Assembly (NCBI GenBank): GCA_963783725.1
Contig: CAWAOJ010000002.1
Span: 1,789,279 to 1,853,278, forward strand
Origin: an uncultured Chloroflexia bacterium
GTDB lineage: Bacteria > Chloroflexota > Limnocylindria > QHBO01
Reading direction: 5' to 3'
Length of the DNA: 64,000 nt
Shown: one piece after another, positions 1 to 64,000 of the stretch
Numbering within the stretch: the stretch's first letter is position 1
How the letters are laid out: each line of letters opens with the position of its first letter
Position numbers and translations under genes: made by a program
The notes under the pieces: generated by a model
Told to the model about the DNA's origin: nothing
Databases searched by the model: none
What the model saw: only the letters and a program-made list of their open reading frames with translations

Positions 1-1
1 G

Positions 2-307
2 ATCTCGCGGCTCATCAAGGGCGATCGCATGCCCTCCCTGGGCACCGCCACCAAGCTGGCGCGCGGCCTTCGCGAGATCCTCGACGAGTCCGAGGGACCC
101 GCCTACTTCGCCAGCCTCGCCACGCGCCAGCTGCTGCCCACCACCCGGGTCGAGTACGCCCTGCGGGGCGACGACGTCCTCAGCGAGAGCGACGTGCGTG
201 AGCTGATGCAGGCATACCTCTCCGTCCGTCGCCGCCGCGTCAGCGGCCGCATCGCGAGCGGCGGCGCCGCCGACCGCAGCGCGAACGGCCTGAGCCGCGG
301 GGCGTAG
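2..307 (+). CDS. 5'-truncated CDS; XRE-type helix-turn-helix protein (C-terminal part)
   Basis: Frame 2 is open from the window edge: ISRLIKGDRMPSLGTATKLARGLREI matches the HTH_XRE recognition-helix pattern (G.R.PSL.TL.KLA.AL). Continues to a stop at 307. No start codon in the window, so it is truncated. Confidence 0.4.
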   Translation: MSRLIKGDRMPSLGTATKLARGLREILDESEGPAYFASLATRQLLPTTRVEYALRGDDVLSESDVRELMQAYLSVRRRRVSGRIASGGAADRSANGLSRGA

Positions 308-334
308 GCCGCCCCGCTTTTCTGGCGCGGCCGT

Positions 335-1708
335 CTACGCGGCCGTCCCCGCCTCCTCTCGGACGCCCTCCTCCATCGGCTGATAGGCGTCGTCCACCAG
401 GCGACCGGCGAGGTAATCGTCGTAGGCCGCCATGTCGAAGTGCCCGTGCCCCGACAGGTTGAACAGGATCACCCGCTCCTCTCCCGCCTCGCGCGCCGCC
501 ACCGCCTCGTCGATCGCGGCGCGGATGGCATGCGACGACTCCGGCGCCGGGATGATGCCCTCGGCCTGCGCGAACTGCAGCGCCGCCGCGAAGCACGGGT
601 TCTGCCTGTAGGCGCGAGCCTCGAGGAATCCCAGGTTGTAGAGATGGCTGATCAGCGGTGCCATGCCGTGGTAGCGCAACCCACCGGCGTGGATCGGCGC
701 CGGCCGGAACTCGTGCCCCAGGGTGTGCATCTTGAGCAGCGGTGTCATGCCGATGCTGTCGCCGAAGTCGTAGCGGTACTCGCCCTGGGTCAGGCTCGGG
801 CAGGACGCCGGCTCGACCGCCAGGAAGCGCGTATCGCGCTCGCCGCTGAGGCGCGAACGCAGGAACGGGAACGCGATCCCCGCGAAGTTGGACCCGCCGC
901 CGGCGCAGCCGATCACCACGTCGGGATAGTCGCCCGCCATCTCCATCTGCCGGATCGCCTCCTGCCCGATGACGGTCTGGTGCAGCAGCACGTGGTTGAG
1001 CACCGAGCCCAGCGCGTACTTGGTGTCGTCGCGTCCCGCGGCGACCTCGACCGCCTCCGAGATGGCGATGCCCAGCGACCCGCTTGACTGCGGATCGGCG
1101 GCGAGGATGCTGCGTCCCGCCTGCGTCTCCTGTGACGGCGAGGCGACCACGGTCCCGCCGAAGACCTCGATCATGCTGCGCCGATACGGCTTCTGCTCGT
1201 AGCTGATCTTCACCATGAAGACCTTGGCCTCGAGCCCGAATAGCCGCGTGGCGAAGGCGAGGGCGCTGCCCCACTGCCCGGCGCCCGTCTCGGTCACCAG
1301 GCGCGTCACGCCCTCCTGGGCGTTGTAGTACGCCTGCGCCACCGCCGTGTTCGGCTTGTGCGAGCCCGACGGGCTGACGCCTTCGTACTTGAAGTAGATG
1401 CGCGCCGGCGTGTCGAGCTCCTTCTCGAGGTTCACGGCACGGATCAGCGGCGACGGGCGGTAGATGCGGTACACGTCGCGCACCGGCTCGGGAATCTCGA
1501 TGAACCGCTCGCTGCTGACCTCCTGGCGGATCAGCTCCATCGGGAAGAGCGGCGCCAGGGCCTCAGGCCCAATCGGCTCCCGCGTGGCGGGGTGCAACGG
1601 CGGCGGCAGCGGCACGGGGAGGTCGGCCGCGATGTTGTAGAAGTGCGTCGGAAGCTCGGCCTCGGGGAGAACGAAACGACGCTGGACGGACTGGTCGGAG
1701 GTGGTCAC
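335..1708 (-). CDS. trpB: TrpB2-type tryptophan synthase beta-like PLP-dependent enzyme
   Basis: Intact 457-aa ORF with the long TrpB2-type architecture and PLP-fold motifs (GSHK lysine region, GGGSNFAG glycine loop). AAGGAG RBS 6 nt upstream of the ATG at 1708. Confidence 0.85.
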
Positions 1709-1722
1709 CGGTGGCTCCTTTG

Positions 1723-1763
1723 TCGAGAAAACGTCGACCCCTCATCCCAAAGGACGAGGGGTC
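1723..1763 (-). terminator. GC-rich hairpin plus U-tract on the minus strand (intrinsic terminator or attenuator between nfo and trpB2)
   Basis: Perfect 8-bp stem GACCCCTC / GAGGGGTC (1736-1743 and 1756-1763) with a 12-nt loop. On the minus strand it is followed by GACGTTTTCTCG, and the trpB2 RBS follows immediately. Confidence 0.45.
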
Positions 1764-1975
1764 ATCTCGTGGTGCCACCTTTGTTCCCCGCACGGCATGC
1801 CGCGCGAGCTCGTTGCATGGTGCGCCGTGCGTGTCCCGGGTCCATTCACCGCGCTGTGCTGCCGGGGTCTCACTGCTCCCGGCTCCCTGGTGTGGTCAAG
1901 AATCGCGGCTACTCGTTCCGAGCGGCGCCGATCTTCGATTGTGGGTCGGAAGACTGAACGTTCCGCCCGTCGCTG

Positions 1976-2947
1976 TCAAGTCGAGCGGCGCAGCGACTTT
2001 CGGTTGAGCTTGAACGCCTTGGGTGGCAGCGTGGGGAGCTCCATCGCGCCGCCGTACAGCAGCCGCGCGCGGCGCAGGTTGACCGCGTCGTACCCCTCGT
2101 CCACGCCGGGCGTCTCCATCACGAACACCGTACGGCGCAGCCTCGGATCGCGCAGAAATGCGCCCAGCCCAACCGGTCCAATCTGGCCCGCGCCGATGTG
2201 CTCGTGCCGGTCGCTGCGCGAGCCCAGCGCCGATCTCGAGTCGTTGAGGTGGACCAGCGCCAGCCGGTCGAGGCCGATCAGCTCGTCGAAGCGGCCGATC
2301 ACCGCATCGGCGCCGTCGGCGGTCGAGATCTCGTAGCCGGCGCCCCACAGGTGTGCGGTGTCGAGGCAGAACGCCAGCGCGTCCGCGCCGACGCCGACCC
2401 GCTCCTGGATCTCCGCCAGCTGCTCGACCGTGGTGCCGATGTTGTCGCCGCCGCCCGCCGAGTTCTCCAGGACCAGGGTCACGCCGTGGGGCGTCGCGTC
2501 CAGCACGTACCGCACGGAGTCCACCAGGCGCCGCATGCCGGCCTCGTGCCCTTCGCCGCGATGCGAGCCGATGTGCGCGTTCACCAGTCGCGCGCCCCAG
2601 CGCGGCGCGCGCTGCACCTCGTGCACGAGACCATCCCGCGACTGCGTCGCGAACGGCTCCGCCGAACCCGCCAGGTTGATCAGGTAGCTGGCGTGGATCG
2701 CGACGGTCTCGATCCCCTCGCGGGCGCAGAACTCGACGAAGGCGCCGGCGTCGCGCGGCGGCTCGGCTCGGCGTCTCCACGCCGTCGGGTTGTCGCTGAA
2801 GATCTGCAGCGCCGTCGCGCCGATGGCCCTCCCTCGGCGCGCCGTCTTCAGCAGCCCGCCGACCACTCCGAGGTGGATGCCCACCCTGGGCGCCTCCGGG
2901 GGCCAGGTCAGCCGCCGTCGCTCGGGTCGTGCTACCGTGCGGGGCAT
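1976..2947 (-). CDS. nfo: Endonuclease IV (deoxyribonuclease IV, AP endonuclease family 2)
   Basis: 323-aa ORF with Nfo hallmarks: the N-terminal IHLG/HASYLINL region, the HLND..ALGS..DRHEHIG metal-binding block and the LVMETPG C-terminal motif. The true start may lie slightly downstream of 2947. Confidence 0.85.
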   Translation of the reverse strand: MPRTVARPERRRLTWPPEAPRVGIHLGVVGGLLKTARRGRAIGATALQIFSDNPTAWRRRAEPPRDAGAFVEFCAREGIETVAIHASYLINLAGSAEPFATQSRDGLVHEVQRAPRWGARLVNAHIGSHRGEGHEAGMRRLVDSVRYVLDATPHGVTLVLENSAGGGDNIGTTVEQLAEIQERVGVGADALAFCLDTAHLWGAGYEISTADGADAVIGRFDELIGLDRLALVHLNDSRSALGSRSDRHEHIGAGQIGPVGLGAFLRDPRLRRTVFVMETPGVDEGYDAVNLRRARLLYGGAMELPTLPPKAFKLNRKSLRRST

Positions 2948-3074
2948 GCGCCTGCCGGACGAGCCGCGAACCGGCGCCGACCTCCTGACGGTCGCGCTGC
3001 TGGTCTTCTTCCTTTCGCTGATCGTGATCGTCGGGGCGATGCTGATCCTGCCGACGCTCGTGCACTGAGGCTCG

Positions 3075-3668
3075 TCAGCGCCGCTTCCCCCGTCCCTCGT
3101 CCGCCGGCTCGATGAGGCCGTAGTTGCCGTCTGTGCGGCGGTAGAGGACCCCTATCGCGTCGCTCTCCGCGTCGCGGAAGACGAAGAACTCGTGACCGAG
3201 CTCCTCCATCCGCGCGATGGCATCCTCCTCGAACATCGGCTCGATGGCGAAGCGCTTGACCTTCACCACGCTCGGCCTGTCCGATCCGTCGTCCGCAGCC
3301 GCGCCGTCCACGCTGCCCGCTCCCTCGCGCGCAAGGACCGCCTCCAGCTCGTCCGCGTCGCGCAGTCGCGAATCGCGCGGCTTCTCCTTGAGCCGGACGA
3401 CCTGGCGCTCCAGCTTGTCGAGCACCGCGTCAAGTGCGGCGATGGGGCTCGCGCCGGAGGCGGTGGATCGGACCACCTCGCCGTCGTTGACGATGGTCAC
3501 CTCGGCGACGTGCGAGACGTCGTTGGCGCGCGAGGCGTTGGAGATCAGCTCGACGTCGGCCGCGGCGTCGGGATGAGTGATGCGGTTCAGTCGGCGCAGC
3601 TTCCGGTCGATCTGGCCGCGAAGGTGATCGCTGAGCTCGAGGTTCCTGGCCTTGACGGTGGTTCGCAC
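3075..3668 (-). CDS. hpf: Ribosome hibernation-promoting factor (long HPF/RaiA)
   Basis: GTG start at 3668 preceded by GGGGAGG. The sequence from VRTTVKARNLELSDHLRGQIDRKL to the C-terminal dimerisation region (FAIEPMFEEDAIARMEELGHEFFVFRD) is typical long-form HPF. The 141 residues upstream in the same ORF are Arg/Pro-rich and overlap comFC, so they are not counted as coding. Confidence 0.85.
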   Translation of the reverse strand: MRTTVKARNLELSDHLRGQIDRKLRRLNRITHPDAAADVELISNASRANDVSHVAEVTIVNDGEVVRSTASGASPIAALDAVLDKLERQVVRLKEKPRDSRLRDADELEAVLAREGAGSVDGAAADDGSDRPSVVKVKRFAIEPMFEEDAIARMEELGHEFFVFRDAESDAIGVLYRRTDGNYGLIEPADEGRGKRR

Positions 3669-3745
3669 GGCCCTTGCCTCCCCTTCGAAGCGGTTGGTCT
3701 CCCATGGTACCGCCGCCGGCGCGCGGGGCAGCAGGGCCGGTCGGC

Positions 3746-4397
3746 CTAAACCTCGCGCGCGATCGCGAAGCCGAACACGTGTTCCGCACCTGCGGCGCGC
3801 AGCGTCGCAGCGCACGCCTCCAGCGTCGCGGACGTGGTGAGGATGTCGTCGACCACGATCACCGTCGGCGGTGGCCGGGCGGACGAAGCCGGCACGAACG
3901 CGTCGCGCAGGTTGCGCAGGCGTTCGGCCCTGTTGAGCCGGTGCTGCCGGGTGGTCGCCACCTGCCGGCGCAGCAGGGGTCGCACCTCCATCCGCCGCTG
4001 CCGACCGATGTGAGCAGCGAGCAGCGCCGCCTGGTTGTAGCCGCGCTCCCGCTCCCGCTCGGGGTGAAGCGGAACCGGGATCAGCACGCATCGGGCGCTG
4101 ACCGCGGCCAGCACGTCGAAGGCGGGCAGCGCGGCCCGCGCCAGCGAGGTGGCAACGCGGACCATTCCGCCGTACTTCAGCCGCTGCAGCGCTCGCCGCA
4201 GCGCACCTTCATACGCGAACGCCGCCACCGCCAGCTCGAGCGCGTCTCCGACCACCACGCCGGCGTCGGGGGCATAGAACCGGTCGTCCGCGCACCCGGG
4301 GCGTCGCATGAGCCCGACGCACGCCCGGCACATCACGTGCTCCAGTTCGCCCACACGAGGCGCAGGCCGGAGGAAGAAGGATGTCGAGGAGCGCCAT
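3746..4397 (-). CDS. comFC: ComF family protein (ComFC, phosphoribosyltransferase domain); apparent frameshift near 4330
   Basis: The canonical ComFC N-terminus MALLDILLPPACASCGRTG (zinc-ribbon motif) is in one frame (ORF 4209..4397). The remainder (CRAC second Cys pair, then the PRTase motif VIVVDDILTTSATL) is in ORF 3746..4354. Gene order comFC-hpf is conserved in many bacteria. Confidence 0.7.
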
Positions 4398-4425
4398 CTC
4401 GGCGCCTAGTCTGCGGCCGAGACCG

Positions 4426-4752
4426 CTACCAAGCGCTTACGCGGGCGTTATCGAGAGCTGGTCTCCGGGCTGGGTGCCGGTCGGGGCGAGGGCTCCCGGC
4501 CCGGAGCTCGAGGCAATCGCGCGCGCCCCATGCCCACGGCACGATCCGCCATGGCTTGAGCTCGTGGACGACCTTCGTCACGCGCAGCGTCTTGTCGAAG
4601 AAGACGACGTCGATCGGGTAGCGCATGAAGAACATGTGGATGGAGCTGGTCCGCTCGATGAGCAGACCCTCGCCGGGTAGCACCTCCGGCGTCGAAAGCA
4701 GGCCCGACGACCCGATCGCGCATGGAGGAAGCAACCCGAGCGCGATCGGCAA
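4426..4752 (-). CDS. DUF192 domain protein
   Basis: 108-aa ORF carrying the DUF192 signature FMRYPIDVVFFDKTLRV...PW. Confidence 0.55.
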   Translation of the reverse strand: MPIALGLLPPCAIGSSGLLSTPEVLPGEGLLIERTSSIHMFFMRYPIDVVFFDKTLRVTKVVHELKPWRIVPWAWGARDCLELRAGSPRPDRHPARRPALDNARVSAW

Positions 4753-4794
4753 TCGTCGCGTCGCGCGTCACGTTACGGACCGCGACATTCGTAC

Positions 4795-6585
4795 CTACTG
4801 ACACGCTCCCCCAACGAGCACGCACGGTTCTATGAGATAGGGGAAGCCGTCACCCACGCCCTCGTACGTCTGCGTGACGTTGGTGCCACCGTTGAACGTG
4901 AACGTCCACGAGATGAGCTGACCGATGCCGTCGTGCTGAGGCTGCCCGGCGACCGCAACATTATCGTTGGGCGCGTAGGTCACGCCCCGCCAAGAGAGCC
5001 CGGCACCGGAGTTCACCGCGATCACGTTGGTTCCACCCGGTGCCGCGATCCCGGCCTGAGTGGGTTTGAGGACGTAGAGGGCGATACCGACCCCATTGAT
5101 GGCCGGATTGTTCTGAAGCGACGAGTCGTATAGCCACTTTCCGCCAACATTGCGGTAGGTGCTGATCCCTTTCGTGGTCCAAGCGCCGAGCGGTTGTGCG
5201 ATGCCACCGTTGGCGAGCCCCCGGTTGATGTCCATGACGCCGCCGCTGTTCGGCGAAAATTGTCCGTTCGACCCGTCGGGGCGGATCACGATCGTTACGC
5301 CGTCAGCGACGATTAGCGCGCTGTTTCCGACGTTGATCTTTCCGGTGATGTACACGATTCCGGCCTGCTGCGTCAGCGGGACATCGGTTTCGGTTGTCGC
5401 GTCGAACACGTTGGTCCGCTGCCGGTTTCCGGAGAAGATGAGGCACTTGCTGCCCGCCACGGTAACGTCGTCATACCAGCCTGGGCCCGCAACGGGCGAG
5501 TCTGAAGAGCACGTGGCGCCGGTGACCGACCCGGGATCGCTGTTGGTGATGTTCAGATCGTTGGTACCGGGCCCGCTGCTTGGCGTACTCACCGACTTCG
5601 GGATATCCAGGAATGGGCTCGCGTTGTCGATTGGCCCCGCTGGCCAGGTTGCCGCCACATTCATCGGCGGCGGCGCATAGTTCGGGTCGGCGACGAACGC
5701 CGGCAGTTTCTTGGCGCTTACTGTCGCGCCGCCGCCGTCAACAATCTGGCCCGGCGACCAGCACGAGCTGCCACACGAGATGTAGTCGCTCAAGTAGACG
5801 TTTACGGCGTCTCCGCCAGTGCCCTGCAGCACCAACCGGGAGCCGGCGCCGGGCATCTTCATACCGTAATTGCCGCCGATGTCGCCATCAACGACCGTCA
5901 GACTCGATCCGGTGCCCGCAATCTTGATGTCAGTCGTGTTGCCTGGCCCGGAATCGATGTCCGCGCCGTTCTTCCCTCGCCGCAGCGTGATGACGGCATA
6001 CCGATTCGGGAAGATTCCCGCCGTGGACCACGTGCCGACCGTGAATCCGTTCGGAACGAAGATCTTACCGAAGAAAGTGTCCCGCTGCCGTTCGGCTCGC
6101 ACGAACATGACGCCGTTCGCCGAACCGACGGTGCTCATGGCCGCCGCGGCGCCAGACCCGTTCGGGGGCGTCGATACCCAGATGTGATAGGAATCGGCCG
6201 CGCACGTCGTCGGAGCGGCACACTGGCCCGCGGCTGGCGTGTTCACGCCGGCGAATGCTGCAATGTCAGCTGCCGAAAGGCCGAGGTTGAGGTGATCGTT
6301 CAGGTAGGTCCAGGAGGCAGTGCGTGCGCACAGGGTCTTGGGCCCCGCTCCGGGAACGTCCCCGCAGGTGCCGCTGTTCAGCGGTCGGGTGAGGTAGGCC
6401 GCGCCGGCAAGCGCTGCCGCATCCGTCGCGTTCTGGTAGTCGCGTCGTGCGACGTACAGGCCGCCCACGTCCACGGTGAGTGCAGCGAACCCAACGAAGG
6501 CGATCATGCTGAACGCAAAGATGATCAGGATCTGGCCGCGCTGATCGCCTGGAGCTCCCCCGGCCCTCGTACGCCTTGCGAACAT
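4795..6585 (-). CDS. TadG-like putative Flp-pilus assembly/pseudopilin protein with large Gly/Thr/Asn-rich extracellular region
   Basis: Starts MFARRTRAGGAPGDQRGQILIIFAFSMIAFVGFAALTVDVGGLY, which is the TadE/G-like N-terminal domain (PF13400-type). About 500 aa of G/T/N/S-rich repeats follow. The ATG at 6585 overlaps the stop of the upstream tadE-like gene (ATGA), suggesting translational coupling. The N-terminal 111 residues of the raw ORF overlap the tadE gene and are rejected. Confidence 0.6.
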   Translation of the reverse strand: MFARRTRAGGAPGDQRGQILIIFAFSMIAFVGFAALTVDVGGLYVARRDYQNATDAAALAGAAYLTRPLNSGTCGDVPGAGPKTLCARTASWTYLNDHLNLGLSAADIAAFAGVNTPAAGQCAAPTTCAADSYHIWVSTPPNGSGAAAAMSTVGSANGVMFVRAERQRDTFFGKIFVPNGFTVGTWSTAGIFPNRYAVITLRRGKNGADIDSGPGNTTDIKIAGTGSSLTVVDGDIGGNYGMKMPGAGSRLVLQGTGGDAVNVYLSDYISCGSSCWSPGQIVDGGGATVSAKKLPAFVADPNYAPPPMNVAATWPAGPIDNASPFLDIPKSVSTPSSGPGTNDLNITNSDPGSVTGATCSSDSPVAGPGWYDDVTVAGSKCLIFSGNRQRTNVFDATTETDVPLTQQAGIVYITGKINVGNSALIVADGVTIVIRPDGSNGQFSPNSGGVMDINRGLANGGIAQPLGAWTTKGISTYRNVGGKWLYDSSLQNNPAINGVGIALYVLKPTQAGIAAPGGTNVIAVNSGAGLSWRGVTYAPNDNVAVAGQPQHDGIGQLISWTFTFNGGTNVTQTYEGVGDGFPYLIEPCVLVGGACQ

Positions 6586-7142
6586 CAGCAGTTGACCGTG
6601 GTCGTGATGCCCGGATCGGTGGTCAGGGTGGGATTCTCGACCCTCATCCCCTCGGTTGCTCCCAGCCGGAAGCGACTGTCGGCTGCGCCGTCGAGGCCGT
6701 CGATGATGGCACTCACGATTGGCACCAGGAGCGGATGCTTGTACTCGACGTGCACCGTCATGCGCACCGAGTACGTCGCCGTGCCGGAGTGGGGATCGGT
6801 GTACGAATCCAACGTCACGTATGTCGCACCGCCGGTCACCACGTTCGATGAGGTGTAGCCCGGCACGCGACTCATGGCATTCGGATTGGTGCCGCCCGTT
6901 CCGAGGAGGTAGTTGCACACGTTCGTGCCACTCGAGCTGGCCGCCGGCGCGTCGCTCACGGGCGACGTTGATCCGTACCGGGCGGCCTCGCGGACGGCGT
7001 TGACCACGCCGATCTGGCCCGAAAACAGGAATCCGAACTGGATGATCCCCATGAGGATCAACAGCGCAATCGGAAGGACGAGGGCGAATTCGACCATCGC
7101 CTGTCCGTCTGCTTCGCGGCGACGTCTGATCAGGCTGAACAT
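6585..7142 (-). CDS. tadE: TadE-like pseudopilin
   Basis: 185 aa with the TadE/TadF N-terminal motif GQAMVEFALVLPIALLILMGIIQFG (PF07811-type). Confidence 0.7.
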   Translation of the reverse strand: MFSLIRRRREADGQAMVEFALVLPIALLILMGIIQFGFLFSGQIGVVNAVREAARYGSTSPVSDAPAASSSGTNVCNYLLGTGGTNPNAMSRVPGYTSSNVVTGGATYVTLDSYTDPHSGTATYSVRMTVHVEYKHPLLVPIVSAIIDGLDGAADSRFRLGATEGMRVENPTLTTDPGITTTVNC

Positions 7143-7209
7143 GTCTTGCTTGGTACCTAGTGCGGTAGATCGATGCTATGGGGACCGACCTTGCGTCGAC
7201 CCTTGCAGA

Positions 7210-8731
7210 CTAGGTATCCAGTGGTGCGCGGTCGGTAGTACGTTCGTCCTGCTCGTCCGATCGCTCCGCGGGAAGCTCTATCGTGACGGTCGTACCAACC
7301 CCCGGCCGCGAGGTCAACGAAACCTCGCCCGCCATGGCCCTGACGAGACCGCGGGCCGCGTGCAGGCCGATCCCGCTCCCGTCCGGCGCCAGCCGGCGTG
7401 CGGTATCGGCACGGAAGAACTGCTCGAACGCGCGGCGCTGCTCATTGCTGCTCATTCCCGCGCCGCGATCGGCCACGCTCACACGTCCGCGGAAGCCCGC
7501 GGGATCCGCCAGCGATCCGATGGTGACCTCGACAGGACTGCCGGGCTGGCTGTATTTCACCGCGTTGTCGAGCAGCGCCCACATCACCTGCTCGAAGCGA
7601 TCGGGGTCCGCAAGCAGCAGATGTGGCGGGCCGTCGACCGTCAGAGAGAAGGATCGATCCGAGCGCAGCGCCGCCCATGCCCGGCGAATGATCGGCTCCG
7701 GGCGGAAGACCTCCTGCGAGGGCCGAAGCGCGCCTGCCTCGAGGCGCGAGGCTGCCAGCAGCTGACCGACCATGCGCCGCAGCCGATCGGCCTGGAAGGA
7801 GATCATCTCGAGGTCTGCGCTCGAGGTACCGTCGGTCGCGGTCGCCCGCAGCTCATCCGCGAGCGCGCGGATGCTGGTGAGGGGAGTCTGCAGGTCGTGC
7901 GTGACCCCGCGGAGGAAATCACGCTGGACCTCGCCCAGGCGCAACAGCTCGGCGGCCTGTCCTTCGACTCGGCGATACAGGATGGCGTGCTCGATCGCCG
8001 TCGCCGCATGCTCGGCAAGGACGGTCAACATGTCGAGGGTGGCGGCTGACGGCTCGGACCGCCCTTCGCGCGGCGAGATGAGGATGGCGCGCAGCTCGTC
8101 CCCCGAGGCGACGTCCACGACCAGAAATGCACCCCACGGCCCTTCGACCTGGCGCACCGGCGCGTCGCCAGTCACGGCCGCCCAGCGATGCACTTCGAGC
8201 AGCGGTACGGGCGCCGGCCCTGCTCAGCGGCGTAGACGCCCGGCGGGAGCAGCTCCGGATCCGAGGCGAGGAGCACCGCCAGCGACCAGGTCGGATCGCC
8301 GGTGACGGCCACGGTGGTCGCGACGACATCGGTCGCCACGGCCGTTGGCCCCCTCGTGATCGCGGCTTCGCGTGCACTGCGAGCGAGCAGCGCGATCTGA
8401 CGGTTCCGCTCTTCCAGGGCCGCTCCCGCGCGTCGCAGCGCTTCGCTCGGCGCGGCGTCGGCCTGTTCCGATGACAACGGCCCTTGCTCGGCGAGCTCCA
8501 GGAGCGAGCGCAGCTCGCCGCCGAGAAGCCGCGCGCCGACGATCGCCACGATGACCGACCATCCGATCGCTACGACCGTCACGGCGAGCAGGACCGTGCC
8601 CGCGCCGTATCGGTCGAGAATGTCGGGCGCAACCGAGGTGATCGTGGCGAAGACCACCAGGGGTGGCAGCGTGACGACGAGGAGCACGCCAAGCAGTCGC
8701 AGTGACGGGCGGCCCAGGTCCACGGGTATCA
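7210..8731 (-). CDS. Sensor histidine kinase (2 TM - GAF - HisKA - HATPase_c); apparent frameshift near 8200
   Basis: The N-terminal TM pair and start of the GAF domain are in ORF 8172..9146 (residues after the response-regulator stop). The rest of GAF plus HisKA (RDFLRGVTHDLQTPLTSI) and the ATP-binding domain (GSGIGL) are in ORF 7210..8193. The two pieces join across GGCCGGCGCC around 8200-8215. Confidence 0.7.
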
Positions 8732-8741
8732 GGAGGTGACG

Positions 8742-9441
8742 GCCGCCTCGCGTCCCGTCGCGAGCCGGTAGCCGACCCCGCGCTCGGTCAGGAGGTAGCG
8801 CGGCCGATCCGGATCGACTTCTAGCTTCCGCCGGAGGCGGCGGACGGTGACCCAGACATACGAGGGATCGGCTCCGTCCGCGTCGGACCATACTCGGTCC
8901 AGCAGTGTCTCGGTCGGAACGGTGCGGTCGAGCGACGCCGATCAGGATCTGCAGGAACCTGGTCTCGACCGGCGTCAGCGTGGCGCTGCCGGCCGAGGTG
9001 GAGACGCCGCTTGCTGGCCAGATCGATCTCGAGCTCGTCGTCGATGGTGATCGTGGAGCGCCCCGACGACGTGCGCCGCAGCACCCTCTGCACGCGGGCG
9101 ACGAGCTCATCGGGGTCGAACGGCTTGGTGATGTAGTCCTCGGCATAGTCCTCGAGCGCGCGAACCTTCGATTCCGATGCGTCCACCGCGGACAGCACGA
9201 TGATCGGCAGATCCGCCATGCGCTTGATTCGACGGCAGAGCTCGAAGCCGTCCATCCCGGGCATCATCAGGTCGGCCACGATCAGCGCCGGCCAGCCCTT
9301 CTCGAGAACCGAGAGCGCCGCGTAGCCGGAAGGAGCGGTGCGAACGTCGTAGCCCTCGCGGGTCATCCGACGCGCGAGGACGGAGAGAAGGGCCGAGTCA
9401 TCGTCGACCAGCAGGATCGCCGGCCGGATCGCCGGCAACAC
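8742..9441 (-). CDS. OmpR-family response regulator; coding sequence split over three frames (2 apparent frameshifts)
   Basis: Receiver domain (ILLVDDD...DLMMPGMDG...KPF) is in ORF 8821..9441. The winged-helix segment LTPVETRFLQILIG is in a second frame. The C-terminus YVWVTVRRLRRKLEVDPDRPRYLLTERGVGYRLATGR is in a third frame and ends about 8745. Confidence 0.7.
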
Positions 9442-9442
9442 C

Positions 9443-10364
9443 TCAGCTTCCCAGTCCGCCGCCCATGACGGCGATGACGGCCGGCCCGAGGATGACGATG
9501 AAGATCGTCGGGAAGATGCAGCCGACCATGGGGAAGAGCATCTTCACCGGTGCCTTGGCCGCGGCCTCCTCGGCGCGCTGGCGGCGCTCGATGCGCAGCT
9601 GCTGCGACTGGATCTGGAGCACCTTCGCGATCGGCACGCCGAGCTGCTCGGCCTGGACGATGGCGCCGATGAAGTTCGTGACCGGCTGCGCGTCGGCGCG
9701 GTTGGCCACGTCCCGCAGCGCGTCGCGACGGGTGCGGCCCATGCGGACCTCGGCGAGCGCCTGGCGGAACTCGTTGACGAGCGGGCCCTCCATCTTCTCG
9801 ACGACCTTGGCGAGCGCGGCGTCGAAGCCGAGGCCCGCCTCCACGGAGATGGTGAGCAGGTCGAGCGCATCCGGAAGCTGGAGAACCATCTCCATCCCCC
9901 GCGCCCGGATCTTGCGCCCCAGCCAGAACTCCGGGGCCATGAATCCGATCGGCAACCCGAGCAGGCCGAAGAGCAAGCCGCCCGCGGGGCCGGCAATGAG
10001 GCTGAGCAACAGGAAGAAGATGACCGCGAGCGCGATCGCGCCGAGCAGCTTGACCCCCATCCAATCGGCGCCGCGGAGGCCGCCGGGATACCCGGCCCTC
10101 TCGAGCTTCGCGTCGGTGCGGGCGATGACGCCGCCCTCGTCGCGCCCCCGACGCCCGATATGCGACAGCCGCTTGACGAGGGGTCGGAGGACGCGCTCGC
10201 CGAACGGCTGCTGCAGCTCGTACTCCTCCAGAGTCTTCGGCTGGACGACGAGCTGTTCGAGCCGCGCCTGGACCGCATCCTTCTGCGGTCGCGCCGCAAC
10301 GCCGAACGGTGATGAGCAGGACGGCGACGGCGGCGACGACGGCGATAAGGATCTCTGGCTGCAT
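9443..10364 (-). CDS. tadC: Flp pilus assembly protein TadC (T2SS-F domain); apparent frameshift near 10300
   Basis: Start MQPEILIAVVAAVAVLLI at 10364. After a one-base shift the frame of ORF 9443..10060 continues (PFGVAARPQKDAVQARLEQL...MGVKLLGAIALAVIFFLLL...) through a T2SSF domain to a stop at 9443. Confidence 0.7.
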
Positions 10365-10370
10365 GCTCGC

Positions 10371-11368
10371 TTACACCTTGATGTCGACGATGCGTCGGAT
10401 CAGCAGGTAGCCGATGCCCATGCTGATGAGGCCGATGATGAAGAAGACGACGCCCAGCGGAAGTCCGAGCATATTCGGCGGGCTCTTCACCATCGCGCCC
10501 ATGTAACTGGGGCTGATCAGGAACAGGATCCCGGCCAGGCCAACCGGCAGCAGCGTGATGACGTAGCCGCTGTAGCGCTGCATCGCCGTCAGCGTCTGGA
10601 TCTCACCCTGGATGCGTACCCGCTCGCGAATCGTGAAGGCGATCGAGTCGAGGACGGTCGCGAGGTTTCCGCCGACCTGGCTCTGGATGTTGATCGCGGT
10701 GACCATCAGCTCCAGGTCCTCGGACTTGCACCCGTCGCGACATGTTGTTCAGCGCGGGCTGGAGCGCCACGCCAAGGTTCATCTCGCGAACGACGCGGCC
10801 GAACTCCTCGCTGATGGGCGGCCGCGCCTCGCGCGTGATCAGCTCGACGCCCTGCAGGAAGGACGATCCGGCGCGAAGGGTGTTGGCCAGGAGCGTGATC
10901 GTGTCCGGCAGCTGCTTCGCGAACAGCTTCACCCGCTTGCCCTGCCGATAGCGGAGGTAGAAGCGCGGAAAGTACGCGCCGAACGCGAAGATCAGGGCGA
11001 GCGCAATCACGTTGTGGAGGCCGGAGAAGAGGAAGCCGAGGATGTACGCCGCCGCAACGAAGACGAACGGCGATGCGATCCAGGCCAGGATGAACTCGGC
11101 GGGCTTCAGCTTCAGGTCGGCGCGTGCCAGCTCGATGGACAGGCGGGTCGCCATGTCCTGGCGTTCGATGACGCGGTTCAAGCCCGCGACGACCGCCGAC
11201 TCGCGTTCGCCGTCGCCGGCATCTCCATCCATCCCGCCGGCGGATGCGTAGCGCTCGAGGCGGGACGCGACCTGGCCGTCGGAGCCGCTGAACGAGATGC
11301 CGATCGCAATCAGCAGCACGGCACCGGCGGCGAGCGCCGCGATGAGGATGGGGGACAGCGGCATGGCT
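10371..11368 (-). CDS. tadB: Flp pilus assembly protein TadB (T2SS-F domain); apparent frameshift near 10735
   Basis: ATG at 11368 (MPLSPILIAALAAGAVLL), 8 nt after the cpaF stop. The T2SSF domain continues to ...ALNNMSRRV, then shifts by one base into ORF 10371..10706 (SEDLELMVTAINIQSQVGGNLATVLDSIAFTIRER...). Confidence 0.7.
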
Positions 11369-11378
11369 CGGTCAGTCC

Positions 11379-12749
<1,371 letters not shown>

Positions 12750-12850
12750 GGGATTGGGCGCCGCCGACGGTCTCGGCGGTGCCCTCCGCGGCGGGCTTGC
12801 TCACCCGCTCGATCCTCTTCAGCAGTGACATGGAGGCAGCTTCCTTCCCC

Positions 12851-14092
12851 TTAGCGGCGCGCGAACAGGCCGCGCTTGGCGGCCTTGTCCTTGGTGGCGG
12901 TTGACTTGGTCTTTCCGGTTGTCGGCTCGCCCGCCAGCGTGCGCGCGAGCTTGAAGATGTCGCGGGAGAGAGCGCCATCGGGGTGGGAGACCACGAACGG
13001 CACGCCGCGGTTCACCGCCAGCACGGCCAGCCGGCCGTCGGACACGATCGTCCCGTCGATCGGACGTCGGATGGACGCCTCGACGTCGCCGATGCGAATG
13101 CCCTGGGCGGTGTCGGATCGGTTGATCACCAGGCGGATCTTCGACCGATCGTACTCCAGCTGATCGGCGACCTCAAGGAAGAGGCGGACGTTCTTGATGG
13201 TCGTGATCTCGAGCGCCGAGAGCACCACGATCTGGTCTGCGGCGTCCATGACGCCGAGCGAATGGTCGGTGAGGCCCGCGGGAAGGTCCACCACCACCCA
13301 GTCGTGCGTCTCCTTGAGGTGGTCGACCATCTTGCGCAGGTAGGCCGGCGTGACGAGGTCCGCTCCCTCCGGTGCCGGCGGCGCGAGCAGGACTCGGATA
13401 CCGGTGGAGTGGTCCACCACCACCGAATTGATGATGTCCCCATCGGGCTCGCCGCCCTCGACGGCGTCGAGCATGGATCGGTTCTTCGGATTCAGGTTGA
13501 GCAGGACGCCCACGTCGCCGAACTGCAGGTTCGCGTCGACCAGGCAGACGCGGCCGCCCGTCTCGCGCTTCAGCGCCAGCGCCAGATTCGTGGCGATCGT
13601 CGTCCGCCCGGCGCCGCCCTTGGGCGAGAAGACGGCGACGACCTGGTGGTCCTCGACGTCGCTCGTCGGCTGGCCGGCCAGCGGCGCGGGAACGAACGAC
13701 TGGAGCTGCTCGCGGCGAGCGACCTCCTTGTCGTACACGCTGCGGATGGTGGTGCTGAACTCGTCGCCGGAGAACGGCTTGACGAGGAACTCGCGCGCGC
13801 CGGCGGCGATTGCCCGCCGAAGCTGATCGGCCTCGCCGTGGACGCTCATCATGACCACCGGTGAGGTCGGCAGCCGCTGCGAGATGATCTCGGAAGCGGC
13901 GACGCCGTCCATGCCCGGCATGTTGATGTCCATGACGATCACGTCCGGCCGAAGCTCCATGGCCAGGCGCACCGCGTCCTCGCCGGATCCGGCCGTGCCG
14001 ACGACGTCGATGTCCTGCTCGAAGCCGAGCAGCCGGCTCAGGTGCTCCCTGGTCTCGGGGATGTCGTCGACGATGAGGACCTTGATCATGAT
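12851..14092 (-). CDS. cpaE: CpaE/TadZ-like pilus-assembly protein (receiver-like domain + ParA/MinD-type ATPase)
   Basis: MIKVLIVDDIPETREHL receiver-like N-terminus, followed by the deviant Walker A SPKGGAGRTTIATNLA. The raw ORF extends to 14179, but the likely start is the M of MIKVL at 14092. Confidence 0.8.
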   Translation of the reverse strand: MMIKVLIVDDIPETREHLSRLLGFEQDIDVVGTAGSGEDAVRLAMELRPDVIVMDINMPGMDGVAASEIISQRLPTSPVVMMSVHGEADQLRRAIAAGAREFLVKPFSGDEFSTTIRSVYDKEVARREQLQSFVPAPLAGQPTSDVEDHQVVAVFSPKGGAGRTTIATNLALALKRETGGRVCLVDANLQFGDVGVLLNLNPKNRSMLDAVEGGEPDGDIINSVVVDHSTGIRVLLAPPAPEGADLVTPAYLRKMVDHLKETHDWVVVDLPAGLTDHSLGVMDAADQIVVLSALEITTIKNVRLFLEVADQLEYDRSKIRLVINRSDTAQGIRIGDVEASIRRPIDGTIVSDGRLAVLAVNRGVPFVVSHPDGALSRDIFKLARTLAGEPTTGKTKSTATKDKAAKRGLFARR

Positions 14093-14203
14093 CGGGCTCC
14101 TGGGGGACTGACGGCGGCTCGCGGCTACGGCCCGGGCTCGGGCCGACCTGCTCCACGATGCCCGGCACCGGCAGGCCATAGTTCTTGACGAGCAGGTCGA
14201 TCG

Positions 14204-15011
14204 TCACGCCGGTCGTCTTCTCATTCGCGCGTGTCCTGCGGTCGAGCGGATCGTCAGCGGTGAGCGATCCCGCTCGGACATGTCCCGCTGTGCGAACTTG
14301 ACAAGCTCGGCGTCCTGATCGGTTCCGGCGACGACGACGATGAACGCGTCTCGGTGAACTGCTGCGGCTGCGTCTGGCGCCTTCTGTCCCGGGGCTTGGC
14401 GTGGCGCTTGCCTGCTGCGGCGCGACGTTCGTGGCTGACGTACAGGACGCGCTTGTTCTGGAGCACCGTCTTGACGGTTCTCGCGCTCTGCCCAGCCCGG
14501 AGACCGGCTCGAAGCGCTCGCTGCTGTGGATGTGGAATCCGCCGTCTCCTGCAGCACCTGGACGTCCTGCGAGACGACGACATCGACCATGTCGCCCGGC
14601 TTGACCAGGAAGTCGACGCCGGTGGCGCGGTCCAGCTGCAGGGTGACCGCCTTCTCGCCGGGCTTAGCTGCGCCGAGATGTCGACGGTGACCTTGCCGGT
14701 GCCGAACGTATCCTGCGAGACCTGCGATCCTGCGGGCACGGCGACGAGAGCCGGCCGACCGCCGACCTGCGACGGATCCGTGAGCGCGGTACCCGACGAC
14801 GGCGCTGGGATCGACCTGCTTGGTCTCGACCATGTCGGGCGTCACCGGCGTCGCCGATGGCGATGTCCTCTTCGCCACCAGCACGGTGGCCTTCTGCTGC
14901 TCCGGCGGAACGTCGGTTCGCGGGGTTGTTGAGCAGGATCACGATCGCCACGAAAGCGACGACCGCGAGCAGGACCCCGACGAGAATGACCAGGCGATTC
15001 GATCGCTTCAC
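14204..15011 (-). pseudogene. cpaB: CpaB/RcpC pilus-assembly protein, shattered across at least 3 frames
   Basis: N-terminus MKRSNRLVILVGVLLAVVAFVAIVILL (ORF 14664..15011). SAF-domain piece AGSQVSQDTFGTGKVTVDI (ORF 14254..14739). Pieces KAVTLQLDRATGVDFLVKPGDMVDVVVSQDVQVL and DAFIVVVAGTDQDAELVKFAQ (ORF 14204..14884). At least four frame changes. Confidence 0.6.
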
Positions 15012-15092
15012 AGACGTTCCCCTTAGAGCGCGGAATGGGTGTTGATGAGACCGGGATTGGTGAGTGCGCGAGTTGTGACTGCGCGCACCACT

Positions 15093-15434
15093 CTACACGG
15101 TGCCGTGATCGTGAATCGAGGGGACTTGTGGGCTATCCGCGCCCAGTACCGGCCTCGGAAATCGGGGCGTCGGATAACGAAGGAGGGCCCCCGCGGCGTG
15201 CCGCGAGGGCCCTCCTCGTACGGTTGAGAGCTGCGCTCTTACGTCTTGCAGGCTGGTGCCGACGTTCTGGAAGATCCGGCTCACGATCGGGCCGAGGAAG
15301 ATCAGGGCCACGATCACGATGATCGCGATGAGGGCGAGCAGGAGCCCGTACTCGACGAGCGTCTGGCCCTCCTCGTCGTCGTTGCGGAACTTTGCCAGAA
15401 GATTGCTGATGTAAGCGTTGACGATCTGAAGCAT
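15093..15434 (-). CDS. flp: Flp/Fap family pilin (prepilin with G/QTLVEYG cleavage-site motif)
   Basis: ATG at 15434 preceded by AAAGGAGG. MLQIVNAYISNLLAKFRNDDEEGQTLVEYGLLLALIAIIVIVALIFLGPIVSRIFQNVGTSLQDV is a typical Flp pilin (PF04964). The tail from about 15235 to the stop at 15093 is Arg/Pro-rich and may be read-through caused by an indel, so the functional pilin is probably about 65 aa. Confidence 0.65.
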   Translation of the reverse strand: MLQIVNAYISNLLAKFRNDDEEGQTLVEYGLLLALIAIIVIVALIFLGPIVSRIFQNVGTSLQDVRAQLSTVRGGPSRHAAGALLRYPTPRFPRPVLGADSPQVPSIHDHGTV

Positions 15435-15595
15435 GTGCTTGGTACCTCCTTTCCTCAAGGATTCGCGAGCCGCAGCGTAACTGCGGCCCTCACCCCCGTG
15501 AATGGGACATAGGTCCCACTCGTGTCCCCCGGGAGCCGTACATTGGGTCCGCGAGCCTCGCCTGTCAAGATGAGCGCGACCTCGCGAGGGCGCCG

Positions 15596-15634
15596 GACAA
15601 GAAGAAGGAGCCGTGTCTGCGGCGACACGGCTCC
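15596..15634 (-). terminator. Intrinsic terminator downstream of the LuxR-type regulator gene
   Basis: 11-bp perfect stem GGAGCCGTGTC / GACACGGCTCC with a 6-nt loop (15607-15634). On the minus strand it is followed by TTCTTCTTGTCC. Confidence 0.5.
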
Positions 15635-15800
15635 CGCACCGGAGGAGGAGACCCGGGGTCCGGGGAGGACCGAACCCCGTTGGATGAACGCCGTCGTGGA
15701 TACCCGCGACGTCGTGCCCGAAGGCTAGAAGCGAGCGGGCTGAGCGGCCATGGCACTCCGGTACTGCCTGCAGCCGGACTTCAGGCTGGGCCTGAGGCGC

Positions 15801-16487
15801 TCAGTCCTCGGGGATCTTGATCCAGCCCTGGCGCATGGCGTAGACGACGGCCTGGGTGCGGTCGTTGACCGAGAGCTTGCGCAGGATCGAGCTCATGTGG
15901 TTCTTCACCGTCTGCTCGCTGATCGACAGCGCGTAGGCGACCTGCTTGTTGGTCATCCCCTGCGCGATGTTGTCCAGGATCTCCACCTCGCGCGGCGAGA
16001 GCGGCGCGAAGATCGGCTGGGCGTCGTTGCCGTAGACGGCGAGCTCGCGGAACTCCTTGAGCACGCGGCTGGCGACCGCCGGCTTGCTGAAGACCTTGTC
16101 GTTGATGAGGTACTCGCCGGATCGGACGCGGCGGATGATGGCGGTCAGGTCCGACGGATCGATGTCCTTCAGGACGTAGGCCGCGGCTCCGGCCTTGATG
16201 GCGTCGAAGAGCTGATCCTCGTCGTCGTTGCTGGCCAGGACGATCACGCCGGTGTGCGGCAGCTCGCGCTTGAGGCGCTGCGTGGTCTCGATCCCGTTCG
16301 GTGCGGGAAGTCCCAGGTCCATGAGCACCACGTCGGGCGTGAGCTCGCTCACCACCTCCATCGCCTCGCGGCCGCTGCCCGCCTCGCCGACGACCTCCAT
16401 GTCGTCCTCGAGCTCCAGGATGTTGCGCACGCCGCGCCGGAACAGGGTGTGCCCGTCCACGATCACGATGCGCGTCTTGCCGCTCAT
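15801..16487 (-). CDS. NarL/LuxR-family response regulator (receiver + LuxR HTH)
   Basis: Receiver domain (RIVIVDGHTLFRRG...LMDLGLPAPNG) and C-terminal LuxR HTH (LSPREVEILDNIAQGMTNKQVAYALSISEQTVKNHMSSILRKL). The raw ORF extends to 16574, but the likely start is MSGKTRIVIV at 16487. Confidence 0.85.
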   Translation of the reverse strand: MSGKTRIVIVDGHTLFRRGVRNILELEDDMEVVGEAGSGREAMEVVSELTPDVVLMDLGLPAPNGIETTQRLKRELPHTGVIVLASNDDEDQLFDAIKAGAAAYVLKDIDPSDLTAIIRRVRSGEYLINDKVFSKPAVASRVLKEFRELAVYGNDAQPIFAPLSPREVEILDNIAQGMTNKQVAYALSISEQTVKNHMSSILRKLSVNDRTQAVVYAMRQGWIKIPED

Positions 16488-16573
16488 CTGACGGCGGTCG
16501 CCTCCGCGGCGACGCTCGGTGATGACCTCTGCTTCCACTGGGTTCTCCTCCTTGCGGTTGACCGATGCTGCCA

Positions 16574-17647
16574 TCAGCGGGTCTCCGGCAGCCGGAACAG
16601 GATCCGGGTGCCCTCGCCCTGGCGTGATTCGATCTGCAGCTGAGAGCCGAGCAGCTCAGCGCGCTCGCGCATGAACTGCAGCCCGAAATTGCGGCTGGCA
16701 CCGGATGCCAGTCGCATGACGTCGAAGCCGCGGCCGTTGTCGGCGATGGTGAGCTGGTCGCCCTCGAGGCAGATCCTCACCCGCGTCGCCGCGGCATGCT
16801 TCTTCACGTTCCGCAGCGCCTCCTGCACGATGCGCAGGACCGACGCCTTCTGCGACGGATCGAGGTGGTCGTCGATGCGCTCCACCTCCACGTCCACGTT
16901 GATGCCGTGGCGCGCCTCGAACTCGGCGGCCTGGTCGGCGATGGCGCGCGCCAGCCCCACGTCAACCGCGGGCGGGCGCAGCGAGCTGATGAAGCTGCGC
17001 ACCTCGTCCAGGCCGTCGCGCAGCATGGAGCGCAGGAATGCGACCTCCGACCGCGCCTCCGGCGCATCGGTCAGCATGCGGTCGATGTACTCGACCTGGA
17101 AGATCGCGTTGGTGAGCACCTGCGCGGGCCCGTCGTGGACCTCCTCGGCCAGCCGCTGCCGCTCGCCCTCCTGCGCGCCGATGATGCGCAGCTGGAGGGC
17201 GGCCGGCGACTGGTCCGCATCGGTCAGGCTCGGCTCGGGCGCCTGGGGGTCCGGGCTGTCGAGGTAGTTGCCGATCAGCTGCAGCTGGCGGCCGACGACG
17301 TCGAGCCGCTTGAGCTGGTTCTGCAGGGCGCTCAGCTCGCGACCGAGCTGGTCGTGCTCAGTGCGCAGCCCCTGCGTGGCGCTGCTCGTCGCTTCGGTGG
17401 ACGAGCGCTGATCGATCTGCGCGCGGAGGCCCATCCAGGTCGCCAGGCTGTCGCGGTACTGCTCGCGGTACCAGGTGGCCAGCTCCTCCATCCGCATCGC
17501 GGCCGCGCGCACGGTCTCGCTCGCCTGCTCGTACAGGCGCTCGAAGCTGCCGTTCGGACTACTCGTGGTGGGACCCGACACCGCGCGACCTCGCTGAGTA
17601 CTGGGCGCCGGCTGGTACTCGGCGCGCAGAACATGCTCGCGGCGCAT
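16574..17647 (-). CDS. Cytoplasmic NarX/LiaS-type sensor histidine kinase (HisKA_3 + HATPase_c)
   Basis: Starts at MRREHVLRAEYQ (ATG 17647). Coiled-coil region, HisKA_3 (GERQRLAEEVHDGPAQVLTNAIFQVEY), HATPase (DNGRGFD...GLQFMRERAELLGS). The 232 upstream residues in the raw ORF are Arg/Ala-rich with no domain support. No TM segments were recognised. Confidence 0.8.
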   Translation of the reverse strand: MRREHVLRAEYQPAPSTQRGRAVSGPTTSSPNGSFERLYEQASETVRAAAMRMEELATWYREQYRDSLATWMGLRAQIDQRSSTEATSSATQGLRTEHDQLGRELSALQNQLKRLDVVGRQLQLIGNYLDSPDPQAPEPSLTDADQSPAALQLRIIGAQEGERQRLAEEVHDGPAQVLTNAIFQVEYIDRMLTDAPEARSEVAFLRSMLRDGLDEVRSFISSLRPPAVDVGLARAIADQAAEFEARHGINVDVEVERIDDHLDPSQKASVLRIVQEALRNVKKHAAATRVRICLEGDQLTIADNGRGFDVMRLASGASRNFGLQFMRERAELLGSQLQIESRQGEGTRILFRLPETR

Positions 17648-17658
17648 TGTGCCGGCGA

Positions 17659-19299
17659 TCAACAGTACTTCGGGCCCCAAAGGTACCAGTGGCCCAGGAT
17701 CATCGAACCTCGAACACGCGCACGCCAGGAGCCTCGAAGGCGGGCGCGGCCGGAGAGGAACGAGGGATGGTTGCCCTCCGAATCGGTCGCGCTGGCGCCG
17801 TCCCACAGTCCCAGCGGATCTCGCGACTCGCCCGGGTTGAGCGTCACGAGCACCCACCGGATGCCGTAGGCCCTGACGACCCGCGCGACGGTCTGGTACG
17901 GGTCGAACGGCGGCGCCACCCCCGCTCGGCCGGTGAGCAGGTAGAGCCGCGCGGGGTCGTACGAGAGCACGCGGTCGGTGGCAGCCGCGTGCTGGGCCAG
18001 GAATGCGGCGCCGGCCTCGAGCCGCGTCTCCTGCTCGCGCCAGCCGACGAGAAGCGCCGCCGACCCGACCAGCGAGAGCACCACCGCGCCGGCCAGGCCC
18101 GCGACGAGCAGGAAGCGCTGCGCGCCGCGCCCGCCGAGGAAGCGCCAGTATCGGCCCGCCCAGTCGGCGGCCGGTCGCAGCGAGGCCACCGCCAGCGGGA
18201 ACGCGAAGGGCAGCCACGCCCAGGCGGAGTGATAGAAGGCGCCCATCGGTGCGTGGAAGGTGAAGACGAGGACCATGGCGCCGAGCATGACCCAGAAGTA
18301 GGCGAGGAACGGCGCGAGCTCGCGGCGGCGCCGCTCGCGCCACAGCCCGACGGCGAGGAAGACGACGAAGATGCCGCCCATCAGCACGGCGGTGCGTCCG
18401 GTGATCTCACCGAGGGCGACCAGCTTCGACCAGGCGATGGCGGGCAGCCCGGAGGCGAGGTAGCTCGCCGGCGACGGATCGGTGGCGATGGAGAACTGCT
18501 GGTTGTACGAGGTGATCCACAGCGTGTGGCCGCCGGCCGAGGGGAACGCCGAGCCGAAGACGGCGAGGTTGCGGGCGAGCCACGGCCCGACGGCGACGGC
18601 GAATGCCCCGGCGCTCGCCAGTCCCCAGCCGATGCGGGCAGCGCCGTCCCGCCAGCCCGACGCGAGCAGCCATCCGACCAGTGGCGCGACGGCGAGCAGC
18701 AGCCCGTCGACTCGCGCGAGCGTGGCGAGGCCGACCAACAGCCCGGATGCGGCGAGCCATGGACCGGGTCGTGGCGACCGGACGGCGCGGACAGCGGCGA
18801 GAATCGCGGCGGCGCCGGCGGCACCGAAGACGGCGAAGGCATCCACCATCGGCGCGTAGACGAGCATCGGCCCGGCGAAGAGGGCAAGGATGGCGCCCCC
18901 CAGCGCCACCGTGCGGCTCGCCCACAGCTCGCGGCCGACCTGGTAGGTGAGCAGGACGAGGCCCACCGAGAGGACGATCATCGGCGCCTGGCCGGCCAGC
19001 CACGACGGACCGAAGAGGAGCATCGATGCCGCCGCCACGACGGAGGTGAGCGGCATCCAGTGACCGTTCGAGGCGACCGGAAGCGTCGGATCGAGCGGGA
19101 GGCGGCCGCCCACCTCGAGGAAGCTCCACAGCACCGGCGTGCTGAAGCCGTGGCCGGCGGCGAGCTGCTGGGCAACGATGGTGTAGTAGGCGGGATCGGT
19201 GTACGGGGGGTGCCCGACCAGCAGCGCCGCGCCGGTGCGCAGGACGGTCGCCACGATCGCCAGCACGAGCAGATCTCGAACGATCGGGCGATTGCTCAC
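17659..19299 (-). CDS. GT39/ArnT-like polytopic membrane glycosyltransferase (PMT_2-like)
   Basis: GTG start at 19299 (VSNRPIVRDLLVLAIVATVL). Multiple TM helices with the DPAYYTIVAQQLAAGHGFS first loop and RVDGLLLAV motifs typical of PMT_2/ArnT-type large membrane glycosyltransferases. 547 aa. Confidence 0.65.
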   Translation of the reverse strand: MSNRPIVRDLLVLAIVATVLRTGAALLVGHPPYTDPAYYTIVAQQLAAGHGFSTPVLWSFLEVGGRLPLDPTLPVASNGHWMPLTSVVAAASMLLFGPSWLAGQAPMIVLSVGLVLLTYQVGRELWASRTVALGGAILALFAGPMLVYAPMVDAFAVFGAAGAAAILAAVRAVRSPRPGPWLAASGLLVGLATLARVDGLLLAVAPLVGWLLASGWRDGAARIGWGLASAGAFAVAVGPWLARNLAVFGSAFPSAGGHTLWITSYNQQFSIATDPSPASYLASGLPAIAWSKLVALGEITGRTAVLMGGIFVVFLAVGLWRERRRRELAPFLAYFWVMLGAMVLVFTFHAPMGAFYHSAWAWLPFAFPLAVASLRPAADWAGRYWRFLGGRGAQRFLLVAGLAGAVVLSLVGSAALLVGWREQETRLEAGAAFLAQHAAATDRVLSYDPARLYLLTGRAGVAPPFDPYQTVARVVRAYGIRWVLVTLNPGESRDPLGLWDGASATDSEGNHPSFLSGRARLRGSWRARVRGSMILGHWYLWGPKYC

Positions 19300-19329
19300 C
19301 GCCGCAGGGTACCCGGTAGACTCCGCCCG

Positions 19330-20796
19330 ATGTCCGAGCTCGAGCACCCGCGAGCCGTCCCGCGCTGGCTGCCGTCTCCGCTGGTGCTCATGCTCGTCGT
19401 GGCCGCGGTGATCCTCGCGCTGGTCGGGTTGGCGCACGGACTGACCGATGCGGACTACTTCTGGCACCTCACGGCCGGGCGTCTCATTGTCAATTCGGGC
19501 GCGGTCCCGACCGTCGATCCGTTCTCGTTCACCTACGCCGGACAGCCGTGGACGCCGCACGAGTGGCTGGGCGAAGTGCTGATCTACCTCAGCGTGACGG
19601 TGCTGGGGACGACGCTCACGCCCGTGGTCTTCGGTCTTGTCGCCGCGGCCGGCATCTCCGTCGCCGCGTTCACGGCGCAGCGGCTCGGCTCGCGAACCAT
19701 CGCAACCGGTGTCGCGGTCGCCGTCGGGACGCTCGTCGTCATCCCGTACGTCACCGTGCGCCCGCAGACGCTGTCGTGGCTCCTGCTGGCTGCGACTCTC
19801 GCTCTTCCTGCTGTCACTCGATGCCGCGCGACCACGGCGCGCCCTGCTGCTCATCCCGCTGTTCGTCGTGTGGGCAAATCTGCACGGTCTGTACGTCGTC
19901 GGGCTGGGCGTCGTCGTGCTGTACGCGCTGTGGACCCTTGCAGGGCGAACGCCAATGGCCCGCGCGCGCGGCTGGACGATCGCGGCCGCCGGGAGGCGCG
20001 GCGCTCGCGGCGATGGTCACGCCAGCCGGGCCCATGGGCCTGCTCTATCCGCTCCGGTACCTGGAGCCCGGCGACTGGGGCCTGGCCAACATCGTGGAGT
20101 GGCAATCACCCAACTTTCACGATCCCGCGAACATCGGGCTGCTCGATCCTCATCGTCGCACTCGTGGCGTTCGGTACGCGCGGCGTTCCGGGGTGGATGG
20201 CGGTGCTGTGCTGGCTGGGTGTCGTCATGAGCCTGCTCTCCGTCCGCAACGAGCCGATCGCCGCCATCTGGTCACTGCCCGTCATCGCGGCAAACGTCGA
20301 CCGACGCTTCCCCGCCAGCAGACGAAGCGGCGCTGAAATAGCCGCTCGGCGTGTCATGGAAACGGCCGCGGCGCTGGTCGTCGCCGTCGCAGCGATCGTC
20401 ATCATCGGCCCCCGCATCGGAACGCCGGCGCAGGCGCAGGCAGCCGCGAAGCTGCCGGTCATGGGTGTCGATCGACTGCTGCGAAACGGCGGAGCGGAGC
20501 GAGTCTTCGCGGAATACGGCTGGGGCGGGTACGTCATCTCGCGGCTGTACGACAGCGGTGGGCGCGTCTTCGTGGACGGTCGAAACGACATGTATCCGCA
20601 GGCGATCCTGGAGGACTACTCGCGTATCAGGAGCGCGCAGAGCGGTTGGGAGGCGCTGCTGGACCGCTATGGCGCCAGTGCGATCCTTCTGCCGCCCGAT
20701 GCACCCCTGGTCAGCGCGGCGGCTCGCTCAGGCTGGTGCGAGGACCTGCGGGACCAGCGCGAAGTGCTTCTCCTGAGGTGCTCGCCGGCGCAGTAA
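19330..20796 (+). CDS. Uncharacterised polytopic membrane protein, paralog of 41371..42867; at least 2 apparent frameshifts
   Basis: ATG at 19330 (MSELEHPRAVPRWLPSPLVLMLVVAAVILALVGL). Conserved blocks shared with 41371..42867: FTYAGQPWTPHEW, VVWANLHGLY, EYGWGGYVISRLYDSGGRVFVDGRNDMYPQ. The middle of the gene reads only when switching among three frames (ORFs 19637..20230 and 19548..20336). Confidence 0.5.
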   Translation: MSELEHPRAVPRWLPSPLVLMLVVAAVILALVGLAHGLTDADYFWHLTAGRLIVNSGAVPTVDPFSFTYAGQPWTPHEWLGEVLIYLSVTVLGTTLTPVVFGLVAAAGISVAAFTAQRLGSRTIATGVAVAVGTLVVIPYVTVRPQTLSWLLLAATLALPAVTRCRATTARPAAHPAVRRVGKSARSVRRRAGRRRAVRAVDPCRANANGPRARLDDRGRREARRSRRWSRQPGPWACSIRSGTWSPATGAWPTSWSGNHPTFTIPRTSGCSILIVALVAFGTRGVPGWMAVLCWLGVVMSLLSVRNEPIAAIWSLPVIAANVDRRFPASRRSGAEIAARRVMETAAALVVAVAAIVIIGPRIGTPAQAQAAAKLPVMGVDRLLRNGGAERVFAEYGWGGYVISRLYDSGGRVFVDGRNDMYPQAILEDYSRIRSAQSGWEALLDRYGASAILLPPDAPLVSAAARSGWCEDLRDQREVLLLRCSPAQ

Positions 20797-21613
20797 CTGC
20801 ACCTGCTCCGTCGGGGATGCCTCGCCACAGCGCGATGATGCCCACGAGCACGCTCGGTGCCGAGAACCACGGCACCGGAAGCGCCAGGAAACACGCGACG
20901 ATCACGGTCCAGCGCCAACCACGGAGCGCGCCGCCGACCACGATCGCGGCCGCGAGCATGAGTCGCACCCACAGCGGCCAGGTGATGGCAACCGCTGAGG
21001 CGGGAATGGGCACGCTGGAGTTGCGGCGCAGGCTGTCGGCCCACTCGAACCACAGATGCGGGGCCACGGCGAACGAGATGCCGGCGACGACAGCGGTCAT
21101 CGCGATTGCGAGCACCAGCGCCCGCCATTCGCGACGGACCGCAAACCACAGCACGCCGACGCCCGGCGTGACCTTGGTGAGCAGGTTGAACGCCCACGCC
21201 TGCGGGTAGCGGAAGCCGACGACGGCCGCCGCCGCGATCAGCAGGTGCAGGTTTCCGGTGCTGATCTCGTCGGACACCGGCGAACCGGGAAAGAGCAGAA
21301 GGATGACCCCGATGCGCGGGCCCGCCAGCCAGGCCAGCAGCGCCAGGTTCAGCGCCGACCACAAGCCGCGAAACGCCTCCCAGGGGAGGATTCCGAACGG
21401 CGCGAAGAGTTGGGCGAACGCCGGCGAGTACAGGTAGGCGTCGCGGCCGCCCACCGTGCCGCGCTCGTAGAGATGGGCGAAGTCGAAGCGCCAGTAGACG
21501 CGCGCGTCCTGCATGAAATCGCGTTGGTTGAAGTTGAGCCACAGCCAGGCGAACACGAATCCGGCCCAGGCGAGCATCAAGATCCCGGTGCGGAGCAGGC
21601 GCCGCCGCGTCAA
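20711..21613 (-). CDS. DUF2029/GT87-like polytopic glycosyltransferase (subfamily A)
   Basis: 300 aa with about 8 TM helices. Motifs AYLYSPAFAQ, GNLHLLIAAA and WFAVRREWRAL are shared with 47778..48710 and 51080..52099. The C-terminal 40 residues overlap the convergent gene and may be read-through. Confidence 0.6.
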   Translation of the reverse strand: MTRRRLLRTGILMLAWAGFVFAWLWLNFNQRDFMQDARVYWRFDFAHLYERGTVGGRDAYLYSPAFAQLFAPFGILPWEAFRGLWSALNLALLAWLAGPRIGVILLLFPGSPVSDEISTGNLHLLIAAAAVVGFRYPQAWAFNLLTKVTPGVGVLWFAVRREWRALVLAIAMTAVVAGISFAVAPHLWFEWADSLRRNSSVPIPASAVAITWPLWVRLMLAAAIVVGGALRGWRWTVIVACFLALPVPWFSAPSVLVGIIALWRGIPDGAGAVTAPASTSGEALRAGPAGPRTSLSEPPR

Positions 21614-21649
21614 GGGTCACGGCGCGCTCCAGTTCGGGCAGCGAGGCGG

Positions 21650-23876
21650 AGCGCCGATCAGCGACCACGGCCAGGGCTGCGGCCCTGGCAGATCGGTGCC
21701 TGGCGGCGGGTAGCTGCTCAGCGAATCCTCGCGGTACACGTGATCGCGCACCACGCTGAGCTGCTGCGGCCGGCTCGGACGGAGCTCTCCGAGGTAGCCA
21801 GTCAGCGCCGTGTAGCGCGCCTGATCGCAGCCGATCCGCGCGACGGCCTGCAGCGCGTGCAGCGTTGTCAGATCGTAGGGTGTCGCGCGCCTCCGCGGCC
21901 TCAGCCGCGGCCGCGTGCGTCGTCGGCGCGGCCGCGGTCTGCCAGCAGCACCGCGCGCCAGGGCGCGCCCATGTCGGACGAGAGCCGGTTGTCGGCGAGC
22001 GCCAGATCCGACCGTACCGCCGCTGGAAGCAGCGCCGCGCGCGGTCCGATCCGGGTGACGATCGCTTCAACCCGCGACCTCCACCGCCTGTCGCGGGTCC
22101 CCGCGCGGGACCGCGCGTGCGATCAGCTGGCGATCGATGGCAACCGCGATCGCGTACGCATGCGTGGCATCTGCCGTACGCCCCGCTGCAGTCCAGAGCG
22201 CCTGCCCCAGGAGAAGCGAATAACTCGGGTCGAGCACCGTCCGGCGGGCGGCCTCGGTCAGGAGACGGATGCGTTCCGCGCGGACGTTCGTCGGCATTGC
22301 CGGAGCGCGCCCCACGGCCGCGGATCGCCTGGGCTCAGCACGCGCGCCTTCTCGTAGGCGACTGCAGCGCCACCGACGTCGCCGGACTCGACTCGCGCCA
22401 ACCCGAGGCCGAGCCAGTAGCCGGCGTCAGCCGGGTAGGCGTCCGTGGCGGCGCCGAAGCCGGATGCAGCTGCCGTCCAGTCTCCACGCACCGCGGCCTG
22501 CCGCGCCTGATCGGCCGCGAAGCGTGCGCTGTCAATACCGACGACCGACGTGATCACCAGGAGGCCCGCGAGCGCCGAGCGCGGCCGGCATGAGGAGCGC
22601 CGCGAGCTCCCATCAGCCGTCTCGGAACGACGAACCGTTCCTGGAGCCCGGTCATCGGCGCCCGAGTCGGCCACGGCCCAGGCCGCCACCGTCACGACGA
22701 GCACCATCACGGCCGGCAGGGAGCTGAAGTCGTCGAAGCACGACGCCGCCGCGATGCCGACCAGCACGGCCGCCGCTGTGCGGCGGCGTGGATCGGCGAG
22801 ATGCGGTCGGACGGAGGCGGCGAGGACGACCCCGAGTGCGGCGGCTGCCGAGGCGAGGATGAGCCCGCCGTCCGCGATCGTCAGCAACGGGACGCTGTGC
22901 GCGAGCCGCACCTGTAATGGAAAGGTGTAGTCAGGGACCGTCGTCAGTCGAACCCACGAGTAGGTCGAGGGACCACTTCCGGTAATGGGGTGCGCTCGGA
23001 AGATCGCCAACGCCTCACGCCAGATCTCGCCTCGGCCGTCCAGCGCCGAATCGACGACCTGGCCGACGTGGAATGCGACGAAGACAGCAGCTCCGACAGC
23101 GCCGAGGCCGAGCAGCCCCGAGGGCGGGCACAAGCGCGCGTCTTCGCTGCAGCCAGGCGACGACGTTCGCGGGCCGAGGCCCAACCCGAGAAGGCGTCGT
23201 AGGCGACTGCCGCGGCGATCAGGCCGAGCCACCCGGCCCGACCGGCGGAGAGCGGGATCGCGATGGCGGACGCCCCAGCCCAGATCGCGACAAGGATCCG
23301 CCGCCCCGGCCCCGCCGGCTGCCAGCGCAGGAAGGGTATGGCGAGGAGCGAGAGGATCGGGAAGACGTTCGCGGTGCCCCAGATGAAGACCTGGTTCGAT
23401 TCGAGGTTTGGCACCGAGCCGAAGACCGATATCCACGCGATCTTCTCCTGGATCCACCAGACGGCGATCATCACCAACCAGAACACGAGCGCGTAGCTGG
23501 CGGCGACGGCGACGGCGGTGCGCAGTCGCTGGGCGGCGCCGAGGTCGCGCATCGCGAAGAAGGTGAGCGCGTATGCCAGCGCCAGCCCGACCGATTCGAG
23601 CGAACCCTGAACGTCGGCGCTGAACATCGAGACGAGGACCAAGGCGGCCAACCCAGCCAGGATCGCCCAGTCGAGCGCGTTTCGTGGCCCGCGCAGCCTG
23701 AGCGCGGCCCATATGACGAGCGGCGCGACGAACAGGAGCTGCGCCGCGATGCGCAGGGCGGGATAGGTCCCCAGCAGCTCGGAGCCGAAGAATCCGACGA
23801 AGAGCACGGTCCAGAGCTGGAGCGCCAGGACGAGGGCGATCATTCCTCGGCGACGGACGCCGGCAGCGGGGCACAG
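21650..23876 (-). CDS. Wzy_C (O-antigen ligase / PglL-type O-oligosaccharyltransferase-like) membrane protein with C-terminal TPR region; at least 2 apparent frameshifts
   Basis: TM N-terminus from MIALVLALQLWTVLFVGFFGS. Wzy_C core ...SAGRAGWLGLIAAAVAY then (frame switch near 23150) GRGEIWREALAIFRAHPITGSGPSTYSWV...AHSVPLLTIADGGLILAS. TPR-like tail (GDWTAAASGFGAATDAYPADAGYWLGLGLA...), which needs a further frame switch near 22300. The 3' limit is approximate. Confidence 0.55.
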
Positions 23877-23959
23877 GCGAGCTTCACACGCAGGCGGAGA
23901 TCCTCGCCAGCCACCGCCAGCGCCTCGAGCTCGACGCGCTCGCTGCCGTGACGACTCGG

Positions 23960-25700
23960 CCGCCGAGCCACCGCGGGCGACCAGGAGCGCCTCGTGATCG
24001 GTCGGGACCGGCTCCTCGCCGGGGCCGAACAATGTCTCCTCCAGCTTCTCGCCGGGCCGCAGCCCGGTGAAGGTGATCTGGATGTCCTTCGTGCCTCCCG
24101 GCACCGACAGGCGGATGAGGTCGCGCGCGAGGTCGACGATCCGCATCGGTTGGCCCATGTTCAGCACGTGGATGTCGCCCGGGCGGCCGACGGCGCCGGC
24201 AAGCAGGATCAGCCGCACCGCCTCGGGAATCGTCATGAAGTAGCGGGTCATGTCCGGATGCGTCACCGTGACGGGGCCGCCGTCTGCGATCTGCTGCCGG
24301 AAGAGCTCGAGGACCGACCCCTGCGAGCCCATCACGTTGCCGAAGCGGACGAGGACGAACCGCCCGGTGGCGCCGGCGCCGATCTCCTGCACCAGCAGCT
24401 CGCCCATGCGCTTGGTGGCGCCCATGACCGATGACGGGTCCACGGCCTTGTCGGTGCTGATGAAGATGAACGTCTCGGCGTCGTGCCTGGCCGATGCCTC
24501 GGCCACGAGCCGCGTGCCCCGCACGTTGGCGAGCACGGCGGCGCTCGACGTTCGCCTCGGACAGCGGGACGTGCTTCTGGGCCGCGGCGTGGAGGACGAC
24601 CGAGGGCCGTTCGGCTGCGAAGACGCGTTCGAGTGCCGGCTCGTCGGTCACGTCAGCCGAGCACGGCGACGATCTCGACGTCCGGGAAGCGGCGCCGCAG
24701 CTCCTCGTCGATGAAGAAGAGCGGCGTCTCGGCCCGCTCGTAGCAGCACGATGCGGCGCGCGCCCAGCGACGCGACCTGCCGGCACACCTCTGACCCGAT
24801 GCTGCCTCCCGCGCCGGTGACCAGCACGGTCCTGCCAGCGACCAGGCGGCGCATCGGCTCATCCGGAATGGCATGCGGCTCGCGGCGCAACAGGTCCTCG
24901 ACGCGGACCGGGCGGATCTTGTTGACGGTGACGCTCTGGTCGAGCAGCTCCTGGACGCCGGGGAGCGTGCGGACGGCCACGCCGGCGGCTTCGCACAGCG
25001 CGATGACTCTGCGCAGCCGGTCGCCGCCGACATGCGCGGCAGGGCGACGATCACCTCGCTCGACCTCGCGCTCCGCGACGATGCGTGGCAGGTCGTCGCC
25101 GGTCCCGGCCACCTCGATGCCATAGATGCGCTGGCCGCGCTTGCGCGGCGTCGTCGTCCAGGAAGGCAACCGGCTCCAGCCGCAGCGCGCCGGTTGCGCC
25201 GCATCTCGCGAACGAGCATGCGCGCCGGCCTCGCCCGCGCCGTAGATGAGCACCGGACGGGGCGGTCCGGCGAGCATCGGCCACCGCGCCATCGCAGACC
25301 TTCCTGGCGCACGCGCGAGGCGAACCGGATGCCGCCCAGCACCAGGACCGAGAGGATGAACTCGATGATGAGCGCGCTGCGCGGGAAACCCGACGGTGCC
25401 GGGGAAGAGCGGACGGCTGCACGACCACGAAGATGGCAAGGGCCATGACAACGGACCCCGCCGCCAGCGACGAGACCACGAGCGCCACGTCCGACACGGT
25501 CGGGTAGCGCCACACGCGCAGGTAGGCGCCGGCGAGCAGGAAGCCCGCCGGACGGACGATGGCCGCCAGCGGCACGAAGATCCAGTACGTCGCGACGGCC
25601 GCGAACAGGTTGTTGCGGTCGATGCGCAGCCCGACCGCCAGCGCCGCTGCGAGCGCCGGCCAGCGCGGCGTCGAGGAGCATCGGCGCCCCAGCGCGCGCG
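23960..25700 (-). CDS. PglF/WbpM/CapD-like membrane-anchored NDP-sugar 4,6-dehydratase; at least 3 apparent frameshifts
   Basis: N-terminal TM region (ORF 25051..25842). Rossmann VLIYGAGEAG and VLVTGAGGSIGSEVCRQ (ORF 24648..25790). DVTDEPALERVFAAERPSVVLHAAAQKHVPLSE (ORF 23884..24786). C-terminal CapD domain ANVRGTRLVAEASARHDAETFIFISTDKAVDP...GNVMGSQGSV (ORF 22944..24536). Confidence 0.65.
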
Positions 25701-25719
25701 ACGCCAGGCGTTCGCCCAG

Positions 25720-26365
25720 CGTGTATCGGCGCCGAGGGCGGTTCGACCGGCGCTCGGCCGCGCGCGAGGATGCCCGCGAACGTCTTCCACAGGAGGCCGA
25801 TGTCGCGGCGCAGCGAGTAATGGCGCACGTAGTCGAGGTCAAGCGCCAGCTTGGCGTGCATCAGCTCGCGCTGCGTAGACCTCGTCGGGGTCGCCGACCA
25901 GCCGCTCCTCCTCGTCGATATACGCGAGCTGGCTCGGTCCGGTGATGCCCGGGCGCACGCGAAGCACCTCGCGCTCCTCGTCGGTCCACTGCTCGACGTA
26001 CTTGCGGCGCCTCCGGTCGCGGCCCGACCAGCGACATCTGCCCGGCGATCGACGTTCAGGAGCTGCGGCAGCTCGTCGAGCTTCGTGCGGCGCAGCACGG
26101 CCCCGACCCGCGTCACGCGGTAGTCGTACGAGCCGGTGACGGCCGGCCCGACGCGGTCGGCGCCGCGCGCCATGGAGCGGAACTTCCACATCGTGAACTC
26201 GCGGCCGTTGCGGCCCACCCGCCGCGCCCCGTAGACGATCGGTCCGGAGGAGTCGAGCGTCACGGCGAGCGCCACCAGCGCCATGACGGGCAGGACGAGC
26301 ACGAGCGCAACGACGCCCAGAACGACGTCGATGAGGCGCTTCACAGCTGCCTGCCAGGCTTGCAT
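25720..26365 (-). CDS. PglC/WbaP-like polyprenyl-phosphate sugar phosphotransferase (bacterial sugar transferase domain); at least 2 apparent frameshifts
   Basis: KRLIDVVLGVVALVLVLPVMALVALAVTLDSSGPIVYGARRVGRNGREFTMWKFRSM...RTKLDELPQLLNV (ORF 24653..26446, from ATG 26365). RPGITGPSQLAYIDEE...DPDEVY (ORF 25839..26189). Back to LDLDYVRHYSLRRDIGLLWKTFAGIL. Confidence 0.6.
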
Positions 26366-26369
26366 GGGT

Positions 26370-27536
26370 CTAGACGTTGACCGGGTGCCGCGCGGCGTCG
26401 AGGATCTCGAGCAGCGTCGAGGCCACGCGGTCCACCTGCGCGTCACTCATCCCCGGCCAGATGGGCAGCGAGATCGACCGCTCGTAGAGCCGCTCGGCGT
26501 TCGGAAAGTCCCCGACTCGGTAGCCGTAGCGTTCCTGGTACAGCGGGTGAAGATGCAACGGGATGAAATGGACCGATGCGCCGATGCCCACCTCGCCCAG
26601 CGCGTCGATCACCGCTGCCCTATCGAGTCGCAGCGCCTCGAGCTCGAGCCGCACCACGTAGAGATGCCATGCGTGGCGGTCGCCGTCGCGGCGTGGCGGC
26701 AGCTGGACGAGTTCGGAACCAGCGAAGGCGGCGTCGTAGCGAGCCGCGATCGCGGCACGCGCATCGGCCAGCTCGTCGAGGCGCGAGAGCTGGACGAGCC
26801 CGATGGCCGCCGCCAAGTCGGTGAGGTTGTACTTGAAGCCGGGCTCGACGACCTCGTAGAACCACTTCCCGCCGGCGCCGTACCGGTTCCAGGCATCGGC
26901 GCTGATGCCGTGCAGCCGCATGATCGACGCCCGCTGCGGCGATGGCGTCGGAGTCGGTGACCAGCATTCCGCCCTCGCCGCCCGTCGTCATGGACTTGGT
27001 GGCGTAGAAGCTGAACGCGGCCGCGTCGCCCAGACGACCGGTGGGGACGCCGTTCACGGTCGCAGGCAGCGCGTGGGCCGCGTCCTCGACGAACCGCGCG
27101 CTCGGCGCGATTTCTCGCAGCGCGGCGACGTCCACGCCGAGGCCGGCGAAGTGCACGGGCATCACGGCGCGAACCGCATCGGTCAGGACCGCTTCCAGCT
27201 GCGCAGGACCCAGGAGGTAGTCGTCCCCGACGTCCGCCAGCCGCGGTCGCGCGCCCAGATAGGCGCAGACCTCTCCGCATGCGGTGAAGGTGTAGGTGGG
27301 GACGACGACCTCGTCGCCGGGACCGATGCCGACGGCCTCCAGCGCGAGGTGAAGCCCGGCGGTGGCGCTGTTGAGCGCGAGGGCATGCCGGATACCGATG
27401 CGCTCCGCGAACTTCGCCTCCAGCTCGTGCGCCTTCGCGCCGGTCGTCAGCCAGCCGGAGCGCAGCACGTCGACGGCGGCCGCGATCTCGCGGTCGCCGA
27501 TGGAGGGTCGATGGAACGGAATGGCGTCGGAGTTGG
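26370..27536 (-). CDS. DegT/DnrJ/EryC1/StrS (PglE-like) PLP-dependent sugar aminotransferase; apparent frameshift near 26920
   Basis: N-terminal two-thirds in ORF 26620..27747 (IPFHRPSIGDREIAAAVDVLRSGWLTTG...FSFYATKSMTTGEGG), with a possible TTG start at 27536. C-terminal third in ORF 26370..26921 (ADAWNRYGAGGKWFYEVVEPGFKYNLTD...). Confidence 0.75.
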
Positions 27537-27662
27537 TCTTCAATCTCGCTCGGCTCGGCGGCTCTCCGGCGTCGGGCTGGACGTGCGGCCGCAAGTCAAC
27601 AGTAGCCGAAACGAGCAATGCAGTGCGGAGCAGCAAGTTTGCACAGTCACGGGGCGCATTGG

Positions 27663-28406
27663 CTACACGGAACGACGTCGGAAGGCACGGGCGGACCGAA
27701 CGTCGGCCAAATACACCAAGTGGAACGGCCAGTGGCGTCCGCTCCACGACACCGCGAAGCCTGCCTCTCGGAGTAGCTGCTCCCCGAGGGACAAGTCGAA
27801 GACGTGGTGGTGCAAGAAGCGCGTTTCGACGTTCTTTTCGACTTGGGCCCTTAGTTCGTCTGCCGTCAGCGCCGATTCGGCCCGAGCATGGTCATAGAGT
27901 TGGATCGCTTCATCCACGTGTGTTTGATCGTCCTCCGTCATGCCCAGGTCGTGGCGGAGGTGATCCATCGTAGTAACTGGGCGGCGGCGGTCGAAGATCA
28001 GCCGACCATCTGGGATGACCATCACGAGTCTTCCAGAAGGACGCAGCACCCGTCGCCACTCGGTCAACGAGCCGAGCGGGTCCGCCAGGTGCTCGATGAC
28101 GTGCGAGGTCAGAACCGCGTCGTAACACCCATCTTCCATTGAGGATAACTGCGCCGCCTCGCCAATTAGCAATCGTCGGATGGGCACTTTGCGATCACTG
28201 CGATCCGTGTGGCGAATCTCCGTCCAAAGCGTGTCCTCGGCGTAATCCAGCAGATCGACCGATCGAAGCGCGTCATAGAGCGGCAACATCCCGCGTTCAG
28301 CGAAGACCTCACTTGGCCCGCCTATTTCCAGCGCAACCAAGTCACGGAACTGCTCGCGGGCGCCACCTGCTACCGGAAGTCGTGAGGGCCTGATGCGCTC
28401 AAGCAT
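27663..28406 (-). CDS. Class I SAM-dependent methyltransferase
   Basis: LEIGGP...HVIEHLADP...LRPSGRLVMVIPDG Rossmann-fold methyltransferase motifs. The raw ORF extends to 28520, but the likely start is MLERIRP. Confidence 0.65.
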   Translation of the reverse strand: MLERIRPSRLPVAGGAREQFRDLVALEIGGPSEVFAERGMLPLYDALRSVDLLDYAEDTLWTEIRHTDRSDRKVPIRRLLIGEAAQLSSMEDGCYDAVLTSHVIEHLADPLGSLTEWRRVLRPSGRLVMVIPDGRLIFDRRRPVTTMDHLRHDLGMTEDDQTHVDEAIQLYDHARAESALTADELRAQVEKNVETRFLHHHVFDLSLGEQLLREAGFAVSWSGRHWPFHLVYLADVRSARAFRRRSV

Positions 28407-28432
28407 GGCTCGCGCCGCCCACGCAGGGCCAC

Positions 28433-30007
28433 GTGAACGGAGCTTCAAGGCCCACCTTGCGACGGGCGCCCTGCGAGCGTGTCGCTGGCTCGAACAGTAC
28501 GGCGGTTCATGACGTGCCACAGCTAAGTTACCGTTCGCCCGTGTTGCAGTCCCCTGACGCTCACGCTCATCCCGAGGACGGAATTGGATCGCTGAAAGCG
28601 ACCGTCATCGTTGGCACCGGATCGATTGTGACGGTAGGACTCAGCGTCGTAACCGCCAAAGCGTACGCGGTGATCTTGGGCCCGGCGGGAGTGGGCTTGT
28701 ACGGCCTCATGCTGTCAGTGCTCAACCTTGGCGTGATAGTGGTCAGCGTTGGCATGGGGGTCAGTGTGGTCCAGGCGACAGCAGCGGCAGTTGCCGCGAA
28801 GGACTGGAGCCTCGTGCATGCCGTCCGGCGTACGGCACGCATTCTCGCTGTGATTGGTGGGGCGGTTGGCGGCGTGCTGCTGATCGGGCTCCGTGAGCCA
28901 ATAGCTAAGTTGGTGTTAGGCGACGCCACAAAGGATGGCGACGTCGTCATTCTGGCCGGGGCACTGCTTCTGACCGTTGCAGCCGGCGCCCAATTGGCTC
29001 TGCTGACAGGCCTGCACCGTGTCAAGGCGGTGACGCTAGTAAACGTGGCTTCGGCTCTTGTCTCGGCCGGCGCAGGAGTCGCTCTGGTCGCCCTTGTCGG
29101 CATTGCAGCGCTTGCTCCAGCACTGCTCCTGACGGCCGCCGTCCAAGCGGCCCTCTCCGTAGCTGTCAATCGCCGGTCAAGAGAAGCCGGCATCCCAAGC
29201 CCACGCGGCACAACGGCCATCCCCGGCGTCGTCGGCACGCTCGTCCGGAGGGGGGCTCGGATAGCTGCCAGCCAACTTGTCAGCACGGGCGTGCAACTGG
29301 GTGTCCCCGTCATGGTATTGCAGATGCTCGGCACGCAGGAAGTTGGTTACTATCGGGCAGCGGCGACCATTTCAGTCGGTTATCTGACCTTTTTTCTGGC
29401 CAGTTTGACGCAAGACTATCTCCCGAGGATTGCGGGGGCATCGGACAGCGGCGCCATGATTCTGCTCATCGATCGCCGGATGCGTCTTGTCATGAGTCTC
29501 GGCTTGCCGATCATCCTCGGACTCCTTGCGCTTGGTCCGTTGGCCATCCAGCTCCTGTACTCGTCCGCGTTCGCCCCAGCGCTCGATGTCCTTCAGTGGC
29601 AACTGGTCGGCGATATAGTCCGGCTGCCAGCGTGGGTTCTTGCATTCGTTCTGCTCACCGGCGACGGCGGGCCGTACTTTCGCGCGGAACTCACCGGCGG
29701 CATCGCGCTCGCGCTGGGCAGTATTCTGGGGCTAGCAACTCTGGGCCTGACTGGCGCAGGCGTAGGGTATGCGGCAGCCCAGGTCGCCTATTACGCGGTG
29801 CTGTGGATGCTGGTACGGCGCCGTCTTCCGCTGCGGCCGGGTCGTCTGCAGATGGGGCTTCTGCTGACGTCGGCCTTGTGCGCAGCCGTGTTGTTGCTCG
29901 ACGTTGCGACTGTTCCGCGGCTCGTCATCTTTGGCACAGCCACGCTTGCGCTGGCCGCCTACGCCTGGCCGCGCGCGTACCTCCTCCAGAGACGAGGTGA
30001 ACTGTGA
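28433..30007 (+). CDS. Wzx-type polysaccharide/oligosaccharide flippase (polysaccharide biosynthesis protein, MOP superfamily)
   Basis: 524-aa ORF with about 12-14 TM helices and the N-terminal SLKATVIVGTGSIVTVGLSVVTAKAYAVILGPAGVGLYGL typical of Wzx. The true start is probably an internal GTG around 28510-28545, because the first residues overlap the divergent methyltransferase. Confidence 0.75.
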   Translation: MNGASRPTLRRAPCERVAGSNSTAVHDVPQLSYRSPVLQSPDAHAHPEDGIGSLKATVIVGTGSIVTVGLSVVTAKAYAVILGPAGVGLYGLMLSVLNLGVIVVSVGMGVSVVQATAAAVAAKDWSLVHAVRRTARILAVIGGAVGGVLLIGLREPIAKLVLGDATKDGDVVILAGALLLTVAAGAQLALLTGLHRVKAVTLVNVASALVSAGAGVALVALVGIAALAPALLLTAAVQAALSVAVNRRSREAGIPSPRGTTAIPGVVGTLVRRGARIAASQLVSTGVQLGVPVMVLQMLGTQEVGYYRAAATISVGYLTFFLASLTQDYLPRIAGASDSGAMILLIDRRMRLVMSLGLPIILGLLALGPLAIQLLYSSAFAPALDVLQWQLVGDIVRLPAWVLAFVLLTGDGGPYFRAELTGGIALALGSILGLATLGLTGAGVGYAAAQVAYYAVLWMLVRRRLPLRPGRLQMGLLLTSALCAAVLLLDVATVPRLVIFGTATLALAAYAWPRAYLLQRRGEL

Positions 30008-30690
30008 ATGGCGCCACTCGAAAGCCCGAAGCCTATTACGAAGGCGCCCGTTCGGATCTGCTCGATTGGGCTGAGTCGACTGGCCGCCGGGTTCTGGAGA
30101 TCGGCTGTGGGGCCGGCGGCAACGCCCAATGGCTTCGCGGTCACGGGGCTGCGTGGATAGAAGGCGTCGAGCCGGACGTACCAAGCGCCGTGCGGGCCGC
30201 GACACGTTACGACCGCGTTCATCAGTCAACGGTAGAAGAAGCCTTTGATCGCATTGATGGCCCCTTTGACCTCATCATCTGCGCCGACGTGTTGGAGCAC
30301 CTGGTCGATCCTCTCGGCGTCCTCCGCGAACTTCGGTACAAGGCGGATCCGGCATCAGCATTGGTGATCTCAGTCCCAAACGTCCGTCATTACCGTGCCA
30401 TTGCGCGAATCGTCGCCGGTCATGGTTTTCGGCCTGAGGTTTCGGGCGTGTTTGATTCCACCCATCTTCGGTTCTTTACGAGGGCTAACCTTGCCGCGCT
30501 ACTGCTTCGCTCTGGCTGGAGACCCTTGCGATGGGGGTATCCGTCATATACGCGACTCGCCGTGATTCGCTCGATCTTGGGACGCCTGTCTGGCGGCGTG
30601 ACTGACGAGTGGCTAGCAGGGTCTTGGTTCGTCGTCGCGTTTCCGTCGACGCCGGTTAGGTTGGCCCGCTTGCCTCGAGTGGCTAGATAA
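30004..30690 (+). CDS. Class I SAM-dependent methyltransferase
   Basis: GTG start overlapping the flippase stop (GTGA). VLEIGCGAGGNAQWL...LIICADVLEHLVDP motifs. Confidence 0.75.
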   Translation: MNGATRKPEAYYEGARSDLLDWAESTGRRVLEIGCGAGGNAQWLRGHGAAWIEGVEPDVPSAVRAATRYDRVHQSTVEEAFDRIDGPFDLIICADVLEHLVDPLGVLRELRYKADPASALVISVPNVRHYRAIARIVAGHGFRPEVSGVFDSTHLRFFTRANLAALLLRSGWRPLRWGYPSYTRLAVIRSILGRLSGGVTDEWLAGSWFVVAFPSTPVRLARLPRVAR

Positions 30691-30786
30691 TCGGTGCCGT
30701 CTTGAGGCTTCAGTCTTGGCGGGATGCAGTCTGGGTTGTAGTTCCAGAGGTCTGCCGACGGCTTCCGGCTTTCGGGTGCGGCTTTC

Positions 30787-31722
30787 TCAGTAGGCGGGTG
30801 GTTGCCCCGAAATGGCTTTGAATGCCGTGCTCACGGCTTGGCCAAACATCGATGGCCGGCGAAGAGTCACACGGCTCGCGCGCGCGACCCAATAGGCGCC
30901 GATAAGGCCCTCAAACGCCACCCGCTGCACCGGGCCCAGGCGCGGACCGAAGTAACGACGCAGGCCCCAGGTGTAGTCGTGGTAGAGCCGTAGGCGCTCC
31001 AGCGGGTCCCTCGTTCCCACACCTGCGCCGGCGCGGAGGTGGATGCAGCGCACGTCATCGAACACGACGACTCGGCCCACACGATTCAGTCGGTCACACA
31101 ACTCCAGGTCGCTGACGAAGTTGAAATACGCCGCATCCAAGATGCAGCGCCCGGGGGCGGTGCGGCGGCTCAAGATGAAGGCGCCCGGCGGGTCCCAAAC
31201 CTGCGTCACGCCTTGGAACGACTCGTCCAGCATAAGAAAGCGGCGGCCGTGTCGCGTGTTGCGAAACAGCGGTTCGAACAGCAGAATCGGGAGGTCCTTC
31301 ATCGTCGGCAATCGCCGGTAGTAACGCTGCAGCTTGCCGTCGGGGCCAATCAGGTACGCGCTCAGCGCGGCCAGCTCTGGCTCCTCGCGCATATGGGCAA
31401 CCGCGCGCTCCAGTGCATGGGGCTCCAGCTGAGTGTCAGGGTTGAGCATGAGCACGAAGTCGCCCGTGGATCGCTCGAAGGCGAGATTGTTGCCGCCCGT
31501 GTAGGTCGTGTTCTTCTGTTGAGGCAACCATTGCACCCATGGATATGCGCCAGACAGCGATGTGGCATCGAAATCGGTCGAAGCGTTGTCGACGACGATC
31601 GTCTCCACGCGGTCAGCGATGCTACTGGCCGCCACTGAATCAAGGCAATCCCGCAGCAGAGGCGTCGAGTTGTAGTTGACGATGAGGATTGAGAGAACGG
31701 GGTGTCCGCTGTTACGCGCCAT
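30787..31722 (-). CDS. GT2 family glycosyltransferase
   Basis: LSILIVNYNSTPLLRDCLDSV...ETIVVDNAS...GGNNLAF GT-A fold motifs. Confidence 0.8.
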   Translation of the reverse strand: MARNSGHPVLSILIVNYNSTPLLRDCLDSVAASSIADRVETIVVDNASTDFDATSLSGAYPWVQWLPQQKNTTYTGGNNLAFERSTGDFVLMLNPDTQLEPHALERAVAHMREEPELAALSAYLIGPDGKLQRYYRRLPTMKDLPILLFEPLFRNTRHGRRFLMLDESFQGVTQVWDPPGAFILSRRTAPGRCILDAAYFNFVSDLELCDRLNRVGRVVVFDDVRCIHLRAGAGVGTRDPLERLRLYHDYTWGLRRYFGPRLGPVQRVAFEGLIGAYWVARASRVTLRRPSMFGQAVSTAFKAISGQPPAY

Positions 31723-31760
31723 CAGCCGTGTGCTCGTGGGCACGACATCGCAAGATACAC

Positions 31761-32693
31761 ACGATGACGACAGTCTCCGTTCTTGTTGTCTCGTACCGTA
31801 CTCCCGCGCTCGTCATGACCGCGGTCCAGACAGCGAGCCAACTCGCTTCAGTCACGGACGTGGTGGCAGTTGATAACGCTTCCGGTGACGATTCGGTCGA
31901 GTTGCTCAGGGCCGCTGGCGGGAATGTCCACGTGCTCGTGAACGACGCGAATCTGGGATTTGGCGCCGCGGCCAACCGGGCGGCAGCGGCAGCGACCGGT
32001 GACATCTTGATCTTCCTGAATTCGGACGCCGAGTTATCGCAATCTGCCGTTGCCACACTCGTCGAGGCGACGGGGCAACAGCGAGGATGGTGCATCGTGG
32101 GGCCCCGATTGGTCGGTCCAGCGGGTGGCGTCCAGCGCTCGGCCGGATTGCTGCCCCGTCCAGCGGACTTGGCAATTCGCGCGCTCGAATTCCACACCTT
32201 CGCCCTGATTCTTGGTCGAATTCCCCGGATCAGCGGTGTGTTGCAGCGGTCGCGACTGGCACGAGACTATGCAAGTGCTGTCAAAGCCGATGCGCCGATC
32301 GCCACCGATGTGGTCTCCGGTGCGTGCTTCGCGATCGGTAGAGAGGCCTTCAAAGAGCTCGGCGGGTTCGATGAGCGCTTCTTCATGTACTTCGAGGACG
32401 CGGATCTGTGTCGGCGAGCGTCGGCGGCCGGCATGCCTATCCGCTATGTCCCTGACGCGGTCGTGACCCACATCGGTGGCGCGAGCAGCTCGGAGGACTA
32501 CCACTTCGGCCCACTGCACGCGCGCTCGATGCGTCAGTACCTCGGGAAGTGGTACGGGCCGGCGGGATCGGCCTTGGCGATCGTGCTCCTCTGGCTGAGG
32601 GCACTCGGCTTGACCCTGGCACTGCGGCCTGCGGCGCGCCGAGCGTGGCGGGCCCTGTGGGCCGCTGTCACGGACGAGGATCAACGCCGGTGA
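31761..32693 (+). CDS. GT2 family glycosyltransferase
   Basis: VSVLVVSYRTPALVMTAVQ...VVAVDNASGD...GFGAAANR...FMYFEDADLCRR motifs. Divergent from the previous GT2. Confidence 0.8.
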   Translation, partial: TMTTVSVLVVSYRTPALVMTAVQTASQLASVTDVVAVDNASGDDSVELLRAAGGNVHVLVNDANLGFGAAANRAAAAATGDILIFLNSDAELSQSAVATLVEATGQQRGWCIVGPRLVGPAGGVQRSAGLLPRPADLAIRALEFHTFALILGRIPRISGVLQRSRLARDYASAVKADAPIATDVVSGACFAIGREAFKELGGFDERFFMYFEDADLCRRASAAGMPIRYVPDAVVTHIGGASSSEDYHFGPLHARSMRQYLGKWYGPAGSALAIVLLWLRALGLTLALRPAARRAWRALWAAVTDEDQRR

Positions 32694-33697
32694 AGTTCGC
32701 CGTTATCATCCCCGCCCGGGACGCGGGCGACCATCTGAGCGAGTGTGTCGCTGCTGTCCGCAGGCAGACCCTCCCGCCAGACGAAGTCTGGATCGTTGTC
32801 GCACCTTCCAGTGACGACACTCAGGCGCTCGCGAGGGGCTTGTCGACCGATGCGAGCGAGCTGCGCGTGTTGGACAATCCGGCGGGCGACAGGGGGTCAG
32901 CGCTAAATATGGGAATCGATCGAACGACGGCAGATGTGATTGCGTTCGTCGATGCTCAGGCCCGGCTCGCGCCCGACTATCTCGCTGCCGCACGGCGCGC
33001 ACTCGAGAGCACCGACGCGGCAGTCGTTGGCGGACCGATCCGGCCTGAGGGCCGTGGCCCCATCGGTCTCGCGCTGGCGCTCGCGCTGATTTCACCTTTC
33101 GGCATTGGGAACTCCCAGTTCCATTTCGAAGGAGACGCGCGTTTCGTTGAATCCGTCTATCTCGGGCTGTACAGGTCGCCTGTCTTCACTACCGTCGGTG
33201 GGTACAACACGGAGCTCCGTCGCACCGAAGATGACGACCTCAACTGGCGTGTGCGCGCTGCGGGAATGGCAATCTGGATGGATCCTGCCATCCGATCCGC
33301 CTACCTCTGCCGCACCGACCTGGCGGCGATCTGGCGACAGTTCTACGGGTACGGCTTCTGGAAAGTCGCGCTCGCCACACTCCGCCCCGCGGCCATTCGG
33401 CTCCGCCACGTGGTCCCGATGGCCTTCGTCATCGGACTCGTCGGGGCGGCAATAGTGTCGTTAGCAGCCTGGTGGCCTGCTCTGCCTGCGCTGTTGCTGC
33501 TGTACTTCCTCGCGGCGGCGGCGTTCGGGATCGTGATCTCGAACGGAAGCAGCTGGTCAAGTCGCGCGTTGTTCCCGCTCGTGACGTTCACGATGCACGT
33601 CGCCTATGGTGTCGGAAGTGCGCTAGGAATCCTCTCGTGGGCGCGCCTGTCGCGCGCGGCTCGCCGAGGGGCCATGTTGAGCATTCACGGCCAGTGA
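32690..33697 (+). CDS. GT2 family glycosyltransferase with C-terminal TM segments
   Basis: GTG start overlapping the previous stop (GTGA). FAVIIPARDAGDHLSECVAAVRRQT...DDT...RGSALNMG motifs, then 3-4 TM helices. Confidence 0.75.
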   Translation: MKFAVIIPARDAGDHLSECVAAVRRQTLPPDEVWIVVAPSSDDTQALARGLSTDASELRVLDNPAGDRGSALNMGIDRTTADVIAFVDAQARLAPDYLAAARRALESTDAAVVGGPIRPEGRGPIGLALALALISPFGIGNSQFHFEGDARFVESVYLGLYRSPVFTTVGGYNTELRRTEDDDLNWRVRAAGMAIWMDPAIRSAYLCRTDLAAIWRQFYGYGFWKVALATLRPAAIRLRHVVPMAFVIGLVGAAIVSLAAWWPALPALLLLYFLAAAAFGIVISNGSSWSSRALFPLVTFTMHVAYGVGSALGILSWARLSRAARRGAMLSIHGQ

Positions 33698-34395
33698 AGA
33701 ACGATCGGGTTCACGACCTCGAGCAGATACGGCAGACGTATGGCCGGTATGCGAGAGAAGGCCGGTCGCGGCTGTGGGACGTGTCGAACCCTGGCTACGC
33801 GCGCATGATGCGTGATCGAGACGCCGCGCTGGTGACGCTGCTAAGAGAGGCCCTCGCGGAGGCGCGGGGCCGCGTTCTGGATCTCGGCTGCGGCGACGGG
33901 CGGCTGGCCGATCTTGCGCGCGCGGCCGGACTGCAAAGTCGCGGCTGGACAGGAGTCGATGTCGATGCCGCGAGTATCGCGACCGCGTCGACAGCGTGGC
34001 CGTGGGCGAGGTTCGTTGAAGCTTCGGCCGATCAGCTGCCCTTCGGGGACGCATCCTTCGATGTGATCGTGGCGACGACGCTGTTCTCGTCGCTGCCGTC
34101 GCGCGCAATGGAGGGAGCAGTGGCCAGCGAGATACGACGCGTGCTCTCGAGGAACGGCACACTGCTCTGGTACGACTTGCGCTATGACAATCCCGGGAAT
34201 GCGGCCGTGCATGGCCTCTCGGTGAGTCGCGTCTCAGAGCTGTTTCCTGGCTGGCTGGTCGATCTCAGGCCGCTCACGCTGCTGCCGCCTCTCTCACGCC
34301 GGCTGGGTCGGGCGACACCGGTCCTGTATCCAGCGCTGCACGCTCTCCGCATCCTGCGCTCACACCTGATCGGGCGTGTTCGTCCCAGCGGTTAG
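33695..34395 (+). CDS. Class I SAM-dependent methyltransferase
   Basis: GTG start overlapping the previous stop (GTGA). VLDLGCGDGRLADLA...FDVIVATTLFSSLP motifs. Confidence 0.7.
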
Positions 34396-34563
34396 GCGCG
34401 GCGTCGATGCGCTTCACCGCGCCCCGGCTCCATTCCCTACCTCGCCGACCAGACCATGTCGGTCGTCGGTCTCGCGTAAGCCTCGGTACCTTGACGATCG
34501 AGACTGGGCGGGCGTCATTAGGCGGGCACTGCAGCTGCGGCCTGACCGCTCGTTGATCCTCAG

Positions 34564-36084
34564 TCATCGGTCCGCGCTTGGTGCTGCCAAGACCGCGCAG
34601 GTCTGCGAGTAGAACGGACAGCGCAGCACAAACGCGTACCCATCGCGCACCAGCTGATCTACCGGCCGCGCAGCTTCTTCTTGCTCGCGGACCATCACGC
34701 CATCCCGGTGCGCGTAATACAGCACAGCCGGCGACCAGTCTCGACCGAAGATCGCAACCCGTTGATCTGCGGGAACAAGATCTCTAACGAATCGCGCCAC
34801 GGGCAGCACTTGCATCGGATCAGGCGCATTGGGCGCATACGCGCGGCCCCAGTAGTCGATTGTGGCCAGCAGCGAAAACGCCCACACAAGTCCTAGGGTG
34901 GCTGCGACGGCGCGGCCGATCACTCGATGTCGAACCCGCCACAAGAAATCGAAGCCGAGGCCAATGAGAATGGCGACTAACGGAGCCACCGCGATCAGAG
35001 CGTATTCGTGGATGGTGAGGTAATCGGCGAGCCCCAGCCAGAACACGATGAGTGACGCGCAAAGGATGGCAACCAGTGTCCTAAGCCGTGCCGCGACCGA
35101 CGCAAAAAGCGCGACGAAAATCCATACTTCAAGCCCGCCTCCCGCTAGATACAGGTGGATGCGCCGAAGCGTTTCACCGAGTGCGTGTGGGTCAGGTGTG
35201 GCGGAGAGCACCCCGAACTGCTTCGCCAGCGCTGAACTCGTAAGGAAGGCGGTGGCTGGAGTAGCCGCCTTGAGCGCATCGGCGTACCGAATCCACGCCG
35301 CACCTGCGACCAACGCAAGGGAGGCTGCGCCAAACGACACCAAGCTCTTTGCGTCGAGCCGTGGAAACGGGAAGATCAAGGGGATCATGAGGTACAGGGC
35401 GCCCGTCGTTGGCTTGCTCATCATTGCCAGTACACCCAGGAACACGCACCCGATCAACCACGGCCAGCCCGAGCCTTGTCGCCAACGGATGCCGAACACG
35501 CAGTATCCAAGTGCGGCGGCGGTCGGCAGAAACTCGATCACCGCGGCTCTGCCCCACAAGAGTGAGAACGGAGAGAAGAGAAAAGCACCAGTCGCAGCCA
35601 GAGCGGCCACTTCGGACGTCCTGAGATGCCTCATCAAGACGAAGATGCCGATCCCTGTCGCGAGGAACATGGCCAGCCCCGTCAGGCGAAGGGCGGGATC
35701 AGGAGGGAGGCCGAGGGCTATGAGTATGGTGGCGACGGCTTGAAACGCTGGGAATTCGTGAGGAACGACAGATAACCCACCAAACACCGGAACCACTGGG
35801 TGGAGAAGGTCAATACCATCTCGGAGGAAGAGAACCGTGGTGAAAGCGGTCTGCGTTTGGCGGAACGGGTGAATCTCGACCAGCGGCTGAAATACCGTAG
35901 GGATCCGAATAAGCAGGGCGCTCCAGAACAAGCCTACGAGAGCGAGGTTTCGGGCGCGCGTGGAGGCGACCGGGGGTGCGTCGGTACATCGGTGACCGAG
36001 AGAGAGGACCGTTCGGAACCGAGGAACGAAGACGCGGACCACGGGTGAATTATCCGCGCTAGTCTTCCGCGGATGGATCGCCAC
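34564..36084 (-). CDS. Polytopic membrane glycosyltransferase (PMT_2/ArnT-like), uncharacterised
   Basis: 506 aa with about 10-12 TM helices and large hydrophobic loops. No soluble enzymatic domain. Divergent from the SpdS-like membrane gene. Confidence 0.55.
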   Translation of the reverse strand: MAIHPRKTSADNSPVVRVFVPRFRTVLSLGHRCTDAPPVASTRARNLALVGLFWSALLIRIPTVFQPLVEIHPFRQTQTAFTTVLFLRDGIDLLHPVVPVFGGLSVVPHEFPAFQAVATILIALGLPPDPALRLTGLAMFLATGIGIFVLMRHLRTSEVAALAATGAFLFSPFSLLWGRAAVIEFLPTAAALGYCVFGIRWRQGSGWPWLIGCVFLGVLAMMSKPTTGALYLMIPLIFPFPRLDAKSLVSFGAASLALVAGAAWIRYADALKAATPATAFLTSSALAKQFGVLSATPDPHALGETLRRIHLYLAGGGLEVWIFVALFASVAARLRTLVAILCASLIVFWLGLADYLTIHEYALIAVAPLVAILIGLGFDFLWRVRHRVIGRAVAATLGLVWAFSLLATIDYWGRAYAPNAPDPMQVLPVARFVRDLVPADQRVAIFGRDWSPAVLYYAHRDGVMVREQEEAARPVDQLVRDGYAFVLRCPFYSQTCAVLAAPSADR

Positions 36085-36101
36085 TACGCAGATGTCTCAG
36101 C

Positions 36102-38363
36102 GTGCTGCCCCGAACGAGACTAGTCGTCGCGATCTTCATCCTCTCCGGGGCCGCAGGCCTCATCTACGAGGTGGTGTGGGCACGGCAGCTCGTCTTGGTA
36201 TTCGGAAATACGACACAGGCTGTTTCCGCGATCCTTACTGGATTTTTCGGTGGCATGGCGGTCGGAAGCTTCCTAGGCGGGCGACTGGCGGATCGGGTGC
36301 GGTCTCCATTGTTGGCGTACGCGGTCTTGGAGGGATCAATCGCGATCGTCGTGCTGCTCACGCCGGCGTTGTTCATCGGCCTCGACGCCGTCTATCGCAG
36401 CTTCTACCAAGGAGCAGAGCTGGATGCGACATTGCTCGGCGTCCTGAAGCTGCTGCTATCCGTGATAGCACTCGCACCGGCGACCGTCCTCATGGGAGCA
36501 ACCCTCCCTGCCCTAACTCGCTATCTCAGCACTACTCACGTGGAAACGGGCCATCAGTTCGGCCGGTTGTACGCCGCAAATACGATCGGCGGGATCTTGG
36601 GCAGCGCTCTGAGCGGATACGTTCTGATCGAGCTGTTGGGACTTTCGGTCACCCTGGTACTCGGCGCCTGTCTTTCCGGTAGCGCCGCGCTCGCCGCTCT
36701 CCTGCTCAGGCGCCAGGTGTTGCCGCGCCGCCTTCACGCCGTTGTGCCGCTAACCGCTCCGAGCGCACAGACCGCCCCGCGCACGCTTGTGTTGCTCACC
36801 GCATTCATTTCGGGGTGCACGTCGCTCGGGTACCAAGTGCTGTGGACGCGCCTGCTGTCATCCGGTACGGACAACTCCACCTACGTCTTCACGACGATCC
36901 TCGTGCTGTTCCTTACCGGCATAGCGGTGGGAGCGAGGTTGCATGGTATGGGCCTCGGACGCCATCTAGACCGCTTGGACCTGCTTGGCGGCAGTCAGGT
37001 GCTCGTTGCCTTCCTGTCCATTGCGGGCGCGTGGATCATCGGGAGCCTCGGCTTTGGGGGCGCCCGGTTGATCGTTGTGCTGGTTGCCACCATCGTCATG
37101 GGATTCGCCCTACCAGTCGCTGCTGGACTGGTGAGTCGCGACGACCGGCGTATCGGAAGCGACGCTGGACTACTGCTCGCGGTCAACATGATTGGCGTGA
37201 TTGTCGGGACATCGCTGGTTCCGTTCGTCTTGATACCCCTTGTTGGCACGATGCACGGCGTGCTCCTTCTTGGGGCTGTGAATGCATTGTTCGGCGCGTT
37301 GCTTCTTGCCTCACTCCGCCCGCGCACCGTCCGGCGGTTCGCTATGGGTGCTGCCTCCGGCCTGGTCCTCGTGGCCGTCATCGGCCCATTCGTGGTGCCA
37401 CAGATGATTCGCTATCCCCATGCCGTGGAGGTAGCCAAGGCGGGGGAACTCTTCGACGCCGCGGAAGACGAGATCGCGGCCGTTGAGGCGGGAAGCATCG
37501 ATGGTAAGCAGCGACTGTGGGTCGCCGGCGTTTCGATGACGCAGCTCACCGTCGACGCAAAGCTGATGGCGCTCCTGCCGTTGATGACGCGGCCGTCCGC
37601 CGAGAGGATGCTGATCGTCGCCTTCGGCATGGGAAGCTCGTTCCGGAGTGCCTTGCGGGCAGGGCTGCGGACCGATGCCGTGGAGCTGGTGCCCTCCGTA
37701 CCAAGAATGTTCCATTACTACTACTCGGATGCCAGCGAAGTCCTGTCGGATCCTCGCGGGCGCCTGATCATTGCCGACGGCCGAAACTACGTCGAACTGG
37801 CCGACGAGCGCTACGACATCGTGGTTGTGGACCCACCACCGCCAGTTCGCAGTTCCGGCACGGGTGTGCTCTATTCACGTCAGTTCTACCAGGCGGCTGC
37901 CTCACGACTCAACGATGGGGGGGTGATGATGGAGTGGATGCCCTACGGACAGAAGCTCGATGAGTTCCGCGCCCAGGTGCACACGTTTCTCAGCGTCTTC
38001 CCGCACAGCATGTATGTCCTCTCGCCGGTTGACCTCGGGGTGTTCATGCTTGGCTCACGACAGCCGTTTGGGCTGAAATCGGACGCCGTTGCGTCGGTCC
38101 TCAACCGTGCGGGGGTCATGGCCGACATCGCTTCCTCGCCGGATGCTCCTGGTTCATCGGTCACCTTCTGGCAACGCACGTTGCCGCAGTTGGTCTTGAT
38201 GACGGACCGCGTGGCACACGAGTTTGCGGATGAAGCCCCGGTCATCACCGATGACCGGCCGTTCACGGAATACTTCCTGCTCAGGGACATGTTTGGCTCA
38301 CCGTCGCCGGAGTTGACCCGTGAAACGGTGGTCAAAGCTGTCAATGCGATGCCGGATCGCTAG
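36102..38363 (+). CDS. Membrane-anchored spermidine-synthase-like protein (about 420-aa multi-TM N-terminal domain fused to a C-terminal aminopropyltransferase/SAM-MTase-like domain)
   Basis: Intact 753 aa. N-terminal internally repeated TM bundle. C-terminal domain with spermidine-synthase fold motifs (LIVAFGMGSSF...IADGRNYV...DIVVVDPPPP...GGVMMEWMP). Confidence 0.75.
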   Translation: MLPRTRLVVAIFILSGAAGLIYEVVWARQLVLVFGNTTQAVSAILTGFFGGMAVGSFLGGRLADRVRSPLLAYAVLEGSIAIVVLLTPALFIGLDAVYRSFYQGAELDATLLGVLKLLLSVIALAPATVLMGATLPALTRYLSTTHVETGHQFGRLYAANTIGGILGSALSGYVLIELLGLSVTLVLGACLSGSAALAALLLRRQVLPRRLHAVVPLTAPSAQTAPRTLVLLTAFISGCTSLGYQVLWTRLLSSGTDNSTYVFTTILVLFLTGIAVGARLHGMGLGRHLDRLDLLGGSQVLVAFLSIAGAWIIGSLGFGGARLIVVLVATIVMGFALPVAAGLVSRDDRRIGSDAGLLLAVNMIGVIVGTSLVPFVLIPLVGTMHGVLLLGAVNALFGALLLASLRPRTVRRFAMGAASGLVLVAVIGPFVVPQMIRYPHAVEVAKAGELFDAAEDEIAAVEAGSIDGKQRLWVAGVSMTQLTVDAKLMALLPLMTRPSAERMLIVAFGMGSSFRSALRAGLRTDAVELVPSVPRMFHYYYSDASEVLSDPRGRLIIADGRNYVELADERYDIVVVDPPPPVRSSGTGVLYSRQFYQAAASRLNDGGVMMEWMPYGQKLDEFRAQVHTFLSVFPHSMYVLSPVDLGVFMLGSRQPFGLKSDAVASVLNRAGVMADIASSPDAPGSSVTFWQRTLPQLVLMTDRVAHEFADEAPVITDDRPFTEYFLLRDMFGSPSPELTRETVVKAVNAMPDR

Positions 38364-39272
38364 GTGTCACAGAACTACGACGAATCAGTCCCGACCGAGG
38401 CAATGGTGCGCAGCGACTTCGGTCCGGGATTCGTCCTCCTTATCCCGAAGGCAATCGCCGCGGCGTTCATCGTCACCTTCTTTCTCCTGTACTTTCTCAC
38501 TGGCCAACCGTTCTCAAATCCGTACCCCGGAGGCGACTTCCTCGCCTACTGGCACGCAGCCGAACGCCTGCGTGATGGAGTGGCGCTCTATCCCCCTGGC
38601 ACGGATGCCGGGCTGGGTTTCGTGTATCGCTATTCCCCCTGGTTCGCTTATGTGTTCGTCCCTCTCACGACGCTCCCCTTGAGTACGGTGCTGCTCCTGT
38701 GGCAGCTGGCCATGCTCGGTGCCGGATTCGCCCTGCTGCGTCCCCTGATGCAACCGCTCTCGCTTGCCAGCGTATTGCTGATCCTGCTATGCGCCCCGCT
38801 GCTGATCGATCTCGCCTGGGTGGGAAACGTCGAACCGCTGATGATTCTCCTGATCGCCTCACTCCTGCGACGCCCGGTTGCCGGCCCCGTCGCCGTGGCG
38901 CTTGCCGCGTCACTCAAGATCACCCCGATTGTATTCGTCGCGTACTACATCGCTCGCAGGGAGTGGATCCCGGCAGTCATGGCCATCGCGCTCGCCGTGG
39001 GACTGTGGCTTCCTGCCATCGCGCTCGGGCTCGCCGACTACCCGACGACTCCCCTTCCAACGATCGCGATCTGGGGCGTGAACCCGGAGCTAGGCGCTCT
39101 CGTCGCCGTTGTGACGGTCCTCACAACGACCTGGTTGGCGCTCATTCGGTCACGCTGGACCCTCGTGCTGGCCACCACGGCAAGCATGGCCACAAGCCCG
39201 GTCCTATTCATCACCAGCCTGCCCCGGGTGCTCATCGCCGTTTGGACTGACCCCCGCAGCGACTCGGAATGA
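38364..39272 (+). CDS. DUF2029/GT87-like polytopic glycosyltransferase (subfamily B)
   Basis: Motifs FVYRYSPWFAYVFVPLT, GNVEPLMILL and LAASLKITPIVFVAYYIARREW are shared with 40520, 42864 and 50142. Begins 1 nt after the SpdS-like stop. Confidence 0.65.
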   Translation: MSQNYDESVPTEAMVRSDFGPGFVLLIPKAIAAAFIVTFFLLYFLTGQPFSNPYPGGDFLAYWHAAERLRDGVALYPPGTDAGLGFVYRYSPWFAYVFVPLTTLPLSTVLLLWQLAMLGAGFALLRPLMQPLSLASVLLILLCAPLLIDLAWVGNVEPLMILLIASLLRRPVAGPVAVALAASLKITPIVFVAYYIARREWIPAVMAIALAVGLWLPAIALGLADYPTTPLPTIAIWGVNPELGALVAVVTVLTTTWLALIRSRWTLVLATTASMATSPVLFITSLPRVLIAVWTDPRSDSE

Positions 39273-40462
39273 GCGATCGTCGGGGCGCGCTGCTCGCCGG
39301 CCTCTACGCGTTCGTCGTCTTCTGGCTTACGGCCGCTCATCAGCTCGTCTTTCGCTGGGACTTCTACTTCCTGGCCGATGCCTTTCTTCATGGTCGCACC
39401 TGGGTCGAGTACCCGTTGCCCGGTGCCATCGACACGGTGACGCTCAATGGGCACGTCTATGTCCCGTTTGCACCGTTACCCGCCGTGTTCTTAATGCCGC
39501 TCGTCGCCGTGTTCGGCGTCCTGGCGCTCCTGCCGTGGGAGCCGACCATCAACGCGGCGCTCGCAGCCACCTGCGTCGGGCTGGCCTGGTCGCTCATCGG
39601 TCGCATTGCCGGTGGCAGCATGCGGACCCAGATCTGGCTGACGGCCTTCTTCGCGTTCAGCACCGCCCTGTGGTCGATTACCGTTCGCGGCGGCGTGTGG
39701 CATACGGGGCAGCTGATCGCCACCATGGTGACGCTCATCGGCCTGCTCGAGGCCACTGGCGCACGACGGCCCTGGGTGCTCGGCATGGTCGCCGGCGCCG
39801 GCTTCCTCGCCCGAGCGCCCCTGCTCTTTGCCGTGCCGTTCTACGCGTGGATCGCCGCTGGTGGTGGCCACGCCGACCTGCGGCCGCTTGCTGCGCCTGG
39901 GGCTCTTCGTCGCTCGACGGTCGTCGTGGGGGTCGCCGTTGTGGCGGTTGGTCTGGCCGCCGTGTACAACGCCGTGCGGTTCGGGTCGCCGCTCGAGTCG
40001 GGATATGCGCTCGCCAACCTGCCGCCGCAGTTGGCCGGGACGCGTGATCAGGGGCTCTTCTCGCTGGCCTACCTTCCGCGCAACCTGAATCTTCTGCTGT
40101 GGCACCCGCCGACGGCAGGCCCGCCGCCGCTCTTTCTGCTGCCGGATGGCTACGGACTGTCCATCTTCATCACCAGTCCGGCCATCGTCATGGTCGGCTG
40201 GGCCGATTACGGGCGCCGATTCGTCCTTGCCTGCGCCCTGACTGCGATGGTGGTATTGGTGCCCAGCCTGCTCTACTACGGTGGGGGCTGGCAGCAGGTC
40301 GGCTTTCGCTACTTCTTGGACTCGATGCCGTTCGTCCTCGTCGTCATGGCCGCCGGCTGGAAGCGCGAGGCCGCAACGGCCTGGAAGGCACTTATCGCGT
40401 TCGGCATCGTCGCCGGAATATGGGGCGTGATCTTCACCTACCTAAGCATTCTCCAGAGGTGA
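39269..40462 (+). CDS. Polytopic membrane protein, putative glycosyltransferase (PMT_2/ArnT-like)
   Basis: 397 aa and about 10 TM helices. Starts in an ATGA overlap with the preceding GT87 gene. No soluble domain. Confidence 0.5.
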   Translation: MSDRRGALLAGLYAFVVFWLTAAHQLVFRWDFYFLADAFLHGRTWVEYPLPGAIDTVTLNGHVYVPFAPLPAVFLMPLVAVFGVLALLPWEPTINAALAATCVGLAWSLIGRIAGGSMRTQIWLTAFFAFSTALWSITVRGGVWHTGQLIATMVTLIGLLEATGARRPWVLGMVAGAGFLARAPLLFAVPFYAWIAAGGGHADLRPLAAPGALRRSTVVVGVAVVAVGLAAVYNAVRFGSPLESGYALANLPPQLAGTRDQGLFSLAYLPRNLNLLLWHPPTAGPPPLFLLPDGYGLSIFITSPAIVMVGWADYGRRFVLACALTAMVVLVPSLLYYGGGWQQVGFRYFLDSMPFVLVVMAAGWKREAATAWKALIAFGIVAGIWGVIFTYLSILQR

Positions 40463-40519
40463 TACCGGCGTTCGACGATGCTGACGCGAGGCGGCTGTTA
40501 CCGGGTCTGATGCACAGGC

Positions 40520-41386
40520 CTAGCGTTTTGGCCCTTGTGACAGTTGGGACGTGGGCGGGTTTCGCGTTCCGACGAGGAGCCATGAAGGAAAGTAAGGGAC
40601 CCAGCGTGGGAGTGCGAAGAGCACCGCAATCGCGGCCGCGGTCCACGCCTCGGGCCGCCTGCGGAGCCACCACGTGGCGCCCAGCGCTGCGATCACAACA
40701 AGCCACGACCATGGGGTCGGAATGGGTGCGTCCACCAGCGAGCCGGCGTCGAAGGGGTAGTTGCGCAGATCGAACAGGAGGACCGGTGCGACGAGCGCGG
40801 CCGTCAGCATCAGCGTCCCCGCGACCCGCCACCACTGGCGGCGCACGACGTAAACCCAGACGTACAGCACGGGAACGGCCTTCAGCGAGGCCGCCGCCGC
40901 GATCCACAGCGGACCACTGCGCCGATCGACGCCCCGGACCAGTGCCGCAAGCATGAGCGGTTGGACGTTGCCGCTCGACGCGGTCCGGATCAGCACGGCA
41001 CCCAGCAGCACGCCGAGGAGGGTCCCGGCCAGGCTGCGAGTGCGGAGCGCCGGCCAGACGCAGGCGATGGCGGCCAGGACGAGTACCGCGCCCCAGCCGA
41101 AGCGCACGACATCGTGCGGTAGGAACGTCAGCGGGATCCACAACGCGGCGAACCAGGGGCTGTATCGGTAGATGTCCGGGTCTTCCAGGTTCGGGAGCGG
41201 CGGGTAGAGCGGCCCGCCCTCGCGCAGTCGCAGCGCGGCATTCCAGTAGGCGTCCGAGTCCTTCAGCCACCAGTTGGTGCCCGGTCCCGTCAGCGCGGCC
41301 AGTGCAAACCCCACGACCAGGCCGATGGCGATCGCTTGCGCGAAGCGGATCGCGAGCCGCCTCACGTTCATCAGGCGCGTACCCAC
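40520..41386 (-). CDS. DUF2029/GT87-like polytopic glycosyltransferase (subfamily B)
   Basis: DIYRYSPWFAALWIPLTFLP, GNVQPLMLAALV, LKAVPVLYVWVYVVRRQWWR. Confidence 0.65.
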   Translation of the reverse strand: MGTRLMNVRRLAIRFAQAIAIGLVVGFALAALTGPGTNWWLKDSDAYWNAALRLREGGPLYPPLPNLEDPDIYRYSPWFAALWIPLTFLPHDVVRFGWGAVLVLAAIACVWPALRTRSLAGTLLGVLLGAVLIRTASSGNVQPLMLAALVRGVDRRSGPLWIAAAASLKAVPVLYVWVYVVRRQWWRVAGTLMLTAALVAPVLLFDLRNYPFDAGSLVDAPIPTPWSWLVVIAALGATWWLRRRPEAWTAAAIAVLFALPRWVPYFPSWLLVGTRNPPTSQLSQGPKR

Positions 41387-42867
41387 ACCGCGGCGACGTC
41401 ATCGACGTAGACGGGCCTCCACTTCGCCGAAGCGTTCAGCCAGGCGCCGAGCGGCGAATCGGGCGGAAAGAGGACGAAGTCGATGGCGTACCGGTCGAAG
41501 GTCGTCTGTGGATCGATGCTCAGGCCGATGGTCCGAACGTATTCCGCGATCACTCGGTCGCCGTAGACGTCGGCCCTTCCGTCGATGAAGATCGGCTGAT
41601 CCGGCCGTTGCAGACCCAGGTAGCCGCCCCACTCATATCGGTTGAAGACGCGATCACCGGGGTCGTGCGCACGGATCCAGTCCACGGCTGCCACCGGCTG
41701 TTCTCGCGCGGTCTCCCGTGCCTGCGCGTCGGGTAACGAACGGGCGAGTGCCAGCGCCGTGCCGAGCGCGAGCACCGCGATCACCAGTACGACGAGCAGT
41801 GGGTCGGATCGCGGTCGGGTCATCCGTTCCAGCGTTGAAGCAGCCTGCTGCCCCAAGCGTGACTTCGAGACAGCCGGCCCGAGATTCACGGCAATGATCG
41901 CGGTGCCCACGGGACCGAGGATCAGCAGGAACCGGACGGCCATGAACGCCATCAGCGTGAGCCCGACGAGGATGAGCACGTCGGCCGTTCGCATCCGTCG
42001 CCACGCGAATGCGACCGTCGGCAGTACCGCGACCATGACAAACGCGACGAGCAGCTGCCCGAAGAGCGAGTCAAGGCGTGCGGGCTGCCATTCGCCAACG
42101 GCAGCCTTGAGCGTCGTCAGCTGCAGCGTGTCGAGCGGATAGCGGTAAATGTCGATGCCATTCGGATTCAGCGCGAGCACGGCGGCCGCGACGACAAGCG
42201 CGACGGCGATTGCGGCGATGTGGTGCCATGCAAGGGCCTGGCCGATCACGCCCGGGCGTGCGTGGTCGAGCATTTCCCCAACCACGACCGCGCCGCCGAG
42301 CAGGAAGAGGAGCGGCCAGCCGGCGTGCAGGTTGACCCAAGCCAGCGCCAGGACCGGCAGCCATACAAGGGTGGACGTCCGGCGTCGAGCGAGATAGTTC
42401 CACAGCACGTATAGAGTCAGTGCGCTGCCCAGCAGGTCGAAGACCTGAACTCGCACGCCGAGGGTCGGTCCGGCCAGCACCAGGCCGGCGGAGAGCCAGA
42501 CAACCCGACTGAGCCAGCCAATCGATGGCGATCGCACCGCCATGGCGCGCCACAGGACCGCGAATCCGGCAACGGCAAGGCCAGCGAAGGCAAGCGACAG
42601 GAGCGTCTCGCCCCATGCGCCAAGGCGCGCCACCAGGGCCAGAAGGACGTTCGCCCCCCAGTCCTGGCTGGTCCACGGACGGCCTGCGGCGGTGAGGCTC
42701 CAGGTATCCATCGCGGGAACCCAGCCGCTTGTAAGAACCGCATCACCGGCGCGGATGTGCCACCAGACGTCTGGATCGACCAGCGGCCAAGTCGCCCGCG
42801 GAGTGAGCGCAGCGCCAAAGAACGCGGCGATGACCGCGGCCGCCGACGACAGTCGAGGAAGCGTCAC
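41371..42867 (-). CDS. Uncharacterised polytopic membrane protein (intact paralog of 19330..20796), putative glycosyltransferase
   Basis: 498 aa. Blocks WSLTAAGRPWTSQDWG, LAWVNLHAGW and NRYEWGGYLGLQRPDQPIFIDGRADVYGD match the frameshifted plus-strand gene at 19330. Confidence 0.55.
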   Translation of the reverse strand: MTLPRLSSAAAVIAAFFGAALTPRATWPLVDPDVWWHIRAGDAVLTSGWVPAMDTWSLTAAGRPWTSQDWGANVLLALVARLGAWGETLLSLAFAGLAVAGFAVLWRAMAVRSPSIGWLSRVVWLSAGLVLAGPTLGVRVQVFDLLGSALTLYVLWNYLARRRTSTLVWLPVLALAWVNLHAGWPLLFLLGGAVVVGEMLDHARPGVIGQALAWHHIAAIAVALVVAAAVLALNPNGIDIYRYPLDTLQLTTLKAAVGEWQPARLDSLFGQLLVAFVMVAVLPTVAFAWRRMRTADVLILVGLTLMAFMAVRFLLILGPVGTAIIAVNLGPAVSKSRLGQQAASTLERMTRPRSDPLLVVLVIAVLALGTALALARSLPDAQARETAREQPVAAVDWIRAHDPGDRVFNRYEWGGYLGLQRPDQPIFIDGRADVYGDRVIAEYVRTIGLSIDPQTTFDRYAIDFVLFPPDSPLGAWLNASAKWRPVYVDDVAAVWVRA

Positions 42868-43764
42868 GAGCCGGCAGTGGTTGGAGCCGAGTCCTCACCG
42901 CTCTCCGCAATCCCTGGCAGGATGAAGGTCGTGTCGTACAGGAAGAGCCGCGGGAGCGCCAGCACCACGGCGGCCCCGGTCGCCAGCCAGGCGTAGCGAG
43001 AGCGCCGCAACGCGAGAAACAGGGCGACTGCGATCGCGGCTGCTGCTACCAGCGCCCATAGCACCGGGCTGATGTTCGAGAGGGAGTTCGACCCTCCAAA
43101 GTCGGTTACCAGTGGCGGGAGCGGGAAGAGGAGCATCGGCGCGGTGAGGATGGCGGTGAGGGCGAGCGTCGCGCTGGCGCGCCACCACTGCCGGCGGCCG
43201 ACATAGACGATCACGTACAGCAGCGGCACCGCCTTGAGCGACGCCGCCAAGCCGATCCACAGCGGTCCGCTGCGGCGCTCGACGCCCCACACCAGCCAAG
43301 CCACCATCAGCGGCTGGACGTTGCCCGACGCCGCCATGCCGATCAGCAGACCCGCCATCAGGATCGCGAGCGGCAGGGCCCGCCTTACCAAACGCACGGA
43401 TCACCGGAATCACCGCCGCGATGGCGGCGATCACCAGCAGCAGCGACCAGCCGACGTCCACGATTTGTCGCGGCAAGTACGTCAGCGGGACCCACAGGGC
43501 CGCGAACCACGGCGCGTAGCGGAAGACGGTGTGGTCCGTCGTCACCGCCGTGACCGTGTACGGATTCCCGGTCGCCCGCCACTGCTGCGCGGCGGTCCAG
43601 TACACGTCCATGTCGATCAGCTTCCAGCCACCTCCGATCGCCCATCCACTGACGATCGCGAGGGAGAACGCGGCCAGCAACGCCACGCTGAGGAGCCGCG
43701 CCGCCCGGATCACGATGGGTCGCGGAGCTCGCGTATCGGTCAACGACACGTCAGGCGCCTTCAT
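42864..43764 (-). CDS. DUF2029/GT87-like polytopic glycosyltransferase (subfamily B); apparent frameshift near 43390
   Basis: N-terminal half with TVFRYAPWFAALWVPLTYLP in ORF 42895..43764. C-terminal half (ASGNVQPLMVAWLVWGVERRSGPLWIGLAASLKAVPLLYVIVYVGRRQWWRA) in ORF 42864..43397. Confidence 0.6.
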
Positions 43765-45094
43765 CGGTCAGTCCGTCCGTAACCGATATGGCCGCGACCG
43801 CGCAGCACAGCGCGCCGATGATGAAGTAGTAGTAGTTCGCGAATGCCTGCTTGTTGAACGCGAAGAAGAAGAGGTACACCACCCCGACCGTCGCCGCGAA
43901 ACCCGACGGAGTCCGAGCGGCGCGGACGATGGCGAGGGCGCCGGCAGGCACGATCGCGGCGAAGCCGAGCGCGGCGCCGAGCGTCGGATTGTCCAGCCGA
44001 AGCCACGCTGGGTAGCTGAGTGCATCGGCCCGGAACGGCTGCTGTACCTGGAGCGCAATGAGGCTGCGCCAGAATCCGCCTGGATCCCACACCAGGAACG
44101 GAAGCGTGATGACGCCGGCGACAGCAACCGCCATTGCTGCGGCCCTGATCAGGGTGGCGCTGCTGCGCGGTGCCGGCACGAGCAGAGGTGCCATTGCCAG
44201 CACGAGCACCAAATGCTGTTTGACGGCGATGAGCAGGCCGAGGGCGACCGGAAGCAGCGCACGGCGCCAAATGCCGATCGACAACGCGATCACCAGCAGC
44301 AGCACGATCAGCGGCTCGGTCCACGCCTGCGCCACCACGAAGAGGCTGCGTGGCGTGAAGAGGAAGAGCACGGCCGCGCCACGGGCGATCGGCCCCGGTT
44401 GGAGCCTGGACATCAGCCATGCTGCAAGAACCACCGAGGCGAGTCAGTGCGTAGCGGACGTCGCCGAGCAGGTAGCCGGGAGGGTCAGGAGCAGGCTGAG
44501 CGGAGGATACGGGAGCCCGAACGTCAGATGATCGCCGACCATCGTCTCGGGTGCATAGAACGGCGAGCCCGGCCCGAACACATTGGGCATCTGCACGCTG
44601 TATGGGTCGACCCCTGACAGAAGCGCGTGGCTCCCGATCTGCTGGAACCACCACACGTCGTTCGTCGGCACGCCCGAGAGCGCGATAACCCAGAGCGCGG
44701 AAATCGTCCAGAAGCCGTACAGGGCAAGGCGCCGTGGGCCACGCAGCACCGGGCGGTCGGTGAGCTCGAGAAGTGCCAGCGGCAGGCTGACAGCGACCCC
44801 GACGCGAAACGGGACCAGCGTGGCGGCCAGTTGGAAGGGATCAGCGGGCGCCGGTGGCCAGATAAAGAGGAGGCCGAACTGCACCACGAGCGCCATGCCG
44901 AGGGCGAAGCGGACGTTGCGCTCTCGAATCCGGCGCCAGGAGGGACGTGCCAGACCCACGACCGCCAACGGAATGGCGAGCGTCAGCATCATCAGCGCGC
45001 CACCGTCCAGGCGCCCCAGGTTGAGCTGAACTCCAAACCCGATGAGGAGGGCGGCCAATGTCAAACACCAGCCGGTCGACCACCGGTCATTCAC
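43751..45094 (-). CDS. DUF2029-related polytopic membrane protein (divergent GT87-like); apparent frameshift near 44440
   Basis: ORF 44444..45094 (…LSGVDPYSVQMPNVFGPGSPFYAPETMVGDHLTFGLPYPPLSLLLTLPA) continues in ORF 43751..44434 (AWLMSRLQPGPIARGAAVLFLFTPRSLFVVAQAWTEPLIV...). A third-frame linker carries GYLLGDVRYALTRL. Confidence 0.5.
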
Positions 45095-46107
45095 GCCCGA
45101 TGAGTCCCGGTGGCTCCGGTCGGGTCTGCCGCCGCCCTGCGCAGGTTGACTCCGAGCATGAGCGCGCTGATCCCGCCGCCCAGCGCAAGCGGTACCAGTG
45201 TTAGCGCATGCACGAGGATCGCCAGCGCGAGTGCCGGCGCGGCCGCGATGCCGACCGCGGCGGCGGCGCTGGATGCGGCAAGTTCGAACGTGCCGACGTA
45301 GCCCGGGGCCGAGGGAATGATCGTCCCCAGTGACGCGACCGCCAGGATGACGAGTGCCTGCGCCGGGCGCAGCTCAACGCCAAGCGCCCTCCCCGCCAGC
45401 AGGTACAACAGGGTATCGATGCTCCACGCGGTCGCCGTCAGCGCGACCGCCCCCGCCAGCGCTGAGCGATCGGTCGCGGATGCGACGCTGAGAAAACGCT
45501 TCAGCAGATGTGCCGTTGCGCCGGTCGTCAGATGAAGTCGCTCGCGTAGCCATCCGCCGCCGGCAAGCAGGCCCCCCAGGATGATCACCGCGACGCCCGC
45601 AACCACGCCAGTTCCGGCGACCAGCCATCCCGGAGCGTGGAGCGACTACCGCCGCCAGGAAGCCGAGCAATGCGAGTACGGCTGTATCCACGATGCGCTC
45701 GAGCGCGACTGACCCGATGCTTTCCGGTACGCCGATGGTCTCGCGGCGGGCGAGCACCAGCGCCCGAACGGCCTCGCCGAGCCGCGCTGGAAGCAGGATG
45801 TTGCCGAGGTAGCCCACCAGCAATACCGGCACGAGTCGAGCCGTGGCGGGCCGTCCAGCGGCCTGTGGCAACAGCAGCCGCCACCTGGCAGCGCGGACGA
45901 CGATGCCGACCGCCACTGCGACCAGAGCGGCGAGGAGCCCCCCGGGTTGGCGTTGAGGACGAGCCCGGTTGCGGCGCTCACGTCGACAGACCGCACGATT
46001 GCCACGAGCGCCACGCCGCTCAGCGCCACGCCGCCGAGGGCCATGAGCACCGTGCGGATATGGCTCGTCACGGCGGTGAGTATGCGGTGTGGGAATGGCA
46101 GGGCCAT
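45091..46107 (-). CDS. UPF0104 / LPG-synthase-TM (flippase-like, AglD2-type) membrane protein; at least 2 apparent frameshifts
   Basis: Pieces in three ORFs: 45646..46107 (MALPFPHRILTAVTSHIRTVLMALGGVALSGVALVAIV), 45374..46231 (LLAALVAVAVGIVVRAARWRLLLPQAAG...LVPVLLVGYLGNILLPARLGEAVRALVLARRETIGVPESIGSVALERIVD), 45091..45606 (C-terminal TM half). Confidence 0.55.
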
Positions 46108-46157
46108 GGCCGGATACGCCTATTGCCGGCCTTGCCGGCCTTGGTAATCTGCCTGCC

Positions 46158-46931
46158 ATGACCCCGGAAACCGACGATACGCACCCGCCGCGTGTCGTCG
46201 TCGTCATGCCCGCGTACAACGCCGCGCGCACGCTGCATCAGACGTACGCCGACATTCCGCACGAGCTCGTGGATCGGATCATCCTGGTGGACGACGTTTC
46301 CCGCGACGAGACGGTCGAGATCGCACGCCGCCTCGGTCTCGAGGTTGTCATCCACCGCCAGAACCTTGGGTACGGCGGTAACCAGAAGACGTGCTATGAC
46401 CATGCGCTCGAGGCCGGTGCCTCGGTAGTGGTCATGCTCCATCCCGACTACCAGTACGATGCGACCCGGATTCCGGCGCTCATTGCGCCGATTCTGGACG
46501 GTCGGGCGGACCTCGTCCTCGGCAGTCGATTCCTTGGTGATCCGCTCGCTGGCGGCATGCCGAAATGGAAGTGGATCAGCAACCGGTTCCTGACGATCGT
46601 GGAGAACATGGCTTTCGGGTTGGGCCTCTCGGAGTACCACACCGGCCTGCGCGCGTACAGCCGTCGCCTCCTCGAGGCGATCCCCTACCACCGCAACAGC
46701 AACGACTTCGTCTTTGATCAGGAGCTGATCGCGCAGGTCGTGGCCGCCGGCATGCGCCACCGCATCGCCGAGATCCCGGTGCCCACGCGTTACTTCGACG
46801 AGGCGTCGTCCGTCGGCTTCCGCCGGAGCGTGGTGTACGGGCTCTCGACGCTTCGTGTCGTGCTTCGCTACCTGCTGCATCGGCTTCACCTGCGCCCCAC
46901 GCCCAAGCTCAGGCCGAACCTGCCCATCTAG
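46158..46931 (+). CDS. GT2 polyprenyl-phosphate sugar synthase-like glycosyltransferase (Ppm1/DPM1/GtrB-type)
   Basis: VVVVMPAYNAARTL...ILVDDVSRDETVEIARRL...LHPDYQYDATRIPALIAPILDGRADLVLGSRFLG is the DPM-synthase-like architecture. Divergent from the UPF0104 gene. The raw ORF extends to 46089, but the likely start is MTPETDD. Confidence 0.75.
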   Translation: MTPETDDTHPPRVVVVMPAYNAARTLHQTYADIPHELVDRIILVDDVSRDETVEIARRLGLEVVIHRQNLGYGGNQKTCYDHALEAGASVVVMLHPDYQYDATRIPALIAPILDGRADLVLGSRFLGDPLAGGMPKWKWISNRFLTIVENMAFGLGLSEYHTGLRAYSRRLLEAIPYHRNSNDFVFDQELIAQVVAAGMRHRIAEIPVPTRYFDEASSVGFRRSVVYGLSTLRVVLRYLLHRLHLRPTPKLRPNLPI

Positions 46932-47788
46932 CGCCGCATGCGCATCGGTACCAGCTCGAGTGCTGCCATCAGAAGGTAGTAGGGCAGGACGTACGGGCTG
47001 GCGGCTAGCCCCGCGAAGCCAATGCGGCCGCGCACGGTGAGCCAGACTCCCAGCGGCACTCCCATCAGCAGCCACCATGAGCCGATGAACCGCGACGGCC
47101 CGATGTTGAAGTCGCTGCCGATGTCCGCTGGGCTGTCCACCAGTCGCCCGATCCACTCCGGTCCCCATCCGACGAGCAGCACCGCCACGGCGTGGGCGGC
47201 GAAGAGCACGACCGCCCGCCAGCGCCACTCGGGATGCTGCCACAGCAGCCACGCGGCGAGCGGCAGCATGAGTGGTCGCGGGATGAGGAGCGTGGCCACG
47301 AGGAACGCGCCGATCGCCCACGGCTTACCGAGCAGCGCCCAGTACGCGACCACGACGATGAAGATCATCGCGTTGCCGCCCAGCAGGTCGACGATGAACG
47401 GCCACGACAGGCCGACAACCAGCGCCAGGCGCCAGTTGCGAAAGGCCCCCAGGGCGATGATGTGGAGGCCCGCCCAGCCGAGCGCCCCGATTGGGCTGAT
47501 GATCCAGAACAGCCAGGCGGCGACCGGGGACCAGCGAAATGCGGAATGGGTCGCCTCGATCAGGGTCGCGTATGGGTTGAGGCCCCCGGCGATCCGCTCC
47601 CCGGCGTTGGTGACGATGTTCCAGTCGATCGACTGGCGATAGTCGAGCCAGCCGGCGATCGTCCACGCCGAGTACCACGTGCTGGCGATGGCGAGCGCCA
47701 TCCACAACGCGGCAACGCGGAGCGACGGCAGGCGCCAGCTCCTCGCGGCGACCCGTTCCTCGACGGTCGCTGTCAGGTCAGGCGCCAC
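46928..47788 (-). CDS. DUF2029-related polytopic membrane protein (divergent GT87-like)
   Basis: 286 aa and about 8 TM. SAFRWSPVAAWLFWIISPIG block in the position of the YRYSPWFA motif. Confidence 0.5.
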   Translation of the reverse strand: MAPDLTATVEERVAARSWRLPSLRVAALWMALAIASTWYSAWTIAGWLDYRQSIDWNIVTNAGERIAGGLNPYATLIEATHSAFRWSPVAAWLFWIISPIGALGWAGLHIIALGAFRNWRLALVVGLSWPFIVDLLGGNAMIFIVVVAYWALLGKPWAIGAFLVATLLIPRPLMLPLAAWLLWQHPEWRWRAVVLFAAHAVAVLLVGWGPEWIGRLVDSPADIGSDFNIGPSRFIGSWWLLMGVPLGVWLTVRGRIGFAGLAASPYVLPYYLLMAALELVPMRMRR

Positions 47789-48710
47789 GGGCGGCCTCGG
47801 ATCTTGGGCGATGAAGCGGCCATGGCCATTCCCGCATCCGCTGGAGCGGTGGCCACGCGATCAGCGGGACCGCTCCGAGCAGGAGGGTGATGCTGTTCTC
47901 CCACAGCACGGGCAGTCCAATGGTCGCGGCGACCGGGACTGTCCAGCGCCACCCCCTGAGGCCGCCGATCACCGCGACGACCAGCGCGACCGGAAGCCGA
48001 ACCATCAGCGTCAGACCGAACAGACGCGGCGGCTCGACGGTATTGCTGCCGAGTATCCGGAACCAGTCGAACCACAGCTGCGGCGACAGCGCGAACGACA
48101 CGAGCACGATGGCGGCCGTCGTGGCGAGCGCCGTCGCGAGAGCGCGCCATTCTCGCCGCGCCGCGAACCACGCCAGCCCCACCCCGGCGGTGGACTTGGT
48201 GAGCAGGACGGCGGCCCAGCTGCCCGGATAGCGGAAGCCGAGTGCGATCGCCACCGCCAGCAGCAGGTGGACGTTGCCCGTCCCCACGTCGGCCCAGACC
48301 TGTGGCACCAGGAGCAGCAGCGCGGCCGCGACGGGCCCGACCAGCCAGACGAGGCACCCCAGCAGGATCGCTTCCCAGATCGCGTAGAACACGGGCCAGG
48401 GCAGCAGGTGCGCCGCGGCCAGTGCCTGTGCGGCGGCCGGCGAGTAGAGGAACGCGTTCAGCTCTCCGACGACCGCGCCGGAGTACAGATGATCCAGGCT
48501 CAGCGACCAGTAGGCGTGGGCGTCGATCGCCGAAAAGCGGATGCCGTCATTGAGGATGTACTGGACCAGGAAGAGCCACGCCCAGCCCAGGAAGACGAGC
48601 GCCGCAACGCTTGCCAGGTCACGGGTCAGCCGGATGGCGCGCGGCAGAGGCGCGGCTGCCTCAGACAGGGACATCCGCTGAGCCGGCCTCGGGATGCATG
48701 TGCGGGCCAT
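47778..48710 (-). CDS. DUF2029/GT87-like polytopic glycosyltransferase (subfamily A)
   Basis: AFLYSPAAAQ, GNVHLLLAVA and WFAARREWRAL motifs, parallel to 20711 and 51080. Confidence 0.6.
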   Translation of the reverse strand: MARTCIPRPAQRMSLSEAAAPLPRAIRLTRDLASVAALVFLGWAWLFLVQYILNDGIRFSAIDAHAYWSLSLDHLYSGAVVGELNAFLYSPAAAQALAAAHLLPWPVFYAIWEAILLGCLVWLVGPVAAALLLLVPQVWADVGTGNVHLLLAVAIALGFRYPGSWAAVLLTKSTAGVGLAWFAARREWRALATALATTAAIVLVSFALSPQLWFDWFRILGSNTVEPPRLFGLTLMVRLPVALVVAVIGGLRGWRWTVPVAATIGLPVLWENSITLLLGAVPLIAWPPLQRMREWPWPLHRPRSEAARGA

Positions 48711-49809
48711 GCGCGTGAAGGCCGCAGCTTCGCCTGTCGGCGACCTTCCGATAGACGCGACGACCGATGGCGGCGATCGGCGGCAATCGGAAAAGCGCCG
48801 CCCACAGAAAGCTCACCGGCAGCACGTATGCAATGGCCACCACGCCGTCATAGCCGCTCCGCCTTCCTTGGTGCGTGACCACCTGAAGGGCATGGAGCGC
48901 CTCGGCCTCGCTGATACCCAGTCGTTCGCGGGCGACCGCGTCCGATCCTGGAACCAGGCGGAGGGCATGCAGCCAGTCCAACCGCGTGGCCCACGTGATC
49001 CAGCTGCGGCAGAACGAGCACTGGTCATCCCAGACGACCGCCATGGACCTCGGCAGCGGGTCAAGGAAGGCCAGGTACAGCGGCAGCATGAGCGCTCCAA
49101 AGGTGATCAGCTGGCTCGTCGGCTCGAGCCAGATGGCAATCCCGGTGTGCAGGAACAGCCCGACCACGAATGCCGTCTGCCGCCAGCGTGGCAGCCACAG
49201 CGCCACGGCCAGGAATGCCTCGCACAGGACCCCCACGATGGAAAGCACGAACAGCAGCTGGAAGTTCCGCCAGTCCTGTGGCAGGGCGAGCAGACCGCCG
49301 TCGCGAAGGTAGCTGCCGACGACGCTTCCCGACAAGTACGTGGGGTTGAGCTTCGCCAACGCCGCGAAGCCGTACACGAGGGACACCTGCCAGCGCAGCA
49401 GGGCGATGGGCCAGCCTGCTGGCCCGCGTGACGAGCCGCGGCCGGCGCCGAGAGAAATCGCGATGAGGAAGGTCGCCAGCAGGAGAAGATAGAGATGGTT
49501 GGAATAGAGCTGCTGATCAGCGGCCAGGGCGAGCACAAGAGTCAGCACCAACGCCACTGCCGCGGCCCGGGTCGCAAAGCCGAGTGCGAAGAGCGCCGCC
49601 GCCGGCAGCCACACGGCGGCAAGCGCCAGGTAGAAGAAGGCTGGAATCTCGAGCCCGGCGAGGTATGGCACCCGCAGGACGGACGGGTCGGCGAGCCTGG
49701 CGAGCACCGGTGCCTCCTCCAGCCAGACGAGGAAGCCAGCCAGACCGATACCGATTCGCAGCAGCCCAACGGTCCGCGGATTCACGTCGGCCCGGGCCAC
49801 TTTCGTAAC
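48661..49809 (-). CDS. HTTM-domain (vitamin-K-dependent gamma-carboxylase-like) membrane protein fused to a C-terminal DCC1-like thiol-disulfide oxidoreductase (DUF393, CxxC)
   Basis: N-terminal LLRIGIGLAGFLVWLEEA...YLALAAVWLPAAALFALGF...LLLLATFLIAISLGAG is the HTTM pattern. C-terminal MAVVWDDQCSFCRSWITWATRLDWLHALRLVP is DUF393/DCC with a CSFC redox motif. The raw ORF extends to 49890, but the likely start is a GTG at about 49809. Confidence 0.6.
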   Translation of the reverse strand, partial: VTKVARADVNPRTVGLLRIGIGLAGFLVWLEEAPVLARLADPSVLRVPYLAGLEIPAFFYLALAAVWLPAAALFALGFATRAAAVALVLTLVLALAADQQLYSNHLYLLLLATFLIAISLGAGRGSSRGPAGWPIALLRWQVSLVYGFAALAKLNPTYLSGSVVGSYLRDGGLLALPQDWRNFQLLFVLSIVGVLCEAFLAVALWLPRWRQTAFVVGLFLHTGIAIWLEPTSQLITFGALMLPLYLAFLDPLPRSMAVVWDDQCSFCRSWITWATRLDWLHALRLVPGSDAVARERLGISEAEALHALQVVTHQGRRSGYDGVVAIAYVLPVSFLWAALFRLPPIAAIGRRVYRKVADRRSCGLHAHGPHMHPEAGSADVPV

Positions 49810-49817
49810 GCTTCGCG

Positions 49818-50138
49818 TCAGCTGCACGGCAGCACGTCCTTGGTGTTCTTGAGGGTGACGACGATTGCCTCCACCGCCGCGTCGAGGCACAGCTTGTCGT
49901 GGAGCGCCGGTATGTAGTCCGCCTCAGCCCGTCCGCGGGCGACGCGGTTCTCGACCTCGACCGCAGCTTCGGAGCCGTCCTCGTAGCGCACAGTGACGGA
50001 CGGAAGCTCCGTCAGGGCCGTGTACATCTGCCAGCCGAATCGCGCAGGCCGCGGCTGCAGGAGGCCGTAGGCAGGCACAGCCAACTGCACCGCCAGCCAG
50101 ACAGCGATGAACGCGATGACGCGCCGGTCAGGGGGCAT
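49818..50138 (-). CDS. Hypothetical small protein with N-terminal TM/signal anchor
   Basis: 106-aa ORF sitting exactly between the GT87 stop and the HTTM gene. N-terminal hydrophobic segment VIAFIAVWLAVQLAVPAY. No recognisable domain. Confidence 0.35.
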   Translation of the reverse strand: MPPDRRVIAFIAVWLAVQLAVPAYGLLQPRPARFGWQMYTALTELPSVTVRYEDGSEAAVEVENRVARGRAEADYIPALHDKLCLDAAVEAIVVTLKNTKDVLPCS

Positions 50139-50141
50139 TGG

Positions 50142-51053
50142 TCACGACCGCGCCGGTGTGGGCGACTCGCGCGGTCCGCGTATCGCGCTCGGCGGAGGTG
50201 TTCTCAGCGGTACGGCGACCTGCAGATAGGTCACGTCGTACAGGAAGAAGCGCGGCAGCGCCATCGCCACCGTGACCGAGGCCGCGAGCCACGCCCACCG
50301 CGTGCGGCCCAGCCGAAGCGTCACCGCGGCGAGCACCACGACGGCAAGGGCGTACAGCGCCGGCCAGGTGATGAGCAGCCCGGCGAAACCTGCTGAGGTG
50401 ACGTAATTCGACAGGTCGTACAGCAGCATCGGCGCGACCAGGGCCGCGGTGAGCAAGCCGGTCACCACGGCCCTGGCCCACTGGCCTCGGCCGACGTAGA
50501 CGAGAGCCAACAGGATGGGAAATGCCTTGAGGGAGGCGGCGACGGCGATCCACAAGGGTCCGGACCGTCGCTCGACCCCCAGCACCAGCAGCGCAACCAA
50601 CAGCGCGTGGACGTTTCCGTTGGCGCTGATACCAATCAGGATCGGCCAGAAGAAAGCGACCTCGAGCCAAGCCCGACGCTGTACCAGCGGCAGCATGGCG
50701 GCGCAGCTGGCTGCCACGAGAATCGCGGACCACAGCATTCCGGCGATCGTCTGTGGGAGGAACGTGAACGGCAGTGTCAGCCAGGCGAACCACGGCGCGT
50801 ACCGGTACACCTCGGACGATTCGACGTCGGTGACCGGTGGATACAGCGTGCTGCCGTCGCGCAGGCGCTCCGCCGCTGACCAGTACGCGCCAGCGTCTGC
50901 CATGTGCCACTGGGTGAACGCCCAGTACAGGTCAGTGATGCCGATCGCGATCACCACCGCGAGCGCTACGACCCGTGCCAGCCGCCAGATGCGGGGGCTG
51001 ACGGTCCAGGTCGCGAGTCGCTGCTGATGTGCCCGGAACATGGCAGACGCCAC
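50142..51053 (-). CDS. DUF2029/GT87-like polytopic glycosyltransferase (subfamily B)
   Basis: EVYRYAPWFAWLTLPFTFLP, GNVHALLVALLVLGVERRSGPLWIAVAASLKAFPIL. Confidence 0.65.
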   Translation of the reverse strand: MASAMFRAHQQRLATWTVSPRIWRLARVVALAVVIAIGITDLYWAFTQWHMADAGAYWSAAERLRDGSTLYPPVTDVESSEVYRYAPWFAWLTLPFTFLPQTIAGMLWSAILVAASCAAMLPLVQRRAWLEVAFFWPILIGISANGNVHALLVALLVLGVERRSGPLWIAVAASLKAFPILLALVYVGRGQWARAVVTGLLTAALVAPMLLYDLSNYVTSAGFAGLLITWPALYALAVVVLAAVTLRLGRTRWAWLAASVTVAMALPRFFLYDVTYLQVAVPLRTPPPSAIRGPRESPTPARS

Positions 51054-51079
51054 CGTACCCTAACGATGAAGGCCCCGGA

Positions 51080-52099
51080 TTAGTCCGATCGTCCCAGCGG
51101 GATCGATGGTTTCCCGCTCAGTTGCGCTCGCTTGCGGGCGCGCGCCCGTTGGAGGTCGGACCTCGCCAATGGAATGGAGGCGGCCATCAGGATCGGGCTG
51201 TTGTACCAGATGACTGGCAGCGACAGCCAGATCGCGATCGGGACGAGCCAGCGCCAGTCTCTACGTGCCGCAACGGCGATCAGCAACAGGCCGGCCGGCA
51301 GCCGCACGAGCAGGGAAGCCCATGCCAGCAGCTGGTCGGGATCCGTGGGGACCGGCGGGTTGGAGGCGATCCACCTAGTCCATTCGACCCAGGCGTTCGG
51401 CCCGAGCGCGAACGACACGATCACGACGATGCCCGTGGTCGCCAGTGCAACCGCGAGGCTGCGCCACTCGCGCCGGACCGCGAACCACACGAGGCCGATG
51501 ACCGGTGTCACCTTCGTCAGGACCATGAAGGGCCACACCGCCGGCGCTCGGAATGACACCACCAGACTCGCCGCGAGCAGGACGTGGATGTTCGAGATCA
51601 CCAACTCGTTGAACAGCCCCACGACTGGGATAAGGAGGAGCATTACACCCAGGATCGGACCGACCAGCCACAGCAGCGCGGCGATCTGCGCGAGCGTCCA
51701 GAGCATCGCGAATGCCTCGAATGGCACTCCACCAAGGGACGCGATGGCCTGTGCGAAAGCCGGCGAATATTGGAAGGCCTGGTCGCCTGGGCGTGCGCCA
51801 GGCGTGTACGGCGCGCTCGCGTTTTGGGCCGCGGTCCAATAGACATGCGCATCCACCGCCTCTGCACCGCCTCTGTGGGCATACACGAATGTGGCCAGAA
51901 GCGCCAGGGCCGCAAGCTTCGTCAGCAAGTGAAGGAGGTGGAGTGCGTGCACCAGCCATCGGCGTTCCCTCAATCGAGCGCAGCGATTGCGCGCATCGCC
52001 GATCAAGACGGGAACGGGGTGGGCACGCCACGAACCATCGAGGCGTGACGATAGCACGCGAATCCTTGCCCGCCGTCTGTAATCACAGTCGCGCAGCAT
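51080..52099 (-). CDS. DUF2029/GT87-like polytopic glycosyltransferase (subfamily A)
   Basis: FQYSPAFAQ, SNIHVLLAASL and WFAVRREWRSL motifs. The raw ORF extends to 52228, but the likely start is MLRDCDY. Confidence 0.6.
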   Translation of the reverse strand: MLRDCDYRRRARIRVLSSRLDGSWRAHPVPVLIGDARNRCARLRERRWLVHALHLLHLLTKLAALALLATFVYAHRGGAEAVDAHVYWTAAQNASAPYTPGARPGDQAFQYSPAFAQAIASLGGVPFEAFAMLWTLAQIAALLWLVGPILGVMLLLIPVVGLFNELVISNIHVLLAASLVVSFRAPAVWPFMVLTKVTPVIGLVWFAVRREWRSLAVALATTGIVVIVSFALGPNAWVEWTRWIASNPPVPTDPDQLLAWASLLVRLPAGLLLIAVAARRDWRWLVPIAIWLSLPVIWYNSPILMAASIPLARSDLQRARARKRAQLSGKPSIPLGRSD

Positions 52100-52130
52100 C
52101 TCAAGCGGGCCGCCCGCTACGCTTCCTTCC

Positions 52131-53419
52131 GTGAACCCGAGATCACGCACCGCCGTCCTGGGAGCCGGAGCGCTCGGTCTGACGGCGGCACTCCGACTCG
52201 CCGAGCGCGGCGACCGCGTCACCGTCATAGAGCGCGAGCCGCTTCCCGGTGGGCTCGCAGCCGGCTTCGAGCTGGAACCTGGCGTGTGGCTCGAGAAGTT
52301 CTACCACCACCTCTTTCGCTCTGACACGCGCGCCATCGCGATGATCGACGAGCTTGGCCTGAGCGACAGACTCGAGTGGCATGCGCCGGTGACGGCGACG
52401 CTGTCCGGTGGTGCGCTGCACCAGCTGGACTCACCGATGTCGCTCCTGCGCTTCTCCCCGCTGTCGCCCATCGCTCGGGCGCGGATGGGTATGACGCTCG
52501 CCGTTCTGAAGGCCATGCCGAATGCGCGTCTCATCGAGGGCCGAACGGCGGCGCGCTGGCTCGAACGATGGATGGGGCGGGACGCATACACCACCGTGTG
52601 GGAGCCGTTGCTGCGTGGAAAGTTCGGCACGGCGGCGCCGGAGATTGCGATGCCATGGTTCTGGGCGCGTGTTCACGATCGCACCCAGCAGCTCGGGTAT
52701 CTCCGTGGCGGCTTTCAGCAGCTGTACACGGCGCTCGCCGAGAGGGTCGAGGAGGCGGGCGGCGAGGTTCGTCTCGGCGAGTCGGTGACGAGCATCCGGT
52801 CTCATGCTGGATCCTTGACGAGTGGAGACGACAGCGGGCGCCGAAACGTTCGACAGGGTGGTTTCGACCCTTCCGAACCGCCTCACCGCGCGCCTGGCGC
52901 CGCAGCTGCCCGACGGATGGAGACGGCGGTACGAGTGGGGCAGTGCCTACGGCGCGCACTGCCTGATCCTCGCGCTGGATCGGCCGCTGACATCGGCCTA
53001 TTGGATCAACATGAACGACCCGGGTTACCCGTTCATGGCCCTCGTGGAGCACACGAATTACGTGCCGGCGTCCGACTACGGCGGTCGCCACCTCGTGTAC
53101 CTGGGCAACTACCGACCGATGGACGACCCGCTGCTCTCGGCCTCGAAGGAATCGGTGCTCGGCACGTTCTTGCCGCACCTCGCCGGCCTGAACTCGGCCT
53201 TCGACGCCTCCTGGGTCACGGACTCGTGGATGTTCTCCGCCCCATTCGCCCAGCCGATCGTGACCGTCGACTATCGCGACCACGTCCCGCCATTCACGAC
53301 ACCCGATTCCGGGTCTCTTCCTCGCGAACATGTTCCAGGTGTATCCGCACGACCGGGGGCAGAACTACTCCATCGAGCTTGCGGAACGGCTCGTCCGCCA
53401 CCTCGGTCAGGGAAGATTG
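52131..53419 (+). CDS. FAD/NAD(P)-binding oxidoreductase (amine-oxidase/phytoene-desaturase-like fold); at least 2 apparent frameshifts
   Basis: N-terminal dinucleotide-binding RTAVLGAGALGLTAALRLAERGDRVTVIE. The middle of the gene is in ORF 52822..53625. The C-terminus IPGLFLANMFQVYPHDRGQNYSIELAERLVRHLGQ is back in the first frame and ends 53419. Confidence 0.55.
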
Positions 53420-53577
53420 ACGTCGTAACCGGGCGGTTGGACCTCGATCTTCGGCTGGATCATCGGGCCGCCGATGGGGCCGAGCTGGTAATCGACCAGC
53501 GGCAGCTCGTGTCCGGTCGCTTTCCACGCGACGGCGAGCAGCAGCACGACGAGGACGGCGCCGAACAGGAAGCGCAT
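53408..53577 (-). CDS. Small (56-aa) predicted membrane protein
   Basis: ATG at 53577, MRFLFGAVLVVLLLAVAWKATGHELPLVDYQLGPIGGPMIQPKIEVQPPGYDVNLP, stop at 53408. Below the ORF-track size cut-off. Found by hand translation. Confidence 0.3.
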
Positions 53578-53598
53578 TCCCGCAGACTACGCTCCGAG

Positions 53599-53748
53599 TC
53601 AATCCGCGGCCGGCGGCTCCTCTGATGCGTGCTCGACATCCGCGGGTGTCGTCGTCACCGTGCGGTTCTGGGCTCGCTTGGCGTAGAAGTAGACGAACAC
53701 GAGCATCGCCACGAGAAGAAAGATGATCAGGAAGAATTCGTTCGGCAC
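53599..53748 (-). CDS. Small (49-aa) predicted membrane protein
   Basis: GTG at 53748 preceded by GAGGA. VPNEFFLIIFLLVAMLVFVYFYAKRAQNRTVTTTPADVEHASEEPPAAD. In tandem with the previous small ORF. Confidence 0.3.
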   Translation of the reverse strand: MPNEFFLIIFLLVAMLVFVYFYAKRAQNRTVTTTPADVEHASEEPPAAD

Positions 53749-53853
53749 GATGTGTCCTCGCTTGCCGGCCGCACGGCGTGCGGCTCGCCGCGCATCTATG
53801 GTGCGTGGCCACCGATCGAGATATGACCCATTCGGCCCATGCTGCGACGAGCT

Positions 53854-54600
53854 CTACCCCGCGAGCGCGACCCTCACCCGCGGCGTGAAGAGCAGCGCCA
53901 GCACGTAGAGCACCGCGACCAGCAGCGCCAAAGCCTGGTAGCCGGTGATCAGTGCCAGGTACTCGAGCAGGCCACCCACCATGGCGCCCAGCAGGTTCGC
54001 GGCGAAGCCGAGGTTCGAGGTGTCCACGTCGCGGAAGCGCTGCGCAAAGACGAGGTTCGCCGCGAAGATCGGCGTGAAGTAGACGAGGACCGCCGCCAGC
54101 AGCCGAGGCCCGAACGAAAGCCCCAGCAGCGCGTGCGGCGGGATGAGGAAGCCCACGATGACCGCCGCCACGAGCAGCGCGTAGAGGACGGTCGGCCGCG
54201 GCAGGCGGGTCCGTCGCACCACCTCGATGGCGGCCAGGACCGAGAGCAGCACGCCGCCGAACACCAGCGCGTTGACGAACCAGGTCGTGCCGAACAGCAG
54301 CGCGAACTGGACGACGCTCTTCGTCTCGAGCAGCAGGAACGCGGCTCCCATGAAGAACAGGTCCGTGTACCGGCGCATGCCGCCGGAAGGGTCCGCCCGC
54401 GCTGCGCACCAGCACCAGCGAGGCGAGCAGGATCAGCGCGATCGCGACGCAGGTACAGCGTGTGGGATCCCGCGGTCGCGCAGGTACGGGAAGGGGTAGT
54501 CGTCGGCGACGCGGGCGCGGGGGCGTCGCGGCCACGTGCGGTGGGTGCACGCCGCAGCTGACCGCATCGGGCTCGAGGCCGATGGTGAGGACCGCCATGT
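53854..54600 (-). CDS. Polytopic membrane protein (TM bundle resembling the N-terminal repeat of the SpdS-like membrane proteins); apparent frameshift near 54385
   Basis: ORF 53854..54378 (MRRYTDLFFMGAAFLLLETKSVVQFALLFGTTWFVNALVFGGVLLSVLAAIEVV...) is preceded in another frame by ...CVAIALILLASLVLVRSAGGPFRR. Either a separate gene or the C-terminal part of the upstream SpdS-like gene. Confidence 0.4.
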
Positions 54601-54639
54601 GGCGCACGGTCCCGACGCTGTCGACGCACGGCGCATGGC

Positions 54640-55869
54640 CGAAGGCGGCCGCCAGCGTCGCCGACGTACCGATCGAGCAGCCACGACTCCCGGTAGTAGT
54701 TGTACATGGCGAACGCGCCGCCGGGCTTCAGGTGCCGCCGAGCGCTGTCCATCGCCTCGCGCGTGAACAGGTAGCTCTCCAGTCGCAGCGACGACTGGCC
54801 CTGCACCAGCGTCAGCGAATCGGGCAGCGCGAAGAGGATGAGGTCGTACTTCGCATCGGTCTGCTCAAGGAAGGCACGGCCGTCGTTGATGTGCACGCTG
54901 ACGCGCGGGTCCTGGTACGGCTCGTCGGGATGCAGCTGCTGCCCAAGCTGGTACAGGCGCGGGTCGATCTCGACCGCGTCGACGTGCTTCGCGCCCTGCG
55001 GCAAGCGCGATGGCGACGTCGGTGCCGCTGCCCGCCCCGACGATCAGCATGTCGTCCAGCGCGGACGCCGCTGGCGCCGCTGGTACGGGATGAAGTAGAC
55101 CGGCGACTTCTTGCGCCGCTCGGCCACGGAGTGCATCGCTGATGTGGGATGCCGTTGACGTCGAGCTCGTAGGTGCCGCGTTCCGCCGGCACCGGCGTCG
55201 ACTGACACCTTGTAGTACGGCGACCAGCTGTAGTTGGGGACGATCGTCTCGCGCGCCAGCATGAAGACCAGCGCCGACGACCGCCGCGACCTGGAGCACC
55301 CGCCAGCCCCGCCGCTGAAGCAGCAGGAAGAGGATGCCGACGACCGTCCCCCACGCGACCGGCGGCGCCCACAGGAACGACAGCAGCGAGAACGCGCCGA
55401 TCCCCAGCACGCTGCCGGTGATGTCGAGCCGGTACGCGTCGAGCGGCTCGAACTCCACGAACGTCCGCGCCACGCCCTCGCCGATCATCGCCATCACCGA
55501 CGCCACCGCCAGGAAGATGACCGGGAGCGTGATCCAGGTCGGCAGGCCGCTGGGCGTGAAGGTGCCGAAGTAGATGATGTCGCTGCCGCTGCGGTCGATC
55601 TGGACGGGGAAGACGAGCACGAAGCCGACGAGCAGGGCCAGCACGACCGGCGCCCAGCGGAACGTGTCGTGCCTCGCCCGCCCGCGCAGGAAGCCGACCC
55701 CGATACCCAGGAAGCTCCCGAGCAGCACGAAGTTCGAGAAGTACGACAGGTAGACGACGTTCGACCCCAGCCACCGGATCAGTGCCAGCTCCACGAACAG
55801 CATCGAGGAAGCTGAGCAGCACCAGCCGCAGGCGGGGGTCCATCGCGGCGGATGGTACGGCATGGCCAC
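54640..55869 (-). CDS. Membrane-anchored spermidine-synthase-like protein (TM domain + aminopropyltransferase-like domain); apparent frameshift near 55040
   Basis: ORF 54865..55869 has the TM bundle (MLFVELALIRWLGSNVVYLSYFSNFVLLGSFLGIGVGF...) ending in the SAM-binding MLIVGAGSGTDVAIALAAG. It continues in ORF 53949..55004 (AKHVDAVEIDPRLYQLGQ...INDGRAFL...YDLILFALPDS...GGAFAMYNYY). Similar to the C-terminal domain of 36102..38363. Confidence 0.55.
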
Positions 55870-56064
55870 GCACGGGAGCGGTCGCGACCGTATCGGTCCG
55901 ATTCCGACCCCTTAACTCGGCGACCGACCGCCGCGACCCTCTTACGGGTCCCCTGACGACCCGGTAACGCCCAACCAGGCCACCCGCGCGCCGTTAAGGG
56001 GTCGTCGTCGGACCCTTACCGCCTGCGCCCAGCGAACCCCCCCGGCTGTGCGGCCGGCCGCCGC

Positions 56065-56835
56065 TCACCCGTGCGCGGCGGCGTTGGCCTTGATCGCGTC
56101 GTGGAGGTACTGCGCCAGCCCCGGGGCGATCTTCTCGTAGGTTGCCGTGAAGCGCGGATCGGCCAGGTACATCTCGGCCAGGCCGACGTGCATCTCGTAC
56201 GAGCACGGGTAGAACGCGTCGTCGATCTGCTTCCGATGCGCCTCGGCGCCGGCCATCGCCTCCGCGCTGTCCGCGGGCTTTCCCGACCGCATGGCCGACA
56301 CGACCTGCGCGATCGCCGCCTCGCCCTGCGCCTTGATGCGCTGCCAGTCCGCCTTGGTGTACTGCGACGCGCGCCGGGCTGACTCGCGGTACGCATCGGT
56401 CTCGCCCCAGCGCTCCTCGACCTCGGCCGCGTGCTGGTCGGGGTCGAAATCGCCGAACACCTCGAGGCGCTCCTCCGGCGTCAGATTGATTCCCATGCTG
56501 TCTGCCTCCATTGCCTTCTCGACGGCCGCGCTCATCCGCTCCAGCCGACCGATGCGGTCGCGCAGCATTGCGTGCTGGCGCCGCAGATGACCGATGCGGT
56601 TCGTGCCGCCGTCGTTCAACACGCTCTTGATCTCGTCCAGGCCGAACCCGAGCTCCCGGTAGAAGAGGATCTGCTGCAGCCGATCCAGATCGGCGTCGCC
56701 GTAGCGCCGGTAGCCGGCGTCACTCCGCGCCCCTGCGTGCAGCAGCCCGATCTCGTCGTAGTGGTGCAGCGTCCGGACGGTGACGCCCGAGAGCCGCGCC
56801 ACCTCGCCGACCGTGAGCCCCTCGGTTCGTGCCAT
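56065..56835 (-). CDS. MerR-family transcriptional regulator with TipAS-like C-terminal domain (TipAL/Mta type)
   Basis: LTVGEVARLSGVTVRTLHHYDEIGLL MerR HTH, coiled-coil, then a TipAS-like antibiotic-binding domain. Confidence 0.8.
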   Translation of the reverse strand: MARTEGLTVGEVARLSGVTVRTLHHYDEIGLLHAGARSDAGYRRYGDADLDRLQQILFYRELGFGLDEIKSVLNDGGTNRIGHLRRQHAMLRDRIGRLERMSAAVEKAMEADSMGINLTPEERLEVFGDFDPDQHAAEVEERWGETDAYRESARRASQYTKADWQRIKAQGEAAIAQVVSAMRSGKPADSAEAMAGAEAHRKQIDDAFYPCSYEMHVGLAEMYLADPRFTATYEKIAPGLAQYLHDAIKANAAAHG

Positions 56836-56887
56836 GCCGCGCACCATAGACCCTCACGTTACGTCAGAGTCAAGGGCGGCCAGCTCG

Positions 56888-57280
56888 CTAAGGCCCGCTC
56901 CCACCGCCGACGAGCCGCCATGCTCCATCCGCCTGCTGCTTCAGGCTGTAGAACCAGGTGTTGTCGCCTTGGTTCATCGACTCGTCCGCGCCGCTGACCG
57001 TCAGCGTCGTCATGAACGTCAGCTCGCCGGGATCGAACCGAACCGGTTCGCCCTCGACCCTCGTGGCCAACACGCGGACCTGCCCACAAAGGTCGCCGTT
57101 GGAACTCGTCATCGATTCAGACGCGAGCGCGTGGGCGGTCGTGCAATCTCCGGCGCGCAGAGCGGCGAGGTACGCGTCGAGGACTTCCCGGGCGGGAGCC
57201 TCAGGTCTTGGAAGCGCTGCGGGAGTGCAGGCCACCAGGACCACTGTGAGCACACCGAGACACCAGGCCGTCGATCTCAC
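56888..57280 (-). CDS. Putative lipoprotein, hypothetical
   Basis: Signal peptide with lipobox LVAC. 130 aa. No recognised domain. Confidence 0.45.
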   Translation of the reverse strand: MRSTAWCLGVLTVVLVACTPAALPRPEAPAREVLDAYLAALRAGDCTTAHALASESMTSSNGDLCGQVRVLATRVEGEPVRFDPGELTFMTTLTVSGADESMNQGDNTWFYSLKQQADGAWRLVGGGSGP

Positions 57281-57410
57281 CGTACGTTGCTCCCTCGGCC
57301 CGTCGCTTTCGCTCGAGCGTGACGTTCGACGCTCCCTGTGTCAACGCATGGACGAGATAAAACTCGCCGAACTTTGACTGGCGGACCGCTTTGGCATCCA
57401 AAGCGCTACG

Positions 57411-58736
57411 ATGCCGGCCATGACCCCCGCTCGCTCGCCCGGCCGCTCCTCGCCCGATCACGAGGGCGCCATCGGCAGCGCGGCCTACCACCGTCACCGG
57501 CGCACGCATCGGTCCAGGGGACACGACCGGCCGCGCATCCTGCAGCTGCTCGCCACCGGGGGAACCGGCGGCGCCCAGGAGAGCTACACCGGGCTGCTGC
57601 TGCACCTCGATCGCGAGAAGTACGACGTCCGGGCGCTGTCGCTCTCTTCGGGCAACGCCGTCTCGCGTCTGGGACGTCTGGGCGTGCCGGTGGACGTCAT
57701 CGACGAGGCCGATGACGAGGCCGCCGTCCGCGAGCTGGCCGCGTACCTGCGCCGCGAGGAGATCGACCTCGTCCACGCGCACATGTACCGCGCCGAGGTG
57801 ATCGGGACGCGGGCCGCGGTCGCGGCCGGGACGCCGGTGATCGTGGCGACCGTGCACTCGTCGCGCGTCCGCTCCGCGGAGGACGTCGAAACGCTGGCGG
57901 CACTGACGCCGCAGATCGACCGGCTGATCGTGCCCTCGGAGAGCATCCGCGCCAAGGTCGAGCGCGAGGGGCGGGCGGGCGCGGAGTTCGCGGTGATCCC
58001 CAACGGCATCGACCTGTCGCGCTTCTCGCTGCCGACGCCGCGCTGCTCGCTGCGCTCCGACTTCGCCATCCCCGCGGATGCGTTGCTGGCAGGAGTCGTG
58101 GCGCGGCTGGAGCCGGAGAAGGGGCACGCCTACCTGATCGACGCCTGGCCTGCGGTCGTCGCCGCCGTCCCCGACGCCTGGCTGGCGATCGTGGGCGAGG
58201 GCTCGCAGTGCGCCGCCCTGAAGGCCCGGGCGCGGGCGCTCGGCGGCCGCGCGGCCGCGCAGGTCGTCTTCACCGGCCGCCGCGAGGATGTCAGCGCGCT
58301 GACGCGCGACCTCGACATCGCGGTCCTGCCCAGCCTGCGCGAGGCGCAGGGCATCTCGATCCTGGAGGCCATGGCGCGCTCGCGCCCGGTGGTCGCCTCC
58401 GCAGTCGGCGGCATCCCCGAGGTCATCACCGACGGCGTGGACGGGCTGCTCGTTCCTCCGGCGTCCGCATCGGGCTTGGCCGATGCGATCGTGCGCCTGG
58501 CGAACTCGCCGGCACTGCGCGCCGAACTGGGCGCTGCCGGGCGCCGAACGGTCGAGGACCGCTTCAGCCTGACCGCGATGGTGCGCCGGGTCGAGCAGAC
58601 GTACGACGAGGACCTGCTGCGCGCCGGCGCGCTCCCCCCGACGCGCCCGGCGCGCGTCGCGTCGCGCCGCTCACGGGCGGCGGGCTCAGCCCGCGGACCG
58701 CGCCGCGCTCGAGGTGCCGCCCGTCTGAGACGCTAG
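57411..58736 (+). CDS. GT4 family glycosyltransferase (glycosyl transferase group 1)
   Basis: ILQLLATGGTGGAQESY N-terminal GT-B domain. C-terminal E..E motif region (LPSLREAQGISILEAMARSRPVVASAVGGIPEVI). The first about 40 residues of the raw ORF are Arg/His-rich, so the true start is probably near 57530. Confidence 0.75.
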   Translation: MPAMTPARSPGRSSPDHEGAIGSAAYHRHRRTHRSRGHDRPRILQLLATGGTGGAQESYTGLLLHLDREKYDVRALSLSSGNAVSRLGRLGVPVDVIDEADDEAAVRELAAYLRREEIDLVHAHMYRAEVIGTRAAVAAGTPVIVATVHSSRVRSAEDVETLAALTPQIDRLIVPSESIRAKVEREGRAGAEFAVIPNGIDLSRFSLPTPRCSLRSDFAIPADALLAGVVARLEPEKGHAYLIDAWPAVVAAVPDAWLAIVGEGSQCAALKARARALGGRAAAQVVFTGRREDVSALTRDLDIAVLPSLREAQGISILEAMARSRPVVASAVGGIPEVITDGVDGLLVPPASASGLADAIVRLANSPALRAELGAAGRRTVEDRFSLTAMVRRVEQTYDEDLLRAGALPPTRPARVASRRSRAAGSARGPRRARGAARLRR

Positions 58737-59188
58737 GCGACGACCGGCCCGCTGCGATCGCCGAGCCGAAGGACGGCGAGGATCAGCAGCTCGATCAGGA
58801 TCCAGCCGACCAGCGCGACCGTGGCAGCCACGTCGAACACGCTGCGCCCGACCGGTCGGACCTGGTCGATGGTGAAGATGCCGCGGAACGGCGCCACGAA
58901 CGGCTCGGTGATGCCGTAGATGCCGTCCACGATCGCGTTGCCCTCGTTCGCGCCGAGCAGCAGCAGCACGATGCGCAGCAGCAGCAGCGCGAACAGGATC
59001 CCGAACAGCAGCGCGATCACGCGCCGCGCGTAGTAGAGCGGGCCGGGGCCGGTGGCGACCGTGGTTCCGCCCACGTTCACGTTGGATGAGACGGGCGGTG
59101 CCGCGACGACGGGTCGCTCGCGTTCCACGATGCGCTCGCGCTCGACGACCTCGGTGTCATCGGTCAGTGGATCTCGCTCGTAGGTCAT
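58733..59188 (-). CDS. YggT-family membrane protein
   Basis: ATG at 59188 preceded by AAAGGAGG. YGITEPFVAPFRGIF YggT motif and two TM segments. The upstream part of the raw ORF is rejected. Confidence 0.6.
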   Translation of the reverse strand: MTYERDPLTDDTEVVERERIVERERPVVAAPPVSSNVNVGGTTVATGPGPLYYARRVIALLFGILFALLLLRIVLLLLGANEGNAIVDGIYGITEPFVAPFRGIFTIDQVRPVGRSVFDVAATVALVGWILIELLILAVLRLGDRSGPVVA

Positions 59189-59253
59189 GGTGATTCGAGC
59201 CTCCTTTGGAGCCTGCGCTGCACCGAAGCACGGACCATGCCAGCGCTCGGCCG

Positions 59254-59937
59254 CTATTCGAGCGGGAAGCCGTGCGCGCCGAGAAGCGGGACGAACACCA
59301 CCGAGTCGAGCTCGCGCGTGCGCAGCTCGCCGCCGTGGCGCTCGACCAGGGTCAGCACCTGGTGCTCGCGCGAGCCGACCGGCATCACCAGCCGGCCGCC
59401 CTGCGGCGATACCTGGTCCAGCAGCGGCTGCGGAATGCTTGGTCCGGCGGCGGTGACCAGGATCACGTCCCACGGCGCGCCGCCGGGATCGCCCAGCGTT
59501 CCATCACCGATGCGGATCGTCACGCGCTCCCCGTACCCGGCGGCATCCAGGCGCCGTCGCGCCCCGTCGGCCAGCTCGGGGAGTCGCTCGATGGTCGTCA
59601 CCACGGCGCCCAGCTCGGCCAGGATCGCCGCCTGGTAGCCGCTCCCGGTCCCGATCTCCAGCACCCGTGCCCCGGTCCACCCGCTCGGCGGCCGTGCGAT
59701 GTGCGTCATGGCCGCCACGACGTACGGCTGGGAGATCGTCTGCCCGCCGGGCAACGGCAGGGCCCGATCGTCGTACGCGTCGCGCGGGTTTGCGCCGGGC
59801 GGCAGGAACGCCTCCCGCGCCACGGTGCGGAAGGCGCGCAGGATGTCCGGATCGGTCAGTCCGCGGGCGGCGATCTGCTCGCGAACCATGCGCTCGCGCG
59901 CGTCGACCGATGCGGCGCGTGCGTGAAGCCAGCGCAT
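59254..59937 (-). CDS. pcm: Protein-L-isoaspartate O-methyltransferase
   Basis: GQTISQPYVVAAMT, VLEIGTGSGYQAAILAELG and IERLPELA motifs. 227 aa. Confidence 0.85.
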   Translation of the reverse strand: MRWLHARAASVDARERMVREQIAARGLTDPDILRAFRTVAREAFLPPGANPRDAYDDRALPLPGGQTISQPYVVAAMTHIARPPSGWTGARVLEIGTGSGYQAAILAELGAVVTTIERLPELADGARRRLDAAGYGERVTIRIGDGTLGDPGGAPWDVILVTAAGPSIPQPLLDQVSPQGGRLVMPVGSREHQVLTLVERHGGELRTRELDSVVFVPLLGAHGFPLE

Positions 59938-59970
59938 GCCGCGCGGCTCGCGCCCAGCGGCGCGAGCGGG

Positions 59971-60255
59971 CTATGCCTGGGCTGGGGTGGTCGTGCTGCT
60001 GGCGCTGCGCGTGCGGCTGCGGCCGTTGCCGGCCTTCGCCTCGGTCTTGCCCTCGTCCGTCGCCGACGCCGAAGCGCCGTTCGCGCCCGAGTCGAAGGTG
60101 CCGAGCGTCGCTGCGTCGAGCACGTCGTTGAGCAGGCGGTCAGCCTTCTCGCGGACCATTCGTCGCGTCTCCGCGCCGCTCCGGGGAGCGAGCAGGATGC
60201 CGACGGCCAGGCCCATGAAGAAGAAGCGAACCGCGATTCGTACGCGGCTGAACAT
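59971..60255 (-). CDS. YtxH-like (DUF948) small membrane-associated protein
   Basis: FFFMGLAVGILLAPRSGAETRRMVREKADRL is the YtxH N-terminal pattern. Confidence 0.5.
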   Translation of the reverse strand: MFSRVRIAVRFFFMGLAVGILLAPRSGAETRRMVREKADRLLNDVLDAATLGTFDSGANGASASATDEGKTEAKAGNGRSRTRSASSTTTPAQA

Positions 60256-60332
60256 GCGTCAACCCTCGATGCGTGTGCGGGTGGTTGTAGCGCAAGAAGG
60301 ATACCACCCGTCCCTGCGGGGCCTGTCCGCGC

Positions 60333-61784
<1,452 letters not shown>

Positions 61785-62403
61785 TCGGAGCCTCCGTGTT
61801 TGCCGTCGCTGAGCGACAGAAGGACGACCAGTATGCCAGTCGTCCGCTAACCGTACAAGCGAGGGATCAGGGACTGGGCGCCGCGGACGAGGAGATGCTC
61901 GGCGCCAGGCTGAAGCTGGAGCTCGGCCCTAGCGAGGGGATCGGCTCGAACCGTCGGCGCGGGAAAGAAGCGCGACGGAACGCCGACGAACGCCAGCACG
62001 AACATCAGGACGAAGGCGGCCACCACGACCGCGACCCACGGCCGGGCCAGCGCGTCGCCGCGTGGCGGCAGCGCACCGCGGTAGCCCGGGGCTCGTTCGG
62101 CCGGCGTGCTGCCGCGTCGGTTCGGTCGCTCGTCGCTCATCGGTCTCCTTCTCGTCGCCGGATCGCGGCCGAGGCGCGCCGCAGGCCGGCGTCAATCGAC
62201 GATGCCCTATCAGGGAGCCGCGCCTCCGCATCGGTCAGGCGAGCCTTCCATCGTCCAACGTCCGCGCGACCGCGAGGCACGCCGTGCTGTGCGGCGTCCC
62301 ACAGGGTCCAGGCGAGCAGCCCCAGCGCGCCGCTGACGACCACCGCCAGGGCGACGACGGTCAGCTCCAGCAGCAGTTCCACGGCGGACGAAGGCTAGCA
62401 GAC

Positions 62404-63975
62404 CTAGCGCGCGTTGCGCATGGCGGGCAGGAAGGCGCCGACGAGGCCGGCCGCTGCGCCGATGCCACCACCGGCGATCATCACCAGCGACGGCCCGATG
62501 ACCTGCGCGGCCCACCCCGCCAGACCCATGCAGAGCGCCATGACGCCGAAGACGAGCGCCTGGCGCGTCGAGATGACGCGGCCCATCAGCCGCTGCGGGG
62601 TGCGCTCCTGGAACAGGGTGATGGTCGGCACCAGCCAGACGACGTTGAAGGCGCCGATGCTGAAGAAGGCGACCAGCGCGGGCACCGGCTGGTCGGTGAA
62701 CCCGGCGGCGGCCAGGCTGAGCCCCATGCCCACGAACCCCACGATGGCCAGCGGACCCTTGTTCCAGCGCTTGGGCAGCTGACCGATGAGCAGGCCGGCG
62801 ACGACGCTGCCGAGCCCCAGCGAGGCCATCAGCAGCGCGTAGTTCTGCGGGAACGGGATCCAGCTGTGGTCGAGGACCTTCTCGGCGTAGATCAGGCTGC
62901 CGACGATCTCGGTCGCGACCGCCACCTGCGCCACGGTGCTGACCAGGGTGTTGGTGAACAGCTCGCGCTGCCGTACGAGGAAGCGCCAGCCCTCGACCAT
63001 CTCGCGCCAGATGGACGCGGGAGCGACGGCCGCCTCGCCCGATTCGGGGTGGCCGACGATGATCGACCACAGCAGCGTGGCCGATACGAGGTAGGTCACC
63101 GCGTCGAGCAGGAAGGCGGCGCTGATCAACGTCCCGAGCGCGCCGACGACGACGCCGGCGATGGGATAGCCCAGCAGGTCGGCGATCGTCTCGTTCACCG
63201 TGCTGGCCGAGTTCGCCGTGACCAGCTCGTCCTCGCCCACGATCTGCGGGATGAGGGCGTTCTTCGCTGGGCGGAAGAGCAGGCTGACCGTCGCCACCGC
63301 GAAGGCGATCAGGTAGACCAGCGCGACGTTGATCTCGATGGCGATCGGGACGAGCAGCACCAGGCCGCTGCGCACGACGTCGGAGACGATCATCGTCCAG
63401 CGCCGATCCCATCGGTCCACCAGCGCGCCCGCCAGCGGGCCGAGAAGGACGTTGGGCAGCGCGGTCGCGGCGAAGGTGATCCCGATGTCCACCTCCGTGC
63501 CGCGCATCACCAGCAGCGAGCCGAGCGCGATCTGGTGGATGCGGTCGCCCATGAACGAGATGAGCTGCCCGGTCCAAAGCAGGCTGAAGTTTCGGTTCCG
63601 AAGGAGGGTGAGGTAGGGAGACTGCCCGCGGGGCGCTCTCGGCGCTTCGACCTCGGCGCCGGCCTCCCTCGGCTGCGGCAGCGAGGGCACGAAGCCGCCC
63701 GGGGCGGGCAGGGCCGCGGTTCCCGCGCCGAAGCTGAGGTTGGTCCGGAAGTCGGCCGGAGCGCTGGGACGGAGCGCCGTCGGACCCAGGTTGAAGGCGG
63801 GCAGCGAGCCGCGCTGCGGCCGCGTCATGGAGTAGACGATCGTCCAGAAGATGCCCATTGCCAGCAGGATGTCGCCGACGCTCACGACGTCGCGCAGGAA
63901 TGGCAGCGGGATGGGGATGACGTCGCCGAAAATGCCGCCGGTCGCCACGAACTGCGCAGCCGTGGCGGCCGGCAA
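62404..63975 (-). CDS. MFS transporter (with about 110-aa N-terminal extension/linker of uncertain status)
   Basis: From SPYLTLLRNRNFSLLWTGQLISFMGDRIHQIALGSLLV onward there are 12 TM MFS features. The N-terminal about 110 residues (hydrophobic segment then Pro/Ala-rich linker) remain open to the window edge and may belong to a separate upstream gene truncated at 64000. Confidence 0.6.
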   Translation of the reverse strand: MPAATAAQFVATGGIFGDVIPIPLPFLRDVVSVGDILLAMGIFWTIVYSMTRPQRGSLPAFNLGPTALRPSAPADFRTNLSFGAGTAALPAPGGFVPSLPQPREAGAEVEAPRAPRGQSPYLTLLRNRNFSLLWTGQLISFMGDRIHQIALGSLLVMRGTEVDIGITFAATALPNVLLGPLAGALVDRWDRRWTMIVSDVVRSGLVLLVPIAIEINVALVYLIAFAVATVSLLFRPAKNALIPQIVGEDELVTANSASTVNETIADLLGYPIAGVVVGALGTLISAAFLLDAVTYLVSATLLWSIIVGHPESGEAAVAPASIWREMVEGWRFLVRQRELFTNTLVSTVAQVAVATEIVGSLIYAEKVLDHSWIPFPQNYALLMASLGLGSVVAGLLIGQLPKRWNKGPLAIVGFVGMGLSLAAAGFTDQPVPALVAFFSIGAFNVVWLVPTITLFQERTPQRLMGRVISTRQALVFGVMALCMGLAGWAAQVIGPSLVMIAGGGIGAAAGLVGAFLPAMRNAR

Positions 63976-64000
63976 CAGGACGTGGAAATGGTCACCGGCC

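Follow-up and report, generated by a model that had tools for sequence, protein, structure and literature searches.

A series of genes in the stretch of 64,000 nucleotides analysed here (the window) can be read only by switching frames at single positions, which raises the question of whether these genes are decaying in the organism or are misreported by the sequence. Our analysis indicates that the frame breaks are very probably single-base consensus errors of the deposited assembly, most likely a patchily corrected long-read MAG of a Limnocylindria-like member of the Chloroflexota.

To locate the breaks, intact orthologues were aligned to the window in a frameshift-aware manner. In the 38,890 nt of coding DNA that were checked by homology, this revealed 62 frame breaks of a single base, distributed over 16 of the 34 genes checked and reaching their highest numbers in a PglC-PglF fusion (18), an SpdS-like membrane gene (12) and cpaB (9). 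Of these breaks, 48 are high-confidence, 12 are lower-confidence and two are Pfam-only. All 60 aligned events are either +1 (an extra base in the window) or −1 (a missing base), and isolated 1-nt gaps were also seen in nucleotide alignments to orthologues. As a control, the same aligner detected no breaks in the 18 other window genes; on related loci, two breaks emerged from some 20 gene alignments. Each gene listed in the original prediction as requiring a frame switch indeed needs at least one, although the extent was understated: the overall density is about 1 break per kb rather than the 1 per 2-3 kb proposed, and three patches reach about 1 per 100-170 nt.

In every listed gene, the frame switch falls inside one homologous protein. 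Orthologues from L001, L081, L083, L084 and P0241 align across every break, with homology resuming in the shifted frame, and the orthologue ORFs are uninterrupted in the short-read assemblies L001 (k127), L081 (k141), L083 (JGI) and L084 (k141). The best non-self homologues are 64-85% identical. Once repaired, the genes span 97-100% of their homologues, and single Pfam matches bridge the junctions.

The search for breaks began with a GC3 frame plot, which was too noisy for strand calls and was replaced by a Viterbi path through a codon model. This path detects only a subset of the breaks, because the 30-70 nt segments between breaks are invisible to the model. It also detours around stops, as a result of which a −1/+1 pair in the gene at 43754-45094 mimicked a nonsense codon; the apparent in-frame stop at 44446 is a product of this pair and not a nonsense mutation. 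Two frame changes seen by the codon-model path only, between comF and hpf at 3749 and between the TadE-like and TadG-like genes at 6589, are ordinary gene boundaries, and the chain at 46931-49890, frameshifted according to the model, consists of three intact genes with short overlaps. Candidate breaks at 15066, 8739, 3714, 3676, 11386, 10369, 22289, 22083 and 21896 were dropped as alignment artefacts of untranslated upstream sequence or C-terminal tails. Positions 12765 (upstream of the cpaF start), 50189 (C-terminus of a GT87 gene) and 58674 (C-terminus of a GT4 gene) were left out of the count. The methyltransferase at 27663-28520 is only half matched by its Pfam model, yet it is one continuous ORF and carries no break. 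Scans for tRNAs and Rfam families found nothing.

For comFC, the Tad pilus genes and their regulators, the breaks are arranged as follows:

3751..4397, minus strand: comFC, an extra base at about 4343 (lower confidence), across which the L001 orthologue aligns
7213..8733, minus strand: sensor histidine kinase (HisKA + HATPase_c) lacking one base at about 8204-8219
8734..9443, minus strand: OmpR-type response regulator with an extra base at each of 9006 and 8936 relative to the L001 orthologue
9446..10364, minus strand: tadC, an extra base at 10307
10374..11370, minus strand: tadB, an extra base at 10728, bridged by the Pfam T2SSF match
11380..14094, minus strand: cpaF and cpaE, both reading frames unbroken
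14095..15011, minus strand: cpaB (SAF + RcpC), about nine breaks between 14236 and 14918, three extra and six missing bases

The comFC break cuts the N-terminal CxxC part off from the remainder of the protein, and in the OmpR-type regulator the Pfam Trans_reg_C match bridges the second break (8936). Break density in cpaB is about 1%; four of its nine breaks are lower-confidence, and one is bridged by the Pfam SAF match. The adjacent cpaF and cpaE share 91% and 78% amino-acid identity, respectively, with L001 (tblastn). Both had been named as intact neighbours, together with a 753-aa SpdS-like gene and an ntrC-like gene, and all four are free of breaks.

The remaining broken genes are mainly glycosylation and membrane genes:

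17664..19324, minus strand: PMT_2-like membrane glycosyltransferase with a single extra base close to the 3' end (17754)
19325..20796, plus strand: membrane gene, three extra bases (19804, 19991 and 20145)
22259..23843, minus strand: Wzy_C-TPR O-antigen-ligase-like gene, about five breaks (23165, 23110, 22614, 22576 and 22335)
23844..26407, minus strand: PglC-PglF fusion (Bac_transf + CoA_binding_3 + Polysacc_synt_2), 18 breaks, 15 extra and three missing bases
26371..27543, minus strand: DegT-family aminotransferase with a single extra base (26937)
42867..43764, minus strand: GT87 glycosyltransferase, an extra base at 43395
43754..45094, minus strand: GT87-like (DUF2029-type) 450-aa membrane gene, a missing base at 44482 and an extra base at about 44443
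45094..46110, minus strand: UPF0104 / LPG_synthase_TM gene, broken near 45936 and near 45642 (both placed by the codon model alone)
52131..53420, plus strand: FAD amine oxidase with one extra base at 52821 and another at 53302
53857..55843, minus strand: SpdS-like membrane protein, 12 breaks between 54379 and 55804, eight extra and four missing bases

For the membrane gene at 19325..20796, two independent comparators agree to the base at 19991 and 20145 and lie at most 3 nt apart at 19804 (19807). A Wzy_C match bridges a junction in the Wzy_C-TPR gene, for which the comparator L082 is itself imperfect, and a single Pfam match (positions 3-302 of 302) bridges both breaks in the UPF0104 / LPG_synthase_TM gene. 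PglC and PglF are frameshifted as predicted, but what had been listed as separate genes is a single fusion gene, 856 aa long in L081, with 17 of its 18 breaks lying within 24546-26050, that is, 1.5 kb of a 2.5-kb gene. Similarly, the predicted membrane protein at 53854 is frame-broken but not separate, being the C-terminal part of the SpdS-like gene at 53857..55843, whose orthologue in L084 measures 665 aa.

The breaks are strongly uneven among genes (G = 124, df 33, p = 2e-12). Their clusters are sub-genic and end mid-gene, with a density of about 1% in the patches, and two long stretches are clean:

26938..43394: clean stretch of 16.5 kb, no frame break detected
55805..64000: clean stretch of 8.2 kb (GT4, PCMT, ntrC-like, MFS), no break detected

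The former holds a polysaccharide block of 62-65% GC and the intact 753-aa SpdS-like gene. Because of this non-uniformity, the original prediction of systematic indel error in a long-read assembly needs rewording: indel error is supported, while its distribution is patchy and not systematic. Local GC content does not appear to be the cause, with an average of 0.707 at events versus 0.676 in the background and no break in the GC-richest stretch (58-60 kb).

The indel spectrum is unlike that of natural bacterial mutation. High-confidence events comprise 39 extra versus nine missing bases, and 25 of the 35 resolvable insertions match neither neighbouring base. The proposed link with G/C homopolymers did not hold, as a run of at least 4 lies within 5 nt of 0% of the breaks versus 4.3% of background positions. 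A search around the breaks for motifs (methylation-type, slippery context) gave no k-mer enriched after multiple-test correction.

Massive real pseudogenisation, in which the Tad pilus, the PglC-PglF/DegT/Wzy glycan pathway and several membrane glycosyltransferases would be decaying, would account for the concentration of lesions per gene (18, 12 and 9 versus 0 in neighbours) and for the fact that all broken genes have dispensable cell-surface functions. Several lesions clustered in particular genes are also typical of real pseudogenes, and many adjacent genes interrupted by several lesions each are found in Mycobacterium leprae and in recently host-restricted symbionts. Nevertheless, this explanation is very unlikely. 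Nonsense codons are absent throughout: no in-frame stop occurs in 5,243 repaired codons, against an expectation of 4-14 (P(0) = 0.016 to 1e-6) if 2.5% of substitutions create stops and each indel is accompanied by 3-10 substitutions. Larger deletions alongside the frameshifts were not found either, and codon-sized indels relative to orthologues are few. In a relative-rate test of PglC-PglF, the most damaged gene, lineage-specific substitutions were neither in excess (27 window-unique amino-acid changes versus 54 in L082) nor flattened by codon position (30/18/103 window-unique changes at the three positions). This gene has been kept under purifying selection up to the present, and relaxed selection in the window lineage was not detected in the PglC-PglF fusion or in DegT, the two genes tested. 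Events are exclusively plus or minus 1 nt, and insertions outnumber deletions 4:1, whereas bacterial pseudogenes reportedly show a deletional bias. Moreover, most insertions are not duplications of a neighbour, none lies at a run of at least 4, and the clusters stop mid-gene. The window therefore differs from reductive genomes of the M. leprae type in its lack of nonsense codons, larger deletions and relaxed selection, in its insertion bias and in its sub-genic clusters. Decay of the Tad pilus and the glycosylation machinery, which the original prediction had envisaged if the indels were real, is not supported.

A mixed origin, with artefactual dense patches and a few isolated breaks (such as comFC 4343, PMT 17754 and GT87 43395) representing real recent inactivations, is less improbable but still unlikely. 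Sequence alone cannot separate an isolated break from a very recent real frameshift, and some isolated breaks lie near gene termini, where they are perhaps tolerated. However, the isolated breaks match the dense patches in their spectrum, each being one additional G or C that is not a copy of a neighbouring base. They occur only in those parts of the window that hold dense patches and are absent from both long clean stretches (16.5 kb and 8.2 kb). Restoration of the frames in vivo by programmed ribosomal frameshifting or transcriptional slippage is effectively refuted already. Coding information does continue after each break, although nothing more specific favours this reading, and the proteins of prfB, dnaX, IS3-family transposases and phase-variable loci are likewise readable only by a frame change. 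Recoding would, however, need both +1 and −1 shifts at arbitrary codons and as many as 18 sites in one gene, and no common slippery motif is present. Unlike known programmed-frameshift or phase-variable genes, the window has dozens of sites and neither a conserved slippery site nor a repeat tract, and the orthologues run through the corresponding places as ordinary continuous ORFs. A biological origin of the indels themselves, for example through untemplated single-base insertions in a recent burst, is extremely improbable.

The breaks are present in the public record, are single-base, have intact coding sequence under selection on either side and are missing from the accurate assemblies of relatives. 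A frameshifted tadB fragment with an unambiguous ATG start, its out-of-frame tail included, has an identical protein entry in NCBI/ENA, encoded on a 2,238,515-bp contig, demonstrating that the errors sit in the deposited assembly. Exact NCBI and ENA entries on the same contig were also found for cpaF and an HTTM-DCC1 protein, while an exact protein look-up of the DegT N-terminal fragment with five guessed starts gave no match.

The sequencing platform was probably long-read. The closest relatives represented by megabase contigs are MAGs assembled from Nanopore reads only (PMC12313526), long-read consensus indels are known to break genes, chiefly below about 40-fold coverage (PMC9262707), and frame-breaking indels in long-read consensus are described in the proovframe preprint. 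Cases of Nanopore or PacBio consensus indels (IDEEL test, short-read polishing, proovframe) resemble the window in their single-base nature, in split ORFs matching consecutive parts of a homologue, and in the combination of a very long contig, an uncultured organism and clean short-read assemblies of relatives. They differ in that the window breaks are not concentrated in homopolymers, are insertion-dominated and are confined to patches. The breaks are not of the classical Nanopore homopolymer type; nor do they resemble 454-type error, since the window indels are not concentrated in homopolymer runs. Among the relatives, the Nanopore MAGs L003-L007 have Tad genes nearly without frame breaks, and the window assembly would therefore be unusually poor in places. 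L082, another 'contig_N' assembly, carries three breaks in its PglC-PglF gene, whereas the short-read assembly L081 carries none. Taken one at a time, each isolated single break might be genuine.

If the breaks are consensus errors, the genes would be intact in the organism itself. Patches of about 1-1.5 kb would have kept roughly the read-level indel error (~1%), with sporadic errors every 1-2 kb as well as long clean stretches outside them. Since every extra or missing base puts translation out of frame, gene callers give truncated products with out-of-frame tails. The patchiness may stem from local low read depth or from collapsed strain variation. It is conceivable, albeit doubtful, that the error patches mark loci differing among co-existing strains (cpaB, Wzy_C, the PglC-PglF fusion and the SpdS-like gene), in which case fewer reads would cover each haplotype and the collapsed consensus would fail at surface genes. 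Frame-break density would then indicate indirectly which surface loci are microdiverse within this uncultured Limnocylindria population.

The non-homopolymer, insertion-biased and patchy signature implies that homopolymer-focused checks miss some long-read consensus errors. Chimeric out-of-frame proteins enter public databases in this way, and at least one is already there. The finding is a quality flag rather than biology, and the genome needs re-polishing or frameshift-aware annotation; otherwise, annotation would give pseudogenes or gene fragments both for the Tad pilus (tadB, tadC, cpaB and regulators) and for a large cluster of envelope-glycosylation genes. Given that the breaks look like consensus errors, the Tad pilus and glycosylation genes are to be read as intact, and inferring loss of pili or of glycan synthesis from this genome would be wrong.

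The DNA under study (GC 62-73%) carries a Tad/Flp pilus cluster and a large envelope-glycan cluster; scans of the window for tRNAs and Rfam RNAs found none.

Gene content of the window.
Tad/Flp pilus cluster: TadE/TadG-like, sensor kinase (HK), OmpR-type regulator (RR), tadC, tadB, cpaF, cpaE, cpaB
Envelope-glycan cluster, enzymes: DegT, PglC-PglF fusion, Wzy_C-TPR, many GT87 and PMT_2-like membrane glycosyltransferases
Envelope-glycan cluster, other members: two SpdS-like membrane proteins, HTTM-DCC1, UPF0104
Lower-GC block, 27500-40000: Polysacc_synt flippase, GT2s, methyltransferases, PMT_2-like protein, 753-aa MFS-like/SpdS-like fusion

The CpaF ATPase shares 91% identity with its counterpart in L001, a short-read MAG of Candidatus Limnocylindria, and 83-86% with those of several 'uncultured Chloroflexia' MAGs from the Microflora Danica long-read set. 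A Flp-pilin-like small ORF is present in single copy upstream of cpaB (15240-15494); a homologous 87-nt stretch occurs in 2-3 tandem copies in related Nanopore MAGs (L003, 6376-6812; L005, 6229-6992). Membrane glycosyltransferase paralogues are unusually piled up at 38364-51856 and 20711-21613 (at least seven GT87/DUF2029-type genes, two SpdS-like membrane proteins, an HTTM-DCC1 fusion, UPF0104 and PMT_2-like genes), and part of this set is repeated in the short-read locus L084.

Frame breaks were screened for using a six-frame codon-usage Viterbi path, which showed dozens of same-strand frame changes at junctions without a stop. Proteins of syntenic comparison loci (L001; L081 and L082, via DegT homologues; L083 and L084, via HTTM-DCC1 homologues) were aligned to the window with a purpose-written frameshift-aware dynamic-programming aligner, and the gene at 43754-45094 was compared with the protein P0241 and related proteins. 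False positives are rare, since the aligner found nothing in 18 window genes used as controls and just two breaks in about 20 gene alignments of related loci. Frame changes in the codon-model path at the comF/hpf (3749) and TadE-like/TadG-like (6589) junctions proved to be ordinary gene boundaries. Candidate breaks at gene termini, at 12765 (upstream of the cpaF start), 50189 (GT87 C-terminus) and 58674 (GT4 C-terminus), were left out of the count because the homology around them is too weak. In the stretch at 21598-22321, which separates the end of Wzy_C-TPR from the GT87 gene at 20711-21613, the Viterbi path jumps among three minus-strand frames; as no homologue or Pfam match was found to cover this stretch, it may hide more frame breaks.

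Altogether, 62 breaks were located across 38.9 kb of coding sequence checked against homologues, affecting 16 of 34 genes, so that the originally estimated rate of about one per 2-3 kb was too low. Every gene listed as broken in the original prediction was confirmed, most with more breaks than listed.

Frame breaks per gene.
PglC-PglF, one fused gene (856 aa in L081): 18
SpdS-like gene, whose C-terminal part had been listed separately as a membrane protein at 53854: 12
cpaB: about 9
Wzy_C-TPR: about 5
Membrane gene at 19325: 3 (two comparators agree on the same base for two and within 3 nt for one)
OmpR regulator, amine oxidase, UPF0104, gene 43754-45094: 2 each
comFC, kinase, tadC, tadB, DegT, GT87, a PMT_2-like gene: 1 each

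Once the frame was restored, the junctions were crossed by single Pfam matches in the DegT, Bac_transf, T2SSF, SAF, Trans_reg_C, Wzy_C, GT87, LPG_synthase_TM and Amino_oxidase proteins. The 5,243 repaired codons contain no in-frame stop; 2.5% of random substitutions in them would create one, and at an approximate ratio of 3-10 substitutions per indel 4-14 stops are expected (probability of none, 0.016 to 1e-6). The one apparent stop, at 44446, is the product of a -1/+1 pair enclosing a conserved 'PGYLLGDVRYAL' segment, not a nonsense codon. Protein-level conservation is strong in the segments between breaks, and the coding information is kept across them. In the short-read assemblies of relatives, all ORFs are uninterrupted.

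The most heavily affected gene (23844-26407, about 850 aa) fuses PglC (Bac_transf) to PglF (four TM helices, CoA_binding_3 and Polysacc_synt_2), joining a phosphoglycosyl transferase with a sugar 4,6-dehydratase; the fusion is intact in the short-read relative L081 (856-aa ORF, 11320-13890). Seventeen of its 18 breaks fall within 24546-26050, 1.5 kb of the 2.5-kb gene, and the remaining 1 kb is almost free of them. In a three-way comparison of the window, L081 and L082, a locus from an independent 'contig_N' long-read assembly, window-specific nucleotide changes at codon positions 1/2/3 numbered 30/18/103, and lineage-specific amino-acid changes 27 in the window versus 54 in L082. The window lineage is therefore neither faster nor less constrained, and selection is still visible. 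The 'ERRSNRPRRRYT' segment between two breaks is identical in L081, and the GxGxxG motif is likewise conserved. L082 itself has three breaks in this gene, two of them only a few bases away from breaks in the window: a -1 followed by a +1 is needed at nearly the same two places (window 25205-25345; L082 12262-12400), flanking the PglF GxGxxG motif. In both, the -1 may reflect the same missing C in GGCC(C)GATGCTC, which would suggest a context-specific sequencing error common to the two assemblies.

All events are +1 or -1 nt. The 48 high-confidence events comprise 39 extra and 9 missing bases, and 25 of the 35 resolvable insertions differ from both neighbouring bases and so are not slippage. 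The proposed link to G/C homopolymers was not borne out: a run of at least 4 was present within 5 nt at none of the events, against 4.3% of background positions, and no k-mer enrichment was found around break sites. This indel spectrum is unlike that of natural bacterial indels. The distribution is patchy at sub-genic scale, with three patches of about 1% break density, break-free stretches at 26938-43394 (16.5 kb) and 55805-64000 (8.2 kb), and strong per-gene heterogeneity (G = 124, df 33, p = 2e-12). Relaxed selection works on whole genes or operons, consensus quality on contig stretches. The lower-GC block at 27500-40000 (62-65% versus 68-72% on both flanks, with distinct codon usage) is entirely free of breaks, and could represent either a glycan island gained by horizontal transfer or just a part of the contig with better coverage.

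Exact matches in the NCBI and ENA protein collection, all from one 2,238,515-bp contig, were obtained for cpaF, the HTTM-DCC1 protein and a truncated tadB product. The latter ends in a 45-residue tail read in the wrong frame, which shows that the frameshift is part of the deposited record. For an uncultured lineage from soil or sediment, a contig as long as 2.24 Mb suggests that the assembly was built from long reads. Long-read consensus sequences retain indels that fragment gene calls, and metagenomic bins under about 40-fold coverage require additional polishing (PMC9262707; proovframe preprint). For the Microflora Danica long-read MAGs, Flye assembly was followed by one round of Medaka polishing without short reads, and their authors noted Nanopore-associated errors in low-coverage MAGs (PMC12313526). 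Because the indel density in the patches, about 1%, resembles read-level accuracy, these may be stretches polished with little or no usable depth, for instance strain-variable surface loci. However, the errors differ from textbook Nanopore errors in being homopolymer-independent and insertion-biased, and, unlike in the window, the Tad genes of the Nanopore MAGs L003-L007 are nearly clean, which also fits that picture poorly.

Six independent lines of evidence point to assembly error rather than decay. The indel error favoured in the original prediction is supported by the absence of stops, retained selection, preserved coding information, indel spectrum, patchiness and clean short-read relatives, but the errors are not uniformly spread as 'systematic' would imply. 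A minority of isolated single breaks could be real. On every criterion tested, the breaks depart from genuine reductive pseudogenisation, programmed frameshifting and phase variation; they most probably represent the same phenomenon as the known long-read assembly indels that give false pseudogenes, and are not a biological feature.

Follow-up and report, generated by a model that had tools for sequence, protein, structure and literature searches.

A membrane glycosyltransferase cluster beside the Tad/Flp pilus locus of an uncultured soil Limnocylindria bacterium (Chloroflexota)

An uncultured soil bacterium of the Limnocylindria (Chloroflexota) carries a cluster of membrane glycosyltransferases of about 38 kb which adjoins Tad/Flp pilus genes. 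A Pfam profile search of the window (the whole stretch of 64,000 nucleotides analysed here) showed that glycan-assembly genes were densely packed from about 17.6 to 55.9 kb, as the initial annotation had proposed. Twelve of their products were supported as GT-C-type membrane glycosyltransferases by evidence from profiles and folds: seven short GT87 proteins, one remote GT87 relative, two PMT_2-like proteins and two proteins of about 500 amino acids (aa) with no Pfam family. Two further polytopic proteins, one probably GT-C (39269-40462) and one possibly GT87-like (43751-45094), come in addition to these twelve. Judging from gene neighbourhood only, we give about an even chance to the locus being an extracytoplasmic glycosylation system tied to the Tad/Flp pilus locus and directed at the pilin.

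The left flank of the island, previously described merely as regulatory, proved in the Pfam search to be a complete Tad/Flp pilus locus followed by a two-component system, all on the minus strand. The pilus assembly genes (4426-14884) encode DUF192 (4426-4767), a TadG-like protein (4795-6585), TadE (6585-7142), a histidine kinase (7210-8193), a response regulator (about 8821-9441), TadC (9443-10399), TadB (10603-11517), the CpaF ATPase (11379-12749), a TadZ-like REC+ParA protein (12851-14179) and RcpC/CpaB (14204-14884); CpaF was 95% identical to its counterpart in the relative L083 and 56% identical to that of the Terriglobales locus L165. The Flp pilin gene (15093-15434) was recognised with the Flp_Fap profile (E 2e-6, 27.8 bits, under the cutoff of 32.2) and by a motif scan, which placed the mature N-terminus at G|QTLVEYGLLLALIAIIVIVALIFLGPIVSRIFQNVGTSLQ. 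It was 52-78% identical to the flp genes of L083, L084, L086, L091 and L093, and nucleotide alignment showed that its ORF overruns the stop point of relatives, probably due to a 1-nt insertion. A two-component system (15801-17581) separates the pilin gene from the island; its response regulator (15801-16574) is of the REC-GerE type and its kinase (16574-17581) of the HisKA_3 type.

The ORF at 17647-20796 on the plus strand resolved into two divergent genes. One of them (17659-19305, minus strand) encodes a PMT_2-like GT-C protein (548 aa, about 8-11 TM helices), which scored 33.4 bits against PF13231 (cutoff 26.1) and belongs to the conserved pilus-linked core. The other (498A, 19321-20796, plus strand) encodes a GT-C protein that BLAST pairing and hhalign identified as a paralog of 498B (41371-42867, minus strand), with 26% identity to it and an hhalign probability of 100% with A3; it has internal frameshifts, and the alternative frames 19637-20230 and 19842-20336 matched orthologs at 40-80% identity. 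498B is the founding member here of a Pfam-less, flp-linked family, for which three members had been counted and two were found in the window. Its TM1 is followed by a DxD motif (D31, D33), and its C-terminal part is an extracytoplasmic domain; both acidic residues of the motif, of a catalytic type, were invariant in 56/56 sequences compared, and the predicted model of the family was STT3/DPY19/ArnT-like in fold. The second PMT_2-like protein (34564-36084, minus strand; 506 aa, about 9 TM helices) reached 24.5 bits, just under the PF13231 cutoff of 26.1, so that the earlier estimate of four or five PMT_2-like proteins was reduced to one above the cutoff and one just below it.

The order 498A, 498B, PMT_2, histidine kinase, response regulator, flp, tad was found in all five Limnocylindria loci that were long enough (L083, L084, L086, L091 and L093; L085 and L096 end at the kinase and were excluded from this count). 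The stretch from PMT_2 through the kinase and the regulator to flp was kept in L083, L086, L091 and L093, and in L084 flp had a 498 gene as its direct neighbour on one side and a GT87 gene on the other, all three on the same strand. Of 22 Limnocylindria loci, 13 had an ortholog of the PMT_2-like protein at 17659-19305 (50-71% identity) next to a member of the 498-aa family. The distance between 498B and flp in the window is 26 kb. In the synteny search proposed earlier, sub-modules recurred in relatives and the whole 41-kb order did not, the pilus linkage being limited to the core genes 498A, 498B, PMT_2 and some GT87.

Relatives of the 498 family, with 27-34% identity, were also present in Terriglobales (Acidobacteriota) as the first gene of a tad operon with the order GT-C, flp, flp, rcpC, secretin, tadZ, cpaF, tadB, tadC, DUF192. 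Among 48 distant loci, which are phylogenetically non-independent and include near-identical pairs (e.g. L147/L149 and L152/L161), flp lay on the same strand at most 2.5 kb downstream of the GT-C gene in 26 and was absent downstream in roughly 22. CpaF was found in 12 of the 14 loci with long flanks, and a PimE-sized GT87 gene lay upstream in 11 of 27.

Since the family adjoins the pilin gene in two phyla, glycosylation of this pilus subunit is the most likely role of the core GT-C. The conservation of the core GT-C/flp/tad linkage in both phyla also favours the pilin as the putative target over a lipoglycan-like envelope polymer; both kinds of target had been put forward in the initial annotation. 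However, the mature pilin exposes only about 12 residues, leaving scant room for a large glycan. In Caulobacter, the Tad pilus structure determined by cryo-EM is devoid of glycan density (PMC10710030), so that Flp glycosylation is not general.

The seven GT87-like paralogs of about 300 aa formed a single BLAST family (A1). Five of them scored above the Pfam cutoff of 25, one reached 22.8 bits and one was split by a frameshift. They are encoded at 20711-21613 (minus strand, 300 aa, PF09594 56 bits), 38364-39272 (plus, 302 aa, 25.4 bits), 40520-41386 (minus, 288 aa, 31.3 bits), 42864-43767 (minus, with an extra G at 43382, both fragments matching the family HMM), 47778-48710 (minus, 39.1 bits), 50142-51053 (minus, identified in the Pfam search, in a conserved module with HTTM+DCC1) and 51080-52108 (minus, 44.5 bits). 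The remote relative (46928-47788, minus strand, 286 aa) had an hhalign probability of 90%, covering its N-terminal 80 residues, and its pairing with 47778-48710 was kept in L082, L084, L091 and L093. The GT87-short profile matched PimE (9dm5) with an E value of 2.6e-4, the first-loop Asp was invariant, and the model (pLDDT 92.7) had PimE as its top Foldseek match and GPI mannosyltransferase I among the best, supporting the prediction that the short proteins are PimE-like GT-C-type glycosyltransferases, as previously claimed. The GT-C fold and these two matches argue against the polytopic proteins being permeases.

The number of GT87-like proteins, given before as nine or more, came down to eight. 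A further candidate of about 447 aa with about 10 TM helices, recognised by translation (43751-45094, minus strand, reading frame broken by a TGA in phase at 44444-44446), had no match in the Pfam search and an hhalign probability of 12% with GT87-short, and is possibly GT87-like. The 397-aa polytopic protein at 39269-40462 (plus strand) had zero matches in Pfam and NCBIfam and belongs to a large unnamed family (2121 representative clusters at E≤1e-3); among 60 relatives, three matched PMT_2 weakly, one matched GT87 and one a TMEM260-like protein, suggesting a probable GT-C candidate.

Two membrane spermidine-synthase-like proteins were confirmed. The first (36102-38363, plus strand, 753 aa) fuses an MFS-like membrane domain to a spermidine-synthase-like domain (Spermine_synth, MFS_1; 79 bits against NCBIfam NF037959 'fused MFS/spermidine synthase', cutoff 40), and the second (about 53854-55869, minus strand, about 670 aa, Spermine_synth on 53949-55043) is in fragments that map in order onto a single 673-aa gene of L084 with 56-80% identity. 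The expected HTTM+DCC1 fusion (48661-49890), a 106-aa single-TM protein (49818-50138) and the GT87 gene at 50142-51053, all on the minus strand, were clustered in L082 as well (45%, 42% and 64% identity, respectively), and in L095 the 106-aa and HTTM-DCC genes adjoin a 498-family gene. An FAD amine oxidase-like gene in two frames (52131-53625, plus strand, Amino_oxidase 76.9 bits) recurred in related islands, with 61-70% identity to proteins of L082, L091 and L092.

The run of glycan genes had been described as uninterrupted to 58736. The amine oxidase, a MerR/TipAS regulator (56065-56847, minus strand) and a DUF4864 protein (56888-57232, minus strand) separate the single GT4 (57411-58736, plus strand), which had been correctly annotated, from the rest. 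Membership of the right edge (56065-58736) is doubtful, and its genes showed no synteny with the island in relatives, except for a weak GT4 similarity (31%, L084). Frameshifts break many island genes in this sequence: those for PglF, DegT, PglC, Wzy, UPF0104, the amine oxidase and the second spermidine-synthase-like protein are split across frames, as are 498A and the GT87 gene at 42864-43767. The only frameshift that could be checked against an independent assembly was the extra G at 43382, which was missing from a 5.85-kb Logan contig (L001, 99.85% identity to the window) that keeps this GT87 frame open.

Donor supply may be provided by a GT2 that resembles polyprenyl-phosphate-sugar synthases (DPM1/GtrB/PpgS-like; 46158-46931, plus strand, Glycos_transf_2 72 bits), 76-82% identical to proteins of Limnocylindria MAGs. 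Its best NCBIfam matches were PpgS, AglJ and Dol-P-hexose transferase, all under their cutoffs; the top one was polyprenyl-P-GalNAc synthase, far under cutoff, and mannose, the sugar named earlier, is an assumption. As annotated, the gene stands beside that of a UPF0104/LPG_synthase_TM membrane protein (45091-46119, minus strand; PF03706 profile positions 33-141 and 145-302 in two frames), which may flip the lipid-linked sugar, and the pairing was kept in more than 24 Limnocylindria genomes.

The other predicted functions of the Wzx/Wzy type were all found. A Wzy_C-TPR membrane protein in several frames (21617-23845, minus strand; at 22258-23265, Wzy_C 32.7 bits, cutoff 31.7, and TPR_16 27.8 bits, cutoff 32.7), comparable to proteins of 493 and 772 aa in L082, is a candidate polymerase, ligase or O-oligosaccharyltransferase. 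The nucleotide-sugar and initiation genes (23840-27501, minus strand) encode a PglF-like 4,6-dehydratase in three or more frames (about 23840-25726; Polysacc_synt_2 profile positions 1-30, 57-98 and 98-291 in three of them), a PglC-like phosphoglycosyl transferase (about 25730-26344, Bac_transf 130 bits) and a DegT aminotransferase in two frames (26370-27501, profile positions 2-193 and 193-359). The variable cassette that follows (27663-34395) comprises three methyltransferases (27663-28274, minus; 30004-30690 and 33622-34395, plus), the Wzx flippase (28433-30007, plus) and three GT2 (30787-31722, minus; 31689-32693 and 32549-33697, plus), which with 46158-46931 make up the four GT2 reported. 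Because its GC content is lower (62-65%) and synteny was absent in the relatives compared, the Wzx/Wzy cassette may make an unrelated polymer.

Gene content, folds, the conserved acidic residues and the linkage to flp and tad in two phyla are observations. The acceptor and sugars of a system directed at the pilin are inferred, as are the sequence of its reactions and the action of all modules on a single product, in the scheme that follows. The GT2 at 46158-46931 would put a monosaccharide on polyprenyl phosphate at the cytoplasmic face and, in parallel, the PglF/DegT/PglC-like proteins, three GT2 and three methyltransferases would assemble an oligosaccharide on polyprenyl diphosphate. The oligosaccharide would cross the membrane via Wzx and the lipid-linked monosaccharide via the UPF0104 protein, and the GT-C enzymes would consume the lipid-linked donors at the outer face. 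There, the conserved core, made up of 498A and 498B (both STT3/DPY19-like) and the PMT_2-like protein, would attach a sugar to the short exposed C-terminal Flp segment, most plausibly on Ser or Thr, eight PimE-like enzymes would lengthen or branch the chain, and the Wzy_C-TPR protein would polymerise or transfer the Wzx-dependent glycan. In agreement with the earlier view that the locus matched no described system, literature searches covering Limnocylindria, GT87, the glycosylation of Flp/Tad, and TfpW yielded no account of one. The pilin-directed glycosylation proposed here may be likened to TfpW.

The GC content was about 68% over the 64-kb window, in line with the median of 68.9% GC reported for the class Limnocylindria, whose small genomes have a median size of 2.39 Mb (PMC10608941). 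Because shadow ORFs were abundant, genes were called by a codon-usage Viterbi path across the six frames. The path switched frame within many of the window genes, and the Pfam matches confirmed that these switches were real disruptions of the reading frames: profile positions 1-30, 57-98 and 98-291 of the PglF-like gene were found in three different frames and positions 2-193 and 193-359 of the DegT gene in two, while the UPF0104 and amine oxidase genes were likewise split. At least nine island genes were split between frames and one had an internal TGA, as would be expected of a decaying, non-functional pseudogene cluster. We consider such decay very unlikely, since the flanking tad genes also had frame breaks, codon bias was strong across the breaks and the orthologs were intact in relatives. 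The only break that could be checked, an extra G at 43382, was missing from an independent assembly, a 5,854 bp Logan contig (run ERR11718636) that was 99.85% identical to window 37673-43527 and carried the GT87-like gene 42864-43767 intact. This contig, together with the broken tad genes, made assembly or strain noise more likely than decay of the island as the source of the breaks.

The window differed from this short-read contig by eight substitutions and one indel in 5.85 kb. Both the island and its surroundings had a frame disruption roughly every 3-4 kb, and gene calls made from this sequence will be fragmented. The predicted frame-switch points were not enriched in homopolymers, as runs of at least 4 bases were present at 3 of 18 points versus a background of 24%, a result that weighs neither for nor against sequencing error. 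Exact-protein look-ups with the GT2, the HTTM-DCC gene and one short GT87 protein (P0001) gave no further independent contigs, probably owing to differing start codons in the case of the first two. Searches for tRNA genes and Rfam families gave no match in the window. Its repeats corresponded to paralog-level similarity and short matches, with the exception of one 27-nt inverted repeat (55890-56019, 81% complementary, 76-nt spacer), and none of them marked a mobile-element boundary. The inverted repeat was intergenic, just downstream of the MerR/TipAS gene, and may be a terminator.

Pfam and NCBIfam scans over all candidate frames agreed with most of the inventory proposed in the initial annotation. 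Four GT2 and one GT4 enzymes, three methyltransferases, a Wzx flippase, the PglC-, PglF- and DegT-like trio, a Wzy_C-TPR protein, a polyprenyl-P-sugar-synthase-like GT2 beside a UPF0104 protein, an HTTM+DCC1 fusion and two fused membrane spermidine-synthase-like proteins were all recovered. The counts of the polytopic families needed correction. The GT87-like proteins, put at nine or more, were seven plus one remote relative; of the four or five PMT_2-like proteins one was supported (17659-19305, PF13231 at 33.4 bits, above the cutoff of 26.1) and one was marginal (34564-36084, 24.5 bits, under the cutoff); and the uncharacterised family had two members in the window instead of three, 498A (19321-20796) and 498B (41371-42867). 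The first gene that had been cited, 17647-20796 (+), was a chance-open frame over two divergent genes. The borders also changed. A MerR/TipAS regulator and a DUF4864 protein separated the GT4 gene from the rest, which placed the functional right border nearer to 55.9 kb than to 58736, and the left flank, described as merely regulatory, was a complete Tad/Flp pilus locus.

The seven short GT87 proteins of about 300 aa formed one BLAST family that matched PF09594, and five of them passed its cutoff of 25 bits (56, 25.4, 31.3, 39.1 and 44.5 bits). The protein encoded at 50142-51053 reached 22.8 bits, and that at 42864-43767, although split by a frameshift, was a clear paralog by BLAST and HMM. 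The protein of 46928-47788 was a remote relative (hhalign probability 90%). The profile of the family matched the solved structure of the mycobacterial GT87 enzyme PimE (9dm5, E 2.6e-4), followed by GPI mannosyltransferase I, and the AlphaFold model (pLDDT 92.7) had PimE as its top Foldseek match (E 1e-4, TM 0.54), with GPI mannosyltransferase I and PIG-U next. Both in sequence and in fold, the eight short proteins were thus closest to PimE; the loop-1 Asp, which was invariant across 75 short GT87 sequences, and a Lys-Pro motif were conserved, and the PF09594 profile was covered from position 1 to about 205 of 237. In contrast to the full-length GT87 architecture of about 415-430 aa, the window proteins had 288-342 aa, lacked the C-terminal part and showed 18% identity to PimE. 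More than 2000 relatives of 260-320 aa, largely from Limnocylindria and named 'glycosyltransferase family 87 protein' by NCBI, belonged to this subfamily. A natural fusion of GT-C modules that are separate in the window was seen in a relative (L082, 19608-20870 and beyond; ERZ25039533 contig_40789), where an 818-aa protein had an N-terminal part like the PMT_2-like protein of the window and a short GT87 domain as its C-terminal part.

The family of about 500 aa represented by 498A and 498B had no Pfam domain, even at E<=1, and was annotated only as 'hypothetical protein'. Its model (pLDDT 93.2) consisted of a polytopic core with the GT-C fold and a C-terminal external domain, and D31 and D33, within the motif L-I-D-G-D-V-W-W-H, were invariant and gave an acidic motif in external loop 1, as found in the GT-C superfamily. 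Foldseek recovered DPY19 (7e-9) together with STT3, AglB, ArnT and PglB. At the sequence level the family did not belong to STT3/AglB/PglB (archaeo_STT3 at 21 bits versus a cutoff of 450), a profile search of PDB gave no match, and it differed from AglB/STT3/PglB, DPY19, PMT and ArnT in its smaller size, about 500 aa, and in having no significant sequence similarity to them. The four best structural neighbours were all protein glycosyltransferases, and these model-based matches would lend weak but consistent support to a core acting on pilin.

The Foldseek and profile evidence showed that the polytopic proteins of the two main families, the short GT87 and the 500-aa family, were glycosyltransferases, as had been proposed, and the reading of the polytopic proteins as permeases was rejected on fold evidence. 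The PMT_2-like (GT39/GT83-like) proteins had no NCBIfam or PDB sequence matches. Two further polytopic proteins were probable GT-C enzymes: that of 39269-40462 had no Pfam, NCBIfam or PDB sequence match and gave probabilities of 1-2% in profile-profile comparison with the two GT-C families, and that of 43751-45094, which contained an in-frame TGA, gave no Pfam match and an hhalign probability of 12% against the short GT87 family.

The Tad/Flp (type IVc) locus of the left flank was complete by Pfam, and its order in the window was DUF192, TadG-like, TadE, kinase and regulator, TadC, TadB, CpaF, TadZ, RcpC, Flp, GerE-type regulator and HisKA_3 kinase; the locus with its regulator and kinase ran directly into the PMT_2-like gene. 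The Flp pilin gene (15093-15434, -) encoded the cleavage motif G/QTLVEY and the mature N-terminus QTLVEYGLLLALIAIIVIVALIFLGPIVSRIFQNVGTSLQ. No prepilin peptidase gene and no secretin was found in the window, the missing secretin being consistent with a monoderm envelope. At window 15150-15260 (-), the Flp ORF ran about 50 codons beyond the stop position of four relatives, and a TAA was present there with a frame offset of one base (CAA GAC G TAA), a sequence that suggests a 1-nt insertion instead of a genuinely longer pilin. A DUF192 gene followed the tadC or tadG-like gene in the window (4426-4767, -) and in Terriglobales tad operons (L165, 19713-20102), with matches in 10 distant loci at 36-39% identity, and DUF192 appears to be a conserved, unnamed component of tad loci.

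In related Limnocylindria the order of genes was fixed: 498A (<-), 498B (->), PMT_2, histidine kinase, response regulator, flp and tad genes. This order was read in all five loci that were long enough (L083, L084, L086, L091 and L093), and two others (L085 and L096) ended at the kinase. In L084, flp had a 498-family gene as its immediate neighbour on one side and a short GT87 gene on the other, all on the same strand, and in the window 498A was 4 kb from flp, with the PMT_2, kinase and regulator genes in between. The scan around the 498 relatives gave 61 more distant relatives with 27-34% identity, and the members of this branch named by NCBI were from Terriglobales (Acidobacteriota). According to the called genes and Pfam, the order in GCA_009772295.1 was GT87 (416 aa, divergent strand), a 293-aa protein, the Pfam-less GT-C (484 aa), flp, flp, RcpC, secretin, TadZ, CpaF, TadB, TadC and DUF192; no relation to the short GT87 family could be detected for the 293-aa gene that precedes the Terriglobales GT-C. 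Among the distant loci, flp was found within 2.5 kb downstream and on the same strand in 26 of 48 (those with at least 500 bp available downstream), CpaF in 12 of 14 with at least 7 kb downstream, and a PimE-sized GT87 gene in 11 of 27 with at least 2.5 kb upstream, counts that do not represent independent events because some of the loci were near-duplicates. The linkage spanned two distinct Flp sequence types and two phyla, and the estimated chance of a random gene lying within 10 kb of a tad locus was about 1%. In these 26 Terriglobales-type loci and in L084 the GT-C gene was adjacent to and co-oriented with the pilin gene, as a pilin accessory gene would be.

These gene neighbourhoods bear on a different product, a surface glycopolymer merely co-located or co-regulated with the pilus, in which the GT-C enzymes would extend a lipid- or wall-anchored chain and not the pilin; a LM/LAM-like lipoglycan, an S-layer or wall glycan and a holdfast-like adhesive polysaccharide are candidates. 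PimE, the solved GT87 match, acts on a glycolipid, the Wzx, Wzy_C and PglC genes form a standard heteropolysaccharide layout, a dozen or more GT-C enzymes fit a long or branched polymer better than the decoration of a 40-residue pilin, and the related islands also had PAP2, GDPD and further Wzy_C-TPR genes. However, a surface polymer leaves unexplained the Pfam-less GT-C as first gene of the Terriglobales flp-tad operon and the flp gene between GT-C genes in L084; moreover, the best structural matches of the Pfam-less family were protein and not lipid glycosyltransferases, and neither PimA/PimB-type genes for lipid-anchor synthesis nor other phosphatidylinositol-mannoside genes were seen in the window. 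A polymer unrelated to the pilin is plausible for much of the island, and as an account of the locus we regard it as possible but doubtful.

The island as a whole did not recur in relatives. In a genome-collection scan seeded with the GT2 of 46158-46931, which resembled polyprenyl-P-sugar synthases by its NCBIfam matches, the best matches (76-82% aa identity) were from MAGs labelled Candidatus Limnocylindrales, Limnocylindria or Chloroflexia. None of the 80 loci had a short GT87 gene in its flanks, and the GT2-UPF0104 pair was the sole conserved unit among them, indicating that the island is not conserved as a unit. The synteny search suggested in the initial annotation thus failed for the complete gene order and succeeded for sub-modules: a short GT87 gene with the 106-aa protein and HTTM-DCC genes, a 286-aa remote GT87 relative paired with a short GT87, the amine oxidase and the fused spermidine-synthase-like protein all recurred in related islands. 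The phosphoglycosyl transferase, Wzx flippase and Wzy-type membrane protein of a Wzx/Wzy assembly system were all present (Bac_transf 130 bits, Polysacc_synt_3 60 bits, Wzy_C 32.7 bits versus a cutoff of 31.7). The Wzx/GT2/methyltransferase cassette had no counterpart in the loci of relatives and is probably an acquired, variable module. 498A and 498B adjoined in relatives and were about 20 kb apart in the window, and the low GC would fit a cassette of horizontal origin that came to lie between these genes. The GC content was 62-65% over 28000-40000, which comprised the Wzx, GT2, methyltransferase, PMT_2 and MFS-spermidine-synthase stretch, versus 67-72% on either side.

Such features could mean that the 41 kb are a mosaic of independent systems with no single product, composed of a pilus-linked GT-C core, a horizontally acquired Wzx/Wzy O-antigen-like cassette, a module for a lipid-linked monosaccharide and unrelated genes; its monosaccharide decoration module would be GT2, UPF0104 and GT-C, as in GtrB/GtrC or CsbB/YfhO. 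The GC dip at 28-40 kb, the recurrence of sub-modules only and in differing combinations, the GT2-UPF0104 pair of other Limnocylindria genomes with no short GT87 gene within 10 kb, and the regulator and DUF4864 genes between the GT4 and the rest all fit a mosaic. On the other hand, the modules were packed with minimal intergenic space, and the same families (short GT87, 498 family, PMT_2, spermidine-synthase-like, HTTM-DCC and amine oxidase) co-occurred in L082, L084, L091 and L095. For the core, the mosaic overlaps with a pilin-directed glycosylation system; it is partly true and compatible with that reading, and we find it improbable as the full explanation.

Several other features of the recurring sub-modules were observed. 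The fusion of HTTM, a vitamin-K-carboxylase-like membrane domain, with a DCC1 thiol-disulfide oxidoreductase was found in the window, L082 and L095, in each case preceded by a single-TM protein of about 106 aa with two Cys, and in all three the pair (window 48661-50138, -; L082 10876-12353; L095 6619-8081) adjoined a GT-C gene. Fused polytopic-membrane/spermidine-synthase-like proteins were encoded in the window (36102-38363, +, and 53854-55869, -), L084 (151-2172) and L091 (3071-4969). The spermidine-synthase-like fold binds S-adenosylmethionine-type substrates, and a substrate associated with the membrane may accordingly receive aminopropyl or methyl groups. The stretch from the amine oxidase gene to the second spermidine-synthase-like gene contained two short ORFs (about 59 and 84 aa; 53407-53853, -), each with one hydrophobic segment, strong coding bias and no family match.

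From the folds, motifs and gene linkage observed, we infer an acceptor, sugars and an order of steps as follows; the gene set agrees with the scheme of known extracytoplasmic glycosylation. The GT2 would make a polyprenyl-P-monosaccharide. Its gene formed a pair with that of UPF0104 in more than 24 genomes, which makes UPF0104 a candidate for carrying this lipid-linked sugar across the membrane; the GT-C enzymes would use the sugar at the outer face. An oligosaccharide initiated by PglC/PglF/DegT, flipped by Wzx and handled by the Wzy_C-TPR protein may constitute a second supply. The core (498A, 498B and PMT_2) would have the Flp pilin as its target, which exposes a dozen C-terminal residues, Ser and Thr among them, and the PimE-like enzymes may then extend the glycan. 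A broader proposal, which we put forward tentatively and with more doubt than confidence, is that Flp (Tad) pilin glycosylation spans phyla: an unnamed STT3/DPY19-like GT-C, whose gene comes first in tad operons of Acidobacteriota and Chloroflexota, would prime a pilin of about 40 residues with a lipid-linked sugar, and in Limnocylindria the expanded set of mini PimE-like enzymes would build a long mannan-like chain on it, giving glycan-sheathed Tad pili.

By function and gene position, the closest analogue would be TfpW, the pilin arabinosyltransferase of P. aeruginosa group IV strains (bioRxiv 10.1101/2020.04.19.049825), a GT-C membrane enzyme whose gene adjoins pilA and which glycosylates type IVa pilins from polyprenyl-P-arabinose. 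Both systems have a GT-C gene by the pilin gene. TfpW draws on a polyprenyl-phosphate-linked monosaccharide that other, cytoplasmic enzymes and a small flippase supply, as the GT-C enzymes of the island would, and it attaches and extends the glycan on the pilin outside the cytoplasm. The TfpW substrate is a proteobacterial type IVa pilin with a globular head, whereas here we found a Flp (type IVc) pilin of about 40 residues, in Chloroflexota and Acidobacteriota, with a Pfam-less enzyme family and many extra GT-C enzymes. The three-component systems for decoration with lipid-linked monosaccharides (GtrA/GtrB/GtrC, CsbB/GtcA/YfhO and ArnC/ArnEF/ArnT) similarly combine a GT2 polyprenyl-P-sugar synthase, a flippase candidate and external GT-C transferases; they differ in that the island had UPF0104 (MprF-flippase-like) in place of GtrA/GtcA and that a single synthase would have to supply a dozen GT-C enzymes or more. 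The PglC/PglF/DegT-like proteins, the Wzx-type flippase and the Wzy_C protein are parts of the bacillosamine-initiated, en-bloc pilin O-glycosylation of the Neisseria/Campylobacter pgl and PilO/PglL systems. In contrast to these, no acetyltransferase was found here, the cassette was not syntenic in relatives, and the Wzy_C protein carried TPR, its sequence being compatible with a polymerase, ligase or O-oligosaccharyltransferase role. The mechanism is of a known kind; what is new is the enzyme family, its pilin partner and the extent to which GT-C enzymes have expanded.

Tad/Flp pili, which serve in adhesion and colonisation, are widespread, and to our knowledge their tiny Flp pilins are generally regarded as unmodified. 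No Flp- or Tad-pilin glycosyltransferase was found in the literature searched: in a 2026 review on type IV pili, only type IVa pilins are mentioned as glycosylated, the structure of the Caulobacter Tad pilus showed no glycan density (PMC10710030), and a 2019 review only speculated on Flp glycosylation. The gene neighbourhood now nominates an unnamed family with thousands of members for the role of Flp glycosyltransferase, and since Terriglobales has cultured members, the question would become testable should one of these strains have the operon. Two large groups of 'hypothetical proteins', the 498-aa family and the short GT87 family of about 300 aa, also obtain a fold and a likely activity. 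Limnocylindria are abundant and uncultured in soils and lakes and have genomes of about 2.3 Mb; given the island, nearly 2% of the genome would be devoted to extracytoplasmic glycosylation.

Follow-up and report, generated by a model that had tools for sequence, protein, structure and literature searches.

The genes at 41371..42867 (hereafter, the focal gene) and 19330..20796 in the analysed window, a stretch of 64,000 nucleotides from a high-GC Chloroflexota genome (Ca. Limnocylindria), were found to be paralogous members of a very large family that lacks annotation and is predicted to possess the GT-C fold, and whose members quite probably catalyze lipid-phosphate-sugar-dependent transfer at the outer face of the membrane. 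The analysis established the paralogy, the family size, the absence of annotation, the GT-C fold of the model, the location of the conserved residues and the gene neighbourhoods, and we infer the catalytic roles, donor type and acceptor of the family.

As listed in Table 1, the focal gene is an open ORF and the second copy is broken, as the preliminary description had stated. In tblastn, two parts of the focal protein, residues 10-104 (40% identity, E 3e-11) and residues 381-473 (36% identity, E 1e-10), were recovered from 19330..20796 in the same frame. The middle part, including WANLHG, passes into the next frame and from there into the third before the first is resumed, and thus three +1 shifts were placed near 19797-19800, 19960-19995 and 20141-20143. 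The rebuilt protein of 487 aa matched the focal protein at 35% identity over 189 aa (E 2e-16), could be aligned gap-free, at about 50% identity, with intact orthologs from over 25 further genomes, and kept all family-invariant residues despite the frameshifts. The motif blocks noticed earlier as common to the focal and second proteins, namely WSLTAAGRPWTSQDW and FSFTYAGQPWTPHEW, WVNLHAG and WANLHG, and YEWGGY..x12..FIDGRADVY and YGWGGY..x13..FVDGRNDMY, respectively, were real and fell on invariant columns of the wider family. The two genes are true paralogs with 35-40% identity. A Wzy_C+TPR gene was also observed near the subfamily-B copy. Meanwhile, 39269..40462, which had been counted as a third paralog, was rejected as such, since no homology to the focal family was detectable (hhalign probability 0.2% against the family profile and 2.5% in the profile-profile comparison); there are hence two paralogs, not three. 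This protein had no PDB sequence match and weakly matched the NCBIfam LA_3751/3752 putative GT model (E 0.018).

Table 1. Coordinates and properties of the two family members and the surrounding genes in the window
Feature	Position	Strand	Evidence	Remarks
PMT_2-type (GT39/GT83-like) GT-C gene	17659..19302	-	Pfam PMT_2 5.5e-8	Divergent from 19330..20796 (gap 27 bp); in Limnocylindria, a partner conserved with subfamilies B and A3; orthologs (50-78% identity) <=300 bp from 27/75 family members, often 11 nt downstream
Second family member, subfamily B	19330..20796	+	tblastn; frame broken	
GT87 gene	20711..21613	-	Pfam GT87 5.2e-15	Convergent with 19330..20796, overlapping its 3' end by 86 nt; coding signal goes on upstream of an in-frame stop; GT87 likewise convergent with a subfamily-B gene in locus L038
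GT87 gene	38364..39272	+	Pfam GT87 1.5e-5; NCBIfam mannosyltransferase PRK13375 1.7e-6	Overlaps start of 39269..40462 by 4 nt
Other conserved polytopic family, 397 aa	39269..40462	+	No Pfam match; own family, 1669 matches	One match named ArnT-like by JGI
GT87 gene	40520..41386	-	Pfam GT87 2.1e-7	Directly downstream of focal gene, overlap 16 nt; probably same operon; ortholog (71% identical) directly downstream of focal ortholog in L003
Focal gene, unannotated GT-C family member, subfamily A2	41371..42867	-	Intact ORF, 498 codons	
GT87 gene	42864..43764	-	Pfam GT87 7e-4 (3' part, below gathering score)	Directly upstream of focal gene, stop/start overlap 4 nt; split by one frameshift near 43400 (two overlapping ORFs, GC3-phase frame switch); in L024 and L032, its orthologs precede those of the focal gene
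Polytopic GT87-like gene, 447 codons	43751..45094	-	hhalign to GT87 profile 70%, E 4e-5; no Pfam match	Single in-frame stop at 44444..44446; neighbourhood upstream of subfamily A2 conserved, with orthologs in L001 and L003
LPG_synthase_TM / flippase-like domain gene	45091..45886	-	Pfam 2.7e-17; NCBIfam flippase-like domain	Candidate flippase for lipid-linked sugar; frameshifted near 45650-45700 (two frames by tblastn); ortholog in L001 overlaps start of focal ortholog
GT2 gene	46089..46931	+	Pfam Glycos_transf_2 5.9e-20	Candidate synthase of lipid-linked donor; ortholog in L003 (79% identity)

The family is strongly conserved beyond this genome. When counted as representatives of clusters at 50% identity, it comprised 23,661 at E<=1e-3, 13,342 at E<=1e-10 and 1,854 at E<=1e-30, and in every record examined its members are named 'hypothetical protein'. 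Pfam and NCBIfam searches of the focal protein were negative apart from the weak matches described below, in line with the preliminary description, which could assign the family to no known Pfam, and no PDB sequence was matched. In addition, hhalign comparison of the family with STT3, PglB, PMT_2 and GT87 gave nothing significant (E >= 0.025). Since neither these searches, PDB HMM searches included, nor hhalign revealed a statistically significant sequence link to a characterised GT-C family, the glycosyltransferase assignment rests on the predicted structure and on the pattern of motifs and topology.

An AlphaFold2 model of the focal protein (pLDDT 90.2, pTM 0.90) was compared with the PDB by Foldseek. 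The best 22 matches were all GT-C enzymes (STT3, ArnT, AglB, PglB, AftA, ALG9 and EmbB), of which the eleven best full-length ones were all STT3 (E 8e-8, TM 0.57-0.59), with ArnT at 2e-5 (5ezm, TM 0.49), AglB at 7e-5 and PglB at 1.5e-4; Pmt matches were weaker than ArnT. Non-GT-C matches reached a TM of 0.15 at most, transporters among them with probability <= 0.11; no Wzy, WaaL or transporter structure was among the confident matches, and no GT87 (PimE-type) structure was named among the 50 matches listed. When the C-terminal domain was modelled alone, with low confidence in its WGGY segment, and compared with 350,542 PDB chains, the best match was the C-terminal domain of AfAglB-S2 (prob 0.93, TM 0.58, E 0.087), the remaining ones staying below a TM of 0.4. 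The family is thus predicted to be a GT-C-fold membrane glycosyltransferase, structurally most like STT3/AglB/PglB. The preliminary description, which had suggested a membrane glycosyltransferase, had named a confident match to a transporter or unrelated family, or confinement to this genome, as contrary outcomes; the GT-C-only matches and the wide conservation spoke against both.

The focal protein was predicted to have 11 transmembrane helices and an external C-terminal alpha/beta domain of about 120 aa. In the database, the gene is called from M53 onwards (446 aa), so that TM1 and the D31-x-D33 motif are lost; residues 20-52, upstream of this start, are conserved among homologs. Across 49 sequences (24-65% identity), D33, H37, R139, W177, N179, H181, P235, R312, P391 and G414 were invariant, and D31, W36, D54, E259, W260, G415, Y416, D429, G430, R431 and D433 nearly so. 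Under the predicted 11-TM, N-in topology, 29/29 conserved residues were located in the 'out' loops or where these loops meet the membrane, and the 'in' loops were short and R-rich. These outer-face residues include the D-x-D, predicted where the long first external loop (EL1) begins; this loop opens with the conserved D-x-D-x-W-W-H-x-R, and the small C-terminal domain carries the x-Y-x-W-G-G-Y and D-G-R-x-D motifs.

Such a structure could also be that of an oligosaccharyltransferase of the STT3/AglB/PglB type (GT66, PF02516), compact and divergent and with a minimal 'central core' C-terminal domain, which would transfer ready-assembled glycans en bloc from a polyprenyl-pyrophosphate/dolichol-phosphate-like carrier to protein or another acceptor, a reading that we judge unlikely yet deserving of serious weight. 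Beyond the ranking of the full-length matches and the weaker one of the isolated domain, the best local alignments that hhalign gave with yeast STT3 and C. lari PglB were collinear in both: D31-P-D33-x-W-W-H-x-R aligned with E45-F-D47-P-W-F-N-Y-R, I-x-E259-W beside the TIXE motif, x-Y-x-W-G-G-Y with W-W-D-Y-G-Y, and F-I-D-G-R with L-I-D-G-G-K, Y and D being 13 residues apart in each of the three proteins. The likeness extends over an EL1 opening with an acidic motif and then W/F-aromatic-x-x-R, a late loop bearing an external Glu, an Arg where a late TM helix begins, and an alpha/beta domain at the C-terminus in which D-G/N comes after an aromatic-G-Y motif. NCBIfam archaeo_STT3 was weakly matched by the focal protein (E 8e-5; residues 215-405 versus profile 303-511, stopping just before the WGGY motif) and by 4/49 members, and a full Und-PP-glycan pathway (Bac_transf, Wzx, PglF-like dehydratase, PglE-like aminotransferase) lies by 19330..20796. 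However, those hhalign alignments were not significant (E 0.05-0.4, probability about 1%), the Foldseek E of the isolated domain was only 0.087, and Pfam STT3 was matched by 0/49 members at E<=1. The Asp of WWDYG contacts the sequon Thr/Ser in known oligosaccharyltransferases and is not conserved in the family; because both WWDYG and the Pfam signature are absent, the family is not a GT66 member by these tests. The known enzymes are also larger (700-870 aa and 13 TM helices, versus about 500 aa and 11 predicted here), and STT3 as best match discriminates weakly, its core being common to all GT-C-A enzymes. Furthermore, the cross-phylum association of the family is with a monophosphate-sugar synthase-like GT2, not with Und-PP pathways, and the genes around it speak for a monophosphate-sugar donor. 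Far less probable still are the readings as a Wzy/WaaL-like glycan polymerase or ligase, as a polytopic protein without enzymatic activity or as a transporter: the NCBIfam 'oligosaccharide repeat unit polymerase' model was weakly matched by 2/49 members (best E 0.0027), a Wzy_C+TPR gene lies by the second copy and Wzy_C+TPR proteins make up 3/61 neighbours, but Wzy_C itself was found in 0/49 members and the structural matches were as given above.

The preliminary description had further suggested that each flagged ORF and its adjacent GT87- or GT39-like gene form an obligate two-component glycosyltransferase; a Pmt1-Pmt2-like heteromer would be an example of such a unit. The adjacency itself holds for all three ORFs, and in the window stop codons overlap with start codons, which suggests co-translation. 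In 48 Limnocylindria-type loci, a GT87/PMT_2-type gene occurred <=300 bp from 46/75 family members (61%), or 35/53 (66%) of those with full flanks, and the type of partner depends on the subfamily: members of A3 are followed after 11 nt by a co-oriented PMT_2 gene, those of B are transcribed divergently from PMT_2, and those of A1/A2 occur with GT87. Nevertheless, about one third of the Limnocylindria members are without such a neighbour; among 49 immediate neighbours in Acidobacteriota, mainly DUF362, GT2 and tandem family copies, there were 3 GT87 and 1 PMT; and the Azospira and Granulicella homologs stand alone, with neither GT87 nor PMT_2 nearby. The partner genes are, moreover, complete GT-C enzymes by themselves. 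With at least 8 GT87-like and 2 PMT_2-like genes at 16-52 kb of the window, adjacency is expected by chance and is less specific than apparent. An obligate unit is thus not supported by these distributions and appears improbable; the GT87/PMT_2 partner is a habit of one bacterial class, Limnocylindria. The neighbourhoods, in which ArnT/PMT/PMT_2-type genes are the commonest, support a clustering of several GT-C enzymes of a pathway.

In the lipid-phosphate-sugar-dependent transfer that we favour, each protein, with its N-terminus inside the cell and about 11 transmembrane helices, would take a sugar from a polyprenyl-phosphate-linked donor at the outer face of the membrane, the acceptor being either a glycan of the envelope or a glycoprotein. 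The aspartates of EL1 may act as the catalytic base or bind a metal, and the donor phosphate may be held by the conserved R139 and R312. Its co-workers in this genome would be the many GT87/PMT_2 GT-C enzymes, the PpgS/AglJ-like GT2 as donor synthase and the flippase-like protein, in what resembles an enlarged version of 'three-component' extracytoplasmic glycosylation (for the paradigm and the definition of GT-C enzymes, PMC11127046). This proposal is favoured by the presence of the GT2 and the flippase-like gene within one gene run. The GT2 resembles polyprenyl-phosphate sugar synthases (PpgS, AglJ and dolichyl-phosphate hexose transferase), its NCBIfam matches (PpgS 1.8e-23, AglJ 4.3e-20) scoring far below the curated cut-offs. 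Such GT2 neighbours recur in Acidobacteriota, orthologs (49-53% identity) lying 3-6 kb from family members in six loci; in most loci the GT2 is not an immediate neighbour. The use of pyrophosphate-linked oligosaccharides by the best structural matches conflicts with the favoured monophosphate-sugar donor.

Among known enzymes, ArnT (GT83) and PMT/PMT_2 (GT39) share the GT-C-A architecture and, likely, the polyprenyl-phosphate-sugar donor with the family, ArnT being also of similar size, but have other motifs; no Pfam PMT/PMT_2 match was found in the family, and hhalign to the local PMT_2 profile gave 1.1% probability. The GT87 enzymes (PimE-type polyprenyl-phosphate-mannose mannosyltransferases) are likewise polytopic and are co-clustered, often co-transcribed, with the family in Limnocylindria; they differ in that the family has no PF09594 match (hhalign probability 2%) and in that the GT87 proteins of the window measure about 300 aa, the C-terminal domain being absent from them. 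The nearest pathway scheme is found in the three-component systems (GtrA/B/*, PpgS-Rv3632-Rv3779 and C. youngae ORF15/14/12 = GT136; PMC11127046), which like the gene run of the window combine a polyprenyl-phosphate-sugar synthase (here, the synthase-like GT2), a flippase (here, the flippase-like membrane protein) and GT-C enzymes. They possess one GT-C gene, versus many per island in the window, and GtrA/SMR/MATE flippases, versus the LPG_synthase_TM-type candidate here. GT136 is also a precedent for a GT-C enzyme without similarity to existing families founding a new one (PMC11127046). Another large 'dark' bacterial GT-C family, the YfhO-like 'component 27' found from AlphaFold models, differs in its median length of 665 aa and InterPro YfhO annotation (PMC10584680), versus about 500 aa and YfhO Pfam in 0/49 members here; like the focal family, it was recognised by structure, with STT3/PglB as the best PDB matches (TM about 0.6; PMC10584680).

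The structure of the focal protein, a subfamily A2 member encoded by the uninterrupted 498-codon ORF 41371..42867(-), was modeled by AlphaFold2 with a 28-sequence alignment, and the resulting model (pLDDT 90.2, pTM 0.90) was compared with 350,542 PDB chains by Foldseek. All 18 matches at E ≤ 1e-3 were GT-C enzymes (probability 1.00, TM 0.44–0.59): eleven STT3 entries (E 8e-8 to 2e-5, TM 0.46–0.59) were followed by ArnT (2e-5), AglB (7e-5), PglB (1.5e-4) and AftA (4e-4), with ALG9, EmbB and Pmt lower down, and the first matches outside GT-C showed TM values of 0.15 or less. As judged from this predicted structure, which superposes on solved GT-C enzymes, the family is placed in the GT-C fold superfamily.

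The model contained 11 hydrophobic helices and, with the N-terminus placed inside, its inner loops were short and Arg-rich. All 29 invariant or near-invariant residues were located on outer loops or where these loops meet the membrane. The first outer loop (EL1, 58 residues) carries D31, D33, W36, H37, D54, W65 and W70; the others are R139, N179 and H181, P235, E259 and W260, R312, and the motifs of the C-terminal domain. Among 49 diverse members, D33 was invariant and D31 nearly so, and the two are situated six to eight residues past TM1 (8–25) at the start of the helix 32–47; conserved acidic residues in the first extracytoplasmic loop right after TM1 are a feature by which GT-C enzymes are recognized. 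The overall layout was that expected for an outward-facing GT-C active site, in which the roles of individual residues are putative. We consider it likely that the family consists of GT-C glycosyltransferases that face outward and take their sugar from a lipid-phosphate-linked donor. In this proposed mechanism, the EL1 aspartates would serve as catalytic residues, the small C-terminal domain might shape acceptor binding, and the protein, jointly with the GT87 and PMT_2 enzymes encoded in the surrounding island, may act on a glycan or glycoprotein of the envelope. The use of such a donor on the extracytoplasmic face is suggested circumstantially by the outward placement of the conserved residues and by a PpgS/AglJ-like GT2 and a flippase-like gene nearby.

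A profile built from 28 relatives retrieved 23,661 cluster representatives at 50% identity with E ≤ 1e-3, 13,342 with E ≤ 1e-10 and 1,854 with E ≤ 1e-30, the matches being mainly full-length (470–560 aa). An HMM search of the 49 diverse members and the focal protein gave no credible Pfam match, in line with the preliminary description, which had been unable to assign the family to a known Pfam. In particular, neither the PMT/PMT_2 models (PF02366 and PF13231), which do match adjoining genes, nor the GT87 model (PF09594) matched any of these proteins, and hhalign against a local GT87 profile returned a probability of 2%. Among NCBIfam models, archaeo_STT3 matched the focal protein at E 8e-5, far below the cut-off, and four of the 49 members likewise gave sub-threshold matches, with nothing else credible; the family profiles matched none of the PDB sequences. 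Every source entry examined was labeled "hypothetical protein," including those of RefSeq Azospira sp. I09 and Granulicella tundricola MP5ACTX9. Relative to Pfam, NCBIfam and PDB sequences, this is a new family inside the known GT-C fold class.

GT-C enzymes act outside the cytoplasm, where they build glycans and glycoproteins of the cell envelope, and include the drug targets Emb and ArnT and the glycoengineering tool PglB. With more than 13,000 clusters at 50% identity and no link to Pfam, NCBIfam or PDB sequences, the family marks a substantial gap in the annotation of glycosyltransferases. By itself, a new GT-C family is unsurprising in view of the precedents GT136 (PMC11127046) and the YfhO-like "component 27" (PMC10584680). 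The latter, by its description a protein of approximately 665 aa with a YfhO annotation, differs from the present family both in length and in that none of the 49 members showed a YfhO Pfam match. What makes the family worth experimental follow-up is its size, its OST-like features and its occurrence in the cultured carriers G. tundricola and Azospira sp. I09, in which its function is directly testable.

The OST-like features raise a live alternative that overlaps with the reading as a GT-C glycosyltransferase using a lipid-phosphate-linked sugar, both being GT-C, namely that the family comprises OST-like en bloc transferases. STT3 was the closest structural match of the full model, and the isolated C-terminal 121 residues (model pLDDT 80) found their best PDB match in the minimal C-terminal domain of Archaeoglobus fulgidus AglB-S2 (3vu0; probability 0.93, TM 0.58, E 0.087), with all remaining matches below TM 0.4. 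Moreover, when the family was aligned by hhalign with yeast STT3 (checked against 6c26_A), Campylobacter lari PglB (checked against 3rce_A) and a shallow PglB family alignment (Neff 2.2), the best local alignments with yeast STT3 and C. lari PglB were collinear in both proteins, although all comparisons, including that with the PglB family alignment, were non-significant (E 0.05–0.4). In these non-significant alignments, the EL1 segment D-P-D-x-W-W-H-x-R was paired with E-F-D47-P-W-F-N-Y-R, I-x-E259-W was placed beside the TIXE motif, x-Y-x-W-G-G-Y was paired with W-W-D-Y-G-Y, and F-I-D-G-R with L-I-D-G-G-K. The matching motif order is a lead from sequence rather than evidence of membership. 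Against this alternative, none of the 49 members matched Pfam STT3 (PF02516) even at E ≤ 1, whereas this domain is annotated in genuine PglBs of that database, and WWDYG was absent, its equivalent position being x-Y-x-W-G-G-Y (R-Y-E-W-G-G-Y in the focal protein; G414 invariant and G415 and Y416 nearly invariant in the 49 members) without a conserved Asp. The negative hhalign result weighs little either way, because shallow local profiles equally failed to link PMT_2 with GT87 or STT3 in a control. By the tests applied, the family is GT-C and structurally nearest to GT66 (STT3/AglB/PglB) but is not a member of it, and en bloc transfer is a possibility that we rate as doubtful. Somewhat less probable still would be the specific form in which the family is a hitherto unrecognized bacterial branch of STT3/AglB/PglB with compact proteins of about 500 aa, in which the altered x-Y-x-W-G-G-Y sets a non-sequon acceptor and which is common in soil phyla (Chloroflexota, Acidobacteriota and some Proteobacteria); if this held, bacterial OST-like en bloc transfer would be far commoner than the PglB systems of Campylobacterota and Desulfobacterota suggest. 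With oligosaccharyltransferases as its closest relatives in the predicted structure, the family may bear on the reach of OST-like chemistry in bacteria.

To compare genomic surroundings, the window proteins were mapped onto 80 related loci, a sample biased toward Limnocylindria and Acidobacteriota by the alignment used to find them. The 48 Limnocylindria-type loci held 75 family members, with at least two members in 24 loci. A GT87- or PMT_2-type gene was located within 300 bp of 46 of the 75 (35 of the 53 with full flanks), and another family member within 300 bp of 20. In a neighbor-joining tree the subfamilies separated, each with a typical partner: A3 has an ortholog of the PMT_2 gene 17659..19302 located 11 nt downstream; B, the type of the frameshifted copy, is divergent from the ortholog of the same gene, as in the window; A1 lies after an ortholog of the GT87 gene 20711..21613; and A2, the focal type, is found amid GT87 genes and genes of the GT87-like 43751..45094 type. 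A Pfam scan of 61 immediate neighbors recorded GT87 (10), PMT (8) and PMT_2 (3). From such adjacency the preliminary description had proposed an obligate two-component unit, which might for instance be a heteromer with the adjoining GT87 or PMT_2 protein. However, the 49 immediate neighbors in Acidobacteriota comprised DUF362 (16), GT2 (6), GT87 (3) and PMT (1) in addition to tandem family copies, and the Azospira and Granulicella homologs were surrounded by unrelated genes. The association is genuine in Limnocylindria, yet the family as a whole does not share it, and it looks like pathway clustering; an obligate unit was not supported, and the heteromer appears improbable. Weaker still is the idea of a polymerase or transporter: confident Foldseek matches were to GT-C only, so that a confident match to a transporter or unrelated family, the outcome named in the preliminary description as refuting its view, was not seen, and we regard this reading as very improbable.

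The only cross-phylum neighbor association found in the 80 loci was that of the GT2 46089..46931 type, orthologs of which (49–53% identity) occurred in six Acidobacteriota loci at a distance of 3–6 kb from members of the family. By analogy with three-component systems (PMC11127046), this recurrence mildly favors a polyprenyl-monophosphate-sugar donor. In the Acidobacteriota loci (L054–L082), the family often occurred as two or three tandem copies, and DUF362 was positioned directly upstream (16 of the 49 scanned neighbors).

The preliminary description had counted three paralogs in the window, of which two, the focal protein and 19330..20796(+), stood. Their shared motif blocks proved genuine and correspond to invariant columns of the family. 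The closest relatives of the focal protein were found in MAGs of Chloroflexota/Ca. Limnocylindria. Its public gene call (446 aa) starts at M53 and leaves out 42712–42867 of the window, so that TM1 and D-x-D, the most conserved motif, are lost; the GTG at 42867, with a 4-nt overlap with the stop codon of the upstream gene, agrees with the homolog alignment, and the longer ORF is to be preferred as correct because homologs conserve residues 20–52. Both ends of 19330..20796 matched the focal protein over 95 aa in a single frame, one at 40% identity (E 3e-11) and the other at 36% (E 1e-10). Its middle is read first in the +1 and next in the +2 frame, after which the starting frame resumes, indicating three +1 frameshifts. 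The frame-joined product of 487 aa showed 35% identity over 189 aa to the focal protein (E 2e-16) and retained all family-invariant residues; uninterrupted orthologs from over 25 related genomes aligned with it without gaps at approximately 50% identity. The third ORF, 39269..40462(+), was rejected as a distant paralog by hhalign probabilities of 0.2% (profile versus sequence) and 2.5% (profile versus profile). It belongs to a separate well-conserved family (1669 matches) without a Pfam model, whose invariant residues include D55, W144-H145, E161, R182 and D351. JGI calls one homolog ArnT-like, and hhalign against a PMT_2 profile was weakly suggestive (probability 8.5%); this is probably another unannotated GT-C-like family.

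Single-base frame disruptions, together with one in-frame stop, were unusually dense in the otherwise well-conserved genes of the island, occurring at 19.8, 19.97, 20.14, 26.6–26.9, 43.4, 44.44 and 45.65–45.70 kb, in no case at a homopolymer run, and may reflect either assembly errors or recent pseudogenization. A window-wide GC3-phase scan did not distinguish gene boundaries from frameshifts. Besides 19330..20796, they affect the DegT gene (two frames), the GT87 gene 42864..43764 (split), 43751..45094 (stop at 44444) and the flippase-like gene (frame shift near 45.65–45.70 kb). The lesions in 19330..20796 each involve a single base and are clean, and the rest of the ORF is fully conserved, which fits either metagenome-assembly consensus errors or very recent inactivation. 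Homopolymer-type sequencing error was dismissed for them, since the three sites lie outside homopolymer runs.

The region of 16–52 kb (16000–52500) constitutes one very large envelope-glycan island. It encodes seven Pfam-matching GT87 ORFs (four above and three below the gathering score) and one GT87-like by hhalign only, two PMT_2 ORFs (17659..19302 above the gathering score and 34564..36084 just below), the two family members, the unrelated polytopic 39269..40462 and further polytopic ORFs. Also present are an Und-PP-glycan pathway (Bac_transf, a Polysacc_synt_2 dehydratase, a DegT aminotransferase, Wzx, three GT2s and three methyltransferases), the PpgS/AglJ-like GT2 and the LPG_synthase_TM flippase-like gene. 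Around the focal gene, the flippase-like, GT87-like, GT87, focal and GT87 (40520..41386) genes form a co-directional run with overlapping stop and start codons throughout. The GC content of the window was 62–73% and that of the island fell to 0.62–0.65 at 28–38 kb; GC3 was 0.78–0.87 in the island versus 0.93–0.97 in flanking housekeeping genes. Limnocylindria are an abundant, uncultured lineage of soil and freshwater, and their islands, with at least 10 GT-C genes, point to a complex envelope glycan assembled extracytoplasmically.

Features of the glycan island other than the family members
Feature	Coordinates	Strand	Remarks
Wzy_C (O-antigen ligase/O-oligosaccharyltransferase-type) + TPR fusion	22258-23874	-	
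PglF-like Polysacc_synt_2 dehydratase	22944..24536		N-terminal part missing or frameshifted
Bac_transf phosphoglycosyltransferase	24653..26446		
DegT aminotransferase	26370..26921 + 26620..27747		two frames
Wzx flippase	28433..30007		methyltransferase also in the 22944-30007 set
Fused MFS/spermidine-synthase-like protein, 753 aa	36102-38363	+	NCBIfam "fused MFS/spermidine synthase"
447-codon polytopic ORF	43751-45094	-	one in-frame stop (44444..44446); no Pfam match
HTTM + DCC1-like thiol-disulfide oxidoreductase fusion	48661-49890	-	amid GT87 genes

The 447-codon ORF gave an hhalign probability of 70% (E 4e-5) against the local GT87 profile and, on this sequence comparison, is probably a divergent GT87. 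The genes of 22944–30007 form a bacillosamine-type Und-PP-glycan set similar to the first half of a pgl-like locus for protein glycosylation. Wzy_C+TPR proteins adjoin family members in three related loci. The MFS/spermidine-synthase fusion adjoins the 39269..40462 ortholog in one related locus (L001), and in another (L003) the two occur in the same glycan cluster with several genes between them. Orthologs of the HTTM+DCC1 fusion (45–48% identity) were present in the corresponding islands of four related loci (L008, L029, L034 and L053).

Follow-up and report, generated by a model that had tools for sequence, protein, structure and literature searches.

The closest described systems are the Pgl pathway of Campylobacter jejuni, which synthesises and loads UDP-diNAcBac, the pilin and general O-oligosaccharyltransferases (O-OTases) of the PglL/PilO(TfpO) type, known from Neisseria, Acinetobacter, Burkholderia and Pseudomonas, the S-layer protein O-OTases WsfB, WsaB and WsaA of Paenibacillus alvei and Geobacillus stearothermophilus, and the O-antigen ligase WaaL of Cupriavidus metallidurans (PDB codes 7TPG and 7TPJ). 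The pglL gene has been found beside pilin genes in 21 of 31 cases (PMC3643930), and phosphoglycosyl transferases (PGTs) fused to a partner enzyme have been described as bifunctional PGTs, or BiPGTs (PMC11257628). The window, by which we mean the whole 64-kb stretch of DNA analysed here, contains an operon with the order DegT, PGT::4,6-dehydratase, Wzy_C-TPR and, as the final gene, GT87. The reading we favour, to which we give about an even chance of being correct in full, is that of an operon for an envelope glycan, conserved in Candidatus Limnocylindria (Chloroflexota), that is read through a locally error-ridden assembly and encodes an en-bloc ligase, with the Flp pilin as the leading acceptor candidate.

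Families were assigned from Pfam, NCBIfam and PDB matches, and frameshift-aware alignments were run against the orthologues of an intact reference relative, a Chloroflexota MAG (L001). The initial annotation had taken its four genes as intact, but none of them is an intact open reading frame, and their Pfam domains are split over two to many frames. All the domains that it had named were matched, namely DegT_DnrJ_EryC1, Bac_transf, CoA_binding_3 with Polysacc_synt_2, and Wzy_C with TPR_16. Read directly from the sequence, the DegT stop codon (TAG, 26372-26370) lies 4 nt upstream of the ATG of the PGT::dehydratase gene, and the start of the Wzy_C-TPR gene overlaps the dehydratase stop in an ATGA junction. 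These genes are translationally coupled.

The PglC-like (25720..26365) and PglF-like (23960..25700) enzymes, initially annotated as two genes, are actually encoded by one fused gene (23840..26365, minus strand), read from 26365 to 23840. Its intact form would comprise ~840 aa, and it contains 19 single-base frameshifts, 17 of which are an extra base. The protein exhibits a monotopic PGT domain (Bac_transf), followed by a 4-TM/CoA_binding_3 module and a PglF-like UDP-GlcNAc 4,6-dehydratase (Polysacc_synt_2), and is 84.9% identical over 839 aa to the 843-aa L001 protein, with no in-frame stop. After frame correction, Polysacc_synt_2 is matched over positions 1-291 of 293 (326 bits) and Bac_transf, which bears out the predicted polyprenyl-phosphate sugar phosphotransferase, over positions 1-178 of 179 (198 bits). 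As these matches run from end to end, the features are far beyond chance. The PglF-type assignment of the dehydratase also stood, since C. jejuni PglF (PDB code 5BJU) is the best PDB match with 261 bits, against at most 131 bits for the CapD, FnlA and PseB types. For the PGT domain, WbaP and PglC score equally in the PDB comparison. More than 110 homologues of the fused protein were found, and fused orthologues of 825-860 aa are the rule in the lineage.

The DegT/DnrJ/EryC1-family sugar aminotransferase (26370..27543, minus strand, ~390 aa) is 85.4% identical to its L001 orthologue. It has no in-frame stops and a single frameshift, an extra base near 26934; positions 2-193 and 198-359 of the DegT Pfam profile sit in two different frames. 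It had been described as a PglE-type enzyme. Its membership of the DegT-family UDP-4-keto-sugar aminotransferases holds, but its best PDB matches are ArnB-type aminotransferases, which places it nearer ArnB than PglE.

With regard to the Wzy_C-TPR membrane enzyme of the WaaL/PglL superfamily (21617..23843, minus strand), the intact form would comprise ~730-740 aa, which is in the range of its intact homologues (713-751 aa). The frame-corrected protein, with ~9 frame changes and no in-frame stop, is 66% identical to the L001 orthologue, matches the Wzy_C Pfam profile over positions 5-145 of 149 (45.7 bits), and retains all 40 family-invariant residues and 65 of the 68 near-invariant ones. The membrane domain matches no solved protein at the sequence level. 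Its fold is WaaL-like, WaaL being the sole membrane fold match, with a conserved Arg/Arg/His set facing outward and an extra 13th TM helix. The 13-TM topology places the C-terminal TPR domain (~310 aa), which contains an invariant Cys pair, outside the cell. A profile check of WaaL versus PglL, which the initial annotation had called for, gave no PglL signal, as the Pfam PglL_A profile (PF15864) has no match in the protein. We consider a ligase or OTase function somewhat more probable than that of a polymerase.

The neighbouring genes are also mostly glycan-related. The GT87-family glycosyltransferase (20619..21640, minus strand; Pfam GT87), a GT-C type membrane enzyme dependent on polyprenyl-phosphate sugars, is 75% identical to L001 GT87, has its C-terminus in another frame (1-2 frameshifts, ~21611 and ~20811), and follows Wzy_C-TPR in nearly all relatives. 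Next to it, the divergent gene of a polytopic membrane protein, hyp484 (19330..20784, plus strand), has no Pfam match; it is 71% identical to a 484-aa L001 protein with three +1 frameshifts (19795, 19994, 20145), and its position is conserved in the relatives. Another member of the conserved block is hyp534 (17703..19299, minus strand), a PMT_2-family GT-C glycosyltransferase with 60% identity to L001 and 0-1 shifts, whose L001 orthologue matches PMT_2 with 28 bits (cut-off 26.1). The glycan block is separated from the pilin gene by an intact HisKA_3 histidine kinase and an intact GerE-type response regulator (15801..17434, minus strand), which are 75% and 94% identical to L001 without frameshifts and were assigned from the Pfam matches of their L001 orthologues.

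On the other side of the operon, the Pfam matches and the GC profile delimit a variable glycan-tailoring island of lower GC content (27663..36084, mixed strands, 62-65% GC). It comprises, in this order, a methyltransferase, a Wzx flippase (28433..30007, plus strand), a methyltransferase, three GT2 enzymes, a methyltransferase, and a PMT_2-like GT-C (34564..36084, minus strand); the flippase, GT2 and methyltransferase genes proposed initially are thus recovered by Pfam. The island is not shared with L001, where Hexapep, GT4, Wzx, GT4 and an asparagine-synthase homologue occur instead, and tblastn searches of the window with these L001 island genes gave no matches. An asparagine-synthase homologue is also carried by the P. 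alvei locus (PMC2943079). In agreement with the earlier remark that a PglD-like acetyltransferase was lacking, the 17.6-43 kb segment, which was tiled completely, contains no hexapeptide acetyltransferase.

The candidate acceptor is a Flp (type IVc/Tad) prepilin (15239..15434, minus strand) ending in ...NVGTSLQD. It shows 85-91% identity to L001 Flp, and its C-terminal motif NVGT[ST]L is kept in all relatives. Here, a single surplus G at 15242, preceding TAA, has probably abolished its stop codon, and a terminator-like hairpin is read directly in the sequence 3' of the gene. The Tad pilus assembly genes follow (11379..15011, minus strand), namely RcpC (15011 to 14127; 73% identity to L001, 11 shifts), CpaE (14089 to 12851; 82.7%, 0 shifts) and the intact CpaF ATPase (12749 to 11379; Pfam T2SSE match). 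No secretin gene is present between RcpC and CpaE, which is a monoderm-type layout. The operon is conserved across Candidatus Limnocylindria and is invariably located near the Flp/Tad locus. The proximity to Flp, already pointed out in the initial annotation, is now firmer: in at least eight relatives, spanning 36-61% Wzy_C identity, the glycan block lies within ~6 kb of Flp, with the synteny DegT, PGT::dehydratase, Wzy_C-TPR, GT87 ... Flp, RcpC, CpaE, and in the relative L022 the glycan cluster itself includes the Flp gene, immediately upstream of DegT. Gene order shared within one class can stem from common ancestry, without functional meaning, and glycan density is absent from the best-studied Tad pilus, that of Caulobacter (PMC10710030).

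Based on these observations, we propose a pathway in which the dehydratase domain, judging from its PglF-level similarity, would convert UDP-GlcNAc into a UDP-4-keto-6-deoxy sugar, and the DegT enzyme would aminate C4 to yield a UDP-4-amino-4,6-dideoxy-HexNAc of the bacillosamine or AAT/FucNAc4N type. As no acetyltransferase is encoded in the window, the amine may stay free. The N-terminal PGT domain would then transfer the sugar-1-phosphate to polyprenyl phosphate, after which, going by gene content, the strain-variable GT2 enzymes and methyltransferases would lengthen the glycan and Wzx would flip it. Wzy_C-TPR would transfer the lipid-linked glycan en bloc to an extracytoplasmic acceptor, possibly a secreted or surface protein, for which the adjoining Flp pilin is the leading candidate. 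The GT-C neighbours (GT87, PMT_2-like) may attach more sugars outside the cell. The operon likely produces a lipid-linked glycan whose first sugar is a 4-amino-4,6-dideoxy-HexNAc derivative. That the acceptor is a protein is more tentative, somewhat short of an even chance, and that Flp is an acceptor is rather unlikely, even as the best-placed candidate.

Wzy_C-TPR could alternatively be a Wzy-type polymerase that builds a polysaccharide of the cell wall or the extracellular space from flipped repeat units. The TPR domain would then serve as a scaffold, and the proximity of Flp would be incidental. Pfam Wzy_C includes polymerases besides ligases, and the protein could have this role as no second Wzy-like protein is encoded in the fully tiled 17.6-43 kb. 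The region is also rich in GT-C enzymes typical of complex wall glycans, including ~6 GT87 paralogues, and TPR domains are known from polysaccharide-export and secretion scaffolds. However, a Wzz/PCP chain-length regulator and an LCP ligase are absent from the window, and the sole structural match is a ligase. Furthermore, polymerases normally co-vary with their repeat unit, whereas Wzy_C-TPR is conserved at full length (36-63% identity), along with its place next to the initiating enzymes, and the GT island changes from relative to relative. A ligase with specificity for the reducing-end sugar would be expected to leave this pattern of conserved Wzy_C and initiating enzymes and a variable GT island. 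A polymerase is an unlikely but possible reading.

An en-bloc ligase acting on a non-protein acceptor, such as a glycolipid anchor, peptidoglycan or a secondary cell-wall polymer, would be a monoderm functional analogue of WaaL, and we regard this as unlikely too. The WaaL-like fold with its Arg/Arg/His set and the absence of the PglL_A motif are consistent with it, as are the adjoining GT87 and PMT_2-type families, which have roles in mycobacterial lipoglycan assembly. In monoderms, however, wall polymers are normally ligated by LCP enzymes, and L022 has Flp within the cluster. The characterised monoderm Wzy_C proteins are, moreover, S-layer protein O-OTases, one of them with a TPR domain (PMC2943079).

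The operon contains ~30 frameshifts, and ~45 single-base indels are spread over 12.8-27.6 kb, with almost no larger deletions. They are isolated bases, mostly insertions, outside homopolymers, and are patchy, with 11 per 0.9 kb in RcpC and none in the 2.8 kb of CpaE, kinase and regulator (Poisson P ~1e-4). Frame-corrected identities are no lower than those of unbroken neighbours or of the intact orthologues in other relatives. Similar clusters occur in other genes of Nanopore-only 'MFD' MAGs, e.g., 15 shifts in hyp534 of L021, while short-read MAGs have 0-1 shifts per gene. The MFD-LR MAGs were assembled with Flye and one Medaka round, without short-read polishing (PMC12313526). The window presumably derives from such a long-read assembly; genome and metagenome scans returned nothing closer to it than L001. 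Since the indels are isolated, patchy, and recur in Nanopore-only but not in short-read MAGs, we read them, on sequence grounds, as almost certainly assembly consensus errors. Although the sequence as written gives no intact reading frame for these genes, a dead system, with the glycan operon, RcpC and hyp484 as pseudogenes, is very improbable, because neutral decay yielding 19 indels in one gene should bring many substitutions and stops, whereas 839 codons carry no in-frame stop, amino-acid divergence is not raised and every invariant Wzy_C-TPR residue is kept.

Compared with WaaL of C. metallidurans, Wzy_C-TPR shows 15% identity and carries the TPR domain in addition. With a Tad locus that runs from RcpC to CpaE without a secretin, and with no lipid A-core/LPS context, the protein is unlikely to act as a conventional WaaL; as regards the LPS operon context that the initial annotation named as counter-evidence to an O-OTase, no LPS genes occur in the 64 kb. 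The locus shares with the C. jejuni Pgl pathway a PglF-like dehydratase with the N-terminal 4-TM/CoA_binding_3 module of PglF, an aminotransferase of the DegT family, and a monotopic PGT catalytic domain of the PglC type. In contrast, the PGT is fused here to the dehydratase N-terminus, the aminotransferase is closer to ArnB, PglD is absent from the window, and the transferase is of the O-type (Wzy_C), whereas C. jejuni has the N-OTase PglB.

The O-OTase reading of Wzy_C-TPR is plausible. Unlike in PglL/PilO, the PF15864 motif is undetected, and the protein is extended by a further TM helix, the 13th, and by the external TPR domain (310 aa); the pilin belongs to type IVc (Flp, 40 residues) rather than type IVa, and the host is a probable monoderm. 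The Wzy_C domain, the location outside an LPS locus, the nearby pilin gene, the Pgl-like dehydratase, aminotransferase and PGT encoded upstream, and the spacing of the invariant Arg/Arg/His (68/45, against 74/51 in PglL) are similar. In contrast to the WsfB/WsaB/WsaA systems, no S-layer or SLH gene is seen nearby, initiation involves the PglF-like dehydratase fused to a PGT and an aminotransferase rather than a Gal-1-P transferase, and the flippase is Wzx, not an ABC transporter as in Geobacillus. By architecture, WsfB, the S-layer O-OTase of P. alvei, resembles Wzy_C-TPR in its monoderm host, its Wzy_C domain with a C-terminal TPR, and its location in a glycan cluster that also encodes a PGT, GTs and methyltransferases (PMC2943079).

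The window has a GC content of ~68%, and third-codon-position GC indicates minus-strand coding in 20.6-27.6 kb. The initial annotation had placed a PglC/PglF/PglE-like trio and a Wzy_C-TPR protein here; Pfam bears out the domain content, but not the existence of intact genes, as each of the named domains is present and broken over several frames. The DegT profile is covered at positions 2-193 by ORF 26620..27747 and at positions 198-359 by ORF 26370..26921, the Polysacc_synt_2 pieces 1-30, 57-98, and 103-291 lie in three separate ORFs, and the C-terminus of the dehydratase shares one frame, without intervening stop, with the membrane N-terminal half of the Wzy_C protein. In a three-frame view, the conserved peptide switches frame many times. 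When the pieces are joined, end-to-end Pfam matches are obtained for Polysacc_synt_2 (1-291/293), Bac_transf (1-178/179), and Wzy_C (5-145/149), together with matches to CoA_binding_3 and TPR_16. The genes are tightly coupled, with 4 nt from DegT to the phosphoglycosyl transferase (PGT) gene and an ATGA junction between the dehydratase gene and Wzy_C. The protein deposited from the source genome, P0027 (530 aa, 100% identity to ORF 22944..24536, minus strand), is a chimera of the dehydratase C-terminus and the Wzy_C N-terminus, produced through frameshifts and loss of the ATGA stop/start junction.

The joined Wzy_C-TPR sequence retrieved 49 full-length homologues of 713-751 aa with 34-63% identity, found only in Candidatus Limnocylindria and Chloroflexota MAGs. 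One of them, P0003, is encoded on a 1.16-Mb contig of a Chloroflexota MAG (isolate MFD07737.bin.1.43; loci L001/L002), where all genes are intact. The order in L001 is DegT (376 aa), a single 843-aa protein comprising Bac_transf, CoA_binding_3, and Polysacc_synt_2, Wzy_C-TPR (739 aa), GT87 (338 aa), a 484-aa membrane protein on the opposite strand, and a PMT_2-like GT-C protein (534 aa), followed by a HisKA_3 kinase, a response regulator, and then Flp, RcpC, CpaE, and CpaF. The trio is therefore not three enzymes, as two of its members are one fused gene. This PGT-dehydratase fusion is the norm in the lineage, with >110 clusters of about 825-860 aa. The same gene order is found in loci L003, L004, L005, L012, L014, L016, L019, and L021, at Wzy_C identities down to 36%. 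The L004 contig (JAICUY010000011.1), labelled 'Steroidobacteraceae bacterium', carries the whole Limnocylindria block with 72-96% protein identity to L001 and is probably mis-binned; the labels 'Rhizobiales' and 'Actinobacteria' of the fused PGT-dehydratase proteins P0067 and P0161 look like similar mis-binning. With regard to closer relatives, comparing the reconstructions by blastp with every fetched protein gave nothing nearer than L001, and a scan of GTDB representative genomes gave no relative of the window's Wzy_C C-terminal fragment among 588 pattern matches, which places the source genome outside this set. Two metagenome scans for an intact copy from the same species gave no match with the Wzy_C N-terminus and, with the dehydratase segment, a best match of 77-78% identity.

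The reading frames were mapped by aligning L001 proteins to the window with a purpose-written frameshift-allowing protein-to-DNA aligner, gapped tblastn being unsuited to this use as it passed through out-of-frame junk. The fused PGT-dehydratase (84.9% identity to L001 over 839 aa) has 19 frameshifts, 17 of which are an extra base, and no in-frame stops. Wzy_C-TPR (66% identity) has about 9, RcpC (73%) 11, hyp484, the conserved 484-aa membrane protein (71%), 3, GT87 (75%) 1-2, DegT (85.4%) 1, and hyp534, the 534-aa PMT_2-like GT-C protein (60%), 0-1, and none occur in CpaE (82.7%), the HisKA_3 kinase (75%), or the response regulator (94%). The 11 single-base shifts of RcpC (14127-15011, minus strand; 4 extra and 7 missing) fall within 0.9 kb, adjoining the intact CpaE. 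In hyp484 (19330-20784, plus strand), three +1 shifts at 19795, 19994, and 20145 regain the original frame, and the deposited long ORF 17647..20796 conceals about 120 out-of-frame junk residues in this region.

We strongly infer that the frame breaks in the window are consensus errors and not decay. Their distribution is strongly patchy, as three intact genes totalling 2.8 kb contain no shifts, whereas the mean density is 3.3 per kb (P about 1e-4). The frame-corrected Wzy_C-TPR keeps 40/40 invariant and 65/68 near-invariant family positions, and the broken genes of the window are as similar to L001 as are the intact orthologues of other relatives. In short-read MAGs (k127, k141, and NODE contigs), genes have 0-1 apparent shifts each. 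Similar indel clusters are found in different genes in other long-read 'MFD' MAGs: 15 shifts in hyp534 in L021 (4173-5766), split DegT, PGT-dehydratase, and Wzy_C genes in L022 (6337-12134), and split PGT-dehydratase, GT87, and kinase genes in L016 (131-5618). These MAGs are Nanopore-only and were assembled with Flye followed by one Medaka round (PMC12313526). The extra bases stand singly in the DNA alignment, outside homopolymers and in an ordinary GC-rich context, and homopolymer slippage is therefore rejected as their cause. An error driven by GC is unsupported, as the RcpC patch sits in a stretch of 66% GC. Programmed frameshifting or transcriptional slippage is rejected, since a single gene has 19 shifts, some in each direction, and slippery tracts are lacking. 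A paralogue-based check at 43.7-45.3 kb, at only 25% identity, is too weak to be read. The main practical lesson of the analysis concerns these patchy errors in long-read MAGs: in this locus and in loci of Nanopore-only MAGs, dense patches of single-base indels make conserved, selected genes look like pseudogenes or chimeric ORFs, and neither the genes called in such patches nor the domain architectures and pseudogene counts derived from them are reliable at face value.

The dehydratase domain matches Campylobacter jejuni PglF (5BJU) with 261 bits, versus at most 131 bits for the CapD, FnlA/CapE, and PseB types among PDB sequences; its CoA_binding_3 and Polysacc_synt_2 matches are both full-length, and it corresponds to a PglF-type, membrane-anchored, retaining UDP-GlcNAc 4,6-dehydratase. 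The PGT domain is a full-length monotopic Bac_transf core that scores ~77 bits to WbaP and to PglC alike. The DegT-family aminotransferase best matches ArnB-type UDP-4-keto-sugar aminotransferases (275 bits), and PglE is absent from its top 40 PDB matches; it reaches no NCBIfam equivalog cut-off, the PseC and ArnB models scoring below theirs. The absence of a PglD-like N-acetyltransferase, noticed initially, holds for the tiled 17.6-43 kb of the window, in which no Hexapep protein is encoded. A Hexapep gene is present at the edge of the L001 island.

Upstream of DegT lies a group of genes encoding Wzx, three GT2 proteins, three methyltransferases, and a PMT_2-like protein. The GC content is 62-65% in 28000-40000 versus 68-72% in the flanks, and this segment is scored as non-coding by a host-trained codon model, yet it is fully tiled by genes, a pattern suggesting that this glycan island varies among strains and is exchanged horizontally; the corresponding position in L001 is occupied by a different set of genes. 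The island also encodes a 753-aa protein (36102-38363, plus strand) in which an MFS transporter is fused to a spermine/spermidine-synthase-like domain. A 35-kb region is unusually rich in GT-C-type envelope glycosyltransferases, including about six GT87-like paralogues (38364-39431, 40520-41386, 42839-43783, 47778-48710, 50142-51053, and 51161-51853) and two or three hyp484 paralogues (41371-42867, 43937-44737). The GT87-like copy at 42839-43783 apparently has one +1 shift near 43392.

The frame-corrected Wzy_C-TPR protein scores 45.7 bits with Wzy_C (PF04932; cut-off 31.7, profile 5-145/149), and this domain is present in 49/49 homologues. R202, R270, and H315 are invariant in 45/45 sequences, kept in the window, and predicted to face outward. 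Their spacing of 68/45 matches that of the Arg/Arg/His residues of WaaL (R215/R288/H338) and PglL (R224/R298/H349) (PMC3643930), an equivalence drawn from spacing, topology, and the Pfam alignment rather than from a direct alignment with PglL. The AlphaFold2 model of the L001 orthologue, which is of high confidence (pLDDT 91.9, pTM 0.91), exhibits the WaaL fold, and its structural match is a ligase. Hydropathy, loop charge, and homology to WaaL predict 13 TM helices, the 13th of which places a 310-residue TPR domain outside. This domain contains C662 and C733 (45/45), the only two cysteines that are invariant in the family. The membrane domain gave 0 matches to PDB sequences at E<=10, and a whole-family profile search was swamped by TPR proteins. 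The PglL_A motif (PF15864) was built for telling PglL from WaaL (PMC3643930), and the profile comparison proposed at the outset for this distinction gave no PglL_A signal, the Pfam scan (E<=0.01) returning Wzy_C and TPR_16 only. As this motif was defined on Proteobacteria, and as PilO also lacks it, its absence is compatible with O-oligosaccharyltransferase (O-OTase) activity.

Based on these observations, a Wzx-dependent pathway that begins with a PglF-type sugar and ends with a transferase of the WaaL/PglL superfamily is well supported, so that the initial interpretation is supported in part; O-linked protein glycosylation by Wzy_C-TPR is a reasonable hypothesis, with Flp as a candidate target. 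Since no second Wzy candidate was seen in the window, Wzy_C-TPR may instead be a polymerase. An en-bloc ligase or OTase is nevertheless favoured, because Wzy_C-TPR is conserved across the class, as are the initiating enzymes beside it, in contrast to a variable GT island, because no protein with a Wzz/GNVR/PCP domain is present in the window, and because the structural match is a ligase. The window and the fetched loci revealed neither a Wzz/PCP partner nor the co-variation with the repeat unit that would mark a Wzy polymerase.

With regard to the acceptor, three points speak for a protein: characterised monoderm Wzy_C enzymes are S-layer O-OTases (PMC2943079), including WsfB with its own TPR, pglL genes frequently adjoin pilin genes (PMC3643930), and Flp stays beside the block across the class. 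In L022, the Flp gene (5870-6154) even lies within the glycan cluster (3924-7462), between an FkbM-type methyltransferase and DegT and in the same orientation, and no Tad assembly genes occur in the 22 kb fetched. The Flp C-terminus, NVGT[ST]L, is surface-exposed and conserved. Against a protein acceptor speak the lack of the PglL_A motif, the Caulobacter Tad pilus, which exhibits no glycan density (PMC10710030), and the abundance of GT87 and PMT_2-type enzymes around the block, possibly a sign of a wall lipoglycan. Neither SLH nor S-layer genes were seen in the window. The Flp ORF of the window continues 50 codons beyond the conserved C-terminus ...GTSLQD, the gene being otherwise intact; the apparent loss of the stop would be explained by a single additional G preceding an in-frame TAA (15239-15242, minus strand). 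A GC-rich hairpin, GAGGAGGGCCC...GGGCCCTCCTT, at 15180-15215 (minus strand), 3' of Flp, looks like a real terminator.

A classical WaaL role for Wzy_C-TPR is unlikely because neither the ORFs of the 64-kb window nor L001 include waa, lpx, or core genes and because no secretin gene (RcpA/CpaC) separates RcpC from CpaE in the Tad locus (window 12851-15011; L001 19296-21429), an order typical of monoderm-type Tad layouts. To our knowledge, Chloroflexota lack LPS. The LPS core/O-antigen context, initially named as what would speak for a conventional ligase, is likewise absent from the window and L001.

A more specific proposal, which we consider rather doubtful, is that the Limnocylindria Wzy_C-TPR proteins form an uncharacterised O-OTase clade whose external TPR domain would capture Flp, a tiny Tad (type IVc) pilin, and perhaps other surface proteins, the glycan starting with a free-amino 4-amino-4,6-dideoxy-HexNAc that the fused PGT-dehydratase would both synthesise and load. 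If true, it would provide the first example of a glycosylation system dedicated to the Flp pilin, and the first example in Chloroflexota. Under the O-OTase reading, this uncultured class, abundant in soil and freshwater, would possess conserved protein glycosylation tied to Tad pili, with an unusual fused initiating enzyme and a TPR-bearing transferase of possible interest for glycoengineering. Among known systems, the dehydratase shares the membrane/CoA_binding_3 module of C. jejuni PglF, and the PGT-dehydratase fusion can be placed among the bifunctional PGTs, an established class (PMC11257628). Compared by description, WsfB, the O-OTase of a monoderm S-layer, exhibits the same layout of Wzy_C and C-terminal TPR within a monoderm glycan cluster (PMC2943079).
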